Part shown: piece after piece, positions 1-64,000 of the stretch
Layout of the letters: every line of letters begins with the position of its first letter
Numbering within the stretch: position 1 is the stretch's first letter
Assembly (NCBI RefSeq): GCF_036321535.1
Contig: NC_087438.1
Span: 98,704,001-98,768,000 of the forward strand
DNA from: Camelus dromedarius
Lineage: Eukaryota
Length of the DNA stretch: 64,000 bases
Reading direction: 5' to 3'
Translations under genes and position numbers: made by a program
Notes under the pieces: generated by a model
The model's input: only the letters and a program-made list of their open reading frames with translations
The model's database searches: none
Told to the model about the DNA's origin: nothing

Positions 1-152
1 TTATGCAAAACGATGTTATTATTTGGAGGTACAAACTGAAGTAGTAAGAGGGAATGCCACAGTATGTGTAATTCACTTATAGACATTTCATCAAAGCATA
101 GATAAAGCAAAATTAAAAATGCTGTTGAATCTGGGTGTAAAGTATATTGGAT

Positions 153-260
153 TTTTTGCATTCTTTTTTTATTGAATTATAGTCAGTTTACAATGATGTG
201 TCAGTTTCTGGTGTACAGCATAATGTTTCTACCATATATATACACATATGTAAGTTTAAA
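153..260 (-). mobile_element. L1 3'-end fragment (artiodactyl/camelid-type)
   Basis: T-rich tail followed by ttattgaattatagtcagtttacaatgatgtgtcagtttctggtgtacagcat; a near-identical string recurs at about 28080-28140 at the end of a clear L1. Confidence 0.6.
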
Positions 261-1747
261 GTATAATGGATTTTATTGCACTATTACCTTTAAAAATTTT
301 CATCATAAAAGATAAAAGTGCTACCTCTCCATATTCAGTAGTAGGGTAACTTATTTGCTTTTTGTTACATAATGGTTTTCAAGAATTCACTTTATGACAA
401 AATAAAAGTGACCCCATTGAAAATTACTGATTTCTTAAGTAATTTTCCTTTTTTGTTGTCATTGATGCTGTTTTGGGGCAGGAGTCTTACAATGTTCTGG
501 GATTTGATATTGCTATTCTTGTTTTCTTTTATTATACCACATTTGCTAGTTTAAATTTGTATTATTCTATATTGTTTACATTATGTAACTAGTAGGTATC
601 ATCCTGAGTAAAATACTCCTCCATCAGAAGAGTAAAGATAAAAACTTCTTAAGAAATTGAAATGAAAATTCAAACTGTTAAAGAAATAAATTAGGTTCAC
701 TTTTCTATTTATTTTTCAAAGTAAATATAAAAAATCCTTAATACTTTGTGACATCTCCCACATATCCACAAATAATGAATGGATCTGTATTAGTGATTTA
801 TAAATGCCTCATAGTGTTCCAAATTATGTCTCCAATCTATAAGTGGACAGACAGTTCAACAGAAATTTTGGTAACTGGAATGTAGTGTGGATAGAGCCAG
901 TGTGCATACACATTTTTGTAATTTCTCTCATAAAAAATTTATAGGCTAAATGAAGTAGTAAAATGCAGTTTTGCTTGATATTGTGAAATGGGTGAAAGAA
1001 ACTCCAATTTCCCTAAGAATTTTTTTCTTTGCTTCATGCGATTTTTACTGGTTTTGTCTTGCAACAGCTATTGACTAGTTGTGAGAATTTTATTTAAATA
1101 GACATTTAGTGAAAAAGAATGTTTGGGCCCTCTTTATCTGTCAGTCATAAGAAGCAAATCTTATGCTGCTTATGCATAAGAATCAGTAGATGAGTACAAA
1201 ATATCCTATTTGAATAATTTGGGAACAAACTTGTAGACTACCAGATAGAATAGAATCCACAGTCAGATCCTTTTGTATAAGAAAGCATGGTCATGGTTGA
1301 AGAGGTATCAAAATCACTGGCAGGTGGGGTTGGGACAGACTGATTACTTAGCAATGTTACTGGGAAAATTGGATTCCTTTATAAAGATACAAAATTCTTA
1401 TCTCATGCCACATAAAAATAAACTTTATATGGATTTAAGAGGTGAATTTGAAATATTTTAGTTGGAAAAATTGTGATAAATCTCAGTAAAAATATCTTTA
1501 TGACTTTAGTATTGGTTTCAGTTTCTTAAACAAGGCTTTATAAGTGCAAATAATAAAGATAAAAATTGACAAATAGTACTACCTCAAAACTAGAGGATAG
1601 TCCAGTCAAGCTAGCAGATGACAGACAGGAGGTGCTACTTGCAGCATTATAACTGAGAAGGATGAATATTTAGATTATTCAAATAACTCTTGGAGATCAG
1701 CAAAAATCAAGAAGTCAGGAGAGCCAATAGGATTTTTTTAAAAGGAC

Positions 1748-1790
1748 AAAAAGGAAAGGTAATTCAAAAAGGAAAGGTAATTCAAAAAGG
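1748..1790 (+). repeat. 18-bp tandem duplication (aaaaaggaaaggtaattc x2 plus partial)
   Basis: Seen directly: units at 1748-1765 and 1766-1783, partial at 1784-1790. Confidence 0.9.
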
Positions 1791-3089
1791 GGGAAAATAG
1801 AATGTCTGAAAAAAACATGAAATGATGGTCAAACTCATTAGTTGGTGATACACAAGATAAAATAAGACACCAGTTTATACCCATAGAATTAGTAAAGATG
1901 AGAAATTTGGATAAAATCAAGTGGACCCAAAGGAAATTGCATATACAAACCATTTTGAGGGAGTTTCAGTAGTATTTAGTATGTACATATCCTGTGACCC
2001 AGCAATTCTACTTCTTACACATATGCATGAGAATGCTCATCTTGGGAAAACAGAGAATAGGAGTCTACGTATAGATTCATTGGTAAAGCAATTGATAAAT
2101 GTGAAAACAGGTCTGTGAAGGACTACTATGCAGTGATCAAAAGGAGTGAACTAGGTGTACAACCACATGGATAAATTCCAAATGTTTAAAAGGAAGAAAG
2201 AGACTGAGATTTATAGTACAGTGCCTATATATATCCATAAAATGCATAATATCATACATGTAGAAATATACAAATATATAAACATACATGTTGGAAGTAA
2301 AGAAGGAACATATGTAAGAAAGAAAATGTGTATTTCTACATAGGGGTTCAGAGAGAAGTATGAGCTATATCAGTGTCAATGGCAGAAACTGTTTCTTCCA
2401 AGAGATTGTTTAAATTGATTGCAGCATTATAGAGTTGATTTAGTACTGATTAATTGAAATTGCTTTAAAAATACATCTTACTTCTGTCTTCTCAAGATCA
2501 ATTGCCCATACCCCAAGAAAGCTAAGAATTTACTTGTGATTTTGAGACACAGCAATACCCTTGAGATTGTACATTTTTAATAAGGGTCGTTTAGATTACG
2601 TAGACCACACTTCCACTGAAAAAAAATTAGCTAATAAGACACTAATATACTGTCAGGTCACAGACAATGTTTAAAGGTAACTCACAGAGATAAATTAGCC
2701 CCAAATCTACTTTTTCCCTGAGAACAAGTGGAATCCTGGGAAATGTGAACCTCTATTTTGATGGTGTGTATGGGGAAGGAAATCAAAGCCTAACAAAATG
2801 AGAAGCTAATAGAAGATCCTCACATTAATAAATATAGATTCCTAAGTACTACACCTTTAGGGTAAAAATAAACTGGAAATGAATGAGCCCTTGTGTGGAA
2901 TTTCAACTTTGTACTTGATTTTTAGCACTGAACTTGATTTAAGGTGGTCATTGACAGGTAGTACTCCCAGATCCTGAGAGAACCAAATGTAACCTTCTAT
3001 GAAAGAAGGCTTATTCATCTTAAGTATAGAATTATTCATATAATTTTATGTTCTTAACCTGAACATAGATAATTACATGCACAAGGAAG

Positions 3090-3830
3090 TAAGACACCAT
3101 GAGTGAGAGCCAGCAGAAAACAAAGAACACAGAAATAAACTGGCAAACACTTCAAATATTTTAATTAACAGTCACAGTCTATAATGTGCTAACAACTTTA
3201 ACTGAAATAAAAATTATACTTGAAAATATACAAGGAATGAGAAATAATAAAATGTGAAATATTAGAAAAGAACCAAATAGAATTCTTAGAACTGAAAAAA
3301 TATGAAAATCAAAATTTGAAACTGAATAAAAGATTTAATAAAAAACTAGGTGCAACCAAATAAAGAATTTGTAGAGTGAAAGATCAGAATCTAATTTATC
3401 CTTCATGCAGCTCAGAGAGTTAATAAGATGAAAAATACAGAGGAAATTGTTAGAAACATAAAACAGAGTAAAAATATTTGACATTTATTTAACCAGAATT
3501 CTAGGAGAGATGATAAAGATTGGATCAGAAACAATATTTGAAAAAATAATGGCTGGAAACTGTCCAAAATTGATAAAAGCATCAATGCAGAGATTCAAGA
3601 GACCCAAATAAACCTAACAGGATAAATAAAAGATAACCATACCTGGAAACATCATTGTGAAATATCAGAAGGACAAGGAGAAATCTTTTTATTAAAAAAA
3701 AAGATAAGCCATAGAAAAAGACATCTAATCTTTAAACATATGACAGACTGAAAGCTATGTTCCATGTTGACGATTTCTCAACAGTAGCAATGGAAACTAA
3801 AAGTAATATAGCTTCAATGTGCTGAAAGAA
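3090..3830 (+). mobile_element. Old L1 ORF1-region fragment (L1M-type)
   Basis: A-rich degenerate sequence with L1 ORF1-like strings (aattcttagaactgaaaaaa, gacccaaataaacctaacaggataaataaa). No intact ORF. Confidence 0.55.
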
Positions 3831-4019
3831 ATTAGCAAACCTTCCAACCTAAATAGTCTTTGCACATGAGTCATCAGATGAGACAATCAAATCAACTGGA
3901 TGTCAGTTTGATTTTTAAATCAATCAAGATCATGGGAGAAAAGTGGTGTAAAGATATTTTTCAAATATAACTTAAAGTTTTCCTCTATCCATCCCTCGCC
4001 ACAATTCTGAGTCCAGGAG

Positions 4020-5250
4020 TCTGACATACTCTGTTTCTAGCCTTCTTCATCTCTAGTGACATCACTTCTACTCTAGTCTAATAGACCTATGACCATGATC
4101 TCTTTATGGAGATGGTAGTCTCTTAGAGCTGCATCTCTGAAATCACAACTTTAAACACACTTCTCTTAATCTACAACTTACATTCTTTCTAAAAGGGCTT
4201 CAGTCACCACTTATACCAATAAATCCTAATTTGTCTCTGCAGCTCAAACCTCTTTTCTCAATTTATGTAATATATGATCATTTACATAACTGCTTATATA
4301 GACAGATGCTGTATGGACATCTCAAATTCAACATGTTTTAAATTAAATATTTATCTTCCTCAAAATCAAACATCTTTTTCAGCTCTACACATGTTCCTCT
4401 CTTCTCCTCTTCCCATGTTTATTCTGTTAATAGCACCAGCACTCACTCAGTTCCCAAAGCCTGAAAAAAACACATTTTCACTTCTTATTCTACTCCCTCT
4501 ATGTCTAATCTATCATCACATTTTGTATCACCACATTTTATCTTTATTGTTCTAATACAACTCTATTACCACATTTCTAAGTGAGAGCAATATCACCTCT
4601 TACCTGTATTAATGCAATAAATTCTAGTCTGTTCCTTGCCTCTAGTCATACTCCTCTGTGATTATCCTCAACTCTGAAACAAGGTGATCTTTTGAAAAAT
4701 GAAAACATGCTCATGTCACTTTTCTATTTAAAACACTTTAATAATCTTGCATTTCTACTGATGTAGAGTCTAAATGCCTTGGCATGGCTTACAGAATGTT
4801 TGCTGATCTTTCCTATCTCAACTCTCACCATTTCTCTCCTCTTGCTCTATGGTTCAGCCATAACGATACTATTTCATTTCTTCTAAAACACTTCTTTAAT
4901 TTTGAATTTGCAAAATCCTGTTTTTAGTTTGTTGGAAATTTTACTCCATATCCAATTTTTATTTGGATTACTCATACTCACTTTTCATGTATCAAATTAG
5001 AGCATGATTTTTTCCAGAAAAGTTTTCTCTCTTGTACATCCAAATTCTGGTTAGATGACCCTCATCTATGCTCTTACATTAGTATAAACTTTTGCTATCA
5101 TGACATTCATTATGCTCCATTTTAAATGTCTGATCACTTTTCTGCCTTCATCTTTCAGGGTAGAAACTATGTCCATTTACTACTCTATCCCTGACACTAA
5201 TCACCATGCCTAGCACAAAGCATGTACTCAATAAATATTTGCTGAACAAA
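4020..5250 (+). mobile_element. L2 LINE 3' portion
   Basis: Contains ggacatctcaaattcaacatg and ends with the L2 terminus cctagcacaaagcatgtactcaataaatatttgctgaac. Confidence 0.7.
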
Positions 5251-5902
5251 TTAAGGCCTGAGTATACAAAACGGAATTTAGTTCCACAACTAAACTGGGT
5301 TCTAGTTTGTTCAACGTTTTAAAAATGTTGACAGAAACTGGACATGTCTTACTTTATTAACTACTATTAAGCATTTACTTTCTACTGCTGCCAGGTAAGT
5401 CACTTATGGAGTAACCCTAAATAAAAAGTGCCATTTACCTAGCCTGAAGTGTCCAGCCTCTGCAAAACAATTATCTGCATATACCAGGTTCAGTTTCAAG
5501 TACATGACTTTATCCTGTCTTTTCAAAGTGTATTTGCTGATACCTAGAGATGACTAACACCTCTGGTTCCCATTTGCAATTTTCTGGGAAACCTCTTACT
5601 AAGCAAATTACATTAAAGAGTCCTATTTTTAATTGTTTTATATATTGTCTTTCCAGAGAGATCATAACTTATTTGAGGTTGGGACTATAGCTTAAATACG
5701 CTTTTTATATCTACCACAGCTCTAGAGATTGTGGTTTATTGAGTTAAAGACTGAATAGTAACAGCATCACATATCACAAAGAACAAAACTCACAAAAGAG
5801 GAATATAGGAGAAAATATAATTCAGAGTCATCAACATAAAAGATAAAATAATATTTTTTCTCAAATTTACTTGACTTTGTTTAAAACATAAGAATCTACA
5901 GA

Positions 5903-5929
5903 GTCGCATGGTGGCGCTGCAGGATAAGA
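5903..5929 (+). promoter_or_regulatory. Pcdh conserved sequence element (CSE, CGCT box) / forward CTCF site of PCDHB18
   Basis: gtcgcatggtggcgctgcaggataag about 250 nt upstream of the ATG. The same motif precedes all three PCDHB genes. CSEs are established CTCF-binding promoter elements. Confidence 0.9.
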
Positions 5930-6138
5930 TGGGGAAATTTTGCATCATCAGATGCTCTGGTTTCCGTGAACCAGTGGAACCGAGAGTGCTGGAGAAGCAG
6001 TGGTGATAAAAAGAGGCTTCCAAGAGAAAGCTAGGGAGCCAAGAAGCCCTTCGCCACAGGATTGCAACTCTATAAATTCCCAGTGGTCAGGCTGATAGGT
6101 GAAAGGAGCTGTTTGAGACTGACCTGAAATATTTCTGA

Positions 6139-8565
<2,427 letters not shown>

Positions 8566-11049
8566 AGATTTTATTATCATGCAGAACTTTTAGAATGAGT
8601 GCTGTTTCTTTGTAAAAATGTATTCATTGTAATGCAAAATTACATTTTGGGTAACTTCATTTTACTTAAGAGTTTTGAGAAATTTCAATAATTTAAATCT
8701 ATTCTCTGCTCATTAACCGTGAAAAAACGAAGGGAGCTAGGATTTGCTTAGTCTTTCTTTCAAAATGCAACCTCAAATAATTTATTCAGATATACAGCAG
8801 TTTCTATTCAACTTAATTGCACACTTGGCTCAGTCATTCTCTGGGTGTTATGGACTCCAGAACCTCTCATCAAGACAATTTTTCCATGTTTGATATAGTA
8901 TTATTATAGAGGAAAATGGATGGTAGGAATAAAAAACATGCATTTTTTTATGTTTTCAGGTTTTTTAAAAAAATATAATCTTTACATTTCATTTTTCTGC
9001 CAAATATGTCAGAGAATTTTTCTGCTTTCAGGTATTTTTCTTCATAAGTATGTTGCTACTAGATGCTGTTACAGTAAGATAAGTTCTAATCTTGTTTGGA
9101 TTAAGATATATACTCAGCCCATACTTGTCTAGAAACTTCTTGGTACTACCCAAGAGAGGTAATCAATACTGAGATGCTTATTCTACTTTTCTTTACCTCT
9201 CCTGGCCATTTTTGATTGGTCCAGTGACAGACTCCTGATTAAAGTGGGAATGGGCACATTCTCCAAGCCCCTAAATTTGTAATTAAGGTATAGTTCATCT
9301 ATTTTTTTTTCTTGATTGCTTGTAACTAGGAAGTAAATGTTAAGCATAGGCTGAGGTAGCCATGTTTATACTTATGTAAGCTGGCATCACAGAATGGCAT
9401 CTAGAGAGGGAAGCAAAAAGGGAGTAAGGAAGGGAATGAAGGAGTAACAGTGAGAAGGAACAAGGGAGTGGAGGAATCCGAAGCCTAAAAAACAGTAGAC
9501 TTAAGACAGCTGCTTGGTGCTAGATCTGTCAGTTCTTGATTTCAGTTTTTCTAAGTCCCCCATGTCAAATTGTCCTTGAGTTATACAGTAACACTCTAGT
9601 TTCTTAATAATAGAACTCCTCTGTTTAACCTATCTTGGGGAGGGGTGCATTTCTGGAAACAAAAAGTGACAGAAAAGATACATACAACCTTGAGTACTCA
9701 ATTAGACTGTATAGTATCAAACCCAGGTCTTTTATTGCATGCATCTAATATTAACTTAATCAATTAATGGAATAAAAATGTGCAAGCTTAAAGATAACTA
9801 ATCTATACTAGAGAATTTTTCTACAAAATTTTGTAAATAATTTATGAGGTCTTTCGACGGAAAATTGTTACAAAAGGTTTTATAGAATATCTTGTTACCA
9901 AGTTTCTCTTCAATATTTTATGTGCCCCAGGATCAGTTTTTAAAAGTAACACTGAAATTGTTATTATTTGGATGTCCATACATTTTCTCAGGATCATCAT
10001 ACCCTCCTTAGCACCTCTTTCTTTTAAAAATTATTTAATGAGTTCAATATGGAATAAATATTTTATCATTTAATGTAAATTAAATAATCTGATTTATAGA
10101 TCATATAGGTTGATTCATTATTTCATTAATGGTAATAACTATAATTTGATTGACACATAGTCTACTAGAAAGCCTCATGAAAAACATTTCAAGCTCTCTG
10201 CCAAGTTGATGGGCTTAAAATTTTCTCCTTAAAAGAGAAAACAAGGAGAAAATTTATCTGAAAGATGGGAATAAAAAACTAATTTTGATCCATTTGCTTA
10301 CTGACATAGGAAACAGCTTCTATCATTAGTACTTAAGGCCACATTTTCTTGAACATCTAATTCTATAATAAAGAATTTAAATCCATGACCAAGATCTTTC
10401 CTTGAGGAAAATTATCAGATTTTCAATTTGACCAGCATGTTCTCACATTTTGAAAGCTTACTAAATCAAATTTATTGCATGGTGTAGAGCAAAACATTTT
10501 AAAATATAGTATCAATTTGAGTTATCTGTACCTTAATTAAATCAATACGCAACACAACTTTTACACTTGGCTCACATTGTTTTCCCAGTTAGCCAGGTAA
10601 TTGGAGTGCCAGAATGTATGACACTGTCCATTATTTAAACATTATTATTAAAATACTGTCCAAATTTTGGTGCAACTGGGGAGACCACAGGTCCTCCACT
10701 CCAAGATGTTTTTCCCATCCTTAGGAGAAAAAGAACTTCAGTTCCATGCTAAGGTGAATCTCAGGTTCAACATGTATGAATCTTAGTTTTAGGAATAACT
10801 GTAGAAGCTCTTTACAAATTGTTTGGATAATGGAACAAGTCAATGCAATATGCTCACAGATGTACAGAGATATTCCCCTTAGACAATATTTACAAACAGG
10901 TTATCCACAACCCCTTAAGCTGCCTGTTGAGTTTGTATAATAGACCAATTCTAGCTGGTCTATCACTTATGTTGATATGGTGAAACATAATGAATGAATC
11001 TCTTCATCTACTGTGCTAGCTATGAGTTGAGTTTATTGGTATTTATTCT

Positions 11050-11230
11050 TTCTTTAGGAATAGACTGATAGCTGCACATCTTTTTCTACTCAATTTCCCC
11101 CCAGAACACAAGACTATACAATATAGTATTGTAAACTCCATGGGGCCAGAGAATATACTTGTATTTCCAGAACTTAGCACAGTGCCTGATATATAATATG
11201 AAATCAATAAGCATTTGTTGAGTAAACAAA
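11050..11230 (+). mobile_element. L2 3'-end fragment
   Basis: cttagcacagtgcctgat...tcaataagcatttgttgagtaaac, the typical L2 terminus. Confidence 0.55.
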
Positions 11231-11473
11231 TAAAGTTAGCTTTGTTCTTACACCATTCTCAAAGTGTCTGGCACCATTTCCACATTCATAATCTCACAGG
11301 AAAACAGAAGTTACCATTTTTATTTATAATCCACCCCATATGTTACCCATAGTTTGTCTTTGTGTGTTAGTCACCCCACATACAACCCGTGGTTTGTTGT
11401 ATGTGTGCATGTGTGCATAAATCTAAGTAAGTGGAGTACGTTTTGTAGCATTTTCAGCAAACTAGGTCTAAGT

Positions 11474-11502
11474 ACAACACATGGTGGCGCTGTAAGCTAA
11501 GG
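11474..11502 (+). promoter_or_regulatory. Pcdh CSE / forward CTCF site of the second PCDHB gene
   Basis: acaacacatggtggcgctgtaagctaagg about 190 nt upstream of ATG 11673. Confidence 0.9.
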
Positions 11503-11579
11503 CTGCAAAAAACAGACCTGCGGATGGTTACTGTTTTGGCAGTCACACACAGACCTATCTAACAGAAGAGCAATCTTAA

Positions 11580-14048
<2,469 letters not shown>

Positions 14049-14679
14049 TTCAATTAAGAATCTGTTGGTTTTTCAGAGCATTTGGAATGAAAATATTTTC
14101 TAAATATACTGTTTCCATTAGCTTTTTGGTTCATATAGACTCTCTTGGGGTTTTGTTTAGTTGTTGATTTCACTTTCCTCCTTAAGGTAATTAGACATTT
14201 TCTTTGAGCATATACAAGAGAAAAGTACAAGCTTTTGTTAGAATATATAATTTTGAGAATAATTGAGGATATTTCCAAATTGTAGTTTTTGGAGTGTATA
14301 ACAGAAATGATAAATTCTACATAAGAAAGTTTTTGAATATTATTTGTGTCATAATAGCTTTAGTGTAAAATAACATTGACAGTGTAAAATGTGTTCTAGA
14401 AGAGATGTATACCTTATTTGTAGGGTCATTATAGCTTGTTATTATGCACTTTGTTTTTTATAACATATTCCTTTGCTTAGGGGATCCAGGGGATTTTGCC
14501 ATTTAACGAAAAAACATTTCAGATCACTCTGAATTATCTCAAATTACTACTCAAAAGAGCATAGAAAAAAGCCATACTGACTTGTTTATCTAGCTCATAT
14601 AATGAAGAAGGATGTCAGCAAAACAGGGGGCTTCTACATTGGGAGGAGAATCCATCTATCAGAATTTTTTAATTAATTG

Positions 14680-14870
14680 TTTTTTATTCATTAATCTATT
14701 CAACAAATATTTGTTAAGCATCTACAGTGTGACAGGAACTCTTCTAGATGTCGATGGATGTAGAAGTAAACAAAACAAAGTTCTCAAACTCAAGAGTTAC
14801 ACAGAGAATAAATAATTAAATAGGTACATGTATGTTATATAAGATGGTGATCAATGCTAGGGATAAAAAG
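14680..14870 (-). mobile_element. L2 3'-end fragment
   Basis: ttcattaatctattcaacaaatatttgttaagcatctacagtgtgacaggaac is the reverse complement of the L2 terminus. Confidence 0.6.
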
Positions 14871-16288
14871 TAAAACACATCAAGCCAACAGAGTCTTGAG
14901 CTATCTTTGAAACTTATTAAGCTGCCCTGCACCAGAAGATGTATGCATTACTCTCATTGCTAGAAGTGTGTAACATTGAACTGCACTAGGATTAATTTGT
15001 TTACAAGAAGAAATTAAAACTCTACATTTGGGGTTCACATACTGCAGCTCTATTGAATAATATGCATCTGAATTTTAAGTTGCAAAGGTATCTGAATAAT
15101 TTTTCATGTGCATATTTTGTTGAATGTTTCGGTTCATGAAAAATATTTAAAGCTTTTTTAAAGATTTCAGTTATTAATGTAACTGTACCCTTCTGCATGG
15201 AAAATCATAACCAACATGGCTGCACTAGACTTTCTCAGTGGTATCCAACACCACTTGTAGAGGGCTGCTTTATCACATTAACTGTACTTGGGTGTAGGAC
15301 TCTAGTGTTCTTCGGTGTACTTCATGGCCTGCATTATCTACAGCACTGTACTTAGATAAAAACTAAAAGAGGCAGTATACTTCACTGATGCTTGTCTGGT
15401 AATATCACTTCTGTGCTATTTTTTGTGATGTATGAAACTCGTGTTTTTTACATATAAATGAGTATGGTTAGATTAGTATCATGGTGATGCCTATTTTCAT
15501 CTGTAGTTAAGTATGTACAGGAGGCACTAATTCTGATTTATTGCAGTGTTTGGTCTTAATTTTTACTTTTACTCTTAAAACATTCAGTTTTGCTTTCAAT
15601 TTTACATACCTTANNNNNNNNNNNNNNNNNNNNNNNNNNNNNNNNNNNNNNNNNNNNNNNNNNNNNNNNNNNNNNNNNNNNNNNNNNNNNNNNNNNNNNN
15701 NNNNNNNNNNNNNNNNNNNNNNNNNNNNNNNNNNNNNNNNNNNNNGGGCAAGAGATATGAGATGTGCCCTCATAAGCATTTTCCCATAGTTTGAAAGTTT
15801 CATAAAATCATAACTCCCTGACCTTATGTAGAATAGGTATTATAAACTGGAATTAACTGGTGGCTTTTTCCTTGATGTGATTCAATCAACGGAAACCACA
15901 GTTCTGGCGTATACAATGCCTCAAACTTGGAAGGAAATTTAGAGGAATTCATCCTTTTTGCTGAGAGAATTTTAAGAAATTACAAGTATATATTGTTATT
16001 TTTACAAGATGAAATGATGATCACTATTAAGTCTTCTTTCACTTCTCAATTCTCCTCAGAGCATCCCACCCAGACTATAGGTTCTCAAAGTTAGGGACAA
16101 TGCCTGGATTGCTTGCTGGTGTATTTCAGAACATATTAAACAGATATGAATCATATTTCTTTGAATGAAGGAACAAATAATTATAATTGCATGGTTTTCT
16201 GACTATATCATCTTCCCACACCATTTCCAAACTTCGAATAGCCCTCTAGATTATCATATATGTATAATTGTAGCCGTTCTTTTCGAAG

Positions 16289-16317
16289 ACAACGCATGGT
16301 GGCGCTGCAGGCTAAGG
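16289..16317 (+). promoter_or_regulatory. Pcdh CSE / forward CTCF site of PCDHB15
   Basis: acaacgcatggtggcgctgcaggctaagg about 250 nt upstream of ATG 16555, followed by an A23 tract at 16322-16344. Confidence 0.9.
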
Positions 16318-16422
16318 CGTCAAAAAAAAAAAAAAAAAAAAAAAGACCCAGGAAATGCTACGAGCTCAACTTCACTTCTCCAGAGGAAGAGAAAAGCCTT
16401 AAGCAAAGCTCAGGACCAGTAA

Positions 16423-18957
<2,535 letters not shown>

Positions 18958-19980
18958 AACTTCCCCACTGTATACATTAGCTTTGTCTCCTTCACCTTTC
19001 CCTTTCTTTTTTTCAGCCTGTAGTAATCTTTAATTCTTATTTTCGTTCTTCTCTAGTATTTTCCTTAGTAAAGTTACTCATTGTTTTGTTGGCCTTGTTG
19101 CTGTGTAATTTTTTTCCAATTATTGTGTTAGTAAAAAATTTTACATCAGGAAATTTCGTATTCCTGATTAAGGTTTAGTACTCATTCCTAAAGGATAACA
19201 TGAAAGTTAACCTCTCAGTATAAACATAATTTTACTTTTAAAAGTAATTTCTCACTATATGACACCACCTAATAATGTCTGATTCCTTGTTAGTTTTTAT
19301 TATCTACGCAGCTATGACTTTTCTATAACCTCTTTTCTCTTTGGGGGTGGAATCAATTTATGTTTACCTATATCCAGTTTCTTCTAAGCTTTGTTTGGAT
19401 TTTTGTTTTACTGTTAGGCAGCAACATGTATAATTCTGTGCTGCTTATTTCAAAATTAAGCTTGTAAATCATTAGACTTTTGCTCTAAAATACATATGCC
19501 ATCTCATGAAAATATAACTGTCATCTGTTCTTTCTTATCTAAGTTAATGTTGAAAAGACTTATGGGTTCTTCCTTATATCGTAACTTATGAAGTTATGAT
19601 CCTGTTAAGAGTTCTAGACAGATTTAATGATACTCAGATTGACTGTGTCTAAGGTGTTTTTATATACTCTAAAGGACCAAGTAATATGTTGCCTGCAATG
19701 TCCCTTGCTATATTGCAGATAGATTCTCAAGCAGGTTCCAAATTCTGGGCCTAGAGGAGCTTTTGATGACACAGCATGCCAATCTATTTGCCTATGGGTG
19801 ACATTGTTCTGGTTGATAACGAATTTGAAAGAAAATACATTGTAGAATTAATACTAACTAAAGAAAACTTATTAAAGGATATGTTGGTGAAGGGATTGAA
19901 TACTTGAAGAAGTAATCAGCTCTGTTGTCTGGACTCGTCTATCTCCAGGAGCCTCATAACTTTGCGGATACTATAGAATG

Positions 19981-21725
19981 CTGTGGTAGGCAGAGCAATT
20001 GCCCCCTAAAGACATCAGCATCCTAATCTCTGGAACCTGTGAATATGCCATGTTGTATTGCAAATGGGAGTTAAGGTTCAGAGGAATTAAGGTTGCTAAT
20101 CAGCTAGTCTTAAACTAGAGAGAATATCGTAGGTGATCCGGGTGGGCCTTGTTGAAAGGCCTTAAAAACGGAACTGACTCTTCCCTGAGATGAATAAATT
20201 CCAACTATGGGCAGCAGCTTCGGCTCATGCCTCAGACTTCCAGTTGGCCCTTTCTAATTGCCTGCTCTACAGATTTCGGACTTAGCCAGCCAGCTCCCAC
20301 AACCTTGTAAGTCACTTTCTTGCAATAAATCTCTTCATATATTTATCTCCTGCTGACTGATTGAACCCTGACTGATACAGATTTTGGTACCTGGAATTGG
20401 AGTGCTTCTGTAACAAATAACTAAAAATGTCAAAATTGCTCTGAAAGTGGGTAGTAGGCATAGACTGGAAGAATTCTGAAGAGCATGTTACAAAAAGCAT
20501 TGATTGCTTTGGACCCACAGTTGAAATACAGATGTTAGCAACTCTCTAGTGAAGACTCAGAAGGAAGTAAGGAGCATGGTAGAGAAAATATATTGCCTTA
20601 TAGAATACCTGAATCAAAGCGTAAAGAGACTTAGCAGAAAAATGGATGTTAAAGTCACTGCTGATGAGGGCTCCGAAAGAAATGAGGAAAATGTTATTAG
20701 AAACTGAAGGAAAGGGAATCTTTGCTATATAATGGTAGAAAATTTAGCTGAATTGTGTCCTGCAGGGGAAATAAGGGGTGGGGAAGGACTTGTAAACAAT
20801 GAACTTGGATATTTAGCTGAGGAGATTTCCAGGCATGGGTTGAAGTGCAGCCTGGTTTCTTGCTGCCTATAGTAGAATGTGAAAGGAATGAGATAGACTG
20901 TTAAGCAAGAAGGAACCAGAATATGATGATTTGAGAAATTCTAAGCTTAATTAGGTTATAAAAGATGCTAAAATTAGGAGATTTACTATTAGGAAAGCAT
21001 ATTCTTTTTCTTGAGAAAAAGCCAAGGGTGTCTCAGGTGTACACCATTTGTATTAGGCATACACACTGAGTAGTTGATACTGTAATGAGATGAGATCTTT
21101 GGGATTTTATATATATATAATATATATATAATATATAATATATAATTATATTATAAAATAATATATATAAGTAGCAGGGCCATATATATACTATATATAA
21201 AATGTGGAATGGATGTGGATCTTTGGGGACCATAGAGTGGACTGTGATAGGGAAAATAATAGCCCCATAAAGTATGTCCTAATCTCTGGACCTGTGAATA
21301 TCTTATAGTATGTGACAAAGGGGAATTAAAGTTGCAGATGGAATTAAGGTTGATAATTAGCTGATTTAAGATAAGATTACCCTAGATTATCCAGGTGGGT
21401 CCAGTGTAATTGCAAGAGTCTTTAATAAGAAGTAGAAGTGGGAAGCAGAAAAGAGTCAGTGTGGGAGTGATGTTAAAGACTGAACCAGCCATTACTGAGT
21501 CTGAAGATGGAAGGGAGCCACAAGTGAGGGAAAGCAGGCAGCCTCCAGAAGCTACAAAAGGCAAGAAAATGTATTCTTTCTTAAAGCCTCCAGAAAGGAA
21601 TGTAGCTCTACCTTAACTTTAGCCCAGTTTAACTTTTGACCTCCAGAACAGTAAGATAATAAATTTGTGTTTTTAAGCCACTAAGTTTGTAGTAATTTGT
21701 TACAGCAGCAATAGGACATGAATAC
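19981..21725 (+). mobile_element. MaLR (MLT1-type) LTR, internal fragment and second LTR
   Basis: Two related LTR starts (tgtggtaggcagagcaattgcccc...cctaatctctggaacctgtgaatatg at about 19982; tgtgatagggaaaataatagcccc...cctaatctctggacctgtgaatatc at about 21243) flank an MLT-int-like piece beginning ttttggtacctggaa. The second LTR ends gttacagcagcaataggacatgaataca. Confidence 0.75.
21108..21200. repeat. AT-rich (TA)n-like low-complexity tract
   Basis: Seen directly: tatatatatataatatatatataatatataata... Confidence 0.9.
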
Positions 21726-23238
21726 AAATGACTATCAACAAAACCATCTCCTGACCAGTTTTTCTTTGCCTTCCCCTACACTAGGCCAAAATATTCATAA
21801 TCCTGTAGCCCCTTGCAGGTAGGAATGTCATATGACTCTGTTATTGCTAGTGATGTGAAAGTGCAGACAGGAACTGGGCTTAAGGGAAATATTTTTGGAA
21901 GGGCTAGTCTGGGGTAGCATGTTCCTTAGGACTTTTGCCCATTTTTCTTTTTCTTAATTGGCATGGATATTGCAAGTAAGCCTAGAATTGAAGCAGCCAA
22001 CTTGCAACCATGAGATGAATATCATAAAACAAAGGTCTGTATACTAATTATGATAATATGGAAAGCCCTTGGACTTCTTGTAGCATTGTTAAGCTGCTGC
22101 AGCATCTCTACACCACCTTCTCCCAGGCTTTATGTTGCATTTTATAAACTGCTATGTCATTAGACAGCTATAGTCAGGTTTTCTGTTGACTACAGATAAA
22201 TGCATTCCAAACTGACACATCTCTCCTCTTCATGAGTAAGGTTGATTTATACAGTTGTCTGACAAGGTCCCAGATTTTCTATTTAAGGTGTATGAGATGC
22301 TTGTCAGAAAAGTAGTTTTGCTTTCCCTTAGCTGTTATCAAGGGATGGTTCTCTGAGTTACTGTGGCTGACCTTCTGTCTTCATTCAGTCATCTCTCAAT
22401 TTGGCTAATACAAATATACACAAATAATTGAACTTTCAAAGAAACCTTCTTGGCTAGTAGCAACCCAAAAAGTTGAGTTTTGGAGAATAGAATGAGAAAG
22501 TGAGCTGATAAATGCTAGCTATACTTTTAAACCTGCACTAGTGGTGTTCTGACCAGCAATGCAGCAATCCAGAACACTGGTTTCCCTCTCAGGCAGGGAA
22601 GTAGCAGGGCCAAAATTTTTACTTAGTAAAATAAATTGACTATGAGTCCTAAAAATCTTTGAGAGGAGATCAGCAATCTACATGTTTTGGTAGAAAATGC
22701 CTGGTGGAAGGAATAGAAATTCCTAACAGCCTTTTCAATATACAGAGAGATGTGTTTTGAGACCCCACTGTGTCAGTAGCCATTACTCCTCTCCAGTCTG
22801 ACTTTACAAATACTTCATTGGTGTGTGTAGAATTTAAAGGCATCTCCAAAGGCTTACTACTTATACCTTTCTTGGATTCATCTGGAATACCTTGAAAAGA
22901 GCATTACTTCCAGTTATATGAAAAATCAATAAAAAAACCTTATGATACATGAATGGTAATGCCTCAAGAAATTTTAGAACTCCTCAGCTGCACTCAGTGT
23001 TTGTGTATTTGTGTGTATATGTGTGTGCATTTGAGCATGTCGGGGTGTGGCGTGGTGGAGAAGGTAGCTCTAGTAGATGGTGGAGGTGCACGCATGCACA
23101 GATATATAACAGAATAACATTGGTTTTCCATACCTTTTTCACATTGTAAAGATAGTTCTCATTTAATGCATAAGTGTGTGTAATAAAATTGCCATTAGTA
23201 ACATATTCTAAAGTAGATTGTGTTTGCAAACTAAACAT

Positions 23239-23273
23239 AATTTTCTCTGTGTAAATTTTCTCTGTGTAAATTT
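23239..23273 (+). repeat. 15-bp tandem duplication (aattttctctgtgta x2)
   Basis: Seen directly. Confidence 0.85.
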
Positions 23274-23417
23274 AACAATGCCAGCATTTGTGGATCAAGA
23301 AGTTTGGTAGCCCTCTTGACTTTGAAGGAGCAGCCCAAAGAGGGAACTGTAAAGCAGATACAGTCATTTTTTTCCCCAGTGACCTCAGGAAACAATAAAG
23401 TTGACATCAAGATGTAA

Positions 23418-23630
23418 CAGGGTTGTAATTAGGGTGAGGCCAAGTTGTACAAGTGTGGAATTGGATCATGTTTTTATTTAAAATTTTGATATTTTGTTCA
23501 TCATTAATTATTTCATGAAGTATGATTTTTTAGACTATTGCATTAAATGATATCTATCTTTACTATTAAGTTTTTGGGTGACATATTAATTTTGCTTCTG
23601 AGACACATGCCTTACCCTGGTCCTGGTCCT
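23418..23630 (-). mobile_element. hAT DNA transposon fossil, MER53-like
   Basis: Begins cagggttgtaattagggtgaggc and ends ccctggtcctggtcctg (degenerate terminal inverted repeats); internal tttatttaaaattttgatattttgttcatc matches the recalled MER53 consensus. Confidence 0.6.
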
Positions 23631-23889
23631 GTTGGTAGTTTCTAACTTGTAAGTTCAAGTGGGGATCATAGCAGTAGTGATGGTGTTCACAGCTGAAATC
23701 TGAGTGGTGAGATCTGAATCAGGTCCCTCTTCATTTCCAACATGAGACAGCAGAAGCAGCAGCAATAGAAGAATACAAAAATCCAAGGAGATCCGAGAAA
23801 CTGGAGTCCTGCAGGCTGGGGATGGAAGGGCACCTGTGTGGCTGTGATTCCTCAGGCAAGCTATTTATATGTTTTTCTCCCAGGCGACA

Positions 23890-25560
23890 TACAGCAGTGT
23901 GAAAAATGTCTGTTCAGTAGATTCAATTTGTTGCTACGTTGTTGAGAACTTTTGCCTCTATGTTCATGAGGGATATTGGTCTCTATATTTTTTCATTTTA
24001 TTCCCTTGTCAGGTTTGGTTTCATGGTTACACTGGTCTCATAGATTGAGTCAACAATTATTTATTCCACCTCTCTTTTATGAAAGAGTTTGTGTATAATA
24101 TTTATTATTTCTTCTTTGTGTATATGATAGAAACTGCCACAGAAGCCATCAGTGGCTAACATTCTCTTTGTGGGGAAATTTTGAATTGCAGATTCAATTT
24201 CTGGAATAGGTATGCTGCAGTTCCAGTGTTCTGTTTCTTCTTGTGCCAATTGGTAACGTGTTTTTTTTTTTAACATTTTGTCCATTTTATCTAAGATGTT
24301 AATATTTTGGCTTGAAGTTATTGATACTATTCCTTTATTATCTTTTCAATATATTTAAGGTCTATAGTGGTGCCCCTCTTTCTGAATATTAGTAAGTATG
24401 TCTTCTCTCCTTTTATTTTATCAGTAGTGCTGTGAGTATATCAATTTTACTAATCTTTAAAAAAAAACCAATTCTTGTCTTTGTTATTTTCCTATTACTT
24501 TCTCTTTTCTGTTTCATTGATTTCCACGCATATGTTATTTCTTTTCCTATACCTACTTAAGCTGTACTTCATGAATTTTGATACATGGTGATTTTATTAC
24601 CATTGCTTGACTTTATCTGTAATTTCCCTGTTGATTTCTCATTTGACCCATTGCTTAGCTAGAAGTGTTGCTCAATTTCCAAATATCCAGGGCTATCATT
24701 TGTTTTGGTCTGAGAACATATTCTGTTCAATTTCAATCCTTTAAAATTTATTGAGTTTTGTTGTTTTGTTGTTATTATCCAACATATGGGTTATCCTGAT
24801 GAGCTCATGTGTGCTTGAAATAAATATGTGTTGTACGGTTGTGTATAGTGTTCTATAAATATCAATTAAACTGAATTGCTTTGATAGTGTTATTGAAATA
24901 TTCTATTCTTACCATTTTTTCCTACACGTTCTATCAATTACTGAGAGGAAAATGTTAAATTCTTCAGTGATTATGAATTTGTTTATTTCTCCCTTCAGTT
25001 CTAGCATTGTTGTAAGCCTCATCTATTTTGAAGCTCTGTTATTAAAATGTGCACATCAGTAGGATTATTGTATCTTCTTGATGAATTAACACCAATCATT
25101 ATGAAACATCCCTTTTAGTCTCTAGTAATAGTTTAAATTTGATGTTAATAGAGTCACTTGATATTTCTATGCTTAGGATTTGCATGATGTGTCTTTTCCC
25201 ATCCTTTTGCTTTCATCCTGTATTTATATTTTAAATACCTCTTTGGTAAACTACATAGAATTGGATCTTGCTTTTTTATCCAATCTTATCACTTCTGCCT
25301 TTTAACTGGGGAGTTCATTTTATTTATATTTAATACAATTATTTATATAATTCTGTCTATTATTTATTCATACCCTCTGTTTTCATTCCTTTGTTTCTCA
25401 TTTTCTGTTTTCTTTTTGGCTTAATTCTGTATTTTTTTGGTATTTCATTTTATATCCTAAATTGACTTTTTACCTATAACATTTTGGGGTGTATTTCCTC
25501 TAAGGATAAGAATACACAACCTTCACTTACCACAGTCTGCTTTATATTAGTATTATACTA
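23890..25560 (-). mobile_element. Old L1 ORF2 fragment
   Basis: The reverse-strand ORF 24061-24285 gives L1 ORF2-like EIESAIQNFPTK...DGFCGSFY...EEII.I.HKLF. Confidence 0.8.
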
Positions 25561-25639
25561 CTTCATCTAGAATATGAAAAACTTCCTATTATATAATCAT
25601 CATCCTTTTGCCATGGCACAGATCAGTCTAAGACACAGT

Positions 25640-27110
<1,471 letters not shown>

Positions 27111-27229
27111 GTGATTACTAGCTCACAAATTGTAGTTTTTTATTTTCTAATATAAACCTCTATGGTAATAACTCTTGCTCCCAGTTATGGAACTACAAAA
27201 ATCCTAAAACTTAACATAATACTTACTGG

Positions 27230-27850
27230 TAAAATATTGAATGCTTCCCTGTAATATTGCAGACAAGATCAGAAAGTTCTCACTCCTGTTCAACATTATA
27301 ATGGAAGATCTAGTCAATATAAAAAGCCAGGAAAAATAAATAAAACACACAGATATTTTAAATATTTGTCTTTATTTATAGATGGCATAATTGTGTATGT
27401 TTAAAATCCCAAAGAATCTATAAGAAAACTACTGGGACTAATGAATAGATTTAACAAGGTTGCAGAATATAAGATTAATATATAAAAATCAGTTATGTTT
27501 CCATATAATTGCAAATAATAAATGAAAAATAAAGTTAAAAACTACCATGTACAATAGCATTGGAAAGATACATAATTAGAAATAGATTTAACTAAAGATG
27601 TGCAAGACTTCTACATTGAAAATTATAAAACATTGCAAAGAGAAATTGAGAAGATTTAAGTAAATGGAGAGAGGTACTATGTTCATAGATTCAAGACTCA
27701 GAATTAAGATGTTCATTACCAAAATGAGCTCAACAGAAATGCAAGTACAATCAAAATCCACGTAGACTGTTTTGTAGAAATTGGCAAGTGATGAGCAAAT
27801 GTATATATTTTCAAGAGATCTTGCATCTAGACACAGTAGTATTGGCAAAA
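27230..27850 (+). mobile_element. Old L1 ORF2 (RT region) fragment
   Basis: ctcactcctgttcaacatt...atggcataattgtgtatgtttaaaatcccaaagaatcta is a degenerate match to the L1 RT segment (LSPLLFNI...DDMIVYLENP). Confidence 0.75.
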
Positions 27851-28074
27851 GGATCAATAAATAATTATTTAAAGAGAAAACTAAATTATTTAAAAAGAAA
27901 ATAATCAACTTTTACTTTTTAGTATCATTATATACTTGTGGCATTTATGGACTTAACTTGTTTTAATCAAGTGTACATTTTTGGTCCAGTTTTGCAATTA
28001 ACCTATCCCAATTTGGCCAGCAGGAGACTTCTCAAACTGGCTCCTGCGGGCTTTTTGCCCAACTTATAATTTTT

Positions 28075-29330
28075 CTTTTTTTTATTGGAGTATAGTCAGT
28101 TTACAGTGTTGTTTCAATTTCTGGTGTACAGCATGATGCTTCAGTCATATAAGAACATACATACATTCATTTTCATATTCTTTTTCACCGTAAGTTACTG
28201 CAAGATATTGAATATAGTTCCCTGTACTATATAGTATAAACTTGTTGTTTATCTATTTTATATATAGTAGTTAGTATCTGCAAATCTCAAACTCCCAATT
28301 TATCCCTTCTCATTCCCTTCCACCTTGGTAACCATAAGTTTGTTTTCTATGTCTGTGAGTCTGTTTCTGTTTTGTAAATAAGTTCATTTGTCTTTTTTCA
28401 TATATATATTCCACATGTAAATGATATCATATGGTACTTTTCTTTCCCTTTCTAGCTTGCTTCANNNNNNNNNNNNNNNNNNNNNNNNNNNNNNNNNNNN
28501 NNNNNNNNNNNNNNNNNNNNNNNNNNNNNNNNNNNNNNNNNNNNNNNNNNNNNNNNNNNNNNNNNNNNNNNNNNNNNNNNNNNNNNNNNNNNNNNNNNNN
28601 NNNNNNNNNNNNNNNNNNNCATTGGGGTGCATGTATCTTTTTGAATTAAGGTCCCCTCTGGATATATGCCCAAGAGTGGGATTGCTGGATCATATGGTAA
28701 GTCTGTTTTTAGTCTTTTGAGCAATCTCCATACTGATTTTCCATAATGGCTGCACCAAACTACATTCCCACCAACAGTGTAGGAGGGTTCCCTTTCCTCT
28801 ACAGTCTCTCCAGTATTTATCGCTTGTGGACTTTTGAATGATGGCCATTCTGCCTAGTGTGAGGTGATACCTAATTGTAGTTTTGATTTGCATTTCTCTG
28901 ATAATTAGCAATATTGAGCATTTTTTCATGTGCCTATTTGCTATTTCTATGTCTTCATTAGAGAATTGCTTGTTTAGGTCTTCTGCCCATTTTGAATTGG
29001 GTTACTTGTTTTTTTCTTATTGTATGTGCTGTGTATATATTCTGGAAATTAAGNNNNNNNNNNNNNNNNNNNNNNNNNNNNNNNNNNNNNNNNNNNNNNN
29101 NNNNNNNNNNNNNNNNNNNNNNNNNNNNNNNNNNNNNNNNNNNNNNNNNNNNNNNNNNNNNNNNNNNNNNNNNNNNNNNNNNNNNNNNNNNNNNNNNNNN
29201 NNAAATTGCCATAGGAGAACACTTCTGAGATTTATGTTAGATAATGTTTTGCCTGGTTTCTTCTAAGAGTGTCTTGTCTTATGTGTAAGCCATTAAGCCA
29301 TTTTGAGTTTATTTTTGTGCGTGGTGTCCA
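28075..29330 (-). mobile_element. Younger L1, 5'-truncated (ORF2 C-terminus plus 3' UTR)
   Basis: Reverse ORFs give [16 protein letters not shown]...[10 protein letters not shown] and [14 protein letters not shown], the L1 ORF2 C-terminal cysteine-rich domain. T-tail at about 28075. Two N-runs lie inside. Confidence 0.9.
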
Positions 29331-29429
29331 ACCTATAATTTTGAAACATACTTGTTTTCTGGAAATATAAGAAGTCACAAAATTATTCTATTTTCTAATA
29401 ATCCAGATGTGTATCTAACTATTCCTTCA

Positions 29430-30890
29430 AAGAGCCTTATTTTTTTCCCATTGAATAAAGGTGTTAGAGAACAAAATCTTGGGGTCCTGGAAAGCTGGAA
29501 GATTGAGTATAAGTAGTAATGAGTTAGAAGCATGTTGAATATATACAAGTAAACTCGAAGTGTGAAGACCTTTATGTGTTAAGTTGATGGCCACCAGAGG
29601 GCATTCCACCAAGGAAGGGTCACTAAACACTGAAATAGACAAAATTATTGATCCATTTGACATCACACAGCTTCCTTCATCAGCCAGACCACTGCTAGCA
29701 TGATGAACACATGAACAAAGAGGCTGCAGTGACAAAAATAAAAGCTATTCATGTACCTCACTTATCAGGGTTGATCTAGCTGCTTCCACAGCCAAATGTA
29801 CAAAATGCCAGCAGTAAAGACAAACACTAAACCCTTTATATGGTAGGAACGGCTACAGTTAACATTGCCCCAATGACCTGCTTGGGAAATTTGTGCTTCC
29901 CATTTCAGAAACTCTGGGGTCTGCAGAGTTAGAAGACTTTATCCCTAAAAGAAAACATTTCCACCAGGGGACATAGCAAATTCCCTCTATATTATAAGCT
30001 AAAGCTGTAACCTCAGTCCTTTGGGTTCCATTTGACTAAGGTCCAACAGACAAGAGTGGAGCCACCAACTTGACAGGAGAAAGTGACCCTGATCATCAGG
30101 AGGAAGTAGGGCTGCTATGACACACTGGGCGCAAGGGAAAATATGTTTGGCACCCAGATGACCAACTTGAGTGCCTCCTGGTACACACTCGCCCATTACT
30201 TTGGTAATTGGATATATGCAACAGTCCCATTTTGAGAAGGGCATGATGACAAGGGCTCATATCTCTTGGGCATGAAAGTCCGGATTATACCACCAGATAA
30301 TCCACTGACACCAGCAGACATGCTAGTGAAGGTGAGGAGAAACCTAGAATGGATAGTAGAGAAAGGAGACAATGATTATCAGTTCTAACCCTGAAACCAT
30401 TTTCAGTGGTAGGGACTATAGGTCATCCCATTAAACTTTCTCCTCTAAGTATCCCCCAGGAAGAAAGGCCCAGCAGAACCATGAAGGAGCTGCTCTCTGA
30501 ATATGTGTGAAGAGGATCTGAGCAGCACAGAGAGTAGATTGTAAGGACATAGACATGCACCTCTCAGATTCCACTTCCATGAAAGACTTGTTTCTGGGAG
30601 TGCTGCTGGGAATGCCAGGGGTGCTGTCAGTGGGCACCCTTCAGCTGTCACATCCTTACCAGGGCAGGCCACATCCGATGACTGATTAAGGTGGAAATGT
30701 AAAGACCCAGCCATTTCAGCCTAACACAGCATAGCTCTAAAGGGCCATTTTAGCTTCAGAATTCTCCATTTCTCTCTCTGCTGAATCCTGCTTCCATCAC
30801 CTCCACCCCACAGATGTTAATCTCAAAGAACGCACTAGCAAACACCCTACACTCTATCCCAGAGTCTGCTTCCCAGAGATCTTAACAAAG
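29430..30890 (+). mobile_element. ERVL-class internal fragment (integrase end) plus LTR16-like LTR
   Basis: gaaggtgaggagaaacctagaatggatagtagagaaagga resembles the ERVL integrase C-terminus; the following LTR-like segment ends cagagtctgcttcccagagatc. Family name from recalled consensus. Confidence 0.6.
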
Positions 30891-31599
30891 TAACATAGCT
30901 CCTGGCTTGCTGTTGGACCACGGTAGAGGCTGAACCCCTGACTGTAGGACATAAAGTGAGCATGTCATCTCAGATGCCTGTAATTTACTGGATGTTACCT
31001 GATTGATCAAACCATAAAATTGCAGTATGTGTAGCAGCACTCCATCTTCAAGTGGAAGTAGTAATACAAGATCGTATGTGAGCAGGTCTGGAGAGCATAA
31101 ATATGTTTCAGGAGTGGAAGGTTTACATTGGCAATACACCTAATGCTCCTGCATTACCACTGCTTTTTCACTTTACATCTGTGGCCTCATGGGGAGTTCC
31201 TGGTGATCAGATCACTAAAGAGGGAAAATCTGAGCCTAATTTAAAAATATTTCCACACAGAAATCTGGCACAAACTATAAGGAGGCTACTAGAGTGTTAT
31301 ATCCCACAGGACTGGCTCAGAAGGGCCAAAGGGAAGGGAACCCCTCATGAAGGAAAGGACTTTGTAGGGTGTTTTTGGGTTTTGGTTTTTAATTGAAGTA
31401 TAGTTGACTTACAATATTATTTTACTTTCAGATGTACAACATAGTGATTCAATATTTTTTAGATTGTACTCCATATAATTTTATTATAAAATATTGGTTA
31501 AATTCCCTTTACTGTACATTATGTCTTTGTAGCTTATTTATCTTATACTTAGTAGTTTGTACTGCTTAATCCCCTTCACCTACCTTGCCCCTCCCACTT

Positions 31600-32090
31600 G
31601 GTAAGAAAGCATTTTGAGTGGTACATCTGACTGTTCACTTTTCCTGGAAACAAAGATGGCCAGAGGNNNNNNNNNNNNNNNNNNNNNNNNNNNNNNNNNN
31701 NNNNNNNNNNNNNNNNNNNNNNNNNNNNNNNNNNNNNNNNNNNNNNNNNNNNNNNNNNNNNNNNNNNNNNNNNNNNNNNNNNNNNNNNNNNNNNNNNNNN
31801 NNNNNNNNNNNNGACTGAGAGGAAGAATCTGTTCCAGGTCTCTTTCCTCGGCTTGTAGTTGGCCACCTTCTCCCTGTATCTCTTCACATGGTCTTCTCTC
31901 TATGCATATCTGTTCCTATGTTTACATTTCCCCTTTTTATAAGGACATCAACCCTACTGGTTTAGGACCCATCCCAACGACCTTGTTTTAACTTGATTAC
32001 CTCTATTAAGACCGTATCTCCAAATTAAGTTACATTCTGAGGTACGAGGGATTAGGATGTCAATATATCTTTTTCAGTGAGGACACAATT
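31600..32090 (-). mobile_element. MLT1-type MaLR solo LTR
   Basis: aagaatctgttccaggtctct...cttcacatggtcttc...tacattctgaggtac...ggacacaattcaa is the typical reverse MLT1 sequence. N-run inside. Confidence 0.7.
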
Positions 32091-32099
32091 CAAACAGCA

Positions 32100-35000
32100 T
32101 TTATTCATGGAATAAAAAGGAATAAGATTAGAAGGATAGTAACAAGAAAATCTGGGTATCATCTCTTGCTCTGAGCCTCTTTTGAGGTGTTAATGTCATA
32201 TTGAATTTCCCTCATTACATAATCCATTTATTCATTACTTTACCAATAACTAGTATTTTTTCTTCTCTCCATTTAATCCCAAACTTTTCCACCTTTGGGA
32301 GGAACATTAGGTTCAGCCACTAGGCTCATGCAGATTGCAGACAGCAATACTAGTCTAACAAGTGCTTCTTCCTCTGTCCCCTCTTGTTACCGTGGAGTAA
32401 GGTACATAGATGCAGAACTAGTGGGCTATCTCTACCACCAGGCAATATAACTGCATTCACTGTTAATCCCAATTTTACCAGATGGGGTGAAGGTATATCC
32501 TGCCCCATTAGGCCCTTGAGAATTCTGACATAAAGTTAAAAACAGAATTATAGTTCCTTGCTTAGGAATCCATTCATGCTTCCTGCCCTTTTAATTGCAG
32601 CGCTGGTCCTATGACCAATGCATCAAGTAGGAGGGGAAATAGAAAAAGCTGAGATTATGTGGAGAAGAAGGTATACCAGCACCTTCCCCAACCCTCCTGC
32701 TCCAGATCCACCAGGAAAACAAGAGAAATCTATTCAGTGGGGACACTCCTTTAGACCCCCTCATGTTGAGTGTGAGCACAGTGGTGAAGGCGTGTAAGCA
32801 AGCCCCTCATGCTTTTATCTCTCCCTGTTTTAGACAACCAGTGTTTTAATTGCCTGTTCTAATTCTGTATCAAACTATTACTCTGAGGAGGATATATCTC
32901 TGCCCATCGTTGGACACTATGGGCTGTAAACTGAGGTCACTGGTCTGAAGAAATGATGATCAGCCATTCAAATTGGTGGAATATCTTCTGTTCCAGTTCT
33001 TTCACAGTATTCTAACCACCAGGTAAGCAAAGCCCAGACCAGAATCAGTATCTATTCATGTCAGGACCCATTTACAAACCCCACAGGGCTACCAGTATCA
33101 GCCAGCTATATTCAAGGGCCTTCCCACCAGGAAGCTGGTCACACAGCTACCTGCAGTCTTTGTGTATTTTATTGGCAGTTCTTACTAGCATTTTGTTCCT
33201 CAGAGGGTGCAAGAGAAATATGTTTAAATTCAACCCATCTCTGCATAGCTGCAGACCCTCAAACTCATGGGCCCATGTGGCCACCTGAAGCAAGCACATG
33301 GGGATACCTGCTTGTTGATTACAATAACCTTCTAAACCTGGAAGGGAGCTCTTCTGATGGACATCAACATGTCCTACTTTAATCCACCCCTCAAGTTTCC
33401 ATAGGGCATCCCTTTAATAGGCCAGGTGTCCACTGCCCTCCTGCCTAAACTATGGCCAGGCCATTGGTCACTGTGCATAAGTCAGGAAAAATCTCTTTCC
33501 ACTGTTCAATTCTTCCAACACTGCTGGGTAACAGAATGCAATTCAGCCCTCCAAGCTGATTTGTTTTTACCTTCTATCATCAGAGCGGTCGCCTTCCGAA
33601 CAAGATGTTGTCCATTCACCTTGGAACTATCACCTCCAAACCCAGCAACTCTTTGTCAGTCAGTCAAGGGCTCTTTATAGGGCACAGCCCATGTGACAAC
33701 AGAATCCAGCAACTCCTCATGCAGTTCCAGAGTCAATACTAGGAGAAAAGAGGCTCCCTGCTGGTGAGTATCTCCTGTATTTCCCAGGCATCGTGATCCT
33801 GTATAAACCATTTCCATTTTATAATGGAACTCTTCTGGGCACTGCCATCCCCATTAGAGCTTTTCTCTGACATCACCCTAGACATTATGAGTATTTCAGG
33901 TTTCAGATCACTTTATGTCCTTCATTCACCAATTAACATCTGATAGCAAGGGAGTAAATACCCCTCAAATGGTAATTCTCTTGTCCAGAGTCCCAGTAGT
34001 CATCACGGGGAGGCACTCACAGGCTCTTGCCATAAGCCTCAGTATACACTGAACACAGGGCTCTCGCACAGAGAATTTGTCCCCACCAGCATTTCAGCTT
34101 CCCTTCCACACCGTGTGGTTCAGGCAGTCTTACTGATTCCCATTTAGTATCTCCAATTAATATTGCTTGAAGGGGTGGATGTACATGCCTTCTGTTTTAT
34201 AATTCTAGGTAGGAGAAATGTTCTCTGTCAGATACAGTGTCCATTCTCAAAATACAATCTGGTAAAAGAGATGCAACCACTTCACATAAAGCCTGTTCAA
34301 ACATACCAATTCGCCTATAAATTTTTACTGTAATTCCAGCAACTTATATGTCCCTAATGTAGACTCTAGTAGGACTGCATCCACAGGTTTTAATTTTACA
34401 ATACTAGGTAAAGGAATTATTCCCTAGCCATACATAATATGCATTCCCATAAAATGTTCAGGTAAAGTTAACACAAGTCTTTACGTAGCACATAATTCCA
34501 ACTTTTGTAACCCTATCAACAATTACGTTTTTAAATAATTTTAATCTAATTGTAACCTGAGTTGGGGCTTCACCAATGGGTAATTTGGTACCACAGTTGA
34601 GTCCTGGAAACTTCTCTTCTCCAGTCCCTGACCATTTTGCCCACTCCAGTGCAAAAGACTTTCGGTCCCTGGTGAGGAGTCGAGCCAAGGGACCCTGGCC
34701 CTTTTGTCAGTCTTGTAAATTTGCCTGCCACTGCCCCATATGATTGCTGGTCAGGTTTCTCACTGTAATTTCTACCTTCTGACTTTTTAAATTTCTTCAA
34801 ACGGGTAAATAGAGTAGATTTGTTTGGGGCCCTTTAATGTTAGGAGACCAATGAGGAGGTCCCTTTGGCCCAACCAACCTTAGGTAGTGCTGTATTAAAA
34901 CTTTTATTTTAACCCCATCAATGTCCATTTCATTCATCCCATTTTTTAATAACCATCTAAGGATTTTTTCCCTGCTGGGATGAGTCCTGTGACTCTTTTT

Positions 35001-36177
35001 CTTCTGTTTCCTCTTTGTTTGCTCCTATCAATACTCACTTCATTCATCTTATTCCTTAATAACAGTGTAAAAATTTCCACATTGTTGGAAAGAGTCCTGT
35101 GACTCCACCCTTGGCCTCTCCTATTCTCTTGTTAATTAACTTAATGTTTTTATTAGCATCTGTAAGACCCAGTGAGGAGAAGCAGAGACAACAAATCTGG
35201 TGAGGTTTCCCGAACTGTTTTTTGATTTTGCAACGATAGGATTATACGGGATGCCCATGTGAAAGGGACCTCTTTAACCACAGAATTTACCATGACCTGG
35301 GCAGCGGGCAAATACGCTGGTTATCATAAAGCCAGTCCCACTTGGCTTGCATATGAAGCATATCAACTGCTTCATCTGAAGTCTTCCACTTGGCATTCAT
35401 GGGGGAAGATGAACAGTCCCCTCAGGGTAAACAAACCTTACTTTTATCCAGTCTGTCAGACTGACTGTTCCCTTAGGAATAACCTCCTGTGTATCTGAAT
35501 CACATATTGTCAACTGTGATTGTTCCATAGTGAGCCATGGGCTCAAACATGCTCTGCTACTTTGCAGCACTCAAAACCAAAGACATAGCCCCCAAATGAG
35601 TTACTCTCACAATCCATTTCAGTAAAGGTTCTTCAGAAAGCTGATGATACTGATCTACAAAGCATAACAATTTCTTTACTCTATAACTCTGGTTCCAGGA
35701 GTTTCTTGGTTTTGTCCTTCCCCCATGTTGACTACTTTCTTGGTGACCAGAGGTCTTAGATGTACTTTCTGTTGTCCCTGCACAATTTTTACAATGGGGA
35801 CAGCTTTGAGGCTAGTGGCCCAAGCTCAGACTCACTGAAATCTGAGTTTGGACCAGCATCCAGGTCTAACTCAGCATTCTCTTTTACTGTTTAGCTATTA
35901 CAGATAACAAGAACCAAGGGACTGTATGTTTGGCATGCTTCTTGTTATTTTGCACTTCCTTATATACCCCAGGATTTGGGTTCATCTCTAAATTCTATTA
36001 GTAACTATTACCTTTAGTAACTGACTGCAGCACAGCTGCTGTTCCGTACCCTGGGTGACCATGTGGCCCAGGAATCCAAGGTTCTTCATCCCCTGACCTT
36101 TTCATCCTTTCTTTTCCCGAACCACATGCTTCCCTAAGCCAGGGCTAATTCTAGCAAATCCCACTTCACTGACACCA
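32100..36177 (-). mobile_element. ERVL-class internal region (gag-pol remnant) with tRNA-Leu-type primer binding site
   Basis: About 4 kb of degenerate gag/pol. The PBS-like sequence at 36159-36177 reads tggtgtcagtgaagtggga on the - strand, compared with the ERVL Leu PBS tggtgtcagaagtggg, and abuts the LTR. Confidence 0.72.
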
Positions 36178-36179
36178 AC

Positions 36180-37090
36180 TCTTTTGTGTTCTGAGCACCC
36201 AATTTCAGTGCAGGGAGAGGGGCTTTTCCTCCACACCTCCAACAAGCAATGTTCTGATACCAGGTGGTTATCCTCCAATTCAGCTCAATTCTGACACCAT
36301 CTACCCAGAGATGGCATCAGATTCCATAGGTTGAGGGCTCAGTCCCACTAGACGGCTCCCCCCCCCAACAACTTCAGATGCCAATTGCAAGCCCGAATTG
36401 TTACCTGTGCTTCTGACCAACTGTCTACAGGTTGGAGGTTCCCAAGACCGCCCCCCTCAGATTCCAGATACCAGGGGCAAGCCCAGGTTACTACCAGTAC
36501 TTCTGACCACCTGACTATAAATCAGAGGTTCTCATGACCACCTCCTTGGGTTCAGTTAATTTGCTAGAGCAGCACAGAACTCAGAGAAACATTTTACTTA
36601 CTAAATTACTGGTTTATTATAGAAGGACATAACTCAGAAACAGCCAGATGGAAAAGATGCACAGAGCAAGATATGGGGAAAGGGGCACAGAGCTTCCATG
36701 CCCTCTCCTAGTGTCCCACTCTCCCCAAATCTCCATGTGTTCACCCACCCAGAAGCTCTCCGAGCCCTATCCTTTTGGGTTTTTATGGCAGCTTCATTAC
36801 ATAGGCATGGTTGATTAAATCATTGGTCGTTGGCGATTAAACTTAATCTCTAGCCCCTCTTCCCTCCCCAGAGGTCAGGCATGAGACTGAAAGTTCCAAC
36901 CCTCTAATCATATGGTTGGTTCTTCTGGCAACCATCATCCCATCCTTAGGTGCTGGTCCCAAAGTCACCTCATTAACATAACAAGAGACACCTTTATTGC
37001 TCTCACCACTTAGGAAATTCCAAGGGAGCTCTGTGTCAGAAACCAAGGACAAAAACCAAACATATTTCCTATTATAAATCATAATATCAC
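36180..37090 (-). mobile_element. MER21-like ERVL LTR (5' LTR of the adjacent internal region)
   Basis: caattctgacaccatctacccagagatggcatcagattcc...gagggctcagtcccac and ggaaattccaagggagctctgtgtcagaaacc match the recalled MER21 consensus in reverse. Confidence 0.72.
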
Positions 37091-37929
37091 ACTGGGTGAG
37101 AGATGTTTATAGAACTGTCTCAGAATAGGGCAGAGTGTGTAGATATACGTGCCTCATATGAATGCTCCCTAAATGCTCAACACCGCGGTTGTGAATTTTA
37201 AAACTGAAATTAGAAAGTTCAACTATGTGGCTTTTTACTTTAAAAACACTTCCATAATGCTTACTATGTGTCAAGCATAGTTCTTAGCACTTTACAAATA
37301 TTAAATGTTTAATCCATAAGGTATTGAACAGCCCTTTCCCTACTATGGTAGCATTTGATGGGCCATGTACAAAGTGACCATGGCGGGGGGAAGGACGTTA
37401 TACAATAGATAGGTTCAACAAAATGAACATCTCTTCATCAAGAGATGTGGTTACCACCAACATTGCTGTGTGCCAATCTGTCATCAGCAGAGACCAATGT
37501 CAAGTCCATACCCTAGGGAGATAGCCAGCCACTGGATGTCAGGTTAATTACCCTGGACTCATGGCCAAGGCAGTGATTTGACCTCATTGACACAGACGTT
37601 TATTCTGGACATGGATTTGCCTTCCTGCCCTCAGTGCCTGAGCCAGCACCACCTCTATAAAATTACTGAAAAGCAAAATGGTTAGATAAAACTTTTTAAC
37701 TCATGATAGCATATTAGCTTTAATGCTTAGAGATTTATCTTTAAATAGATAAATATATTACATTTTAGCTTCTCATGTAAAAACACATGTAGCCATTCTT
37801 CCAAATACAAATTTCAAAATAAGTTGTTTTATGTCTTTTATCAACATAAGATTTATATTTTAAAATAAATCAAATAATTTTAAATGGCTTTAATTAATTG
37901 GCTGCTTGAAGTATATCTTTTCCAAATAT

Positions 37930-38415
37930 ATTGATGGGGTTCAGGATACACTACCCCAAAACACCTTAGCATACTGAATATTTTAACCTGAAGGAATTTG
38001 AGAAATGGCATGTGCATGAAGGACTTTCCGGCCCTCCCCTGAAGCAGGTCATAAAACCCTCAATTTGGCCAAGGTGGGGGTCCCTCTATACCTTGAGGAA
38101 AAGTGCATCCTTATCTCTGAAGACAAAGGGACATAGAGAGGAATCTGAACAAAGAGGCCTTGCTAAATTCCTCCAGTTTATTATACTCAGCTCAAACCTT
38201 CCATCTTAATGTGTTTTCCCATGACTTTCCCTTCTTCATCAAACCTAATATAAAAACACTCAGGTTTAACTATTTCTTCCAGTGTGCATTTCCTTATGAA
38301 GGTCCCATGTCACATAAAACTTAAATAAGTTTTTATGCTTTATTCTTGTTAATGTGTCTTTGTTACATGGGTCGCAGATAAGAACTTAGAAGTATAGAGG
38401 AAAAGGTGTTTTTCC
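37930..38415 (+). mobile_element. ERV1-class solo LTR (MER31/MER34-like)
   Basis: Starts tgatggggttcaggatacactaccccaaaa...gaatattttaacctgaaggaatttgagaaa; ends with an LTR-like U5 segment. Confidence 0.55.
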
Positions 38416-40288
38416 TTTCCTATAATACATTGAGACCAAATTAAATATCCTTTTATAACTTTCTCTAGTTGATAATCCATTTACATAAATATAGAACTCA
38501 AATGTCATAAGTCTTAGAAGAATCAAATTCTTGTCTTTAAGTACAGATTTACACATATTAAAATACGTTATAATTTAAAAGTGATAAATACAGAATAAAC
38601 ATGGATAAAAAACTTAAAGTTGTAATTAACTCTGAATTTTAAGTTCTATAATACCTCCTGCCATCTTCTGATCAGAATCCTGGTTGTTTTCTAGATGAGT
38701 ATGCATATGTAAAGGAGTTCTTTGGGGACAGATATGCCACTTTTATTTCTTAAGAACTTTGACACGTAGTACTTTCTGTTTACCTTAAGAGTCCTTAAGA
38801 CTCTTCAATCAGTATTTCCACAAGCATATTCTTATATCTTCAGGATATGTTCATTGAGACTGGAAAATCTATCTCCTGTGATCCTCAAGGATATACCTAA
38901 GATGCAAAATCTTATCTCAAGTTATTTACAATGAATCCATTTTCATTAAGAATCTATAGCTTTTACACGCACGTTAGATATGCCAAAGTTCAAAGCATTT
39001 CTTAGCCTCCATACTTTAAACATGAAGTATTTCTACTTTTCAGCCTAGGTTCAACCTGAGTGAATTTGGGTTTACCCAGGGGACTCTTATACACTCAGAG
39101 GAAGAACACGGTCAAACTAAGTTCACCCTTGGGTCAGAGATTCCATTTTACTGAGATTTTATACCTTTTGCCTGGGTAACTGCACTTGGGAAAGTGGATT
39201 ACCCAGACATCTCAAGGCAGGTGACATACAGTTCTTGAGAAGCCTCTGATAAGAGGTGACCTAAAATACCATAATGGTCCTCCAGTTATAACAGAGGGTT
39301 ATATAGATCAAGAGATGAATGGAATTTAGGCCCATATCCATTTCAAAATGGGTTCAAAGAATCCACAGACCTGCCATGTGATTATTTCCCAGGTCCCTGA
39401 GTGTTTAATTGGAATAGATACACTCATCAGCTGGAAGAACCCTGTGCAAAAAAGAGTTACTGTGGCAGACCTAATACTCTAACCCTAGAAAACCGTGCTT
39501 GCAAGATTGGCCCTTGGCTGTTATCTGGAAACTTGAATTTGAGGAACATTTCCACTGTCCTTCACTACTCACTGGCTTTCTTGGAATTCTGAACTCACAG
39601 ATCCTAATTGCCTGGGCCTGACCCTAAGCTAAAATCTGATACTACCTTCTAAGAGCCATTTCAGTTTTAGTATGAGCCGTGCTAAACGGAAAGCAGGCCC
39701 AGGGTCAATAAAGGGATCACGGACTCTGTGACTGTTGCAGATTGAGGTTACCCCTTTGTGGGGCCTTAAACAGTGACAATATCATGGATGCTGCCTGGAC
39801 CATTTGAGCCACTTACAGATGCCCACAGGAAAGGGCTAATTTTCTGATGAAGCTGTCTGAAATCGAGTTGCTAATTATCGCTATGTTTCTGATGTAGAGG
39901 GAGATACAGAGACTGCACTTCTAACTTGTGAGTACTGTGGAAAGCTGCAAGCTAAGGAAAGGCACATCACAACAACTGTGACCCCTCCACCCAGTACGGA
40001 CAGATCAGACTCTGGACCCCTAATGGGGGGGATGTTTTAGTGCTGCTGACTTAGGTTCAGATTTCTAGATTGGCTGCAGTTTCCCTCAGTGAACTGATAG
40101 TGTGACTTATTTCCCTTACCTTTTTCCTGGTACACATATCTTATTAAGGCAATTTGACTTTTAAATATAATTGTTTCCAGAAAGAGATTGATCTGTGTTA
40201 ATCCATTTTGAAATCCTTTGAAAATTTAGTCTATCATCATGACCAATTCCTTAACACGATATGACTTTCTAAATTAAGTTATATAAGC

Positions 40289-40430
40289 GGGGAGGATATA
40301 GCTCAGTGGTAAATTGCGTGTTTAGCATACACAAGGTCCTGGGGTTCAATCCCCAGTACTTCCATTAAATAAATAAACCTAATTACCACCCCCCAAAAAA
40401 AACAAACAAAAAAAGAAAGAAAAGAAAATC
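40289..40430 (+). mobile_element. tRNA-derived SINE, camelid Vic-1-like
   Basis: ggggaggatatagctcagtggt (A box), ggttcaatcccc (B box), tail aaataaataaacctaattacc and an A-rich end. Probable 16-bp target-site duplication aaattaagtta(t/c)ataa at 40271-40286 and 40459-40474. Confidence 0.85.
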
Positions 40431-40598
40431 AGCTATACTTCAATACAAATTTTTTAATAAATTAAGTTACATAAAAATGTTTTCTGTGAAAATGCCTCTG
40501 ACCCTTTTGCATACAACCCTTCCAGACAAAAGATCTGAGTAAGTCTAGGGGATGACTAAAAAAAATCAAGTTATAATTGCTGAGTGGGACACATTGGG

Positions 40599-40735
40599 TT
40601 TTTTGTTTGTTTGTTTTGGGGGGAGGGAACTAATTTGATTGATTGATTGATTTTTTAAGGGAGGTACTGGGGATTGAACCCAGGACCTCATGCATGCTAA
40701 GCATGAGCTCTACCACTTTGCGCTATACCCTCCCC
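40599..40735 (-). mobile_element. tRNA-derived SINE, camelid Vic-1-like
   Basis: The reverse complement reads ggggagggtatagcgcaaagtggtagagctcatgcttagcatgcatgaggtcctgggttcaatccccagtacctccc, then (aatc)n and an A-rich tail. Confidence 0.85.
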
Positions 40736-40930
40736 ACACTGGTTTTTTAACAATGAAGAAAATACATCTAGTACCTGGGGAGGCACAGATTCAGAGGACA
40801 TTAATGATCTTTTTTTTTTTTCAGAACTGTTCCTGGAAGCTTCCCTCTCTTCTTGAAGGTAAACTCCACAGGCTGCCTTCCTAAACTGCTGTGAGCATTC
40901 TGAATTCAAACGGACTGCTGAGCCCACAAC

Positions 40931-40947
40931 CACACCAGGCGGCGCTG
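40931..40947 (+). promoter_or_regulatory. Candidate orphan forward CTCF / CSE-like site
   Basis: cacaccaggcggcgctg closely matches the CTCF core CCASYAGRKGGCRSY and contains the CGCT box. No intact gene follows. Binding is untested. Confidence 0.5.
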
Positions 40948-41299
40948 ACTACGAGGCAGCAGAGAATGGCTCCAGCTCCCGCACTTCCCATGCAGAATGC
41001 TTCCAGATGTTGTCCGTACACAGGAGGTGGAGAAACTGATATTATAGACAAGCAAGACAGCTTGGAACTGACTGTCTTGGGAGGTCCCTTTCAGACTGGA
41101 TTGTTTGGACTGAACTATCATGATACTGCCTCAGCCCTACAAGGCATTTGAGTCAGCTTCAACGTACCGACCAGAGTTGTGCTGTGTCTGAGTTGATGCC
41201 TTGGGCCAGGTAAAAAGATTACAACAAAAACTGAAGCAGGAAGATACCTGGCTTTCTAAGATAGGCCTTTATGGTTAGTGAGATTTGTTTAACTGGCCA

Positions 41300-43050
41300 A
41301 ATCTAGGACCTGCAACTGCTGTACTTAGAAAGACCTTCTGGCAAGGCTGGCCCTTTGTTTGCATCTAGGATTTGGATTTTAGGAGTGTCCCCAGCATTTC
41401 ATAACTGATGTAGGTGGTTTATTGTGCCCTAACTGTATATACAGACGATGTAGTTTATGCTAGGCAGGGGATGCCCATGTGACCAGCACCCAATAAAACC
41501 CCCCGATTTCTAGACTCAGGTAAGCTTCCCTGGTAGACAACACTTCATATACATTGTTAAAATTTGATGCTGGAAGAATTAGCACATTCTATGTGAATCC
41601 AAGGGGAGAGGATTCTTAGAAATTTGTATCTACTCTCCTCCAGACTTTCTCCTGTGCACATTTAATCCCTTTGCTGATTTTTCTTTGTATCCTTCTACTG
41701 TATTCCTTTACATACTCATATACATGAGTATGATTACATGCTGAGTCTCAGGAGTCTTTCTAGCAAATCACCAAACCTGGGGATGGTCTTAGGGACCTCC
41801 AAGGCCAAACCCTTTCATTTGTTCCCTGACTGGTAGAGTAAGAAACATTACAGCGGAAAACCTGAAATTTCCCTTTCCCTAGCCAAGATAGTAGATCATA
41901 AGTAACATTGCATCCTAATAAGAATTTCAGAGATTAGCACTACATCCTAAAACTTAAAGCATGCAGAGGTAATAGTCTGCATCATATCCTCATTTACTTC
42001 ACCTGTTCACCCCGACTATGATGGCTCATAGTGATGACAGTGGACTGCAATTTACTGAACCAATTAGTTGCTCCGATTACAGCTGCCATACCAGTGGTTA
42101 TCTTTACTGAAGTAGATCAATATGACCTTTAGCACTTGGTGGGTGGCTGTTTTCCTGATGAACGCATTCATCTTAAATCCATCAGTGAATGAAATCAAAA
42201 GCATTTCATCTTCTCATTACAGGATAGCAAAACACATTCACTGTCTTGCCCCAGAGCTATGTGAACTCTTTTACTTTCTTTTGTAACATACTCCACAAAG
42301 ACCTCAACATTGAACCTTCTGCAGAACATAATGTTAGACTACTGTGTTGATGACATTGTGCTAATTGGGCCTAATGAGCAGTAAACGAAAAGGACCCTGG
42401 ATGACTTAGCAGGCCCATGTATGTCAAAGAGCAAAAGATTAGCCCCATGAAAATTAAGGGGCCTGCCCCATCAGAGATGATGCTAGGGGCCTGGGCATGC
42501 CAGGAAATTCCCCTGAGGTAAAATACAAGTTATCGCTTGCATCCCCTGCCACTAAGGAAGAGGCACTGTTTTGGGGGACCTCTTTAGATTTTAGAGGCAA
42601 CATATATCATATGTGGAACTCAAAATGCTGCAAGGTTTAAGCAGGGCCTGGAGTAAGAAAAAAGATATGTAGGAGATCAAGGCTATAATACTAGCCAATC
42701 TAATGTGACCTAGTCAATCTGAAGTTGCTAGAAGTGCCCATGGTGGTTAAGGATGCTGTGTGGAGTTTCCAGGAAGCCACAGTAGGAGAATTATAATGCA
42801 AACCTTATAGTGGAGATCCATGCCTTCTATAGCAATTAACTTCTCTGTGTTTATATAGATGCTGTCATGCTCCTGAGCCCTAGTAGAGACTGAGTGGCTG
42901 ACTATGGGACACTAAATGATCATCATGCCATCAGAGGTGCTCATCGTGGGCTGGTATCATCAGAGCCTTAACCTTAAACATAAGGTTAGGTAGGTATAGG
43001 AGCTGAGCAGTAGCAAATGAATTTGCTGGTTGGCTTAGCACCTGGAAGCC
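41300..43050 (+). mobile_element. ERVL-class LTR (MER21/68/77-like) plus pol fragment
   Basis: LTR with ccaataaaacccc and a terminal ggggatggtcttagggacctcc. Positions 42340-42381 translate YCVDDIVLIGPNEQ, a degenerate RT YxDD motif. Confidence 0.65.
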
Positions 43051-43079
43051 TGTGGCTTAGCACAATCATTATATTAGAG

Positions 43080-45440
43080 ACAAGAAAACTGATTTACTGA
43101 ACAAATATAAAGGATCAAATTCAGCAAGTACAAAATGCATGTTATTTTCTTCATAATTTATAAAAATTGACTATATTGTATGCAAAAAAAGTTTCAACCA
43201 ATAGCTAAAGAGGGAAATTATATGAGCATATAATCTGACCACAATGAAATTAAGCTAGAAATTAATAACAAAAAACATGTTTAGAATATCCCTATGTTTG
43301 GAAATGTTAAAATTCAATTAAAAATAACCTGTGGGTTGAAGAAAGCATCACACTCAAATTAGAAGTTATTTTGAACTGAATTATTTTGATATATCATAAC
43401 AAAACATGTAGGATGCAGTTAAGCGGTATTTAGAGAAAAGCCAATAACCTGGAATAAATACATTAGAAAAAGGGAAAGGCTGAAGATTAATGAGTTAATT
43501 ATCCTACTCAAGAATGAAAAAAAAACAAAAGACAATAAAGCCAAAAGAGGACAAGGAAGAAAATAATTAAAAAGAAAGTAATGAAAAATCCAAAAGAGAG
43601 AATCAAAATATCTAAAAGTCCATTCTTTGAAACATTAATAAAATTGCCAAATCTCTGGCAATATACAATAAAACTAGAGGGAAGACACAAATAACCAATA
43701 TCAGAAATTGAAATGGGAATAGCAACTCAAATATTGTAGACACAGGCAATAAAAAGGTAATAATAAAATATACACACGACTATGCCAACAAGCAAAAAAA
43801 TTAATTGGAATAAACAAACTCCTAGAAATAATATATTAACCAAACTGATTCATCAATATTAGAAAAAACAGAAGAGTATGATAACTATTAAGTAAGTTTA
43901 AATTGTGGACTAGCTGATTGTGAGTACTACAAATAATTCGAGGAAGAAATAATTCCAATCTTATACAAATTCTACCATAGAATAGGGAGAAAAAAAGGAG
44001 AAATGTTCAATTAAAAATGGTTTTCCATACAGGAAAAGATTAAACTGGGTCTTAATTTGAAAATCAACTCCAAATGGATCTAAGACTCAAATATCAAAAA
44101 CAAAAACAACTTTCAAGTTCTTGGTGGAAAATACAGGTAAATATATTTTAGACTTTGGGGTAGAAATAATTTCTTTAAAAAGATAATGACCATAGAATAA
44201 AAGATTAGTACATTTGTAACAAAATCAAGAACTTTCATTCATCAACAGACATTTTAAGATGTGAAAAGGTACAAACCAGGAGAGGATACTCACCATATAC
44301 ACACTGACAAAGAATTAATGTGAAGAATATATAAAGAATTCCTGCAAACTAATGTAAACAAAAATAACAATTGAAAAATGATAAAAGATGTGAACAGACT
44401 TTTCACAGAAGAAACATATAACCAAATAGACACTCAGATATTATTTTGCTGTAATGAGAGAAATACAGATCAAAACCAAGATAAGATAGATTTTTTTACA
44501 CACGTTTGACAAAATTTTAAAAGCTTGACAATGCCAAATATTGGAAAGCATGTGGCTACAAGAGATTCAGTCCTATATATTGTGAGTGTGAAAATCAGTG
44601 CAAGTACTTTGCAGAATAGTTGAATATTATCTATTAAATTTAACAATTACTCCTAGATAAATACTTGAGAGTCCCAGAATTTATATTTCTAGTTATATAC
44701 CCAAGAGAAATTCTTGCACATTTACATCAGGAGGTAGATATAAGAATATTTACATTGACAATGGGCAATAGGAGCAAAAATCAGGAAACATTCCATATGC
44801 CTGACAATGGAACGAATAAACTATGGTATATTCACAAAACGGAATGTTTTACAGTAGCCTAAATAAATGAACTCCAGTAATACAAGATTATTGGACTTTA
44901 ACAATAAATATTAAGTGAAAAAATATAAGTACCAAAGAATCATATACATTATTTTATCCTTACTATAAAATTTAAAACAACTAGATGAAAAATATATATA
45001 TGGGGGGGTAACATATAATACAGGAAAAACATTTGAAAGAGCAAAGAATGATGCATATAGAATTCTGGATAATATCCTCATTTGGTGGGGAGCAGGGAGA
45101 GGTGGGAGGGACCATTTGTATGGTTAGATGTAGATTACTACCAAGGTCCTCCTTTGTGGGGAGGTGATTTGTTCACAAATTCTTATTACTATTTTGATAG
45201 ATAATTACATATATAGATAAGCAGCTAAATGATATTGGAAAGGTAAGTAAATAAAAAATGCAGATCATGTATGGACTATGATGACAGTTTATCATAATCC
45301 AGTTCTGTGAACTTGAGGTCCAACAGGATAAAAATAAAACAAAACAGCACATGTGATAGAATAGAAAGCACACTGAATCTCCAGTGAAGTATTCCTGCCA
45401 AAAATGTTTAAACTCAAACAAGCCTTTAGACTTTCAAGGA
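43080..45440 (+). mobile_element. Old L1 (L1M/L1ME) ORF2 and 3' fragments
   Basis: A-rich degenerate L1 strings (atctgaccacaatgaaattaagctagaaattaataac; atcaactccaaatggatc; tagttatatacccaagagaaatt). Confidence 0.75.
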
Positions 45441-45759
45441 GTGGAAGTCCTGAAACCCAGGAGCCTTCCTACCTAGTTCTTGGTGGTAAGAGAGCAGAAT
45501 CAACCCGGAGGAAAAACGCCTGCATATAGAGCAAGGCTCTTATCATCGTGCATCAGCTTTGACTCCAAACGGCAAAGTGAAGTGGAAAGGCAAGTGTAAA
45601 AGAGAAGGAGAGAATAGAAAAATAAAGAGCAGTGTGCTAAAATCCTTAAATCCATTACAGAAGACAGTCATGGCACCACAACAGCCTCTGAGCCCAGAAC
45701 TGAAGACTAACCCTGCTGTGAGGCCTCTTCACGACTAAATGAGCACCTGAGTCCGAGAA

Positions 45760-46560
45760 GATTCCCATGACTGGTGCCAAGGAGATAGGGGAGGACTTTT
45801 GTGGGCAATATCTCCAAAAACCTAGATCAGGAACGCAGAGTGTGGAGAAGAGTTTTCCATTCTTCTAAAGGCAGAAGGGACCCTTTGCTCCCAATGCACA
45901 CCCAAAAAGCCATTTGTAAATCAATCAGCAAAGAAGTTAAATGGAAGGATGCCCTGATTAATGTCTGCTGAGAGTCCAGGTTGCTGAGGAGGACCCAGTG
46001 AAACTGATTTAGGCTGGTGCAGAAATTCTCACTATATAGACAGTTAATCTGGCTTCCCTGTAGCAGAAATAATACTCTTTCTGGGGACAATTTTTTCCCT
46101 TACAGAATGTGCAGGATTGTTAACAGATCTCAATTTTCTACAAAACTACTTACCCACCTGTGAAATTTTTCATCTCAAGGTGCAGACTAAAGCCAGCAAT
46201 GCCCAATGTTGTGAACTAGTTTTGAAAAAGCCATGATATCTGCTGCAACAAACAGAACATCAGAACAATGACCTCCACCAACCTTAAAGAGGTAGGGACA
46301 CCAGAAGAGTCTAGTCTGCCTTTTAAACATCACGGACATCATTCACAAGGGGCCTGTATTTAAGTGCTGGTATTAGGAGGGAGCTAAAAACACCATGGAT
46401 GGTGGAGTTCAAAAGGCAGGCCGCAGATTTGGATGATAATTCCAACACTAAAATAATTTGCTTTCTAAAAAGATTCTCAGAGAAGATGTCTCGACCATTC
46501 CATATGAACCTGGAGAGATCAGACACCAGAGAGTCACAGACTTTGAAAACAGGGATTTTC
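45760..46560 (+). pseudogene. Highly decayed clustered-protocadherin (gamma-A-like) variable-exon relic
   Basis: Colinear motifs across frameshifts: FVGNISKNL (45798), EDPVKLI*AGAEIL, GQFFPLQNVQD (46085), LQNYLPTCEIFHLKVQT...ELVLKKP (46138-46233), ITDIIHKGPVF, AADLDDNSN (46420), PGEIRHQRVTDFE (46509). These follow EC1-EC3 order. Confidence 0.75.
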
Positions 46561-48004
46561 AAAGCTCAGATTTAGGCATCAGAAATATGGATTTGATCAA
46601 TTTAAATCTTAGAAATAAATACCATCTGCATTCTGCTTTAATCCAGGCCTGCTTGAATGAAGCCCCACTAAGTAGCTGCTGACTGTTTATGTATGTAATA
46701 TATAACTTAAATGTATAAATAAAGTAAAGTAGAAAATTGTTTTCTTTTAAAGAAAAAATAAATGGAAGACCAGGTATTGCTCTGGAGCTTACCTGGCATA
46801 AGACTGAGCATCCTTTCCCACAAATGTCTGCCGCAGCCCCCATTTGTCAACATCTCATTACCCTGACCCTCTTGCCTCTGGCAACATGGCTAGAGTTACC
46901 ACAAAGGCATCACAAATAGCAAAAAGATGAAGGAATTAGAGATTCCATGTCAGTTTTACATTCTGCCAGCAATGATAGACACACTTGCTATGGAATATTA
47001 AGATTGGGAGCCAGCCTGTTTTCAGCTTTACAGGCTGCTTAAGAACACTTCTTAATGAGAGAAGCTCTACTGGTCTGGATCAGCAAGGAATGATGAGGCT
47101 TACTTTAATGATGACAAGAATGACCATGGGGTCAAAGAACAGGTGCTCATCACAGGTCTGTGGGGATCAGATGAACTGCGGTTTTTTGGTTTTGGTTTTT
47201 GTCAGTGCCTATATACATACATATAGCATAGTTTAATAAAATGGCTTTTCTTATGTTTGATTTATAAAGTCATATCCTATATGTAGTCATCAATAAAATT
47301 CACTGATGGCCAGTACCAAAGTTAGAGGGTTCCAACTCTGTAAAAAAAAAAAAAAATGACAAGGAGTTATGGACCCTGTGGTAAACTTCAGGATGGATCA
47401 GCCCTAACATTAATCACTGTGGACTGCAAGCAGTAAGTTCTGTCTAGTTCTGTCTGAGAGGAGAGGGTTTCATCCACTAGTAATGTCACTTGATCATCAC
47501 CAGCGAACAAAACATTCTCTTGGCTTTGGCACCCTCTGTTCCCTGGGTTTCTGACTGGTGAAGACAGGGAGGACAGTGAATGATCTAAAGTGGGTCAACA
47601 TCCCCTAAATGGGCCAACAGTACATCACAGAATCCAACCCGGGGCCAGGACCCAGAGACTGGAAGCTAAGAACTGTTGTGAGCTACATGGGTCTTCATCA
47701 AAGCATAGCACAGCCCCATCCCTCACTTCTTCCTCAGTCTAAACTTCAGCAGAGAGGAAGCTCTTTGGGAGAGGAGAGGAAGGAAACTTGGTACAATAAG
47801 GGCCAGGATACGTCCCAAAGGCTTAATGCTCTAGGCCACACTAAACTAAGAGTGTGGAATATGAGCCCACTTTGAAAATGAACAGCATAATTTTAAGAAT
47901 AGAGGATCCTGGAGAAATTCAGGATGCCTCATCTGAAACTTTAACTCAAGAATGTGGAAGCAACACCAGTATGCAGGTATATTCTCTTTAAAATCTAGAT
48001 GGGA

Positions 48005-48380
48005 AAAAAGATGAAATCTTGCCATTTGCAACATCACGGATGGACCTTGAGGGTATTATGGTAAGTGAAGTAAGTCAGATGGAGAAAGACAAATACCGTA
48101 TTATTTCACTCATCTGGAATATGAAAAACAAACAAAAACCAAAATAAATGAACAAACCCAACCCAAACAAAACAAGCATGTAGTTACAGAGAACAGAGTT
48201 GTGGCTATCAGAGGAGAGGGATGGGAAGAGGGCAAAGTGGATGAAGGGGCTCAACTCTATGGTGATGGATGAAAAATATATTTTTGGTGGTGAGCACATT
48301 ATAGGGTATACAGTAGAAAAATAATGTATAGATGAAACAATGTTACATCAATAAAAAATAAACACTGTAGATGCAAAAAA
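48005..48380 (+). mobile_element. L1 3'-end fragment (L1MA-type)
   Basis: gatgaaatcttgccatttgcaacatcacggatggaccttgagggtattatg...aagtcagatggagaaagacaaatac; flanked by TSD-like aaaatc(t/a)agatggg. Confidence 0.8.
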
Positions 48381-48936
48381 AATCAAGATGGGTATTTTGG
48401 TTTTCACACACACAAAAACTTTTTAAAAACTTTTAATTGGCTAGTATAGTGCACATGTTAAGCAGAGTTTTAAAGAGACCCTACATCTTGAATGGATTAA
48501 GCAATCATTTATAACCATCTTCATGAATCATAGTTAATTGTTTTCACGGGGACATGAGATTAAATATGGAACCAAACTGTGATTTACTCACAACACATAA
48601 TCAACCAAACTGCAGGCACATGTGCAGATTTATGCAAAAGTCCCGGTACAACTATATTTACCCTTTGAGATTAAGTACATAGTACCCACTCACTCTGATA
48701 TCCCACTAAACATAAGAGCAACTTTTCTATTTCAATACAATTATAGGCAGAAACTATATGACATAAAATAGAAGTGTTTCCATAAAGTTTAAGATTTAGA
48801 GTATAAGAAGAGAAGACAAAAACAAAATTTCCATGAAGTCAAAAATAATTCCGCATTGGTCCGGTGCTCCATGAAACCCTGAGATAAACTATAGTCCTCA
48901 AAGATGTGTACTTGGATCAGAGTTCACCAAGACACT

Positions 48937-49842
48937 TCAGTATGCTTCACAGTGGCTCATCATCATCTTCCTGCTGTATTCATAAGCCAAAAACAGTGAC
49001 CCATTGGCAGGGAACGCTCGAACCAAAGTAGCTTTCAGTCCAGAATATAAGGCTGCTACTCCTTCATTTTTCACAACACTTACAAGAGTTCTGATAAATC
49101 CTGCCTGTTTTCCAAACATGGAAAGAACCTGAATTCTGGATTTGATACAATCCACGGGGTATATGACAAGCCAAAGACAAATTCCAGCAATACCACCACT
49201 TAACATCAAGGGAACAGGGCCAAGTTCATCTTTGGATCCTCCTGAAGCAAAAAATGATCGGCTCAGTTCATACCCACCGAAGAAGAAGAAGTAGCCCGGT
49301 ACTTCTTGAAGTAGAGTGCTCGAAAGTCCACGGTAGAAGCCCAAGGGTCCATCCTTTCTAAGGATACTCTTCACGACGGACCAGACTGTATTATGGCTTT
49401 TTGCTATCCTCCCTGACATCTCCATCTCGTGCATGGTCTGCAGCCGGCACTTCACAAGCTCAGTGGGGCACAGGGCCAGCGCGGCAAACGCGGAGGCGAA
49501 GGAACCCGCGGCCGCAGTCTGCAGATCACTCAGCTTTGCCTGCTTGTCCAATCCAACCACTTTACTCACAAACTGCTGGCAGAAGCCGTAGCACATAAAG
49601 AGGACGGAGTTCTCTGCGACGTAGGCCATCAGCGCTGGGCCCGTCCCCTTGTAGAAGCCCCGCAAGCCCACTTGGGAGTACGTCTTCAAGCAGCAGTCGA
49701 TGAGGCCCTTGTACAGGCCAGGGAACGTCTGCATCTTCACTTTCATGGTGTCGAAGGGCTGCCCGGTCAGGACGCAGGCTGTGCCCCCGAGGGCCCCCGC
49801 GGTGAGGTCGATGGCGGCTTGGATGGCAGGATTGGACTCCAT
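48937..49842 (-). CDS. SLC25A2: Mitochondrial ornithine transporter 2 (ORNT2/ORC2), 301 aa, intronless
   Basis: Three carrier signature motifs (PFDTMK, PTELVK, PVDCIK). Residues E77, Q179, E180, W224 and R275 are present, and Q179 distinguishes ORC2 from ORC1 (R179). The intronless CDS and position between the beta and gamma clusters are established for SLC25A2. Confidence 0.97.
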
Positions 49843-50700
49843 GTTCGCCCACTGATCTGCTGGTCCCCGGGAAAGGCCACTCTCTGCAGCCTAACACGGG
49901 CGTCTTATGTCCCGACGCCCACTCTGGACTCTCTCCCCCGCGGGAGAAGCCGCTTAACCCCAGACTAGGCCGCCCTCCGCGCGCCCTGAAATAACCCCCT
50001 GCGGACCGCCTTGCGCGCGCCTTTCCACGCGCCCCGCGGCCCCCGCCCCGCCCCGCCCGCCGCCTGCCGGGCGCCGCCCGCCATCCCCGCGCCCCCGGCC
50101 GGGGCGCAGACTAGGTAAACATTTTTAATGGACTACAATCCAGCGATTGAAAGCTGTTCGATAAATTCTTGCGATTTCGGCGGGAACCGCTAGGCGCCGC
50201 TACTCACCGGCTTTCCTATTCGGCCTGCCCCTCCACCGCCCGCATTTCCTACTCGGTAAATCAAACTGGGCGGGGGCTGGGGGGAGGGGTGCTCCCGTTT
50301 GACCGTGACTGGGGTCAAAGGGTCAACCTCAGAAACAGGTTTTAAATAGGGAAAACAAACAAACTACTGGGGGGAGAGGGGAGCGGTTTACATGAGAATA
50401 CGTGGCTCCTTTGAATCAGAAAACCCTTAATCCTTTCCCGAGAGGAATGGCGGCTCAGCAAAGGTGCCGGCCCGCCGCGCCCCTCTGGGTCTCGCCCTTT
50501 GCTCGCCTAGCGACGCTGGCTGAGGCCCGAGGCCGGCAGATCCGCTACTCGGTGCCTACGGAGCTAGAGAAAGGCTGTTTCGTGGCAACGCGCCTAGGAT
50601 CTGAGCCTAGATCCTGCGAGCTGGTGGGACGCAGAGTCCCCATCATTTCCAGAGGTAGGACAAGGCCTTGTACCATCGGGTTGGAAAACGTATCTATATA
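49400..50700. promoter_or_regulatory. CpG island / SLC25A2 promoter with tandem GC boxes
   Basis: Dense CpG; (ccccg)3 Sp1-type boxes at 50041-50056 upstream of the SLC25A2 ATG. Confidence 0.8.
50186..50208 (+). promoter_or_regulatory. Gamma-type CSE-like / CTCF-like element
   Basis: accgctaggcgccgctactcacc contains the CGCT box and lies about 260 nt upstream of the relic ATG at 50447, similar to CSE spacing in the intact genes. Confidence 0.6.
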
Positions 50701-50820
50701 GAGCTAAGAAACTTGATAGAAGAGAGCTGTGTGGCTCCAGAGCTGTTCGCGCCGCTTCATGGTTCTTGTTGAGGAGCCATACAGCTTTATGCAGCAGCAA
50801 TTCTGGAAAGCAATGACCAT
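50447..50820 (+). pseudogene. Truncated PCDHGA-like relic (signal peptide plus EC1)
   Basis: MAAQ...[21 protein letters not shown]...IISRGRT (compare PCDHGA QIRYSVPEELEKGSFV...ISRGRT). After frameshifts come KKLDRRELCG (50712) and ILESNDH (to 50820). No recognisable EC2. Confidence 0.82.
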
Positions 50821-53759
50821 AGGCCTAGTAGGCAAGATGTGGTTTGGGGCATCATTGTGGGTACCGCTGTAGCCTACCTCCACCTTTTTCTCCCAGATCC
50901 TTATAATTCCAGCTTTGGAACGAATTTTCTTAAGGTTTACATTCTAAGCTCTAGGCGGTATTTTACCTTGGGGGTAAAAACAAAATGGGGAAGTTGTCAG
51001 GTGTGCTGAAATGATTCTTCCATTCAGGAAGCTTTCCTTGTCTGATTCTTTGGCTCCCAGTTAACATTTTAAAGTGTGGCACCCAAAAGCAGATTGTGCA
51101 TGGATAGTTTGTCAATAGGTAGACTTTAGTGTAGTGGTAGACAGTGACCAGGCCTTTGTTTAGAGAATACCCGAATGTCAGTATTTGGATTTCTTTTCTC
51201 TGGGCTCACATGGTTTCTTCAGAGAATAATCTTACAGTCTTGACTCTGTTTGTGTGTGTTTGGGGGTGATGTATGCCTTGGGTACTGATTTAATGAGACC
51301 AAAATAGGGTAAGAGGGGTGACATCCTGCAGTAAAGAAAACATATTTTCACATAACCCCCTTGTTTAATGTTATACATCCCAGCCTTCATCTGGACCTGC
51401 TTTCTCTGAGTTTGAGCCTTTGGTTCAATTTATCCAGAAAATAAACTTTCCATCTGTGGGATGGGTAAGTAAGAGTTACCTGGCTTCCTCGAGTGACATA
51501 GGGATCCTGCACATCCAGCTGTGAACACACTTTAATGAATCCTGTTTCCAGCCCCACTTCCGTCTTCCTTGGAAACTTTGCCTACAAAAATTGTCTCACA
51601 GTTTCTATATCAAGTGGGTGTGTCTCTCTCTCTCTTTCATATACCCCCTTACAGACATTTAGCATGTAACTTTCTGTGATTTCTCAATTATCATTTCTTC
51701 ATCTGCTTTGCCCTTCTGAAAACAGGTTGACATTTCTCATTCACTGTTGTCTCATTTCCTATTCTTTGTCCTTGGGGCTTACTATGTTATATTGGCAGGC
51801 TTTTTGATAGAGAAAAGAGATATGTGAGAACAATGCACCATTTTAAACTAGAAAAAAAATGTTAAATTCTTCGTATCATATTTGAGGGATTTTTTAAAAT
51901 GTTTTGGTATCACCCTCAGGAAAGTCAATAAGGGAAAATCATATTTTAATACTTACTATGGAGGTCCTATCAAGTTTTCTAGAGGAGCATTCAGTTTTAA
52001 CTACTGTCAATTAATTACATATGGTTCATTGTTAATTTTTTAAAAACACACACAAGAGATACTTTTGTATTAAGTTCATATATGTATGTTTTGGAGAAAC
52101 CAAACTAATAATCAAGGCCAGGTAGGGCATTAATAGGGAAATGGTCTTTACCTTCATTGAATTGTCGGACATAGTTGCACAAATAGTGACAGAAAGAGAT
52201 TGAGTTCCGTAAAGTGTATTTAAACAGCTGGACTTGGAGAGAACACACTTCAGCAAATACTGTAACACTGCCCAAGACACTGGGCAGTCATAAGCATCTG
52301 AAACCATTTTTTCCCGATTCTAACTAACCAAAATTATGCTTCTGTTTTGAATTTAAGCACATGTCCTCCCAAGCATACGTGGAAAATAATGGCAAAGAAA
52401 CTTTCAACTTTTCAGTGAAGACCACCACCCTTGACTAGATGTGAACACCCACATCACATGTTCCCTAGCAATTAGATTGAGTGGCCAGGTAGGATTACCA
52501 GAGAAAGTGAGGTTTGAGCTGAGGCCTGAATAACAAAAAGCTAGCCATGAGAGGATATAGAGACTGTTCAGGAAAAGGGAACTGTAAATGCTAAATAAAG
52601 CTCTGTAGTGAGAAAGAACTGGGCATTTGAAGTACAGAAAGGCCAGTATAGCTGATGTTTGGTGGGCAGTCTTCCTAGTCTGTTTTCACACAGAATTCTT
52701 ACTGGATAATAAGATAAGCAAGAGGTCAAGACACAGTCCTTCAAAGACATGAATTGTCACTATTTGTCCAAATTTCTCATCTCAAATAAACATTTGCTCT
52801 CCAAATTCAAAATGTCAGGCTTTATGACATTTCGAACTGAACACAAAGATCCCACTTACCTAATCTATGGATATAATGCAAAATGGAAGCCAGACTGATG
52901 TGCTTATTGCAGCATTCTGTGTAATAGCAAATTTAAAATGGAACAATGTAAGTGACCAGCAATAGGGGAGTGGATAAAATCAAGGGAAAAAAAAATCTGT
53001 ATCACGAAAAATAGCAGGAAGTCTCTATGTGCTGATATGGAAGGATACTCGTAATAAATTTTTGAGTGATAAAAGTTTTAGAATAGTATCTATAACAATA
53101 TATATTTTTTGCTTTACAAGACTATATATATGTATACAATTAATTGTACACCAAGTAAAGGCCTGGACCAATACATCTCAAAAAGTTACCCTGGAAAGTT
53201 GGTGTGAAAGGGACAACTTTACTTTGTATTTTTTGCAAAATTTTTGCATTACTTAAAATTTTTCAGTTACTCTTCTAATTCCTGTATGTTAAAACACTAA
53301 TTAAAGAAAATTCAGCTGTTCATCAACTCAAAAATACTGAAAACTGCAGCCCAACTGAACATCATACTCATCAGGCAAGGGAGCTGGGAAAAGTCTTTTT
53401 TGCTAACTCTGGATTTACCTAAAGAGAAATGAATCCCAATCTTCTTCAGTTAACCTTTTCTCTTTTGAAGTTTATTGTAACAGATATTTACTCTTCATTA
53501 TGGAGGTTTTAATATTAGTGCAAAGCCAAGCCATAAATAAATCAAAAGCAATAAAGCTACAGTAGTAAACCAACTCAATTTACTTATTCTGCAGATGAAT
53601 TTGAAGCAAACTCTGCTTCTGTCATTTATAAACTCTGATTTAGAATAATTAATCTGAAATCAACCACATGTAAAACACAGTTATTTATACACTTTTCTAC
53701 CACTTTGATCACTCTTTAATTCAAGTAATTATTTAACCCCTATTATGTAAAGACTCTAG

Positions 53760-53980
53760 TATAATAGTTTACTTTTATTCCAGGAATTGTTCTAAGACCT
53801 TTATATGTTATCAACTCAATAGCCAACAACTCAAGAGCCCTCAGGTAGGTAATACTATCACCTCCATTTTAGAGATGAGCAAATTGAGGCAGATTAATTT
53901 ACTTGCCCAAGATCACTCATCTAATAGGTCACTAAACTAGGATGGAAACCCAGGCAATACATCTCTTGACCTTGTGATTT
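53760..53980 (-). mobile_element. MIR SINE
   Basis: aggtaggtaatactatcacctccattttagagatgagcaaattgaggc...cttgcccaagatcac is the reverse MIR core. Confidence 0.75.
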
Positions 53981-54499
53981 TAATCTCTTTACCATTCTTT
54001 AGTAAGTTTAGTGACTAACGAGGTAAAGTGCCTAATCTCAGTGAATTTACAGCCTAGTGAGGACATGAACAACAGGTAATTTACAGTCTAGTAAGATAGG
54101 TGCATTACAGAGTTTTTAATCCCAGTACACTATTATAGAGGAAGAGGAGTAATTAAATTCCTTGAAAAATGTAAATAAGCTTAGTGTGTAATGAAAATAG
54201 TGAAAGGATGTGGTGAGATCAGGCTGAAACAAAATTTAGGATAGGTTAAGAGGTTCTGTATTTCCTAACCTCCAAATGGAGCAGGTGGATTGGAAACATA
54301 ATGCAAGATGACATCTCTCAATTTCTTTGCCCCTGCTGTGTTCCTCTTCTTAAAACCTAGCGTAACAGCTTCTTTTCCTACAAAACAGAATCCAACTGGT
54401 CAGTCCATTAAACCCCACCAAGAAACCACCTCAGAAGAGGATCTGATACCCACTACCCTTAAAAGAACAAGACTCATTATGAGGTGAAAATTACTTGCT

Positions 54500-54509
54500 T
54501 TTATTTATT
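54500..54509 (-). terminator. Candidate TAF7 polyadenylation signal (overlapping AATAAA)
   Basis: tttatttatt on + reads AATAAATAAA on -, about 490 nt downstream of the TAF7 stop. Confidence 0.55.
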
Positions 54510-54999
54510 GTGTTAAACAACCTTATAAATGATTTGCAATGCTAAATGTAGAAAATTGCTTTGAATAGCTGGGAAAATAGCTACAGCATGGGAAAGCATA
54601 TGCAAACAAGCTCCCCCGCCCCCAGACTAGGCTCTTACTCATCTCAAATGGCATCACACAGGAACAACAGCAGCTTCTGGTAAATGGACAAACAGTAACA
54701 AAGTCCTCTAGTGAAGCTGCGATTAATTACTAAGTTGAACTGTTCACTCCGCTAATTCTACAACTTTCCTACATTTGTCTATACATTCCTACTTTCTACA
54801 GGGCAAACACCTAGCAAAGTGGTTCTGAAAGACAAATGAGATAGAAATTCACATTTGTCTACTATACAAATAGAACAGAATGCAATGAAGGAAATGCGAA
54901 CTACTGCAGAGATATACTATCTAGTCCAGGCAATGAAACAAAAATTTTTCTTTCAAGGCTGACCCCTCTCAGGAATGAAATTAAGTATCAAAGCTCTCC

Positions 55000-56049
55000 T
55001 CACTTCTCTAGGAGTGATTCTAGCTCTTCTTGCAGAGAGCTGAGCTGCTCCTTTTCTCGGTCTTCCTTTTGTTTCAGTTCATCTAGCACAGCCTGAAATC
55101 TGTTCTTGAGAGCCAGGTTTTCCACTTTCATGATGAGATCCTCCTGTCGCTTTGCCCTGTCCTGGGTCTCCTGGAGCTTGCCTTTCATGTTATCAATCTG
55201 TTTCTGGATTCCCATAACCAGCTGATTGGTTCCCTCGTTTTCTTGGTGCTGTTCATCTGATTCATTTAGCTTGTCCTGTAGCTGTCTTTCCAGATCTTCC
55301 TCAGTGTCGATGATGTTTATATCTTCTTCATCTTGATGCTGCGTCTCATCTTCATCTTCGCTGCTGCTGCTGAGGTCATTGAATATCTCCCGAAGCTCAT
55401 CATGTTCTAATGAGTCATGGCCCTGCCTGTGGCCAGACATTCCTGGAGAAGCGATATCAAGGCCCTGATTTTCTGTTTCTTTTGTTTCATCTTCAGCAAT
55501 TATTTCCCAACGAGTACTGACAGCTTCAGCATCTGTGCTCAGCAACCGCTTCACTTCTTTTTCCACATCTGGAGATTCAATATACTTCTTCTTTGCTGTC
55601 TTCCGGAACCTTCTCTTTCGGACATTTTTTAGAGGCAGAGTAATTCCATGGTTCCATACAAATTTTTTCTCTTTGTCCTTATCCTTTTTCTTGCTTGCTT
55701 TGGGATCAGCAGTAGCAACTGGTTCCTCCACAGGAGGATAGAGATCACCATCAACTGTAGAGACAAGCATCTGACAGATATCAGCTGTCTTGTAAAAGGT
55801 TTTCTTATCAATGGTTTTCAAACTTTCCATAACACACGGCAGATCCACCAGTTTTGAGGCCAGTGGGACCCGATCCACTCTGACGATTCCATGACGCCCA
55901 TCAGGGTGTAATTCAATTGTCAGTCTGTCCTTCAGGTTGACATGGCCAGACTGTACTGCTCGCCTCACAGTAGAGGCATACTCTGGAGGAAGGCGTAAGA
56001 TAAACTGGCTCTCCAGTTCATGAGGAGCATCATCTTTGCTCTTACTCAT
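55000..56049 (-). CDS. TAF7: TFIID subunit 7 (TAFII55), 349 aa, intronless CDS
   Basis: MSKSKDDAPHELESQFILRLPPEYASTVRRAV...NHGITLPLKNVRKRRFRK...LQEELESLLEK, with length equal to human TAF7. The track's 56094 start is a GTG, so the true ATG is 56049. Confidence 0.98.
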   Translation of the reverse strand: MSKSKDDAPHELESQFILRLPPEYASTVRRAVQSGHVNLKDRLTIELHPDGRHGIVRVDRVPLASKLVDLPCVMESLKTIDKKTFYKTADICQMLVSTVDGDLYPPVEEPVATADPKASKKKDKDKEKKFVWNHGITLPLKNVRKRRFRKTAKKKYIESPDVEKEVKRLLSTDAEAVSTRWEIIAEDETKETENQGLDIASPGMSGHRQGHDSLEHDELREIFNDLSSSSEDEDETQHQDEEDINIIDTEEDLERQLQDKLNESDEQHQENEGTNQLVMGIQKQIDNMKGKLQETQDRAKRQEDLIMKVENLALKNRFQAVLDELKQKEDREKEQLSSLQEELESLLEK

Positions 56050-56307
56050 CTTTATTTCTTGGTGACTCACTTCTCTAATAACCACTTGTTGCACTAAAAA
56101 GTTCCACCTATTTCAACAGAAAGACCAGTTCGCTATGAATTGAAATTTTAATTACAAACAGTTCTAAGTACAACAGCAGCTAAGCGTCTATTTTAAATTA
56201 AGCCCCAAGTCTTTCTAAGTATGCTGTGGCTGAATAGCAGTCGTTACTGACACGTTGCCTTACTCAATTAAGTCCATTTAAATCTTAGCTGCAATGCCAA
56301 GTTCCAA

Positions 56308-56323
56308 CCTCTAGATGCCGCTG
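56308..56323 (+). promoter_or_regulatory. Gamma-type CSE-like / CTCF-like element inside the TAF7 leader region
   Basis: cctctagatgccgctg has one mismatch to the CTCF core, and the same GCCGCT variant occurs in the elements at 50186 and 62725. Confidence 0.5.
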
Positions 56324-56551
56324 CAGGACAACGCAGAGAGCTAGCCAGCAGGAAAGCAAATGGCGGCTGCTACGGAATGATTTTCGGCACACAAAGCTAA
56401 GGCCCAGCAGACACTCCCAATCCACAACTCTCCCGGAACAAAGATATTCAAAAAGCGGGGCGTAGTGAGCTCTCTTCGCCTCGGGTACTTACAATCCAGT
56501 GACGATTATAAATCCAGTTTCTCCGGACAGGAGCGAGCAGAAGCCACTCCG

Positions 56552-56637
56552 GAGCAAGGCGGCCCGTGGCCGAGCGTCTCCTTCTTGATTCCTTTGTTCT
56601 TTCCGGCTCGCGGCAATCAGGAGCGATTCGCTACTAA
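56552..56637 (+). pseudogene. Possible PCDHGB-like signal-peptide relic
   Basis: GPWPSVSFLIPLFFPARGNQ, then IRY* after a frameshift (compare PCDHGB GPRQVLFPLLLPLFYPTLCEPIRY). The match is short, so the call is tentative. Confidence 0.4.
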
Positions 56638-58799
56638 TTATTAGTGAAACAGCTCAGGACAGGCAACACGAAATCTCGCTGATATCCGCAGCTTCGAGAG
56701 CCAGATTCTGCAGCTCCTCAGCTGCGCAGCTCGGCAGCTCAGCAGACCTCCGTCCGGAGCTGCAGACCCAGCGGAGAATAAAACGCTACGCAACCGGAGG
56801 CGGCTATGAGTGACAGCACAACTCGGGCGGAAGTGCGCACTGCCCCGGCGCGCGCAGGCGCAACGCACAATTACGCTATCCAGCGTGACTTGTCTCGCGA
56901 GAAGTTGGCTTTACGCGATGAAGATGATACTCTCGTGAAGAACGTTGGTTTGGAAATATTTAGAGAAAACAATACCAAGAAAGACATAGATTCTCCGGCC
57001 CGCCCCCGCTAAGCCAGAACTTTTAGCGGATCGCCATGAAGCCGGATAGCTCCTTGGCTTCCGGGTGATTGCCGGAGATAGGGAGTCCGTGAGGAAAGCG
57101 TCCTTTTCCTGGAAACATCTGGATGCTCCCCGGGCTGTATCCAATTTGGAGCCGAACTAAGAATTTATAACTAACCATGCTGTGGATTTTAAAACACCCA
57201 AATCAGTGGAGTGAGGACTTGCTGTCCACTATGTAGTTCTAAGTCTGTGTGTGCTGGTTATGGAAATGTTCGTAGGAGGCCTATGACTAGGGGTCTGTTT
57301 CTGTTTTGAAGGCCCTCAGAAGGAACAAGGATGATTCCTCTTTTTAATGTATTCGACGTAGATGTAAATGGTAACAGAGAAGTAAGTGTTCTTCTGGAGG
57401 CCCATGTTCGTTTAGGACAGTTATCTGAAAGACGAATGGTCTGATTAGAGTATAATTCAAATATTACTCCCTGTCAGTCATTTGCCAGTAATTTTTAAAT
57501 TAGTTTGGAATTTTTAAAATTCCACCTCTACTGTTTTGAGAACTGTTTTCTGCTTGCCTCTTGTATGGGTGGTCAGTTATTCATCAACATGTATTTATAG
57601 CATTTTAGCCTAACTATGTAACAGTTTCCACTTCTTCCTATTCATTTCCATTTATTTTTTAATAGGATCAGTTTGGTAGAGCATCAAGGTCATTTAAAAT
57701 TTAATTTCTGTCCTCTAAAATATTAACACCTGCATCTAAGTTTAAGAGAACTCACTAAAAATGTGATTAACATCTACAAAATTAACTGTATTTCTTTATG
57801 TACTTGTCTCCCTTGCTCTAGGTTGGAAGCTCCATGATAATCAGGAATGTAATATTTTGTTCATCTGGTCCTGGTGCCTAGTATCAAAACATGGGAGATA
57901 AAAAAAATAGTTGCTAATTGAATGAAAGAATTGATCCATCCAGAAAAAATATATATAAATATAGCCCAAATTCTTTAATAATTTGTGAGAGAAAATATAT
58001 TCCAAGTCACATTAAAATGAGATACAGCAACTTTATATACATTTCCTCTCCAGTCAGGGACAGTGCCAATTATCATGAGGGGAGAAGTTTGCAAAAAGTG
58101 TGTGTGTGAATGTGTTGCCTTTGCTTTTAGTAGACTGTGAGACTATGTATGATGGGGGGGATTTAAATGGCTTGGCACCAGTCTGATTTTTTTTTTATGT
58201 TAAGTCTGAGGAAAAATTAAGCTCTTCCACATAATTGTACTTTAGTTCTTTGTTCTGTAATGTGTTGAAGAATGTTAGCTGATGTATTTCCAGGATTCTC
58301 TCTTTCCTCTTTTTGAAGATGAAATTTTCCCCCTGTACTTATCCCTTCATTGTACCAGATTTTACGCATTTCATAGATATGAGTTTAACATGCTAGCCTC
58401 TGCATAATCCTTTTTTGTGATTATAAAATTTGAGGCCCAGCTTATACAAGAAGGTTATCCATATATTGCTTTGCATTTTAATTGCCTATGAGTTTTATGA
58501 TGTTCAAATATCTTTGTCACAGAAAATAACCTGAGATAAATTCTATGCAATTCTGATTTGCCAAAATTATGATATATTTTAGTTAGTAAGCCTTTAAGTA
58601 GAAGATTGTCAGGAATAATTAAAAGGATCAACTGTAGTTTCCCCTGAAGTATCTACCTCCTTCAATCCTGAAACATATTTTCTCCTTTTGAGTTTGACAC
58701 GTTTTCTGAAGGCTATTTTTTTGCAGGGTAATTACATTGATCCTAAAGCTAAGAGCTCTGCCAGGTCACCATTACCTTAATGTCTGTTGATACATGCAC

Positions 58800-58800
<1 letters not shown>

Positions 58801-58840
<40 letters not shown>
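58801..58840 (+). repeat. (TG)20 microsatellite
   Basis: Seen directly. Confidence 0.97.
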
Positions 58841-58843
<3 letters not shown>

Positions 58844-59339
58844 ATGTTTATCAAATCCATTTGACATACAGAAACACTTTGAGTTGATGAAAGAATTACA
58901 CTCCTGTGATTGTTCCATGGAATATCTGTGATACTAGTGAACCAAAGATTTGGGGGTAGCAGTAAATTCTCCAGAGTAGTAACAAGGCTCAGAAGGCTTC
59001 CTACCTATGATAAAGGAGTAGCACTATCAAGCTAATGCTATATGATTGAAAATTCCCTTTAATAAACTTCCAAGTTCCTTATACTGTGGGTGTTAAAAAA
59101 TTATGGGTTATGGGAGAAGCCTTGCTTGTATCTTGGAGATAGAAAATTAAATTATAGGAGTGAGGAAATAGCAAATACCCTTATATATTGCTCTAGTAGT
59201 ATATAAACAGTGAAAAGCACGTTAGCCAAAATGTTGCAGTCTCTTGTATTAAGTGTGATGCTTTCTATAGAAAAAAGACCAACCTGATTTACACTGGTTT
59301 AAACAATAAGAAAATGTTTTTGAAAACCAGGTAGTCTTG

Positions 59340-59700
59340 AGCAACTCTGTTCAACAGAGATATAATATGACCCATAGATGAAAGCCACATTATTAAATTA
59401 TTTAATATTAAATTATCTAGTAGCTGCATTAAAATGGCAAAAGGAAACACATGAAATTAATTTCGGTAGCATTTTATTTAGCCTAATTATCAAAAATATT
59501 TCAACATAGAATCAATGTAGAAATTGTTAATGGTATGTTTTACATTCTAATTTTGTACTAAATCTTCAAAATCTGGTGTGTATTTTACACTGAAACACAT
59601 TTCATTTTGGACTAGTCACATTTCACGTTCTCAGTGGCCATGTGTGGCTGGCTGATGGTTACTGTATTGAACAGTGCAGTTCTAGAAACATGGCTGCCTC
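59340..59700. mobile_element. hAT-Charlie fossil, MER33/MER3-like
   Basis: Ends ggactagtcacatttcacgttctcagtggccatgtgtggctgg...tattgaacagtgcag, the typical MER3/MER33 terminus. Confidence 0.7.
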
Positions 59701-59999
59701 TAGGCATGATAGAATCATGGCCTGGCACAAATTGTTTTAACTTCCTGATTTTAGAGAATGAACATTTATTTATACTTGTTATTCTTTCAGCTTTTCCCTC
59801 ATCTTGTAAACTTCGAGAGTCTATGGTCATAAGAAATCTGACAGAAGTAACTGGGGAACTTCCTTTCTTGGCCGTGGTAAGTTCAGAGAGTGTCTCTCCC
59901 TAACCAGAATCTGTCTTTCAACTTGATTGGTCTAACTAAGACTATACACCTATCCCTGGCTCAATAGTAGTCACCAGGGGAATACCCTAAGCCTATGAT

Positions 60000-60195
60000 T
60001 TTCAAAATGGTGGGGAGGAGAAGACATTTGATGATGCCTGGAGACATTTTGATTGTCGCAACTGTGGGGGTGGTATCTACTGGCATCTAGTGGGTAGAGG
60101 CCAGGGATGCTGCCAGATATCCTATAATGCACAGAGCATCCCCTCCACAACTAAGTTATCGGGCTCAAAATATTACCAGGGTTGAGAAACCTTGC
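60000..60195 (+). mobile_element. MER20-like hAT transposon fossil
   Basis: gtctggagacatttt-like core and tactggcatctagtgggtagaggccagggatgctg...gttgagaaacc. Confidence 0.75.
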
Positions 60196-60399
60196 CCTAA
60201 GCTCAGTTTTTAAATTATTAATTGTTTTAAGCCAGTATTCCTCACTAAACACTGACAAGAGGAGTGAGATCACCACTATTGGTTTAGTATCAGACCCTAC
60301 TACAGCTATGAATGGGTTCACCTTCCCCTTAGGTATGTGGAGAGTGGACCCACTACACTAAAAAGAAAGTGTTAGAAGAGATGAAAGGGCATGGGCAAC

Positions 60400-60737
60400 T
60401 GTCTTAGTCTTTTTGGGCTGCTGTAACAGTACCATAAACTGAGTGGCTTATAAACAACAGAAATTAATTTTTCAGCTCTGGAGGCTGAGAAGTCTGAGAT
60501 AAAGGCACTGACAGCTGTGGCGTCTGGTGAGCGCAGGCTTCCTGGTTCGTAGATGGTAGTCTTTTTTGCTGTAATCTCACGTGGTGGAAGGGATGAGGGA
60601 GCTCTCTGCAGCCCCTTTTACGTGATGACTCCACCTTGATGACCTAATCACTTCTCACGAGCCCTACCTTTAAATACCATCACATTGATTAAGTTTCAAC
60701 ATGTGAATTTTGGGGGACATAAATAGTCAGTCTGTAG
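60400..60737 (-). mobile_element. MLT1A-type MaLR solo LTR
   Basis: tgtcttagtctttttgggctgctgtaacagtaccataaactgagtggcttataaacaacagaaatt...tttcaacatgtgaattttgggggac. Confidence 0.8.
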
Positions 60738-60779
60738 AGGTAACCGATGGTATACAAGAAATAGCTGATTATTGGGGGG

Positions 60780-62330
60780 ATTTTAATAGTATGTATGTAA
60801 CTCCAAAAAAGATACAAATGGCCAGTAAGCCCATGAAAAGATGTTCAACATTATTAATCATTGGGGAAATGCAAATGAAAGCAACAATGAGTTGCCACCT
60901 TACACCCATTAGGATGACTACTCTCCAAAAAAAGGAAAGTGACAAATATTGGTGTTATATGGAATAATGAAACCCTTGTGCACTGTTGGTGGGAGTGTAA
61001 AACGGTTCAGCCACTGTGAAAAACAGTCAGTGTTTCCTCAGAAAAATTAAAGAGAATTACCATGTGATCCAGCAATTCCACTTCTGGGTATATTTCCCAA
61101 AGAATTAAAAGCAGTGTCTCAAGGAGATTCTTGTATACCCATGTTTAGCAGCGTTGTTCACAGTAGCTAAAAGTTAGATGCACCCCAAGTGTGCATCAAC
61201 CAGTGAAGGCATAAGCAAAATGTGGCATGTGTACATATGATGAACTAATTCCTCAGCCTTAAAAAGGAAGGAAATTCCTTTTTTTCTTTTGAGATATGAT
61301 TGACCTACAACACTATGTTAGTTACAGGTATACACATAGTCTTTTTCTATACATTAGAAAATGATCACCACAGTATCTCTAGTTACCATCTGTCACCATT
61401 CAAAGTTACTACAATATTGTTGACTATATTCCCCATGCTATACACCCTTGTGACTCGTTTATTTTGTAATTGGAAATTTTTAATATCCCTCACCTTTTTC
61501 ACTCATCCTCTCACCCCTCTCCCTTCTGGCACCCACTTGTTTGGTCTCTGTATCTGTGAATCTGTTTTTGTTTCGTTATATTTGTTCATTTGTTTTGCTT
61601 TTGTAGATTCCATATGTAAGTGAAATCATACAGTGTTCGTCTTTTTCTGTTAGACTTATTTCACTTAGCATAATAATACCCTCTAGGTCCATTCATATTG
61701 TGGCAAATGGCAAGATTTCATTCTCTTTCATGGCTGTGTAAATGTACAATACATCTTATCCATTCATTTATTGATGGACACTTAGGTTGCTTCTGTATCT
61801 TGGCTATTGTAAATAATGTTGCAGTGGACATAGGGGTGCACATATCTTTTTGAATTAGTGTTTTCATTTTCTTCAGAAACATACCCAGAAGTGAAATTGC
61901 TGGATCTTGTGGTAGTTCTATTTTTAATTTTTTGAGGAACCTCCATACTATTTTAAAAAGGAAGAAAATTATGACATATGCTGCAATATAGATGAACCTT
62001 GAGGATATTATGTTATGTAAAATAAGCCAACTACAAAAAAGGCAAATACTGTATGACTCTGCTTACATGAGGTATTTAGAGTGGTCAGAATCATAGAGAC
62101 AGCTAGTAGACAGTGTTTGCCAAGGGCTGGAGAGAGGGGAGAATGAGGAGTAACCATTTTATGGGTATACATTTCAGTTTTACAAGATAAAAAGAGTTCT
62201 GGTGATGGATGATTGAGATAGTTGCACAATGTTATAAATGTGTTTAATACCACTTAACTGTACACTTAAAAATGGCTAAGTTGGTAAATTTTATGTTATG
62301 TGTATTTTATCACAATAAAAACAGAAAAAA
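60780..62330 (+). mobile_element. L1 3' region (+) interrupted by a nested L1 3' end (-, about 61277-61952)
   Basis: The outer L1 reads MASKPMKRCSTLLIIGEMQMK. The inner inverted L1 is flanked by ttaaaaaggaag(g/a)aaatt at 61259-61276 and 61953-61970. Confidence 0.8.
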
Positions 62331-62377
62331 AGTATATTTGTCTTTTAACAGTATGGATAGGTGGGTAGGAGTGGGTT

Positions 62378-62444
62378 GGAGGTGGCAATAGTTCAGTGGT
62401 AGAGCTCGTGTTTAGCATGCACGAGGTCCTGTGTTCAAAAAAAA
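62378..62444 (+). mobile_element. Truncated tRNA-derived (Vic-1-like) SINE
   Basis: atagttcagtggtagagctcgtgtttagcatgcacgaggtcctgtgttc followed by an A run. Confidence 0.7.
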
Positions 62445-62724
62445 TTTTTTTTAAGAAAAGGAAGCTTCAGTAGTATTCTTCAAAAGGAAATGTCAAGAGG
62501 GAAATTCTGTCAGAATGTTTAAGTGGATGTCAATTTTAATAAATTAAAATTTTGATTTAAATTTTGTAGAAAGAGCATTTTATTCATATTTTGTCAAAAA
62601 GAAATAGAGACTTGTAGCCTTTGTACTAAACCAACCAGTATTGTAAAGGAAGTCCAAGGAATAAAGCAAATCCAGTCTCCTGTGAGGACCTTCAGAAATA
62701 ACAGGCGGTAGATATTGCCCTGGA

Positions 62725-62746
62725 CCTCTGGGTGCCGCTGTCGGCC
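62725..62746 (+). promoter_or_regulatory. Gamma-B-type CSE / CTCF element
   Basis: cctctgggtgccgctgtcggcc with a CGCT box, in a CpG-enriched patch about 315 nt upstream of the relic signal peptide. Confidence 0.7.
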
Positions 62747-62989
62747 AGTCCGTGGCTAGAGTGAAACAAAGGAATCCACTGGCGTTTCTGACGCAGCGAT
62801 CCCTGATCCCCGCAGACTTTTGAGAAACCCATCAGGAAGGGACTCTGCACACCGTCTCTCCCGGAATCTTTTCCAAATATATAGGTCTGGCAACTCAGGG
62901 TGAGCCGCTGCCTTGTCTTTCCAGTGCACTTTGGTATCCCGGCAGCAACCGCAGCGAGATGTATTCAGACCTACGAAGCAGCATCAAGA

Positions 62990-64000
62990 AGACACAGAAA
63001 GAGGTCCTCCCACTGGGAAGGGCGCGAGAGTGCAGGAAGCACTGTTTTCCTTCCTGCTGTCAGTGTTCACTCGAGTGAACTGCGAAGTAGATGCGCTGCA
63101 AGATTCCCGATTCTGGAAGAGGTAACCAAGGACTTAAAAGTGGGCAATTTTGCTAAAGATCTACATCTCGGTGACCAGAACCATGGGTGAGTGCTGAGAA
63201 GCCTGTCTTTACCGCCAGCAAAGAGAGCAGGGAGGAACAAGACAATGACAGGATAGATCTAGCTGGTAGGCCAAAGGAAGTCCCTAGACTCCCTGAACCT
63301 GAAAACTTTACTGGAAATCCTATAAATGCCTTTCATATAAATGTATTTTTATCCTGGATATAAATAACATAAGGCTTTTAGTGCGGCCATTTTGTTTTGA
63401 AAATTCTGGGGAAACATCTTAATAGGAGCAAAGTTTACTCCTAAACTGCAGTAGATATGGATGGTGCAAATAATTCTCTACAAATTTATGAGATTAGTTT
63501 CAATTAACCATTTCCCCCACTGCCAGAAGTAGAAGAGAGCACAAGGGCAGTAAATATCCTGGTTATTAGAGAAATTGGGACTGGAGGAGCAGAGCTGCCA
63601 CCACTTAGTGGTGGGAAGGAAGCAGAACAGCTCAGAGAATGAAACGGATCTTGGATGCCAGAGCCAACCCTCCCATACTGAACCACAAAGAGTACAGCAG
63701 AGTCTGCCTTCTGGAGGACGTGCCTTCCACCTCCTTGTCTACATTCTTCAGGTGATCCCTTCTGACGTAGATGATACCCCTAAGGTAGAGTTCTCCTGTA
63801 CTTCCCACACAGTCCCACAGGATATACAGAATATATCCTATAATAGCAAGCACCATCTTTGATTTTGAAGAGTGACAGTTACATCGTAGCCTCTTCTACG
63901 GTGTAGAAGAGGACAGGAGACAGTTAAGGGCCCAATCCTGGTTGAAATGGAGGTTGGGAACCATAATGCAGTGCAGGTGACTTTCAACTGAGTGTCTAGT
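62990..64000 (+). pseudogene. Decayed PCDHGB-like variable exon (runs off the window end)
   Basis: LFSFLLSVF (63042), PILEEVTKDLKVGNFAKDL (to 63163), NPINAFHINV, DMDGANNSLQIYEIS, EQSCHHLV, LDARANPP (63651), ILQVIPSDVDD and FDFEE* (63858). These are colinear with EC1-EC3, with many stops and frameshifts. Confidence 0.8.

What the first reader, a model, noticed from the sequence alone, without database searches (positions are those of the whole stretch)
40931..64000. Ghost array: the beta-gamma interval looks like an eroded upstream extension of the gamma cluster
Seen: CSE-like motifs and/or Pcdh exon relics occur at about 40.9, 45.8, 50.2, 56.3 and 62.7 kb, all on the + strand. Their spacing of about 4.5-6.4 kb resembles that of the intact beta CSEs here (5.6 and 4.8 kb). 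Two relics look gamma-A-like and two look gamma-B-like. Inference: the supposedly non-cadherin spacer is a dead tandem array of 4-5 variable exons whose promoters partly survive as CTCF sites and retrogene promoters. Some relics may already be noted in older comparative papers; I cannot check this.
Basis: inference. Interest (0 to 1): 0.75.

Follow-up and report, generated by a model that had tools for sequence, protein, structure and literature searches.

The report
Dead gamma-protocadherin exons around TAF7
The stretch between the camel beta and gamma protocadherin genes, usually treated as a spacer holding two unrelated genes, carries the decayed remains of at least three gamma-type protocadherin exons that died before placental mammals diverged.

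Summary
The window is dromedary DNA at the protocadherin (Pcdh) beta-to-gamma boundary. Three of the five proposed slots hold real Pcdh variable-exon relics, all on the + strand.

- **R1 (45784-46574):** gamma-A-like, EC1-EC3.
- **R2 (50447-50985):** gamma-A-like, with a promoter CSE at 50198. Its exon end at 53367-53461 rests on the Tamandua ortholog.
- **Gamma-B pseudogene (63003 to about 65139):** near full length, 16-17 frameshifts and 9-11 stops. Its CSE at 62736 is the best match in the region to a matrix built from sheep gamma promoters.
- **56.3 kb slot:** only a gamma-type CSE (56319), found in all seven genomes, 270 bp from the TAF7 start codon. No significant coding relic.
- **40.9 kb slot:** a chance-level CTCF-like motif only. 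Not supported.

R2 and the gamma-B pseudogene lie at the same places in bear, musk deer and the anteater Tamandua. The pseudogene shares disabling lesions across orders, so it was dead in the placental ancestor. SLC25A2 and TAF7 each sit head-to-head within 270-360 bp of a CSE.

Pcdh relics as a class are already published. I could not check whether these particular ones are catalogued. Verdict: largely right, with four slots rather than five and a subtype split of A, A, uncertain, B rather than two and two. Moderate interest.

The parts
5907..5923 (+). CSE of beta exon 1. Context only: the intact beta exons are 6145-8565, 11619-14048 and 16462-18957, and the other two beta CSEs are at 11480-11496 and 16295-16311.
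   Evidence: Alignment of the three upstream regions, pattern search giving 3 hits against 0.01 expected and the ORF list.
40932..40945 (+). CTCF-like motif (12 of 14 consensus positions). It is not supported as a Pcdh CSE or as an exon relic.
   Evidence: Scores 6.7 bits on the sheep gamma-CSE matrix. At this stringency the window has 20 hits against 6.4 expected. The best coding score downstream is 38, against a null 95th percentile of 41. No counterpart was found in the bear locus L012.
45784..46574 (+). Relic R1: gamma-A-like variable-exon remnant covering EC1-EC3 (residues about 18-325). It has 5-6 frameshifts, 2-4 stops and about 30% identity. No CSE is left.
   Evidence: Score 82-83 against a null maximum of 62, with gamma-A queries scoring above gamma-B. 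Corrected P about 1e-3. An ortholog is present in whale L010 (score 82), a second camelid L003 (73) and bear L012 (75).
48937..49842 (-). SLC25A2: intronless 301-codon ORF, antisense to the Pcdh array. Its ATG is 356 bp from the R2 CSE.
   Evidence: the source names it mitochondrial ornithine transporter 2. Pfam Mito_carr in the locus tables.
50184..50213 (+). Gamma-A-type CSE of relic R2. The CGCT box is at 50198, 251 bp before the relic's ATG.
   Evidence: 18.9 bits on the sheep gamma matrix and rank 2 on the A-type matrix. Present in bear (18.3 bits) and a caprine (12.5), below 11 bits in musk deer and whale.
50447..50985 (+). Relic R2, 5' part: ATG, signal peptide, EC1 and half of EC2 of a gamma-A-type exon. 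It has 3 frameshifts and 40% identity.
   Evidence: Score 170. PDB phmmer hits below E 0.01 are gamma-A chains only, and one alpha-4 chain appears at E 0.94. Pfam Cadherin_2 at E 0.009. The same N-terminal extent, ending within EC2 or early EC3, is seen in bear, whale and Tamandua.
53367..53461 (+). Relic R2, 3' end: the last residues of a gamma-A variable exon, followed by a mutated splice donor (cag|ttaacc).
   Evidence: Score 41 in camel, not significant on its own. The orthologous Tamandua segment scores 86 against a null of 47, with the motif PNY.DTLISQ..EKSE.
55000..56049 (-). TAF7: intronless 349-codon ORF, antisense to the array. The poly(A) signal is near 54500. Its ATG is 270 bp from the CSE at 56319.
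   Evidence: The AATAAA complement is visible.
56305..56334 (+). Slot R3: gamma/beta-type CSE with no recognisable exon behind it. The CGCT box is at 56319.
   Evidence: 15.3 bits in camel, a second camelid and whale, 19.8 in Tamandua, 17.0 in bear, 17.4 in musk deer and 15.0 in a caprine, always 270-295 bp upstream of the TAF7 ATG. The core is nearly invariant in five species.
56860..57127 (+). Borderline EC5-EC6-like similarity. Not significant and not claimed.
   Evidence: Score 60, corrected P about 0.6. The same borderline hit appears in a second camelid (60) and bear (58) but not in Tamandua or musk deer.
62722..62751 (+). Gamma-B-type CSE of the gamma-B pseudogene. The CGCT box is at 62736.
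   Evidence: Top hit in 66 kb on both strands: 29.3 bits overall, 29.8 on the B matrix and 19.3 on the A matrix. Scores 25.6-32.5 bits in four other species. The 15-bp core is identical in five species and is one of the three longest invariant runs in a 3-kb alignment.
63003..64000 (+). Gamma-B-like pseudogene. It runs on to about 65139 in the same genome, beyond the window. The alignment covers residues 2-774 of a gamma-B4 exon with 16-17 frameshifts, 9-11 stops and about 40% identity.
   Evidence: Score 344-358, with gamma-A queries reaching at most 124. The gamma-B label of the queries was checked against PDB names. Orthologs score 284-347 in a second camelid, Tamandua and bear. Shared lesions across orders are listed.

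Best explanation
The beta-gamma interval of the camel Pcdh locus is the decayed 5' end of the gamma variable-exon array, left by birth-and-death turnover of tandem exons. In cluster orientation it holds:
- a gamma-A-like exon remnant (R1);
- a whole but shattered gamma-A-like exon with its CSE promoter (R2);
- a gamma-type CSE with no recognisable exon (R3);
- a near full-length gamma-B-like pseudogene with an almost perfect CSE.

R2 and the gamma-B pseudogene were already there, and the pseudogene already dead, in the common ancestor of Xenarthra and Boreoeutheria. R1 is traced only within Laurasiatheria.

Shown here: the relics, their subtypes, their CSEs, their synteny and the shared lesions.

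Inferred: two intronless genes, SLC25A2 and TAF7, landed antisense in this dying array. Each ended with its 5' end 270-360 bp from a CSE-bearing promoter. Such a promoter can serve as a two-way promoter, which would explain why those two CSEs outlived their own exons. The CSE of the gamma-B pseudogene may still act as a forward CTCF site at the upstream edge of the gamma array.
For: - **Species and locus:** the window is a 100% match to a dromedary assembly.
- **Relic scores:** 83, 170 and 344 against a null maximum of 62, on the + strand only, with corrected P of 1e-3, 3e-14 and 2e-35.
- **Subtypes:** assigned from gamma-A and gamma-B query groups whose labels were checked against PDB names. 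The R2 piece hits gamma-A chains at E about 1e-3, with only a marginal alpha-4 hit (E 0.94) besides.
- **CSEs:** the independent sheep matrix puts 62736, 50198 and 56319 among six hits of 15 bits or more, against 0.13 expected.
- **Promoter geometry:** the R2 CSE lies 251 bp before the relic ATG, within the sheep range of 210-278 bp.
- **Synteny in other orders:**
- **Shared lesions in the gamma-B pseudogene:** a frameshift near residue 263 in all four species, a stop near 158 in camelids and Tamandua, and a stop near 698 in bear and Tamandua.
- **Retrogene geometry:** the SLC25A2 ATG at 49842 faces the CSE at 50198, and the TAF7 ATG at 56049 faces the CSE at 56319. The TAF7 arrangement is kept in all seven genomes examined.
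- **Literature:** Slc25a2 and Taf7 are reported as mammalian insertions into the cluster (PMC2764143).
Against: - R1 is only modestly significant and has no CSE.
- R3 has no significant coding relic in any species. Its conservation could come entirely from TAF7 5'UTR or promoter function.
- The 40.9 kb slot fails every test.
- The CSE core of the gamma-B pseudogene is highly conserved, but two other 15-bp runs in that pseudogene are equally invariant. Selection on the CSE is therefore not proven.
- The R2 CSE has decayed in musk deer and whale, although SLC25A2 is intact there.
- No marsupial or afrotherian DNA could be fetched.
Confidence: 0.75

Rival explanations
1. Only the gamma-B pseudogene and R2 are true in-place relics. 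The CSE-like element at 56319 is a TAF7 regulatory or 5'UTR element that resembles a Pcdh CSE by chance or convergence, because both are CTCF-type GC-rich motifs. It never belonged to a Pcdh exon.
For: There is no significant coding similarity downstream of it in camel (39 against a null 95th percentile of 41) or in any other species. The block around it is 79-90% identical between orders, against 65-73% for the neighbouring pseudogene, as expected for a functional TAF7 element. It lies inside or next to the TAF7 5'UTR.
Against: It scores 15-20 bits on a matrix built only from sheep gamma promoters, where 0.13 such hits are expected per 132 kb scanned. It is on the Pcdh strand. It lies midway (6.1 and 6.4 kb) between two proven relic CSEs. 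It repeats the SLC25A2/R2 head-to-head geometry.
Confidence: 0.3
2. The relics are not remains of a longer gamma array. They are pieces of gamma exons copied into the spacer by segmental duplication or gene conversion and then decayed.
For: Tandem duplication and conversion are frequent in Pcdh clusters (general knowledge, and PMC4151104 abstract). R1 lacks a promoter. R2 shows no recognisable EC3-EC4.
Against: Order, strand and spacing follow array logic. R2 and the gamma-B pseudogene carry their own CSE at the normal distance and run to the exon end, in R2 with a donor-site remnant. They are at the same places in four orders, and the pseudogene shares lesions. Identity to living gamma paralogs is only 30-40%, whereas living paralogs within a subfamily are 58-83% identical to each other.
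Confidence: 0.1
3. This is already-catalogued annotation. These are the 'relic (r)' and 'pseudogene (psi)' variable-region sequences drawn in the published human and mouse cluster maps, so the finding adds nothing beyond a camel copy.
For: A review figure legend states that relic or pseudogene variable-region sequences are present in all three human clusters (PMC7766791). The Wu laboratory uses the term 'relic' for such remnants (PMC1885805).
Against: I could not read the original 2001 and 2005 comparative papers. No open paper was found that links SLC25A2 or TAF7 to Pcdh relics or to CSEs. The anole paper describes the two genes simply as insertions.
Confidence: 0.45

Closest known systems
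Relic and pseudogene variable exons of the clustered protocadherins (for example PCDHGB8P and PCDHB17P-19P; 'r' and 'psi' in the published cluster maps)
   Same: Single large variable exons in cluster orientation, with a CSE promoter about 200-280 bp upstream, disabled by frameshifts and stops.
   Different: These lie outside the usually drawn gamma cluster, in the interval treated as a non-cadherin spacer, interleaved with SLC25A2 and TAF7. Whether they are among the published relics could not be checked.
Pcdh conserved sequence element (CSE, CGCT box), a forward CTCF site in each alternate promoter
   Same: The sites at 62736, 50198 and 56319 match a matrix built from real gamma CSEs, contain the CGCT box, are on the forward strand and, where an ATG is recognisable, lie at the usual distance.
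   Different: They no longer serve a coding exon. CTCF binding was not tested. Two of them face an unrelated antisense gene.
Retrogenes that acquire expression from a neighbouring CpG-island or two-way promoter (a general mechanism described for mammalian retrocopies; recalled from memory, with PMC4772013 seen only as a search listing and the opening line of its abstract)
   Same: SLC25A2 and TAF7 are intronless, antisense to the host array, and start 270-360 bp from a GC-rich Pcdh-type promoter.
   Different: The host promoters belong to exons that have since died. Promoter use by the two genes is inferred from geometry alone.
Birth-and-death evolution of tandem receptor arrays (V gene segments of immunoglobulin and T-cell receptor loci, olfactory receptors)
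   Same: Dead members lie beside living ones, with the same orientation and a spacing like that of live units.
   Different: Here the dead units form the upstream flank of the array and predate the placental radiation.

Membership tests
Clustered Pcdh gamma-A variable exon (as a relic): R2, 50447-53461 | N-terminal EC1 of protocadherin type (Cadherin_2), with better similarity to gamma-A than to gamma-B, beta, alpha or gamma-C | tested here: met
   Scores 130-170 with gamma-A queries against 69-90 with gamma-B and 59-93 with beta. PDB hits below E 0.01 are gamma-A chains only. Cadherin_2 at E 0.009, below Pfam's cut-off on the fragment.
Clustered Pcdh gamma-A variable exon (as a relic): R2, 50447-53461 | CSE with a CGCT box about 200-280 bp upstream of the ATG, on the same strand | tested here: met
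   CGCT at 50198 and ATG at 50447, a distance of 251 bp. Scores 18.9 bits and is A-type, with the downstream TCACC.
Clustered Pcdh gamma-A variable exon (as a relic): R2, 50447-53461 | One large exon ending in the gamma-A C-terminal motif and a splice donor | tested here: inconclusive
   The camel fragment 53367-53461 scores 41, at null level. The orthologous Tamandua fragment scores 86 against a null of 47. The middle of the exon (EC3-EC6) is not recognisable.
Clustered Pcdh gamma-A variable exon (as a relic): R2, 50447-53461 | Intact open reading frame (needed for a functional gene) | tested here: not met
   Three frameshifts within the first 490 bp, and no long ORF. It is a relic, not a gene.
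Clustered Pcdh gamma-B variable exon (as a pseudogene): 62722 to about 65139 | Full-length similarity (EC1-EC6, membrane span, proximal tail) that is best to gamma-B | tested here: met
   Residues 2-774 aligned. Score 344-358 against at most 124 for gamma-A. The query was labelled gamma-B4 by PDB names.
Clustered Pcdh gamma-B variable exon (as a pseudogene): 62722 to about 65139 | B-type CSE at promoter distance | tested here: met
   29.8 bits on the B matrix against 19.3 on the A matrix. CGCT at 62736, about 270 bp upstream of the first aligned residue at 63003.
Clustered Pcdh gamma-B variable exon (as a pseudogene): 62722 to about 65139 | Intact open reading frame | tested here: not met
   16-17 frameshifts and 9-11 stops in camel. 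The decay is similar, and partly shared, in a second camelid, bear and Tamandua.
Pcdh CSE / forward CTCF site: 56319 and 40943 | Match to real CSEs, with the CGCT box on the forward strand | tested here: met
   56319 scores 15.3-19.8 bits in seven genomes. 40943 does not meet this feature: it scores only 6.7 bits.
Pcdh CSE / forward CTCF site: 56319 and 40943 | A Pcdh variable exon follows within about 300 bp | tested here: not met
   N-terminal test scores of 39 (56.3 kb) and 38 (40.9 kb), against a null median of 34 and a 95th percentile of 41.
Pcdh CSE / forward CTCF site: 56319 and 40943 | CTCF occupancy that is sensitive to methylation | not testable with these tools
   No ChIP or methylation data were available.
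Processed retrogene: SLC25A2 and TAF7 | Uninterrupted coding region with no introns | tested here: met
   Single ORFs of 301 and 349 codons. The gene calls in all loci are single blocks.
Processed retrogene: SLC25A2 and TAF7 | Poly(A) tract and target-site duplications at the insertion | tested here: not met
   A poly(A) signal is present near 54500, but no A/T tract or duplication could be recognised. This is expected after more than 90 million years.
Processed retrogene: SLC25A2 and TAF7 | Intron-bearing parent gene elsewhere | not tested
   This rests on published statements (PMC2764143) and on memory of the TAF7L and SLC25A15 literature.

The most novel reading that the evidence does not exclude
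TAF7, a general transcription factor subunit, and SLC25A2 owe their survival as retrogenes to landing head-to-head on CSE-bearing promoters of gamma-type Pcdh exons. Those promoters were kept for the retrogenes while their own exons decayed. Together with the pseudogene's CSE at 62736, they would still bind CTCF as forward sites. That would make the supposed spacer an active part of the loop architecture that separates beta from gamma promoter choice.
Probability: 0.3. Interest if true: 0.6.

Novelty: new member of a known kind. Interest (0 to 1): 0.42.

Why it matters
- **History of the cluster:** it moves the historical 5' boundary of the gamma array upstream by about 20 kb. The ancestral placental array had at least two more gamma-type exons, R2 (A-type) and the gamma-B pseudogene, which was already dead by then. 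R1 adds a third but is traced only within Laurasiatheria.
- **Retrogene survival:** it offers a concrete, testable explanation of how two retrogenes became expressed inside a cluster whose promoters are chosen at random and silenced by methylation in most cells.
- **Chromatin models:** it flags three forward CSE-type sites that CTCF and cohesin loop models of the beta/gamma domain should count.
- **Limits:** none of this changes how living Pcdh genes are understood. The general existence of relics is already published.

Tried and rejected
- **tblastn with the window's own beta exons** gave only weak hits, best E 0.024.
- **The search of protein representatives with a beta exon** returned mostly giant or fused fish cadherins, too distant to help.
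- **Pfam on stop-free pieces** gave only two sub-threshold Cadherin_2 hits.
- **Mammalian gamma queries** were obtained by a length trick: an alignment whose first row is 1573 aa excluded the beta proteins. More came from a sheep gamma locus.
- **40.9 kb slot:** rejected as a CSE and as a relic. No counterpart in bear.
- **56.3 kb coding relic:** rejected as unproven.
- **Other C-terminal fragment hits** (29.4, 36.9, 51.7 and 58.9 kb) are at noise level.
- **Selection on the pseudogene's CSE:** suggestive only.
- **Marsupial and afrotherian loci:** opossum and elephant-shrew TAF7 places were found, but no DNA was served.
- **Original comparative papers** (Wu et al. 2001, Wu 2005) are not held. 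'PCDHGB9P' occurs in no held paper.
- **Reads:** RNA runs holding 30-53% of the words of 56100-59900 were found.
Full report
**What the window is.** The window matches a dromedary chromosome assembly at 100% identity over 45-64 kb. Other camel assemblies match at 99.6-99.8% and a second camelid at 97%.

- It holds three intact Pcdh-beta variable exons: 6145-8565, 11619-14048 and 16462-18957.
- Each has the same upstream CSE, at 5907, 11480 and 16295.
- SLC25A2 (48937-49842) and TAF7 (55000-56049) are single uninterrupted ORFs on the minus strand.
- All N runs lie outside the finding and were left alone.

**Getting usable queries.**
- The window's beta exons, and distant fish or reptile Pcdh sequences, gave only weak translated hits, all on the + strand, at about 46.1, 50.5 and 63.1-63.5 kb.
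- Pfam on stop-free pieces gave two sub-threshold Cadherin_2 hits, at 50.4 and 63.1 kb.
- For closer queries I searched with an alignment whose first row is 1573 aa. The length filter then excluded the roughly 800-aa beta proteins and returned fused mammalian gamma models.
- Cut into units, these fall into a gamma-A group and a gamma-B group. Identity is 58-83% within a group and 41-50% between groups.
- PDB names confirm the labels. One unit is gamma-B4 at 843 bits, and another matches gamma-A9, A1 and A8 best.
- A sheep locus with seven consecutive intact gamma exons added full-length A and B exons and, importantly, seven real gamma promoters.

**The relic scan.** I wrote a Smith-Waterman aligner of protein against DNA that allows frameshifts and stops. 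I ran 20 queries over 19.5-66 kb on both strands. The last 2 kb came from the same genome, locus L004.

- Reversed queries gave a null maximum of 62 per 1-kb bin. Real queries on the minus strand reached 58.
- Three + strand regions stand out, with Gumbel-based corrected P values:
  - 45.5-47.5 kb: score 83, P about 1e-3.
  - 50.5-51 kb: score 170, P about 3e-14.
  - 62.5-65.5 kb: score 344, P about 2e-35.
- The 56.5 kb bin reaches 60 (P about 0.6). The 40.9 kb slot never exceeds 42.

**Anatomy of the three relics.**
- **R1 (45784-46574)** aligns to gamma-A residues about 18-325 (EC1-EC3). It has 5-6 frameshifts and about 30% identity. Gamma-A queries score 72-83, gamma-B 45-58 and beta up to 68.
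- **R2** starts at an ATG at 50447. It aligns from the signal peptide through EC1 into EC2 (50498-50985) with 3 frameshifts and 40% identity. Gamma-A queries score about twice as high as gamma-B. A PDB search of its longest piece returns five gamma-A chains at E about 1e-3, plus a marginal alpha-4 hit at E 0.94.
- **R2's far end.** A fragment at 53367-53461 resembles the very end of a gamma-A exon and is followed by a mutated donor site. In camel it scores only 41, which is null level. The orthologous Tamandua segment scores 86 against a null of 47 and carries the gamma-A tail motif. R2 is therefore a whole exon, 50447-53461, with an unrecognisable middle.
- **The gamma-B pseudogene** aligns to residues 2-774 of a gamma-B4 exon over 63003-65139. 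It has 16-17 frameshifts, 9-11 stops and about 40% identity.

**Promoter elements.** A 30-bp matrix was built only from the seven sheep gamma CSEs and scanned over 66 kb on both strands.

- It gives six hits of 15 bits or more, against 0.13 expected.
- They are 62736 (29.3 bits, B-type), 50198 (18.9, A-type), 56319 (15.3) and one coding site in each beta exon.
- In sheep the CGCT box lies 210-278 bp before the ATG. It lies 251 bp before the R2 ATG and about 270 bp before the first aligned residue of the gamma-B pseudogene.
- R1 has no CSE left.
- The 40.9 kb motif scores 6.7 bits. As a generic CTCF core it matches 12 of 14 positions, a level reached 20 times in the window against 6.4 expected.
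- Downstream of the 40.9 and 56.3 kb motifs, the first 170 residues of gamma or beta exons give 38 and 39, against a null median of 34 and a 95th percentile of 41.
- The 40.9 kb slot is therefore unsupported, and the 56.3 kb slot is a CSE without a demonstrable exon.
- The only local hit near 56.3 kb (56860-57127, EC5-EC6-like, score 60) is borderline and in the wrong register for that CSE.

**Age.** I fetched TAF7- or SLC25A2-centred loci from a second camelid, Tamandua, bear, musk deer, a baleen whale and a caprine.

- **R2:** present at the syntenic place in all of them, with scores 109-193. Its N-terminal part ends at nearly the same point, within EC2 or early EC3, in camel, bear, whale and Tamandua.
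- **Gamma-B pseudogene:** present in the second camelid, Tamandua, bear and musk deer. Scores are 284-347 where the locus covers it fully.
- **R1:** present in whale, the second camelid and bear.
- **Shared lesions in the gamma-B pseudogene**:
  - a frameshift near residue 263 in all four species compared;
  - a stop near 158 in camelids and Tamandua;
  - a stop near 698 and a frameshift near 384 in bear and Tamandua.
- The pseudogene was therefore already dead in the common ancestor of Xenarthra and Boreoeutheria.
- **CSEs:** the pseudogene's CSE scores 25.6-32.5 bits in every species, and the TAF7-side CSE scores 15.0-19.8 in all seven genomes. The R2 CSE persists in bear and a caprine but has decayed in musk deer and whale.
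- The 15-bp core of the pseudogene's CSE is identical in five species. It is only one of three equally long invariant runs in that pseudogene, so selection on it is likely but not proven.

**The two inserted genes.**
- The SLC25A2 ATG (49842) is 356 bp from the R2 CSE. The TAF7 ATG (56049) is 270 bp from the CSE at 56319.
- Both genes are antisense to the array and head-to-head with a GC-rich Pcdh-type promoter.
- The TAF7 arrangement is kept in all seven genomes.
- SLC25A2 is absent from the Tamandua locus although R2 is there. This fits the relic being older than that insertion, or a loss in Tamandua.
- The anole study reports both genes as mammalian insertions into the cluster (PMC2764143).
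- That the retrogenes use these promoters is an inference from geometry.
- I could not test it.

**Comparison with what is known.**
- Relic and pseudogene variable exons are a published feature of all three human clusters (PMC7766791, figure legend).
- The CSE is established as a forward CTCF site with a CGCT box (PMC6881428).
- I could not read the original comparative papers to see whether relics at these slots are already drawn.
- I found no open paper linking SLC25A2 or TAF7 to Pcdh relics or CSEs.

**Verdict.**
- There are three provable dead exons: gamma-A-like, gamma-A-like and gamma-B-like.
- There is one promoter-only slot, at 56.3 kb.
- The 40.9 kb slot is chance level.
- The finding is a new member of a known kind and of moderate interest. 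The most interesting open point is the repeated retrogene-on-CSE geometry.

Noticed in passing
window 8117, 13615, 18506 (+) and 8379, 13871, 18768 (-): Each beta exon contains, in its EC6 coding part, a forward site that scores 19.4 bits on the gamma-CSE matrix. About 260 bp further on there is a reverse CTCF-core match with one mismatch. These may be just conserved coding sequence, or exonic CTCF sites.
   Followed up: no
window 59823-59876 (+): Gene models in three camelid assemblies start a 932-949 aa gamma protein with a tiny first coding exon here (18 codons, then gtaagt), upstream of the dead gamma-B exon. It may be a prediction artefact or a real upstream leader exon.
   Followed up: partly
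window 29591, 29961, 36345, 37529 (+): Four more forward CTCF-core matches (1-2 mismatches) lie in the part of the interval with no relics, near purposely masked N runs at 28465-28619, 29054-29202 and 31667-31812. No Pcdh coding similarity is present there.
   Followed up: no
L005 (Tamandua), whole locus: No SLC25A2 coding sequence lies within 10 kb of TAF7, although the R2 relic and its flank are present. This points to a later insertion in Boreoeutheria or a loss in this xenarthran.
   Followed up: partly
opossum TAF7 places (no DNA served): Opossum has the same intronless 360-aa TAF7 at two places. One is next to an RWD-domain gene, and no Pcdh gene is called within 10 kb. Marsupial TAF7 copies may not sit in the Pcdh cluster.
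   Followed up: no
L004 743-885, equivalent to 65166-65307 just beyond the window: The most conserved block of the 3-kb gamma-B pseudogene alignment (camel, bear, Tamandua) lies just after the dead exon's end, not in its promoter. Its function is unknown.
   Followed up: no
window 56100-59900: Several RNA-seq contig sets from reproductive-tract samples hold 30-53% of the sampled words of this stretch upstream of TAF7. That suggests transcription well beyond a short 5'UTR.
   Followed up: partly
L011 (caprine) against window 43.9-46.6 kb: The segment carrying relic R1 has no counterpart in the caprine locus, although the flanking sequence aligns. R1 seems to have been deleted in that lineage.
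   Followed up: no

Follow-up and report, generated by a model that had tools for sequence, protein, structure and literature searches.

An ancient head-to-head junction between the SLC25A2 retrogene and a decayed gamma-type protocadherin exon, with a possible composite CpG-island promoter

Retrogenes can recruit the CpG-island promoter of a neighbor divergently, a bidirectional-promoter route to expression. Whether SLC25A2 gained its promoter in this way is the question raised by the spacer between the Pcdh-beta and Pcdh-gamma clusters of Camelus dromedarius, which is covered by the 64-kb stretch of DNA that we analyzed (the window) together with three Pcdh-beta genes, all on the + strand. 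The SLC25A2 (ORNT2) coding sequence occupies 48,937-49,842 on the - strand as an intronless, intact open reading frame of 301 amino acids with three Pfam Mito_carr domains (E 1e-62). The protein is 87-91% identical to named mammalian ornithine transporters, and the reading frame is open and conserved, with 79-91% identity across named SLC25A2 orthologues. Its ATG lies 604 bp from that of a divergently oriented protocadherin relic, and in the camel a single CpG island spans the two. Both non-Pcdh genes of the region, SLC25A2 and TAF7, joined the cluster in the mammalian lineage (PMC2764143), and our literature search found no paper linking SLC25A2 to a Pcdh relic.

The origin of SLC25A2 as a retrocopy of SLC25A15, which a previous sequence-only reading of this DNA had taken as established, was confirmed by comparison with a parental reference, one dolphin SLC25A15 locus (L024), using blastn, an nhmmer profile and pairwise alignment. 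One continuous camel stretch corresponds to seven separate exon blocks dispersed over ~30 kb of the dolphin locus; the coding sequence matches five separate parental exons (blastn), exons 1 and 2 are joined without an intron, and parental intron 1 (2.9 kb) is missing. The 5'UTR of SLC25A2 has two parts, both on the - strand. The first (49,843-49,913) derives from the non-coding start of parental exon 2, as indicated by a match of 49,913-49,792 to L024 9,930-10,051 (77%, blastn E 3e-21; nhmmer E 3e-9), with an AG acceptor directly before L024 9,930. The second (49,914-49,980) derives from parental exon 1: the nhmmer profile matched L024 6,933-7,007 on the same strand (E 1.2e-5) and ended at the exon junction, and the pairwise alignment spans 49,980-49,916. 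Beyond 49,980, a profile search of the dolphin SLC25A15 locus found no significant parental homology. The edge of the retrocopy is thus at 49,980 or beyond, so that the landing site is at most ~220 bp upstream of the CGCT box of the relic described below, in agreement with the earlier proposal that the retrocopy sits upstream of a gamma exon and head-to-head with it. The 3'UTR (47,902-48,936, - strand) consists of parental 3'UTR interrupted by an insert. Camel positions 49,063-48,397 match L024 36,597-37,267 (76%) and 48,002-47,902 match L024 37,273-37,375 (80%), both by blastn, and the parental homology continues to the edge of the compared stretch. The interval between these two matches (~48,003-48,396) gave blastn matches to dispersed repeats, and we read it as a probable L1 3'-end fragment. 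In a retrocopy this old, neither a poly(A) remnant nor target-site duplications would be expected to survive.

On the opposite side of the island, a gamma-A-like variable-exon relic extends over 50,447-51,006 on the + strand, comprising a signal peptide, EC1 and roughly the N-terminal half of EC2, distributed over three frames and containing stops. Its orientation is that of the cluster, as for the three beta genes. The 84-codon piece at 50,447-50,698 gave five PDB matches with phmmer, all to Pcdh gamma-A (A9, A8, A1 and two mouse gamma-A chains; E 8e-4 to 2e-3), in which the alignment starts at QIRYSVP, with the signal peptide preceding EC1. The same piece matched Pfam Cadherin_2 at E 0.006, which does not reach the curated cut-off, an outcome to be expected of decayed sequence; the 84 amino acids gave no matches in a homologue search, and Pcdh-beta proteins used as probes pick up the relics weakly. 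The damage includes a stop at 50,699, a change of frame at ~50,694-50,813 (...LDRRELCG...) and a third frame at 50,773-51,006 (...SNDHRPS...), which is colinear with the end of EC1 and with EC2, to protocadherin residues ~165-178. Matches from tblastn and profile searches are likewise colinear (50,534-50,590, 50,694-50,768 and 50,800-50,991). The alignment of the third piece to EC2 makes the relic recognizable to ~50,990-51,000, and past ~51,000 the same searches detected no recognizable Pcdh exon sequence. The previously claimed gamma-A-like start is therefore present, at 50,447 rather than 50,448, and it is frameshifted as claimed, but the relic does not end after EC1. With three frames interrupted by stops, and recognizable only to mid-EC2, this sequence is a relic and not a gene; it does not contain a large open exon with six EC repeats and a transmembrane segment.

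The promoters of Pcdh variable exons carry an SSE and a CSE/CTCF site ~200 bp upstream of the ATG (PMC3333863, PMC7811963, PMC4978886), and their activity needs SSE and CSE jointly (PMC3333863). Upstream of the relic we found a gamma-type CSE remnant, GGAACCGCTAGGCGCCGCT, at 50,183-50,201 (+ strand), whose CGCT box (50,198-50,201) precedes the relic ATG by 246 nt and lies inside the 50,186-50,208 interval in which a CSE-like element had been suggested. The motif TCTRGRYGCCGCT, allowing one mismatch, has three matches in the window, all on the + strand, versus 0.18 expected, and none of 100 shuffles gave three matches. The other two matches, with CSEs at 56,319 and 62,736, are upstream of gamma-type relics near 56.3 kb and 62.7 kb, and the SLC25A2-side CSE shares motif, strand and spacing with these, being identical to each at 14 of 19 positions in this within-window comparison. 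The CSEs of the beta genes in the window lie 185-252 nt upstream of their ATGs. At two or fewer mismatches, the SLC25A2-side CSE fails CCASYAGRKGGCRSY, which we take to be the general CTCF consensus, and the TAF7-side element passes. The SLC25A2-side CSE also matches the general consensus less well than do the beta CSEs of the same window.

Comparison among species revealed that the junction is old. The same architecture occurs in a second camelid, horse, otter, Rousettus, Pteropus, the species of locus L025, hare and mouse lemur, indicating that the SLC25A2/relic junction is ancestral to Boreoeutheria and predates the split between Laurasiatheria and Euarchontoglires. In hedgehog the relic side has been lost, including the conserved block discussed below, the CSE and the relic itself. 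The SLC25A2 reading frame is nonetheless intact there, so that at least one lineage can do without the host element. Five of ten lineages (Pteropus, hare, lemur, species X and hedgehog) no longer have the CGCT box; camelids, horse and otter retain it, and Rousettus does so in part. The TAF7-side CSE, by contrast, is fully preserved in six lineages (the lemur copy differs by one A/G change, at a degenerate position), and the otter copy carries one mismatch. Judged by these alignments, the SLC25A2-side CSE is decaying and lacks high conservation between orthologues. In camel and bats, PCDHGA1 lies outside TAF7 plus 10 kb of flank. A library-wide search with beta EC1-5 yielded giant cadherins and fused models from non-mammals; one of these, L015, is a compact non-mammalian cluster in which no clear CGCT element was found.

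The island between the two genes has two peaks of conservation. One is the exon-1-derived 5'UTR, the most conserved non-coding stretch, with an invariance of 0.75-0.78 across four orders compared to an island mean of 0.40. The other is an AT-rich block of ~60 nt (50,117-50,175, + strand) directly upstream of the CSE, in the position of an SSE, with an invariance of 0.68-0.70 across the same number of orders. Within it, the 26-mer at 50,147-50,172 shows 0-3 mismatches in seven lineages, among them the second camelid, horse, otter, two bats and lemur. The block is still detectable in hare (E 4e-6), is gone in hedgehog and is constrained in eight of nine species, and it has no match within the parental dolphin SLC25A15 locus. 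Between the two peaks lies a GC-box tract (49,981-50,116; 84% GC, CpG o/e 1.16) with GGGGCGGGG repeats on the SLC25A2 sense strand, which opens with a conserved motif, TGAAATAACCCCC (49,987-49,999). The tract is poorly conserved (0.23-0.38 invariant) and varies among species in length and sequence; its repeats are expanded in the second camelid, and otter has an inserted SINE. It has no significant match to the parental dolphin locus. GC boxes are present at the parental exon-1 edge and absent upstream of the other Pcdh CSEs of the window; the tract may be of either parental or host origin. In the cross-species alignment, the former 5' leader of the dead exon (50,202-50,446, + strand) is near-neutral apart from a small peak at 50,383-50,422. 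A search against Rfam found no RNA family match in the island. CpG o/e is 0.96 over 49,843-50,560 and 0.79 over the signal peptide and EC1 of the relic, versus 0.09 in the relic at 45,760-47,100, which bears out the observation that CpGs are preserved here, unlike at 45.8 kb. However, only the first 250 nt upstream of the SLC25A2 ATG are CpG-rich in all nine species, and CpG o/e on the relic side varies among them, falling to 0.0-0.3 in hedgehog.

The explanation that we favor, and to which we give about an even chance of being correct, is an ancient junction with a composite CpG-island promoter for SLC25A2 in which the CGCT box was not retained. A processed copy of the SLC25A15 mRNA inserted antisense to the cluster, ~100-220 bp upstream of the CSE of a gamma-A-type exon. 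The host exon has since died through frameshifts, stops and loss beyond mid-EC2, with SLC25A2 staying alive. The constant core of the composite island would be formed by the CpG-rich 5'UTR of the retrocopy and the GC-box tract, with assistance from the host-derived block at the place where living Pcdh promoters have their SSE, and the CTCF-type CGCT box lies outside what selection keeps. From the pattern of conservation we infer both the action of the constrained block on SLC25A2 transcription and the position of the transcription start; the constraint on the block could instead have a cause that does not involve SLC25A2. The old head-to-head arrangement may have helped SLC25A2 to gain a promoter. 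The claim that the retrocopy used the gamma promoter in reverse is accordant with the adjacency and with the constraint on the block, and at odds with the decay of the CSE and the loss in hedgehog. The suggestion that selection on SLC25A2 preserved the island may hold for the host block but not for the CSE, and the CpG core proved to be retrocopy-proximal.

A rather unlikely alternative is that the promoter was self-carried or arose de novo, from the CpG-rich exon 1 of SLC25A15 and perhaps some of the parental core promoter, with GC boxes at the edge driving it, the Pcdh remnant being a bystander whose block serves something else. The conservation of the exon-1-derived 5'UTR, the restriction of shared CpG richness to the retrocopy-proximal part, the survival of the hedgehog reading frame with that part alone, and the distribution of GC boxes are all consistent with it. 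However, it leaves the constraint on 50,117-50,175 in most species unexplained, and parental homology was not significant beyond 49,980.

It is improbable that the CSE promoter of the relic, run divergently, is itself the SLC25A2 promoter, with the island kept by selection on SLC25A2 and still responsive to CTCF or Pcdh enhancers. The short distance from the retrocopy edge to the CGCT box, the head-to-head orientation, the shared camel island and the constraint on the block adjoining the CSE are what this reading predicts, but the CGCT box has been lost in five lineages, whereas the TAF7-side CSE has been kept, CpG content on the relic side is variable, and the expression of mouse Slc25a2 is testis-preferential (PMC3391283) rather than neuronal. 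In addition, constitutive methylation of the human SLC25A2 island has been reported for somatic tissue (PMC2776977), and CTCF does not bind methylated CGCT boxes (PMC7811963), which makes it unlikely that control by CTCF or Pcdh enhancers has been retained. The idea that the island may still answer to these elements is weakened by the methylation and by the loss of the box in half of the lineages. Because the CGCT box is not kept by selection, stochastic choice of the Pcdh type, driven by CTCF and enhancers, is not expected for SLC25A2. Such control would have been the exciting part of this locus, and the evidence points against it.

A broader conjecture, which we consider quite improbable, is that SLC25A2 and TAF7 both owe their existence as genes to the landing site of the retrocopy, in each case antisense and immediately upstream of a gamma-type Pcdh promoter. 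The SSE-position block would then be a surviving Pcdh element that now serves as an orientation-independent germ-line promoter element, and, in a stronger version, some neurons would show stochastic or allele-specific choice of SLC25A2 under the gamma enhancers.

Of the camel RNA-run contigs that contain the SLC25A2 coding sequence, which carry no strand, five of seven extend to 50,569-51,857, and in a second species eight contigs end at camel-equivalent positions 50,314-50,472. The same camel runs cover an intergenic control (51,950-53,650) at 0.73-0.91, which makes the coverage of the relic nonspecific. The contig ends (50,020 and 50,076 in the camel, and those of the other species) were rejected as start sites because they fall on the 84% GC tract, a G-run and an L1 fragment, and because the control is equally covered. 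A start of SLC25A2 within the relic exon or leader, or read-through from TAF7, crossing the CSE antisense, is improbable: these long contigs, the covered intergenic sequence and the exonic position of the Pcdh-alpha antisense promoters (bioRxiv 10.1101/360206) are compatible with it, but the contigs are unstranded and end at a G-run and a repeat, exonic antisense promoters have been described for alpha, with its exonic CTCF site, and not for gamma (PMC7811963), and no part of the relic exon is conserved above background in the cross-order alignment.

Comparison with known systems places SLC25A2 close to retrogenes that recruit a promoter. It is intronless, with a multi-exon parent, its 5' end lies within ~200 bp of a pre-existing promoter on the opposite strand, one CpG island spans both units, and its expression is testis-biased. 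Unlike these, its donor is no longer a gene, the control box of the donor is decaying, the island is partly retrocopy-borne and the dependence on the donor is putative. The relic resembles the promoters of living Pcdh variable exons in having a CGCT box on the sense strand of the cluster at a similar distance from the ATG, with a conserved block upstream, but its exon is dead, half of the lineages have lost the box, and the CTCF site is putative. Antisense transcription across a Pcdh promoter is known at this locus from Pcdh-alpha lncRNAs, which had been cited as a precedent. Those promoters, however, are located in the coding sequence of the exon, are convergent with the sense promoter (bioRxiv 10.1101/360206) and are not a CSE promoter reversed, whereas SLC25A2 is upstream of the CSE and divergent from it.

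SLC25A2 represents a dated, sequence-level case in which a retrocopy came to lie closer to an existing promoter than the width of a nucleosome and survived the death of the host exon, with the SSE-position block retained after that death and the CTCF box not. The spacer between the beta and gamma clusters is also shown to contain three remnants of gamma-type promoters. TAF7 parallels SLC25A2 in being antisense to the cluster, with an intronless coding sequence, a gamma-type CSE ~260 nt before its ATG and a relic on the far side of that CSE. Unlike the SLC25A2-side element, the TAF7-side CSE, located within the 5' region of TAF7, is perfectly conserved between orders, and the TAF7 island is unmethylated in human tissues (PMC2776977). 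Of the remnants on the SLC25A2 side and the TAF7 side, the latter is the stronger candidate for a functional CTCF site at the boundary of the cluster.

The window is the spacer separating the beta and gamma protocadherin (Pcdh) clusters. It contains three Pcdh-beta genes on the forward strand (ATGs at 6,163, 11,673 and 16,555) and, on the reverse strand, SLC25A2 (CDS 48,937-49,842) and TAF7 (55,000-56,049); PCDHGA1 starts beyond 66,049. Comparison of camel SLC25A2 with the dolphin SLC25A15 locus (L024) returned five CDS exons, the 3'UTR, the exon-2 5'UTR (71 nt, 49,843-49,913) and exon 1 as separate blocks. Parental exon 1 was matched with a five-species profile (L024 6,933-7,007, E 1.2e-5); the match stopped at the exon junction, and an AG acceptor is present at L024 exon 2. 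Because the parental blocks are separate and include this exon 1 match, SLC25A2 is a processed copy of SLC25A15, as the sequence-only reading had stated, with an exon-1-derived 5'UTR extending to at least 49,980. The 136 nt from there to a constrained block at 50,117-50,175 are a tract of GC boxes (84% GC) that gave no significant match to the parental locus. GC boxes are present at the parental exon-1 edge and absent upstream of other conserved Pcdh promoter elements (CSEs), and the tract could derive from either parental or host DNA. Given a retrocopy edge at or beyond 49,980 and a tract of either origin, the insertion point lies ~100-220 bp from the CGCT box of the neighboring CSE, on its upstream side and head-to-head with it, in line with the proposal that the retrocopy landed upstream of a gamma exon. 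Compared with the parental 3'UTR, that of SLC25A2 carries an inserted L1 3'-end fragment (48,003-48,396), within which contigs assembled for two species break.

The dead exon facing SLC25A2 begins with an ATG at 50,447, 246 nt after the CGCT box, and opens an 84-codon frame (MAAQ...[13 protein letters not shown]...ISRGRT). All five PDB chains matched by this piece were Pcdh gamma-A, while its Pfam Cadherin_2 score was under threshold. A stop at 50,699 and two frame changes come after it, so that the description of a frameshifted PCDHGA-like start was borne out. The relic had also been said to end after EC1, which proved too short: the sequence at 50,773-51,006 can be aligned to the protocadherin EC1/EC2 linker plus ~55 EC2 residues, and tblastn and a Pcdh profile gave colinear matches to ~50,990, past which neither recognized Pcdh sequence. 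The order of retrocopy 5'UTR, GC tract, AT-rich block, CSE, leader and gamma-A-like EC1 is shared by a second camelid, horse, otter, Rousettus, Pteropus, the species of contigs L025, hare and mouse lemur. Because it recurs across these species, the junction is older than the Laurasiatheria/Euarchontoglires split, an age that agrees with the entry of Slc25a2 and Taf7 into the Pcdh cluster in the mammalian lineage (PMC2764143).

The CSE-like element reported in the SLC25A2 CpG island was recovered as GGAACCGCTAGGCGCCGCT at 50,183-50,201 (+), with its CGCT box at 50,198-50,201. It differs from the beta type, CATGGTGGCGCTG, found 185-252 nt ahead of the ATGs in the three beta promoters, and has ACC.CT.G..GCCGCT in common with elements at 56,310 and 62,727, each followed ~220-275 nt downstream on the same strand by a gamma-like EC1 remnant. 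The motif TCTRGRYGCCGCT (at most one mismatch) matched the window three times, always on the forward strand and exactly at these three elements, against 0.18 expected; none of 100 shuffles gave three matches. When 20-kb orthologous loci from seven further mammals were searched, a slightly longer form (at most two mismatches) matched almost solely at the orthologous elements and always on the Pcdh-sense strand, the lone off-site match being a 2-mismatch one in lemur (L035:17,361). Judged by these counts, the element at 50,183-50,201 is more than a chance occurrence. Its CGCT box is intact in camelids, horse and otter, sits in a diverged core in Rousettus, is deleted in Pteropus, has become TGCT in L025 and CGAT in lemur, is unrecognizable in hare and is gone in hedgehog; on these alignments it is not kept across lineages. 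In contrast, the gamma-type CSE on the TAF7 side, CTCTAGATGCCGCT (56,309-56,322, +; on the strand opposite TAF7 and ~260 nt upstream of its ATG), matches at 14/14 positions in camelids, both bats, hedgehog and lemur and at 13/14 in otter. It looks like a maintained, predicted CTCF site within the TAF7 5' region, and it passes the CTCF consensus at 2 mismatches. A gamma-like start remnant (~56,540-57,010, +) comes after it, with the TAF7 CpG island further beyond. The third element, TCTGGGTGCCGCT (62,727-62,739, +), is conserved in camelids and bats; the EC1/EC2 relic that comes after it (RFPILEEVTKDLKVGNFAKDLHL...; 62,900-63,740, +; profile matches at 63,098-63,175, 63,445-63,504 and 63,624-63,737) is located upstream of PCDHGA1.

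Four-way invariance among camel, horse, otter and Rousettus (40-nt windows, mean 0.40) peaked at 0.75-0.78 in the exon-1-derived 5'UTR (49,923-50,002) and at 0.68-0.70 at 50,123-50,182, and ranged over 0.03-0.6 in the relic leader and coding part. Within the second peak, the 26-mer TTGAAAGCTGTTCGATAAATTCTTGC (50,147-50,172) differs from the camel sequence at 0-3 positions in the second camelid, horse, otter, both bats and lemur, and is recognizable in hare. This block occupies the position of the gene-specific SSE in living Pcdh promoters, whose activity requires the SSE together with the CSE (PMC3333863). In otter, a ~170-nt SINE-like insertion (L017 ~9,500-9,700) separates the GC tract from the block, which is conserved despite it. 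CpG observed/expected was 0.96 at 49,843-50,560 and 0.79 at the relic signal peptide and EC1 versus 0.09 in the relic at 45.8-47.1 kb, confirming that CpGs are preserved here.

We suggest, at about an even chance, that the SLC25A2 promoter is a composite of the retrocopy leader, GC boxes and one host element in the SSE position. The retrocopy inserted no further than a nucleosome's width from a Pcdh promoter; landing close to an existing promoter is a known route to retrocopy expression. Its own CpG-rich leader and the GC boxes would form the constant core, complemented by the host element, which selection has presumably kept in most lineages. A serious rival, which we consider possible but doubtful, is a promoter purely self-carried or arisen de novo. 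Two observations favor this rival. The 250 nt just upstream of the SLC25A2 ATG are CpG-rich in all nine species (GC 0.56-0.74, o/e 0.79-1.10), while relic-side o/e ranges between 0.93 (camel) and 0.0-0.3 (hedgehog). In hedgehog, unrelated AT-rich DNA replaces everything past ~230 nt upstream of the ATG and no relic was detectable upstream of SLC25A2, yet the ORF is intact (301 aa). Strict promoter capture in which CTCF or enhancer control persists, as first proposed, is unlikely: the constraint on the SSE-position block stands in its favor, but the CGCT box is lost in several lineages and the universal core is confined to those 250 nt. In human kidney, brain and tumours, the SLC25A2 island shows constitutive methylation and repressive chromatin, unlike unmethylated TAF7 (PMC2776977); methylation of the CGCT-box CpG prevents CTCF binding (PMC7811963); and mouse Slc25a2 is expressed preferentially in testis (PMC3391283). 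Pcdh exon relics, retrogenes on neighboring CpG-island promoters and SLC25A2/TAF7 within the cluster are known kinds of feature; in literature coverage without Wu et al. 2001, no publication was found that links a Pcdh relic with the promoter region of SLC25A2.

Camel RNA-seq runs labelled reproductive-system contained 82-90% of sampled words of 49,300-51,000, and seven contigs from such runs span the whole SLC25A2 CDS, each of them colinear with the genomic sequence. The upstream ends of these contigs (50,020, 50,076, 50,569, 50,703, 50,776, 51,744 and 51,857), like those of eight L025 contigs (camel-equivalent 50,314-50,472), were rejected as start sites because they fall on the GC tract, a G-run and an L1 fragment, the contigs are strandless, and a control stretch lying between relic and TAF7 3' end (51,950-53,650) was also covered by camel RNA runs (0.73-0.91), several of which were the same ones. 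The control coverage suggests TAF7 read-through, long UTRs (such as a TAF7 3'UTR extending towards SLC25A2) or nascent RNA. An exonic antisense or read-through origin of SLC25A2 transcripts is improbable in our judgement. The Pcdh-alpha antisense promoters cited as precedent for capture lie within coding exons (bioRxiv 10.1101/360206), and hence offer none for a CSE promoter run backwards.

Elsewhere in the spacer, a beta-type CGCT/CTCF-like element, ACACCAGGCGGCGCT (40,932-40,946, +), stands without an open Pcdh exon behind it; ~200 nt away, an Rfam tRNA match (40,659-40,732, -; 44.8 bits) may represent either a SINE or a tRNA gene. The 3' halves of the beta genes, from EC5 through the transmembrane and cytoplasmic part (7,300-8,560, 12,800-14,040 and 17,650-18,950), encode virtually the same protein sequence, a sign of gene conversion, and each gene has a 157-base N run at a matching relative position. 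Models of the first gamma gene (932-949 aa) in several camelid assemblies begin at ~59,824-59,877 (+), where the sequence offers just a very short ORF, MVIRNLTEVTGELPFLAV, with GTAAGT after it and without Pcdh similarity; this first exon is probably spurious.

What the first reader, a model, noticed from the sequence alone, without database searches (positions are those of the whole stretch)
56300..57010. TAF7 may also be driven antisense from within a gamma-B relic
Seen on the + strand within the TAF7 leader/promoter: a CSE-like cctctagatgccgctg (56308), then about 270 nt later GPWPSVSFLIPLFFPARGNQ plus IRY (56552-56634), resembling a PCDHGB signal peptide. A weak EC1-end echo follows (SREKL...LVKNVGLEIFR...KDIDSP, 56893-57000), though its spacing is about 80 nt too long. 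TAF7 transcription would start inside the old exon and read back through its promoter, the same geometry as Pcdh-alpha antisense lncRNAs. Housekeeping motifs (ETS, NRF1, BANP) would have arisen on the relic. Inference: an essential TFIID retrogene was domesticated on a Pcdh antisense promoter. The evidence is weaker than for SLC25A2.
Basis: inference. Interest (0 to 1): 0.7.

Follow-up and report, generated by a model that had tools for sequence, protein, structure and literature searches.

The report
TAF7 leader overlies dead protocadherin exon
The non-coding first exon and the leader intron of the essential TFIID gene TAF7 are built, in reverse, from the control box and 5' end of a long-dead gamma-B protocadherin exon, which shows where this retrogene found the DNA for its promoter region.

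Summary
The window is the camel protocadherin (Pcdh) beta/gamma junction: three PCDHB exons (+), SLC25A2 (-) and TAF7 (-).

Protein-level tests are weak or null. Pfam finds nothing, a pan-Pcdh profile scores 1.1 bits, and a gamma-B profile scores 5.3 bits (p about 0.007).

DNA-level tests with orthologues are decisive:
- A profile of the TAF7 upstream region from six eutherians hits only the 5' ends of gamma-B exons (E 1e-5). It hits no gamma-A or beta exon, and none of 934 shuffled profiles reaches the score.
- The reverse search with a gamma-B profile finds the same spot upstream of TAF7 in whale (E 1e-7), tamarin (9e-7), bat and camel (2e-4).

Two colinear blocks survive. One is a gamma-type CSE/CGCT box (56289-56366), now inside TAF7's leader intron. 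The other is the 5'UTR, signal peptide and first EC1 codons (56487-56687), now antisense inside TAF7 exon 1.

The "EC1-end echo" is chance; its SREKL is encoded by the promoter palindrome TCTCGCGAGA.

So the relic and the read-back geometry are supported. A pre-existing Pcdh antisense promoter is not: gamma exons are reported to lack one. This is a new example of a retrogene recruiting a promoter and 5' exon. The scan noted a similar arrangement at SLC25A2.

The parts
55003..56049 (-). TAF7 coding sequence, one uninterrupted ORF of 349 aa (retrogene body)
   Evidence: Orthologues are 91-99% identical. The echidna relative is a 13-kb multi-exon gene.
56108..56492 (-). TAF7 5'UTR intron. The donor GTAAGTAC is at 56492-56485. 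The acceptor AG is at 56109-56108, or alternatively 56095-56094.
   Evidence: The splice sites are conserved in five or six species. The intron is removed in the gerbil transcript L003 compared with genomic L002, and the junctions map to camel 56492 and about 56110.
56493..56743 (-). TAF7 non-coding exon 1 (minimum extent; the true start may lie further right, near the ETS/NRF1 motifs)
   Evidence: Gerbil exon 1 (L002 9359-9532) maps to camel 56493 to about 56743.
56289..56366 (+). Relic of a gamma-B-type Pcdh promoter: the CSE with its CGCT box (core 56305-56334, CGCT at 56319-56322)
   Evidence: - Local alignment to porpoise gamma-B4 -268..-214: score 18, reached by 12 of 3000 shuffles and 0 of 194 other camel windows.
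- Colinear nhmmer hits.
- Pattern test: 2 matches found against 0.01 expected.
- Among the best-conserved 20-nt windows of the intron.
56487..56687 (+). Relic of the gamma-B exon 5' end: 5'UTR, lost start codon (about 56560, low confidence), a deletion of about 35 nt, signal-peptide core (56580-56604), IRY codons (56626-56634) and an NLAKD-like stretch (56670-56687)
   Evidence: - Orthologue profile against gamma-B4, B5 and B6 exons, -70..+160: E 2.7e-4 with five species, improving to 9.8e-6 and 2.3e-5 with six.
- Coordinates mapped.
- Reciprocal gamma-B profile hits camel 56274-56634 with E 1.9e-4.
- tblastn with gamma-B4 residues 3-35 gives 41.7% identity.
56828..56902 (.). TAF7 core-promoter motifs: ETS CGGAAGTG (56828-56835), NRF1-like GCGCGCAGGCGCA (56850-56862), TCTCGCGAGA palindrome (56893-56902)
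   Evidence: Conserved blocks in the alignments. CpG observed/expected is above 1 across 56500-57100. The transcription-factor assignments come from my own knowledge of the motifs and were not tested.
56893..57000 (+).
   Evidence: Scores 1.1 bits, which 18% of shuffles reach. No DNA hit lies beyond profile position 441, which is camel 56687.
62722..63737 (+). Second, much clearer gamma-B pseudo-exon ('relic2') with its own CSE (62722-62751). It is used here as a positive control and as context.
   Evidence: - gamma-B protein profile: 6.0, 14.3 and 19.2 bits, colinear.
- DNA z-score of 24.6 against gamma-B4.
- nhmmer E 1.2e-23, with orthologues in the bat and the tamarin.
- tblastn matches residues 34-261.

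Best explanation
Proposed history:
1. A gamma-B-type protocadherin variable exon once stood here, at the 5' edge of the gamma array, pointing rightwards like all Pcdh exons.
2. An mRNA of the ancestral multi-exon TAF7 gene was retroposed about 200-250 nt upstream of that exon's CSE promoter box, head-to-head with it.
3. The promoterless copy came to be transcribed from starts inside the CpG-rich 5' part of the exon, on the opposite strand.
4. A donor site (GTAAGT at 56492) splices this new non-coding exon 1 to an acceptor just upstream of the TAF7 start codon. The old Pcdh promoter box therefore lies in the removed intron.
5. The Pcdh exon died: its start codon was lost, it took a deletion of about 35 nt and frameshifts, and everything beyond about +160 nt is unrecognisable. 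About 400 nt of its promoter and 5' end survived for the age of Boreoeutheria at least, because they now serve as TAF7's leader.
6. Housekeeping motifs (ETS, NRF1-like, TCTCGCGAGA) sit just beyond the recognisable relic and drive TAF7.

Shown: the homology, the strand, the colinearity, the splice structure (in a rodent, and by conservation elsewhere), and the conservation.

Inferred: the order of events, that the promoter motifs arose after the exon's death, and the present function of the conserved CSE.
For: - **Orthologue profile.** A profile of five orthologous TAF7 upstream regions, searched against about 94 kb of Pcdh DNA, hits only porpoise gamma-B4 and gamma-B5 at -47..+160 (E 2.7e-4), plus their CSEs, colinear. 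With a sixth species and a lemur locus added, E improves to 9.8e-6 and 2.3e-5. All four gamma-B exons are hit, against none of four gamma-A exons, three beta exons or bat gamma-A1.
- **Controls.** The reversed profile gives no hit. Of 934 column-shuffled profiles the best reaches 4.9 bits, against 11.2 observed.
- **Reciprocal search.** A gamma-B DNA profile hits the same place upstream of TAF7 in Pseudorca (E 9.6e-8), Saguinus (8.6e-7), Myotis and camel (1.9e-4). In Myotis and camel a single alignment runs from the CSE to IRY.
- **Spacing.** The gap between the CSE block and the 5'UTR block is 167 nt in camel and 167 nt in gamma-B4. The bona fide relic2 and gamma-A1 show the same two-block pattern.
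- **CSE.**. The literature definition of the CSE is a CGCT box about 200 bp upstream of the ATG that binds CTCF (PMC4978886).
- **Gene structure.** Spliced gerbil transcript; conserved donor and acceptor.
- **Timing.** TAF7 and SLC25A2 are absent from the anole and non-tetrapod Pcdh clusters, so they were inserted in the mammalian lineage (PMC2764143). The echidna TAF7-like gene is multi-exon.
Against: - Protein-level evidence is weak. Pfam finds nothing, the pan-Pcdh profile scores 1.1 bits, and the gamma-B profile scores 5.3-6.4 bits.
- A mixed gamma-A/B DNA profile found nothing in camel alone.
- The 166 nt between the two blocks keep no similarity.
- The relic is not individually detectable in Meriones or Tupaia.
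- There is no camel transcript evidence. The transcription start is inferred from one chimeric rodent contig.
- No trace of EC2-EC6 or the transmembrane part lies downstream, so a whole exon at this site is inferred, not seen.
- Several methods were tried before the decisive one.
Confidence: 0.75

Rival explanations
1. Chance resemblance: a CpG-island leader with a pyrimidine tract happens to translate into F/L/P/S-rich peptides and to contain a CGCT-bearing motif.
For: Protein scores are near noise. With a matrix built from four intact gamma CSEs alone, the motif ranks only 13th in the window, among noise hits. The EC1 echo is chance.
Against: - nhmmer E-values of 1e-5 to 1e-7, specific for gamma-B, at orthologous positions in four species.
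- None of 934 shuffled profiles reaches the score.
- The score rises when species are added (one search compared).
- The blocks are colinear with equal spacing.
Confidence: 0.05
2. Convergence: the shared pieces are regulatory motifs (a CTCF-like site, ETS-like GGAA runs) that TAF7 and gamma-B promoters acquired independently.
For: The CSE-like site fits 13 of 15 positions of the general CTCF core as I recall it. The whole leader is fairly conserved, so it is under its own constraint.
Against: The best-aligned stretches are gamma-B coding strings with no known motif meaning: GATCCGCTAC (the QIRY codons), CTTTGTTCT.CC.GGCGCT (SLFCLAL) and AA.CTCGCC.AG (NLAK). The site also shares the gamma-specific GCCGCT, where the CTCF consensus has GGCGCT.
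Confidence: 0.05
3. One reading: the gamma-B exon already had an antisense promoter like those of Pcdh-alpha exons, and TAF7 simply took it over.
For: The geometry is the same: a start inside the exon, reading back through the sense promoter (bioRxiv 10.1101/360206).
Against: The same paper states that beta and gamma alternate exons have a single promoter CTCF site, lack the exonic site and the antisense promoter, and do not make antisense lncRNAs. No second CSE-like site lies in 56350-57300. The motifs at the TAF7 start are generic housekeeping ones.
Confidence: 0.1
4. Reverse order of events: TAF7 already had its promoter, and a fragment of a gamma-B 5' end was later copied into its leader by duplication or gene conversion.
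For: Only about 400 nt of the exon are detectable, and gene conversion is rife in this cluster: the three PCDHB exons share identical 3' halves.
Against: The fragment is shared by Cetartiodactyla, Chiroptera and Primates at the same position, so it is at least as old as Boreoeutheria. It includes the promoter box at native spacing and in cluster orientation, as expected for an in-place exon.
Confidence: 0.05

Closest known systems
Retrogenes that recruit a promoter and a new 5' non-coding exon from host DNA, often a nearby CpG island (described in retrocopy surveys; cited from my own knowledge, not read here)
   Same: An intronless coding body, with a new 5'UTR exon and intron made of DNA at the insertion site and a CpG-island promoter.
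   Different: Here the donor DNA can be named. It is the antisense strand of the promoter-proximal part of a dead clustered-protocadherin variable exon, and the old promoter box ends up inside the new intron.
Pcdh-alpha antisense lncRNAs from exonic (eCBS) promoters (bioRxiv 10.1101/360206)
   Same: Transcription starts inside a variable exon and runs antisense through the CSE promoter.
   Different: Those promoters sit at a second, exonic CTCF site and are reported only for alpha exons. The TAF7 start carries housekeeping motifs, is constitutive, and yields a spliced mRNA for an unrelated protein.
SLC25A2 next to a dead gamma-A exon in the same window (earlier scan note s1-203832)
   Same: A retrogene lying head-to-head with the promoter of a dead gamma-type exon, about 6 kb away in the same intergenic stretch.
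   Different: There the EC1 stump is plain at protein level (19 bits; 70 bits by nhmmer). At TAF7 the relic is older-looking or more remodelled, is visible only with orthologue DNA profiles, and is actually transcribed as the gene's leader.
Pcdh variable-exon pseudogenes and relics (14 pseudogenes in anole, PMC2764143; relics in human and mouse as I recall from Wu et al. 2001, which was not available to read)
   Same: A decayed variable exon that keeps cluster orientation and its CSE.
   Different: The surviving part was co-opted as the leader of a housekeeping gene. I could not check whether this particular relic was ever listed.

Membership tests
Clustered protocadherin gamma-B variable exon (as a relic) | CSE with a CGCT box about 200-250 nt upstream of the start codon, on the sense strand | tested here: met
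   CGCT lies at 56319, about 240 nt before the inferred start (about 56560). In gamma-B4 and gamma-B5 it lies at -237 and -238.
Clustered protocadherin gamma-B variable exon (as a relic) | Subfamily-specific 5'UTR, signal-peptide and EC1-start sequence | tested here: met
   nhmmer E-values run from 9.8e-6 to 2.7e-4 in the forward direction and reach 9.6e-8 in the reverse direction. Only gamma-B exons are hit.
Clustered protocadherin gamma-B variable exon (as a relic) | Recognisable EC1 (Pfam Cadherin_2) domain | tested here: not met
   No Pfam hit at E<=10. The pan-Pcdh profile gives 1.1 bits. Only about the first 25 EC1 codons are traceable at DNA level.
Clustered protocadherin gamma-B variable exon (as a relic) | EC2-EC6, transmembrane and short cytoplasmic part in one exon of about 2.4 kb | tested here: not met
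   tblastn with full-length gamma-B4 finds nothing colinear in 56700-62700.
Clustered protocadherin gamma-B variable exon (as a relic) | Same orientation as the neighbouring variable exons, at a position inside the array | tested here: met
   It lies on the + strand, like the PCDHB exons, the SLC25A2-side relic, relic2 and gamma-A1 in the bat and tamarin loci.
Pcdh antisense (eCBS) lncRNA promoter | A second, exonic CTCF/CSE-type site next to the antisense start | tested here: not met
   No CSE-like score in 56350-57300. The literature says gamma exons lack it.
Processed retrogene (TAF7) | Intronless coding region, while the parental-type gene is multi-exon | tested here: met
   A single 349-aa ORF. 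The echidna gene spans 13 kb. TAF7 is absent from non-mammalian Pcdh clusters.
Processed retrogene (TAF7) | Poly(A) remnant and target-site duplications | not tested
   I did not look.
Functional CTCF-binding site | CTCF and cohesin occupancy | not testable with these tools
   Only motif similarity and conservation are available.

The most novel reading that the evidence does not exclude
The CSE kept in TAF7's leader intron may still be a working, forward-oriented CTCF/cohesin anchor. In that case the always-active, never-methylated TAF7 island would act as a fixed element of Pcdh beta/gamma loop architecture. More broadly, the CpG-rich 5' ends of dying gamma exons may have served as landing pads that domesticated two retrogenes side by side (SLC25A2 on a gamma-A relic, TAF7 on a gamma-B relic).
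Probability: 0.25. Interest if true: 0.75.

Novelty: new member of a known kind. Interest (0 to 1): 0.6.

Why it matters
TAF7 is an essential, ubiquitously expressed TFIID subunit that sits oddly in the middle of a stochastically expressed, methylation-controlled neuronal gene cluster. In human tissue its CpG island stays unmethylated while the Pcdh islands around it are silenced (PMC2776977).

Knowing that its leader and promoter region were carved out of a protocadherin exon has three consequences:
- It explains why TAF7 sits where it does.
- It gives a dated, sequence-level example of how a retrogene obtains a promoter.
- It moves the ancestral 5' edge of the gamma array to the left of both retrogenes.

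It also yields concrete tests. Is the intronic CSE still bound by CTCF? Do living gamma-B exons have latent antisense starts at the equivalent place?

Tried and rejected
- **Pfam** on every ORF piece of 56465-57157: no hit.
- **Pan-Pcdh N-terminal profile** (48 diverse sequences): no better than shuffles, both for camel and for the six-species consensus.
- **Mixed gamma-A/B DNA profile** on camel alone: no hit.
- **CSE matrix from four intact gamma exons only:** the candidate sits at the noise ceiling.
- **Similarity in the 166 nt between the two blocks:** none.
- **Remnants of EC2-EC6 downstream:** none.
- **EC1-end echo:** rejected as chance plus a promoter palindrome.
- **Marsupial synteny:** the intronless TAF7 copies of opossum and wallaby lie elsewhere, next to an RWD-domain gene and inside a spectrin-repeat gene, and no DNA was served.
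- **N-terminal extensions of database TAF7 proteins:** unspliced read-through or ab initio models, so uninformative.
- **Wu et al. 2001** (the source on Pcdh relics) is not held. A word search for PCDHGB9P found nothing.
- **N stretches** were left as they are.
Full report
**Setting.** The window holds three PCDHB variable exons on the + strand (6145-8565, 11619-14048, 16462-18957). It also holds SLC25A2 (48937-49842, -) and TAF7 (CDS 55003-56049, -). An earlier scan note names the genome as camel. The finding's interval, 56300-57010, is the CpG-rich region just upstream of the TAF7 start codon, with CpG observed/expected above 1 across 56500-57100.

**The observation.** The quoted strings exist. 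GPWPSVSFLIPLFFPARGNQ lies in ORF 56465-56644. IRY lies in another frame (ORF 56566-56637) and is followed directly by a stop. SREKL...KDIDSP lies in ORF 56806-57012.

**Protein-level tests.** These are poor.
- Pfam finds no family for any ORF piece at E<=10, while a real PCDHB N-terminus gives Cadherin_2 at 1.5e-33.
- A profile of 48 diverse Pcdh N-termini scores at best 1.1 bits, on the 'EC1-end echo'. That score is reached by 18% of 1000 dinucleotide shuffles.
- The dead gamma-A stump beside SLC25A2 scores 19.1 bits, or 29.9 chained, in the same test.
- A gamma-B-only profile (54 sequences, built) gives 5.3 bits on 56524-56616. Only 0.7% of shuffles reach that. It is also the only hit of 4 bits or more in the window that lies outside obvious relics.
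- This is suggestive and no more, because a pyrimidine tract translates readily into F/L/S/P strings.

**Orthologues and gene structure.** I fetched the TAF7 locus of a false killer whale, a gerbil, a tree shrew, a bat and later a tamarin.
- The alignment shows a conserved splice donor (GTAAGTAC, 56492-56485 on the minus strand) and acceptors just upstream of the ATG.
- A gerbil transcript contig (L003) lacks exactly this interval. Its exon 1 is L002 9359-9532, the intron is 9533-9943, and exon 2 follows. These map to camel exon 1 at 56493 to at least about 56743 and an intron at about 56108-56492.
- The part of that contig upstream of the junction encodes an unrelated phosphoesterase-like ORF. 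The contig is therefore chimeric, and its junction only gives a minimum for the 5' end.
- Conserved ETS (56828), NRF1-like (56850) and TCTCGCGAGA (56893) motifs lie to the right.
That explains the echo without any cadherin.
- The alignment also shows that the camel carries a private 5-nt insertion between the NQ and IRY codons. In the six-species consensus the signal-peptide-like string and IRY are in one frame: SIPLFFLALGKAIRYWLP.

**The CSE.** Promoters of living gamma exons (porpoise locus L007, bat gamma-A1) carry ...CTCT(R)(R)GCGCCGCTGTT... with the CGCT box at -232 to -238.
- The literature defines the CSE as a CGCT box with cluster-specific flanks about 200 bp before the ATG, and it binds CTCF/cohesin (PMC4978886).
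- The candidate at 56305-56334 shares CTCT.G..GCCGCTG..GG.CAA.G with gamma-B CSEs. It shares 20 of 30 bases with the CSE of a second relic in this window.
- It ranks 5th of 128,000 positions with a pooled matrix. With a matrix from four intact exons alone it is only at the noise ceiling.
- The best local DNA alignment of 56250-57050 to the gamma-B4 promoter and 5' exon is this block: 56288-56342 against -268..-214, score 18. That score is reached by 12 of 3000 shuffles and by none of 194 other camel windows. The bat orthologue gives the same alignment.
- The gamma-type core with one mismatch allowed occurs twice in the window, here and at relic2, against 0.01 expected.

**The decisive tests.**
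- *Forward search.* A DNA profile of the five orthologous regions (camel 56250-57050) was searched against about 94 kb of Pcdh sequence. It gave only four hits. Two were porpoise gamma-B4 and gamma-B5 at -47..+160 (E 2.7e-4). The other two were their CSEs (E 5 and 8), colinear and on the same strand.
- *Controls.* The reversed profile gave nothing. Of 934 column-shuffled profiles the best gave 4.9 bits, against 11.2 observed.
- *More data.* Adding the tamarin and a lemur gamma locus raised the scores: lemur gamma-B5 E 9.8e-6, porpoise 2.3e-5, gamma-B6 0.26 plus its CSE at 0.38. No gamma-A or beta exon was hit.
- *Reverse search.* A four-sequence gamma-B profile (-320..+299) was searched against the DNA upstream of TAF7 in six species. 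It found, besides real exons and relic2, the same spot in Pseudorca (412-617 nt from the ATG, E 9.6e-8), Saguinus (443-664, E 8.6e-7), Myotis (241-597, E 1.9e-4) and camel (225-585, which is 56274-56634, E 1.9e-4). In Myotis and camel one alignment runs from the CSE to IRY. Gerbil and tree shrew gave no hit.
- *What aligns.* The best-aligned stretches are gamma-B coding strings: the codons for SLFCLAL, QIRY and NLAK.
- *Spacing.* The gap between the CSE block and the 5'UTR block is 167 nt in both camel and gamma-B4. The intervening DNA keeps no similarity. The undoubted relic2 and gamma-A1 show the same two-block pattern.

**Extent.** In camel the relic comprises 56289-56366 (CSE block) and 56487-56687 (5'UTR, lost ATG, a deletion of about 35 nt, signal peptide, first 25 or so EC1 codons). 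Nothing is detectable beyond about +160 to +180, and no EC2-EC6 remnants follow.

**Interpretation.** TAF7 and SLC25A2 are absent from the anole and non-tetrapod clusters, so they entered in the mammalian lineage (PMC2764143). The echidna TAF7-type gene is multi-exon, so the intronless eutherian TAF7 is a retrocopy.
- The retrocopy lies head-to-head with the relic. Its new exon 1 is the antisense of the relic's 5' end, and its intron contains the relic's promoter box.
- The simplest reading is recruitment of a promoter and a 5' exon from the CpG-rich start of a gamma-B exon that then decayed, or had already decayed. The co-opted 400 nt were preserved by TAF7's own constraints.
- The geometry matches Pcdh-alpha antisense lncRNAs. 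However, the paper that described them says beta and gamma exons lack the exonic CTCF site and antisense promoter. A ready-made antisense promoter is therefore unlikely, and I favour new housekeeping motifs on relic DNA.
- The CSE core is among the best-conserved windows of the intron, though the whole leader is fairly conserved. Whether it still binds CTCF cannot be tested here.

**Limits.**
- I could not read Wu et al. 2001, so I cannot say whether this relic was listed there.
- Several methods were tried before the decisive one.

Noticed in passing
window 62722-63737 (+): There is a clear gamma-B-type pseudo-exon ('relic2') between TAF7 and the expected PCDHGA1. It has its own CSE (62722-751), signal peptide, EC1 and part of EC2, broken by frameshifts. 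Orthologous copies exist in the bat (about 4.8-5.3 kb from the TAF7 ATG) and the tamarin. The earlier notes I could see do not list it.
   Followed up: partly
window 50184-50213 (+): The gamma-A relic beside SLC25A2 still carries a CSE-like CTAGGCGCCGCT with a CGCT box. It scores 19.6-33.6 with my CSE matrices. The earlier follow-up note says the CTCF-type box was not kept, so this deserves a second look.
   Followed up: partly
window 56358-56367 (+): A YY1-like AAATGGCGGC lies about 30 nt right of the relic CSE, inside the TAF7 leader intron and on the strand opposite to TAF7. It is identical in four of six species, one base off in the bat, and lost in the gerbil. It is not present in gamma-B promoters.
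   Followed up: no
window 8103, 13601, 18492 (+), and 7767, 13265, 18156 (+): Each of the three PCDHB exons contains the same two CSE-like strings inside its coding 3' half (for example GCCGCCGCTGTCGGCCAG). From about ...[21 protein letters not shown] onward, the three exons encode near-identical protein over most of the remaining length, diverging again only in the last 30 or so residues. Each also has a masked N run at the matching place. This points to strong gene conversion, or to assembly collapse.
   Followed up: no
loci (no DNA served): Marsupial intronless TAF7 copies are not in the Pcdh cluster. In the opossum, one of the two identical copies (on two contigs) lies next to an RWD-domain gene. 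The wallaby copy lies inside a spectrin-repeat (SYNE1-like) gene. These are possibly independent retropositions.
   Followed up: no
L003 1-524: The gerbil Logan contig that carries the spliced TAF7 mRNA is chimeric. Its first 524 nt encode a metallophosphoesterase-like ORF unrelated to the locus.
   Followed up: partly
   Followed up: no
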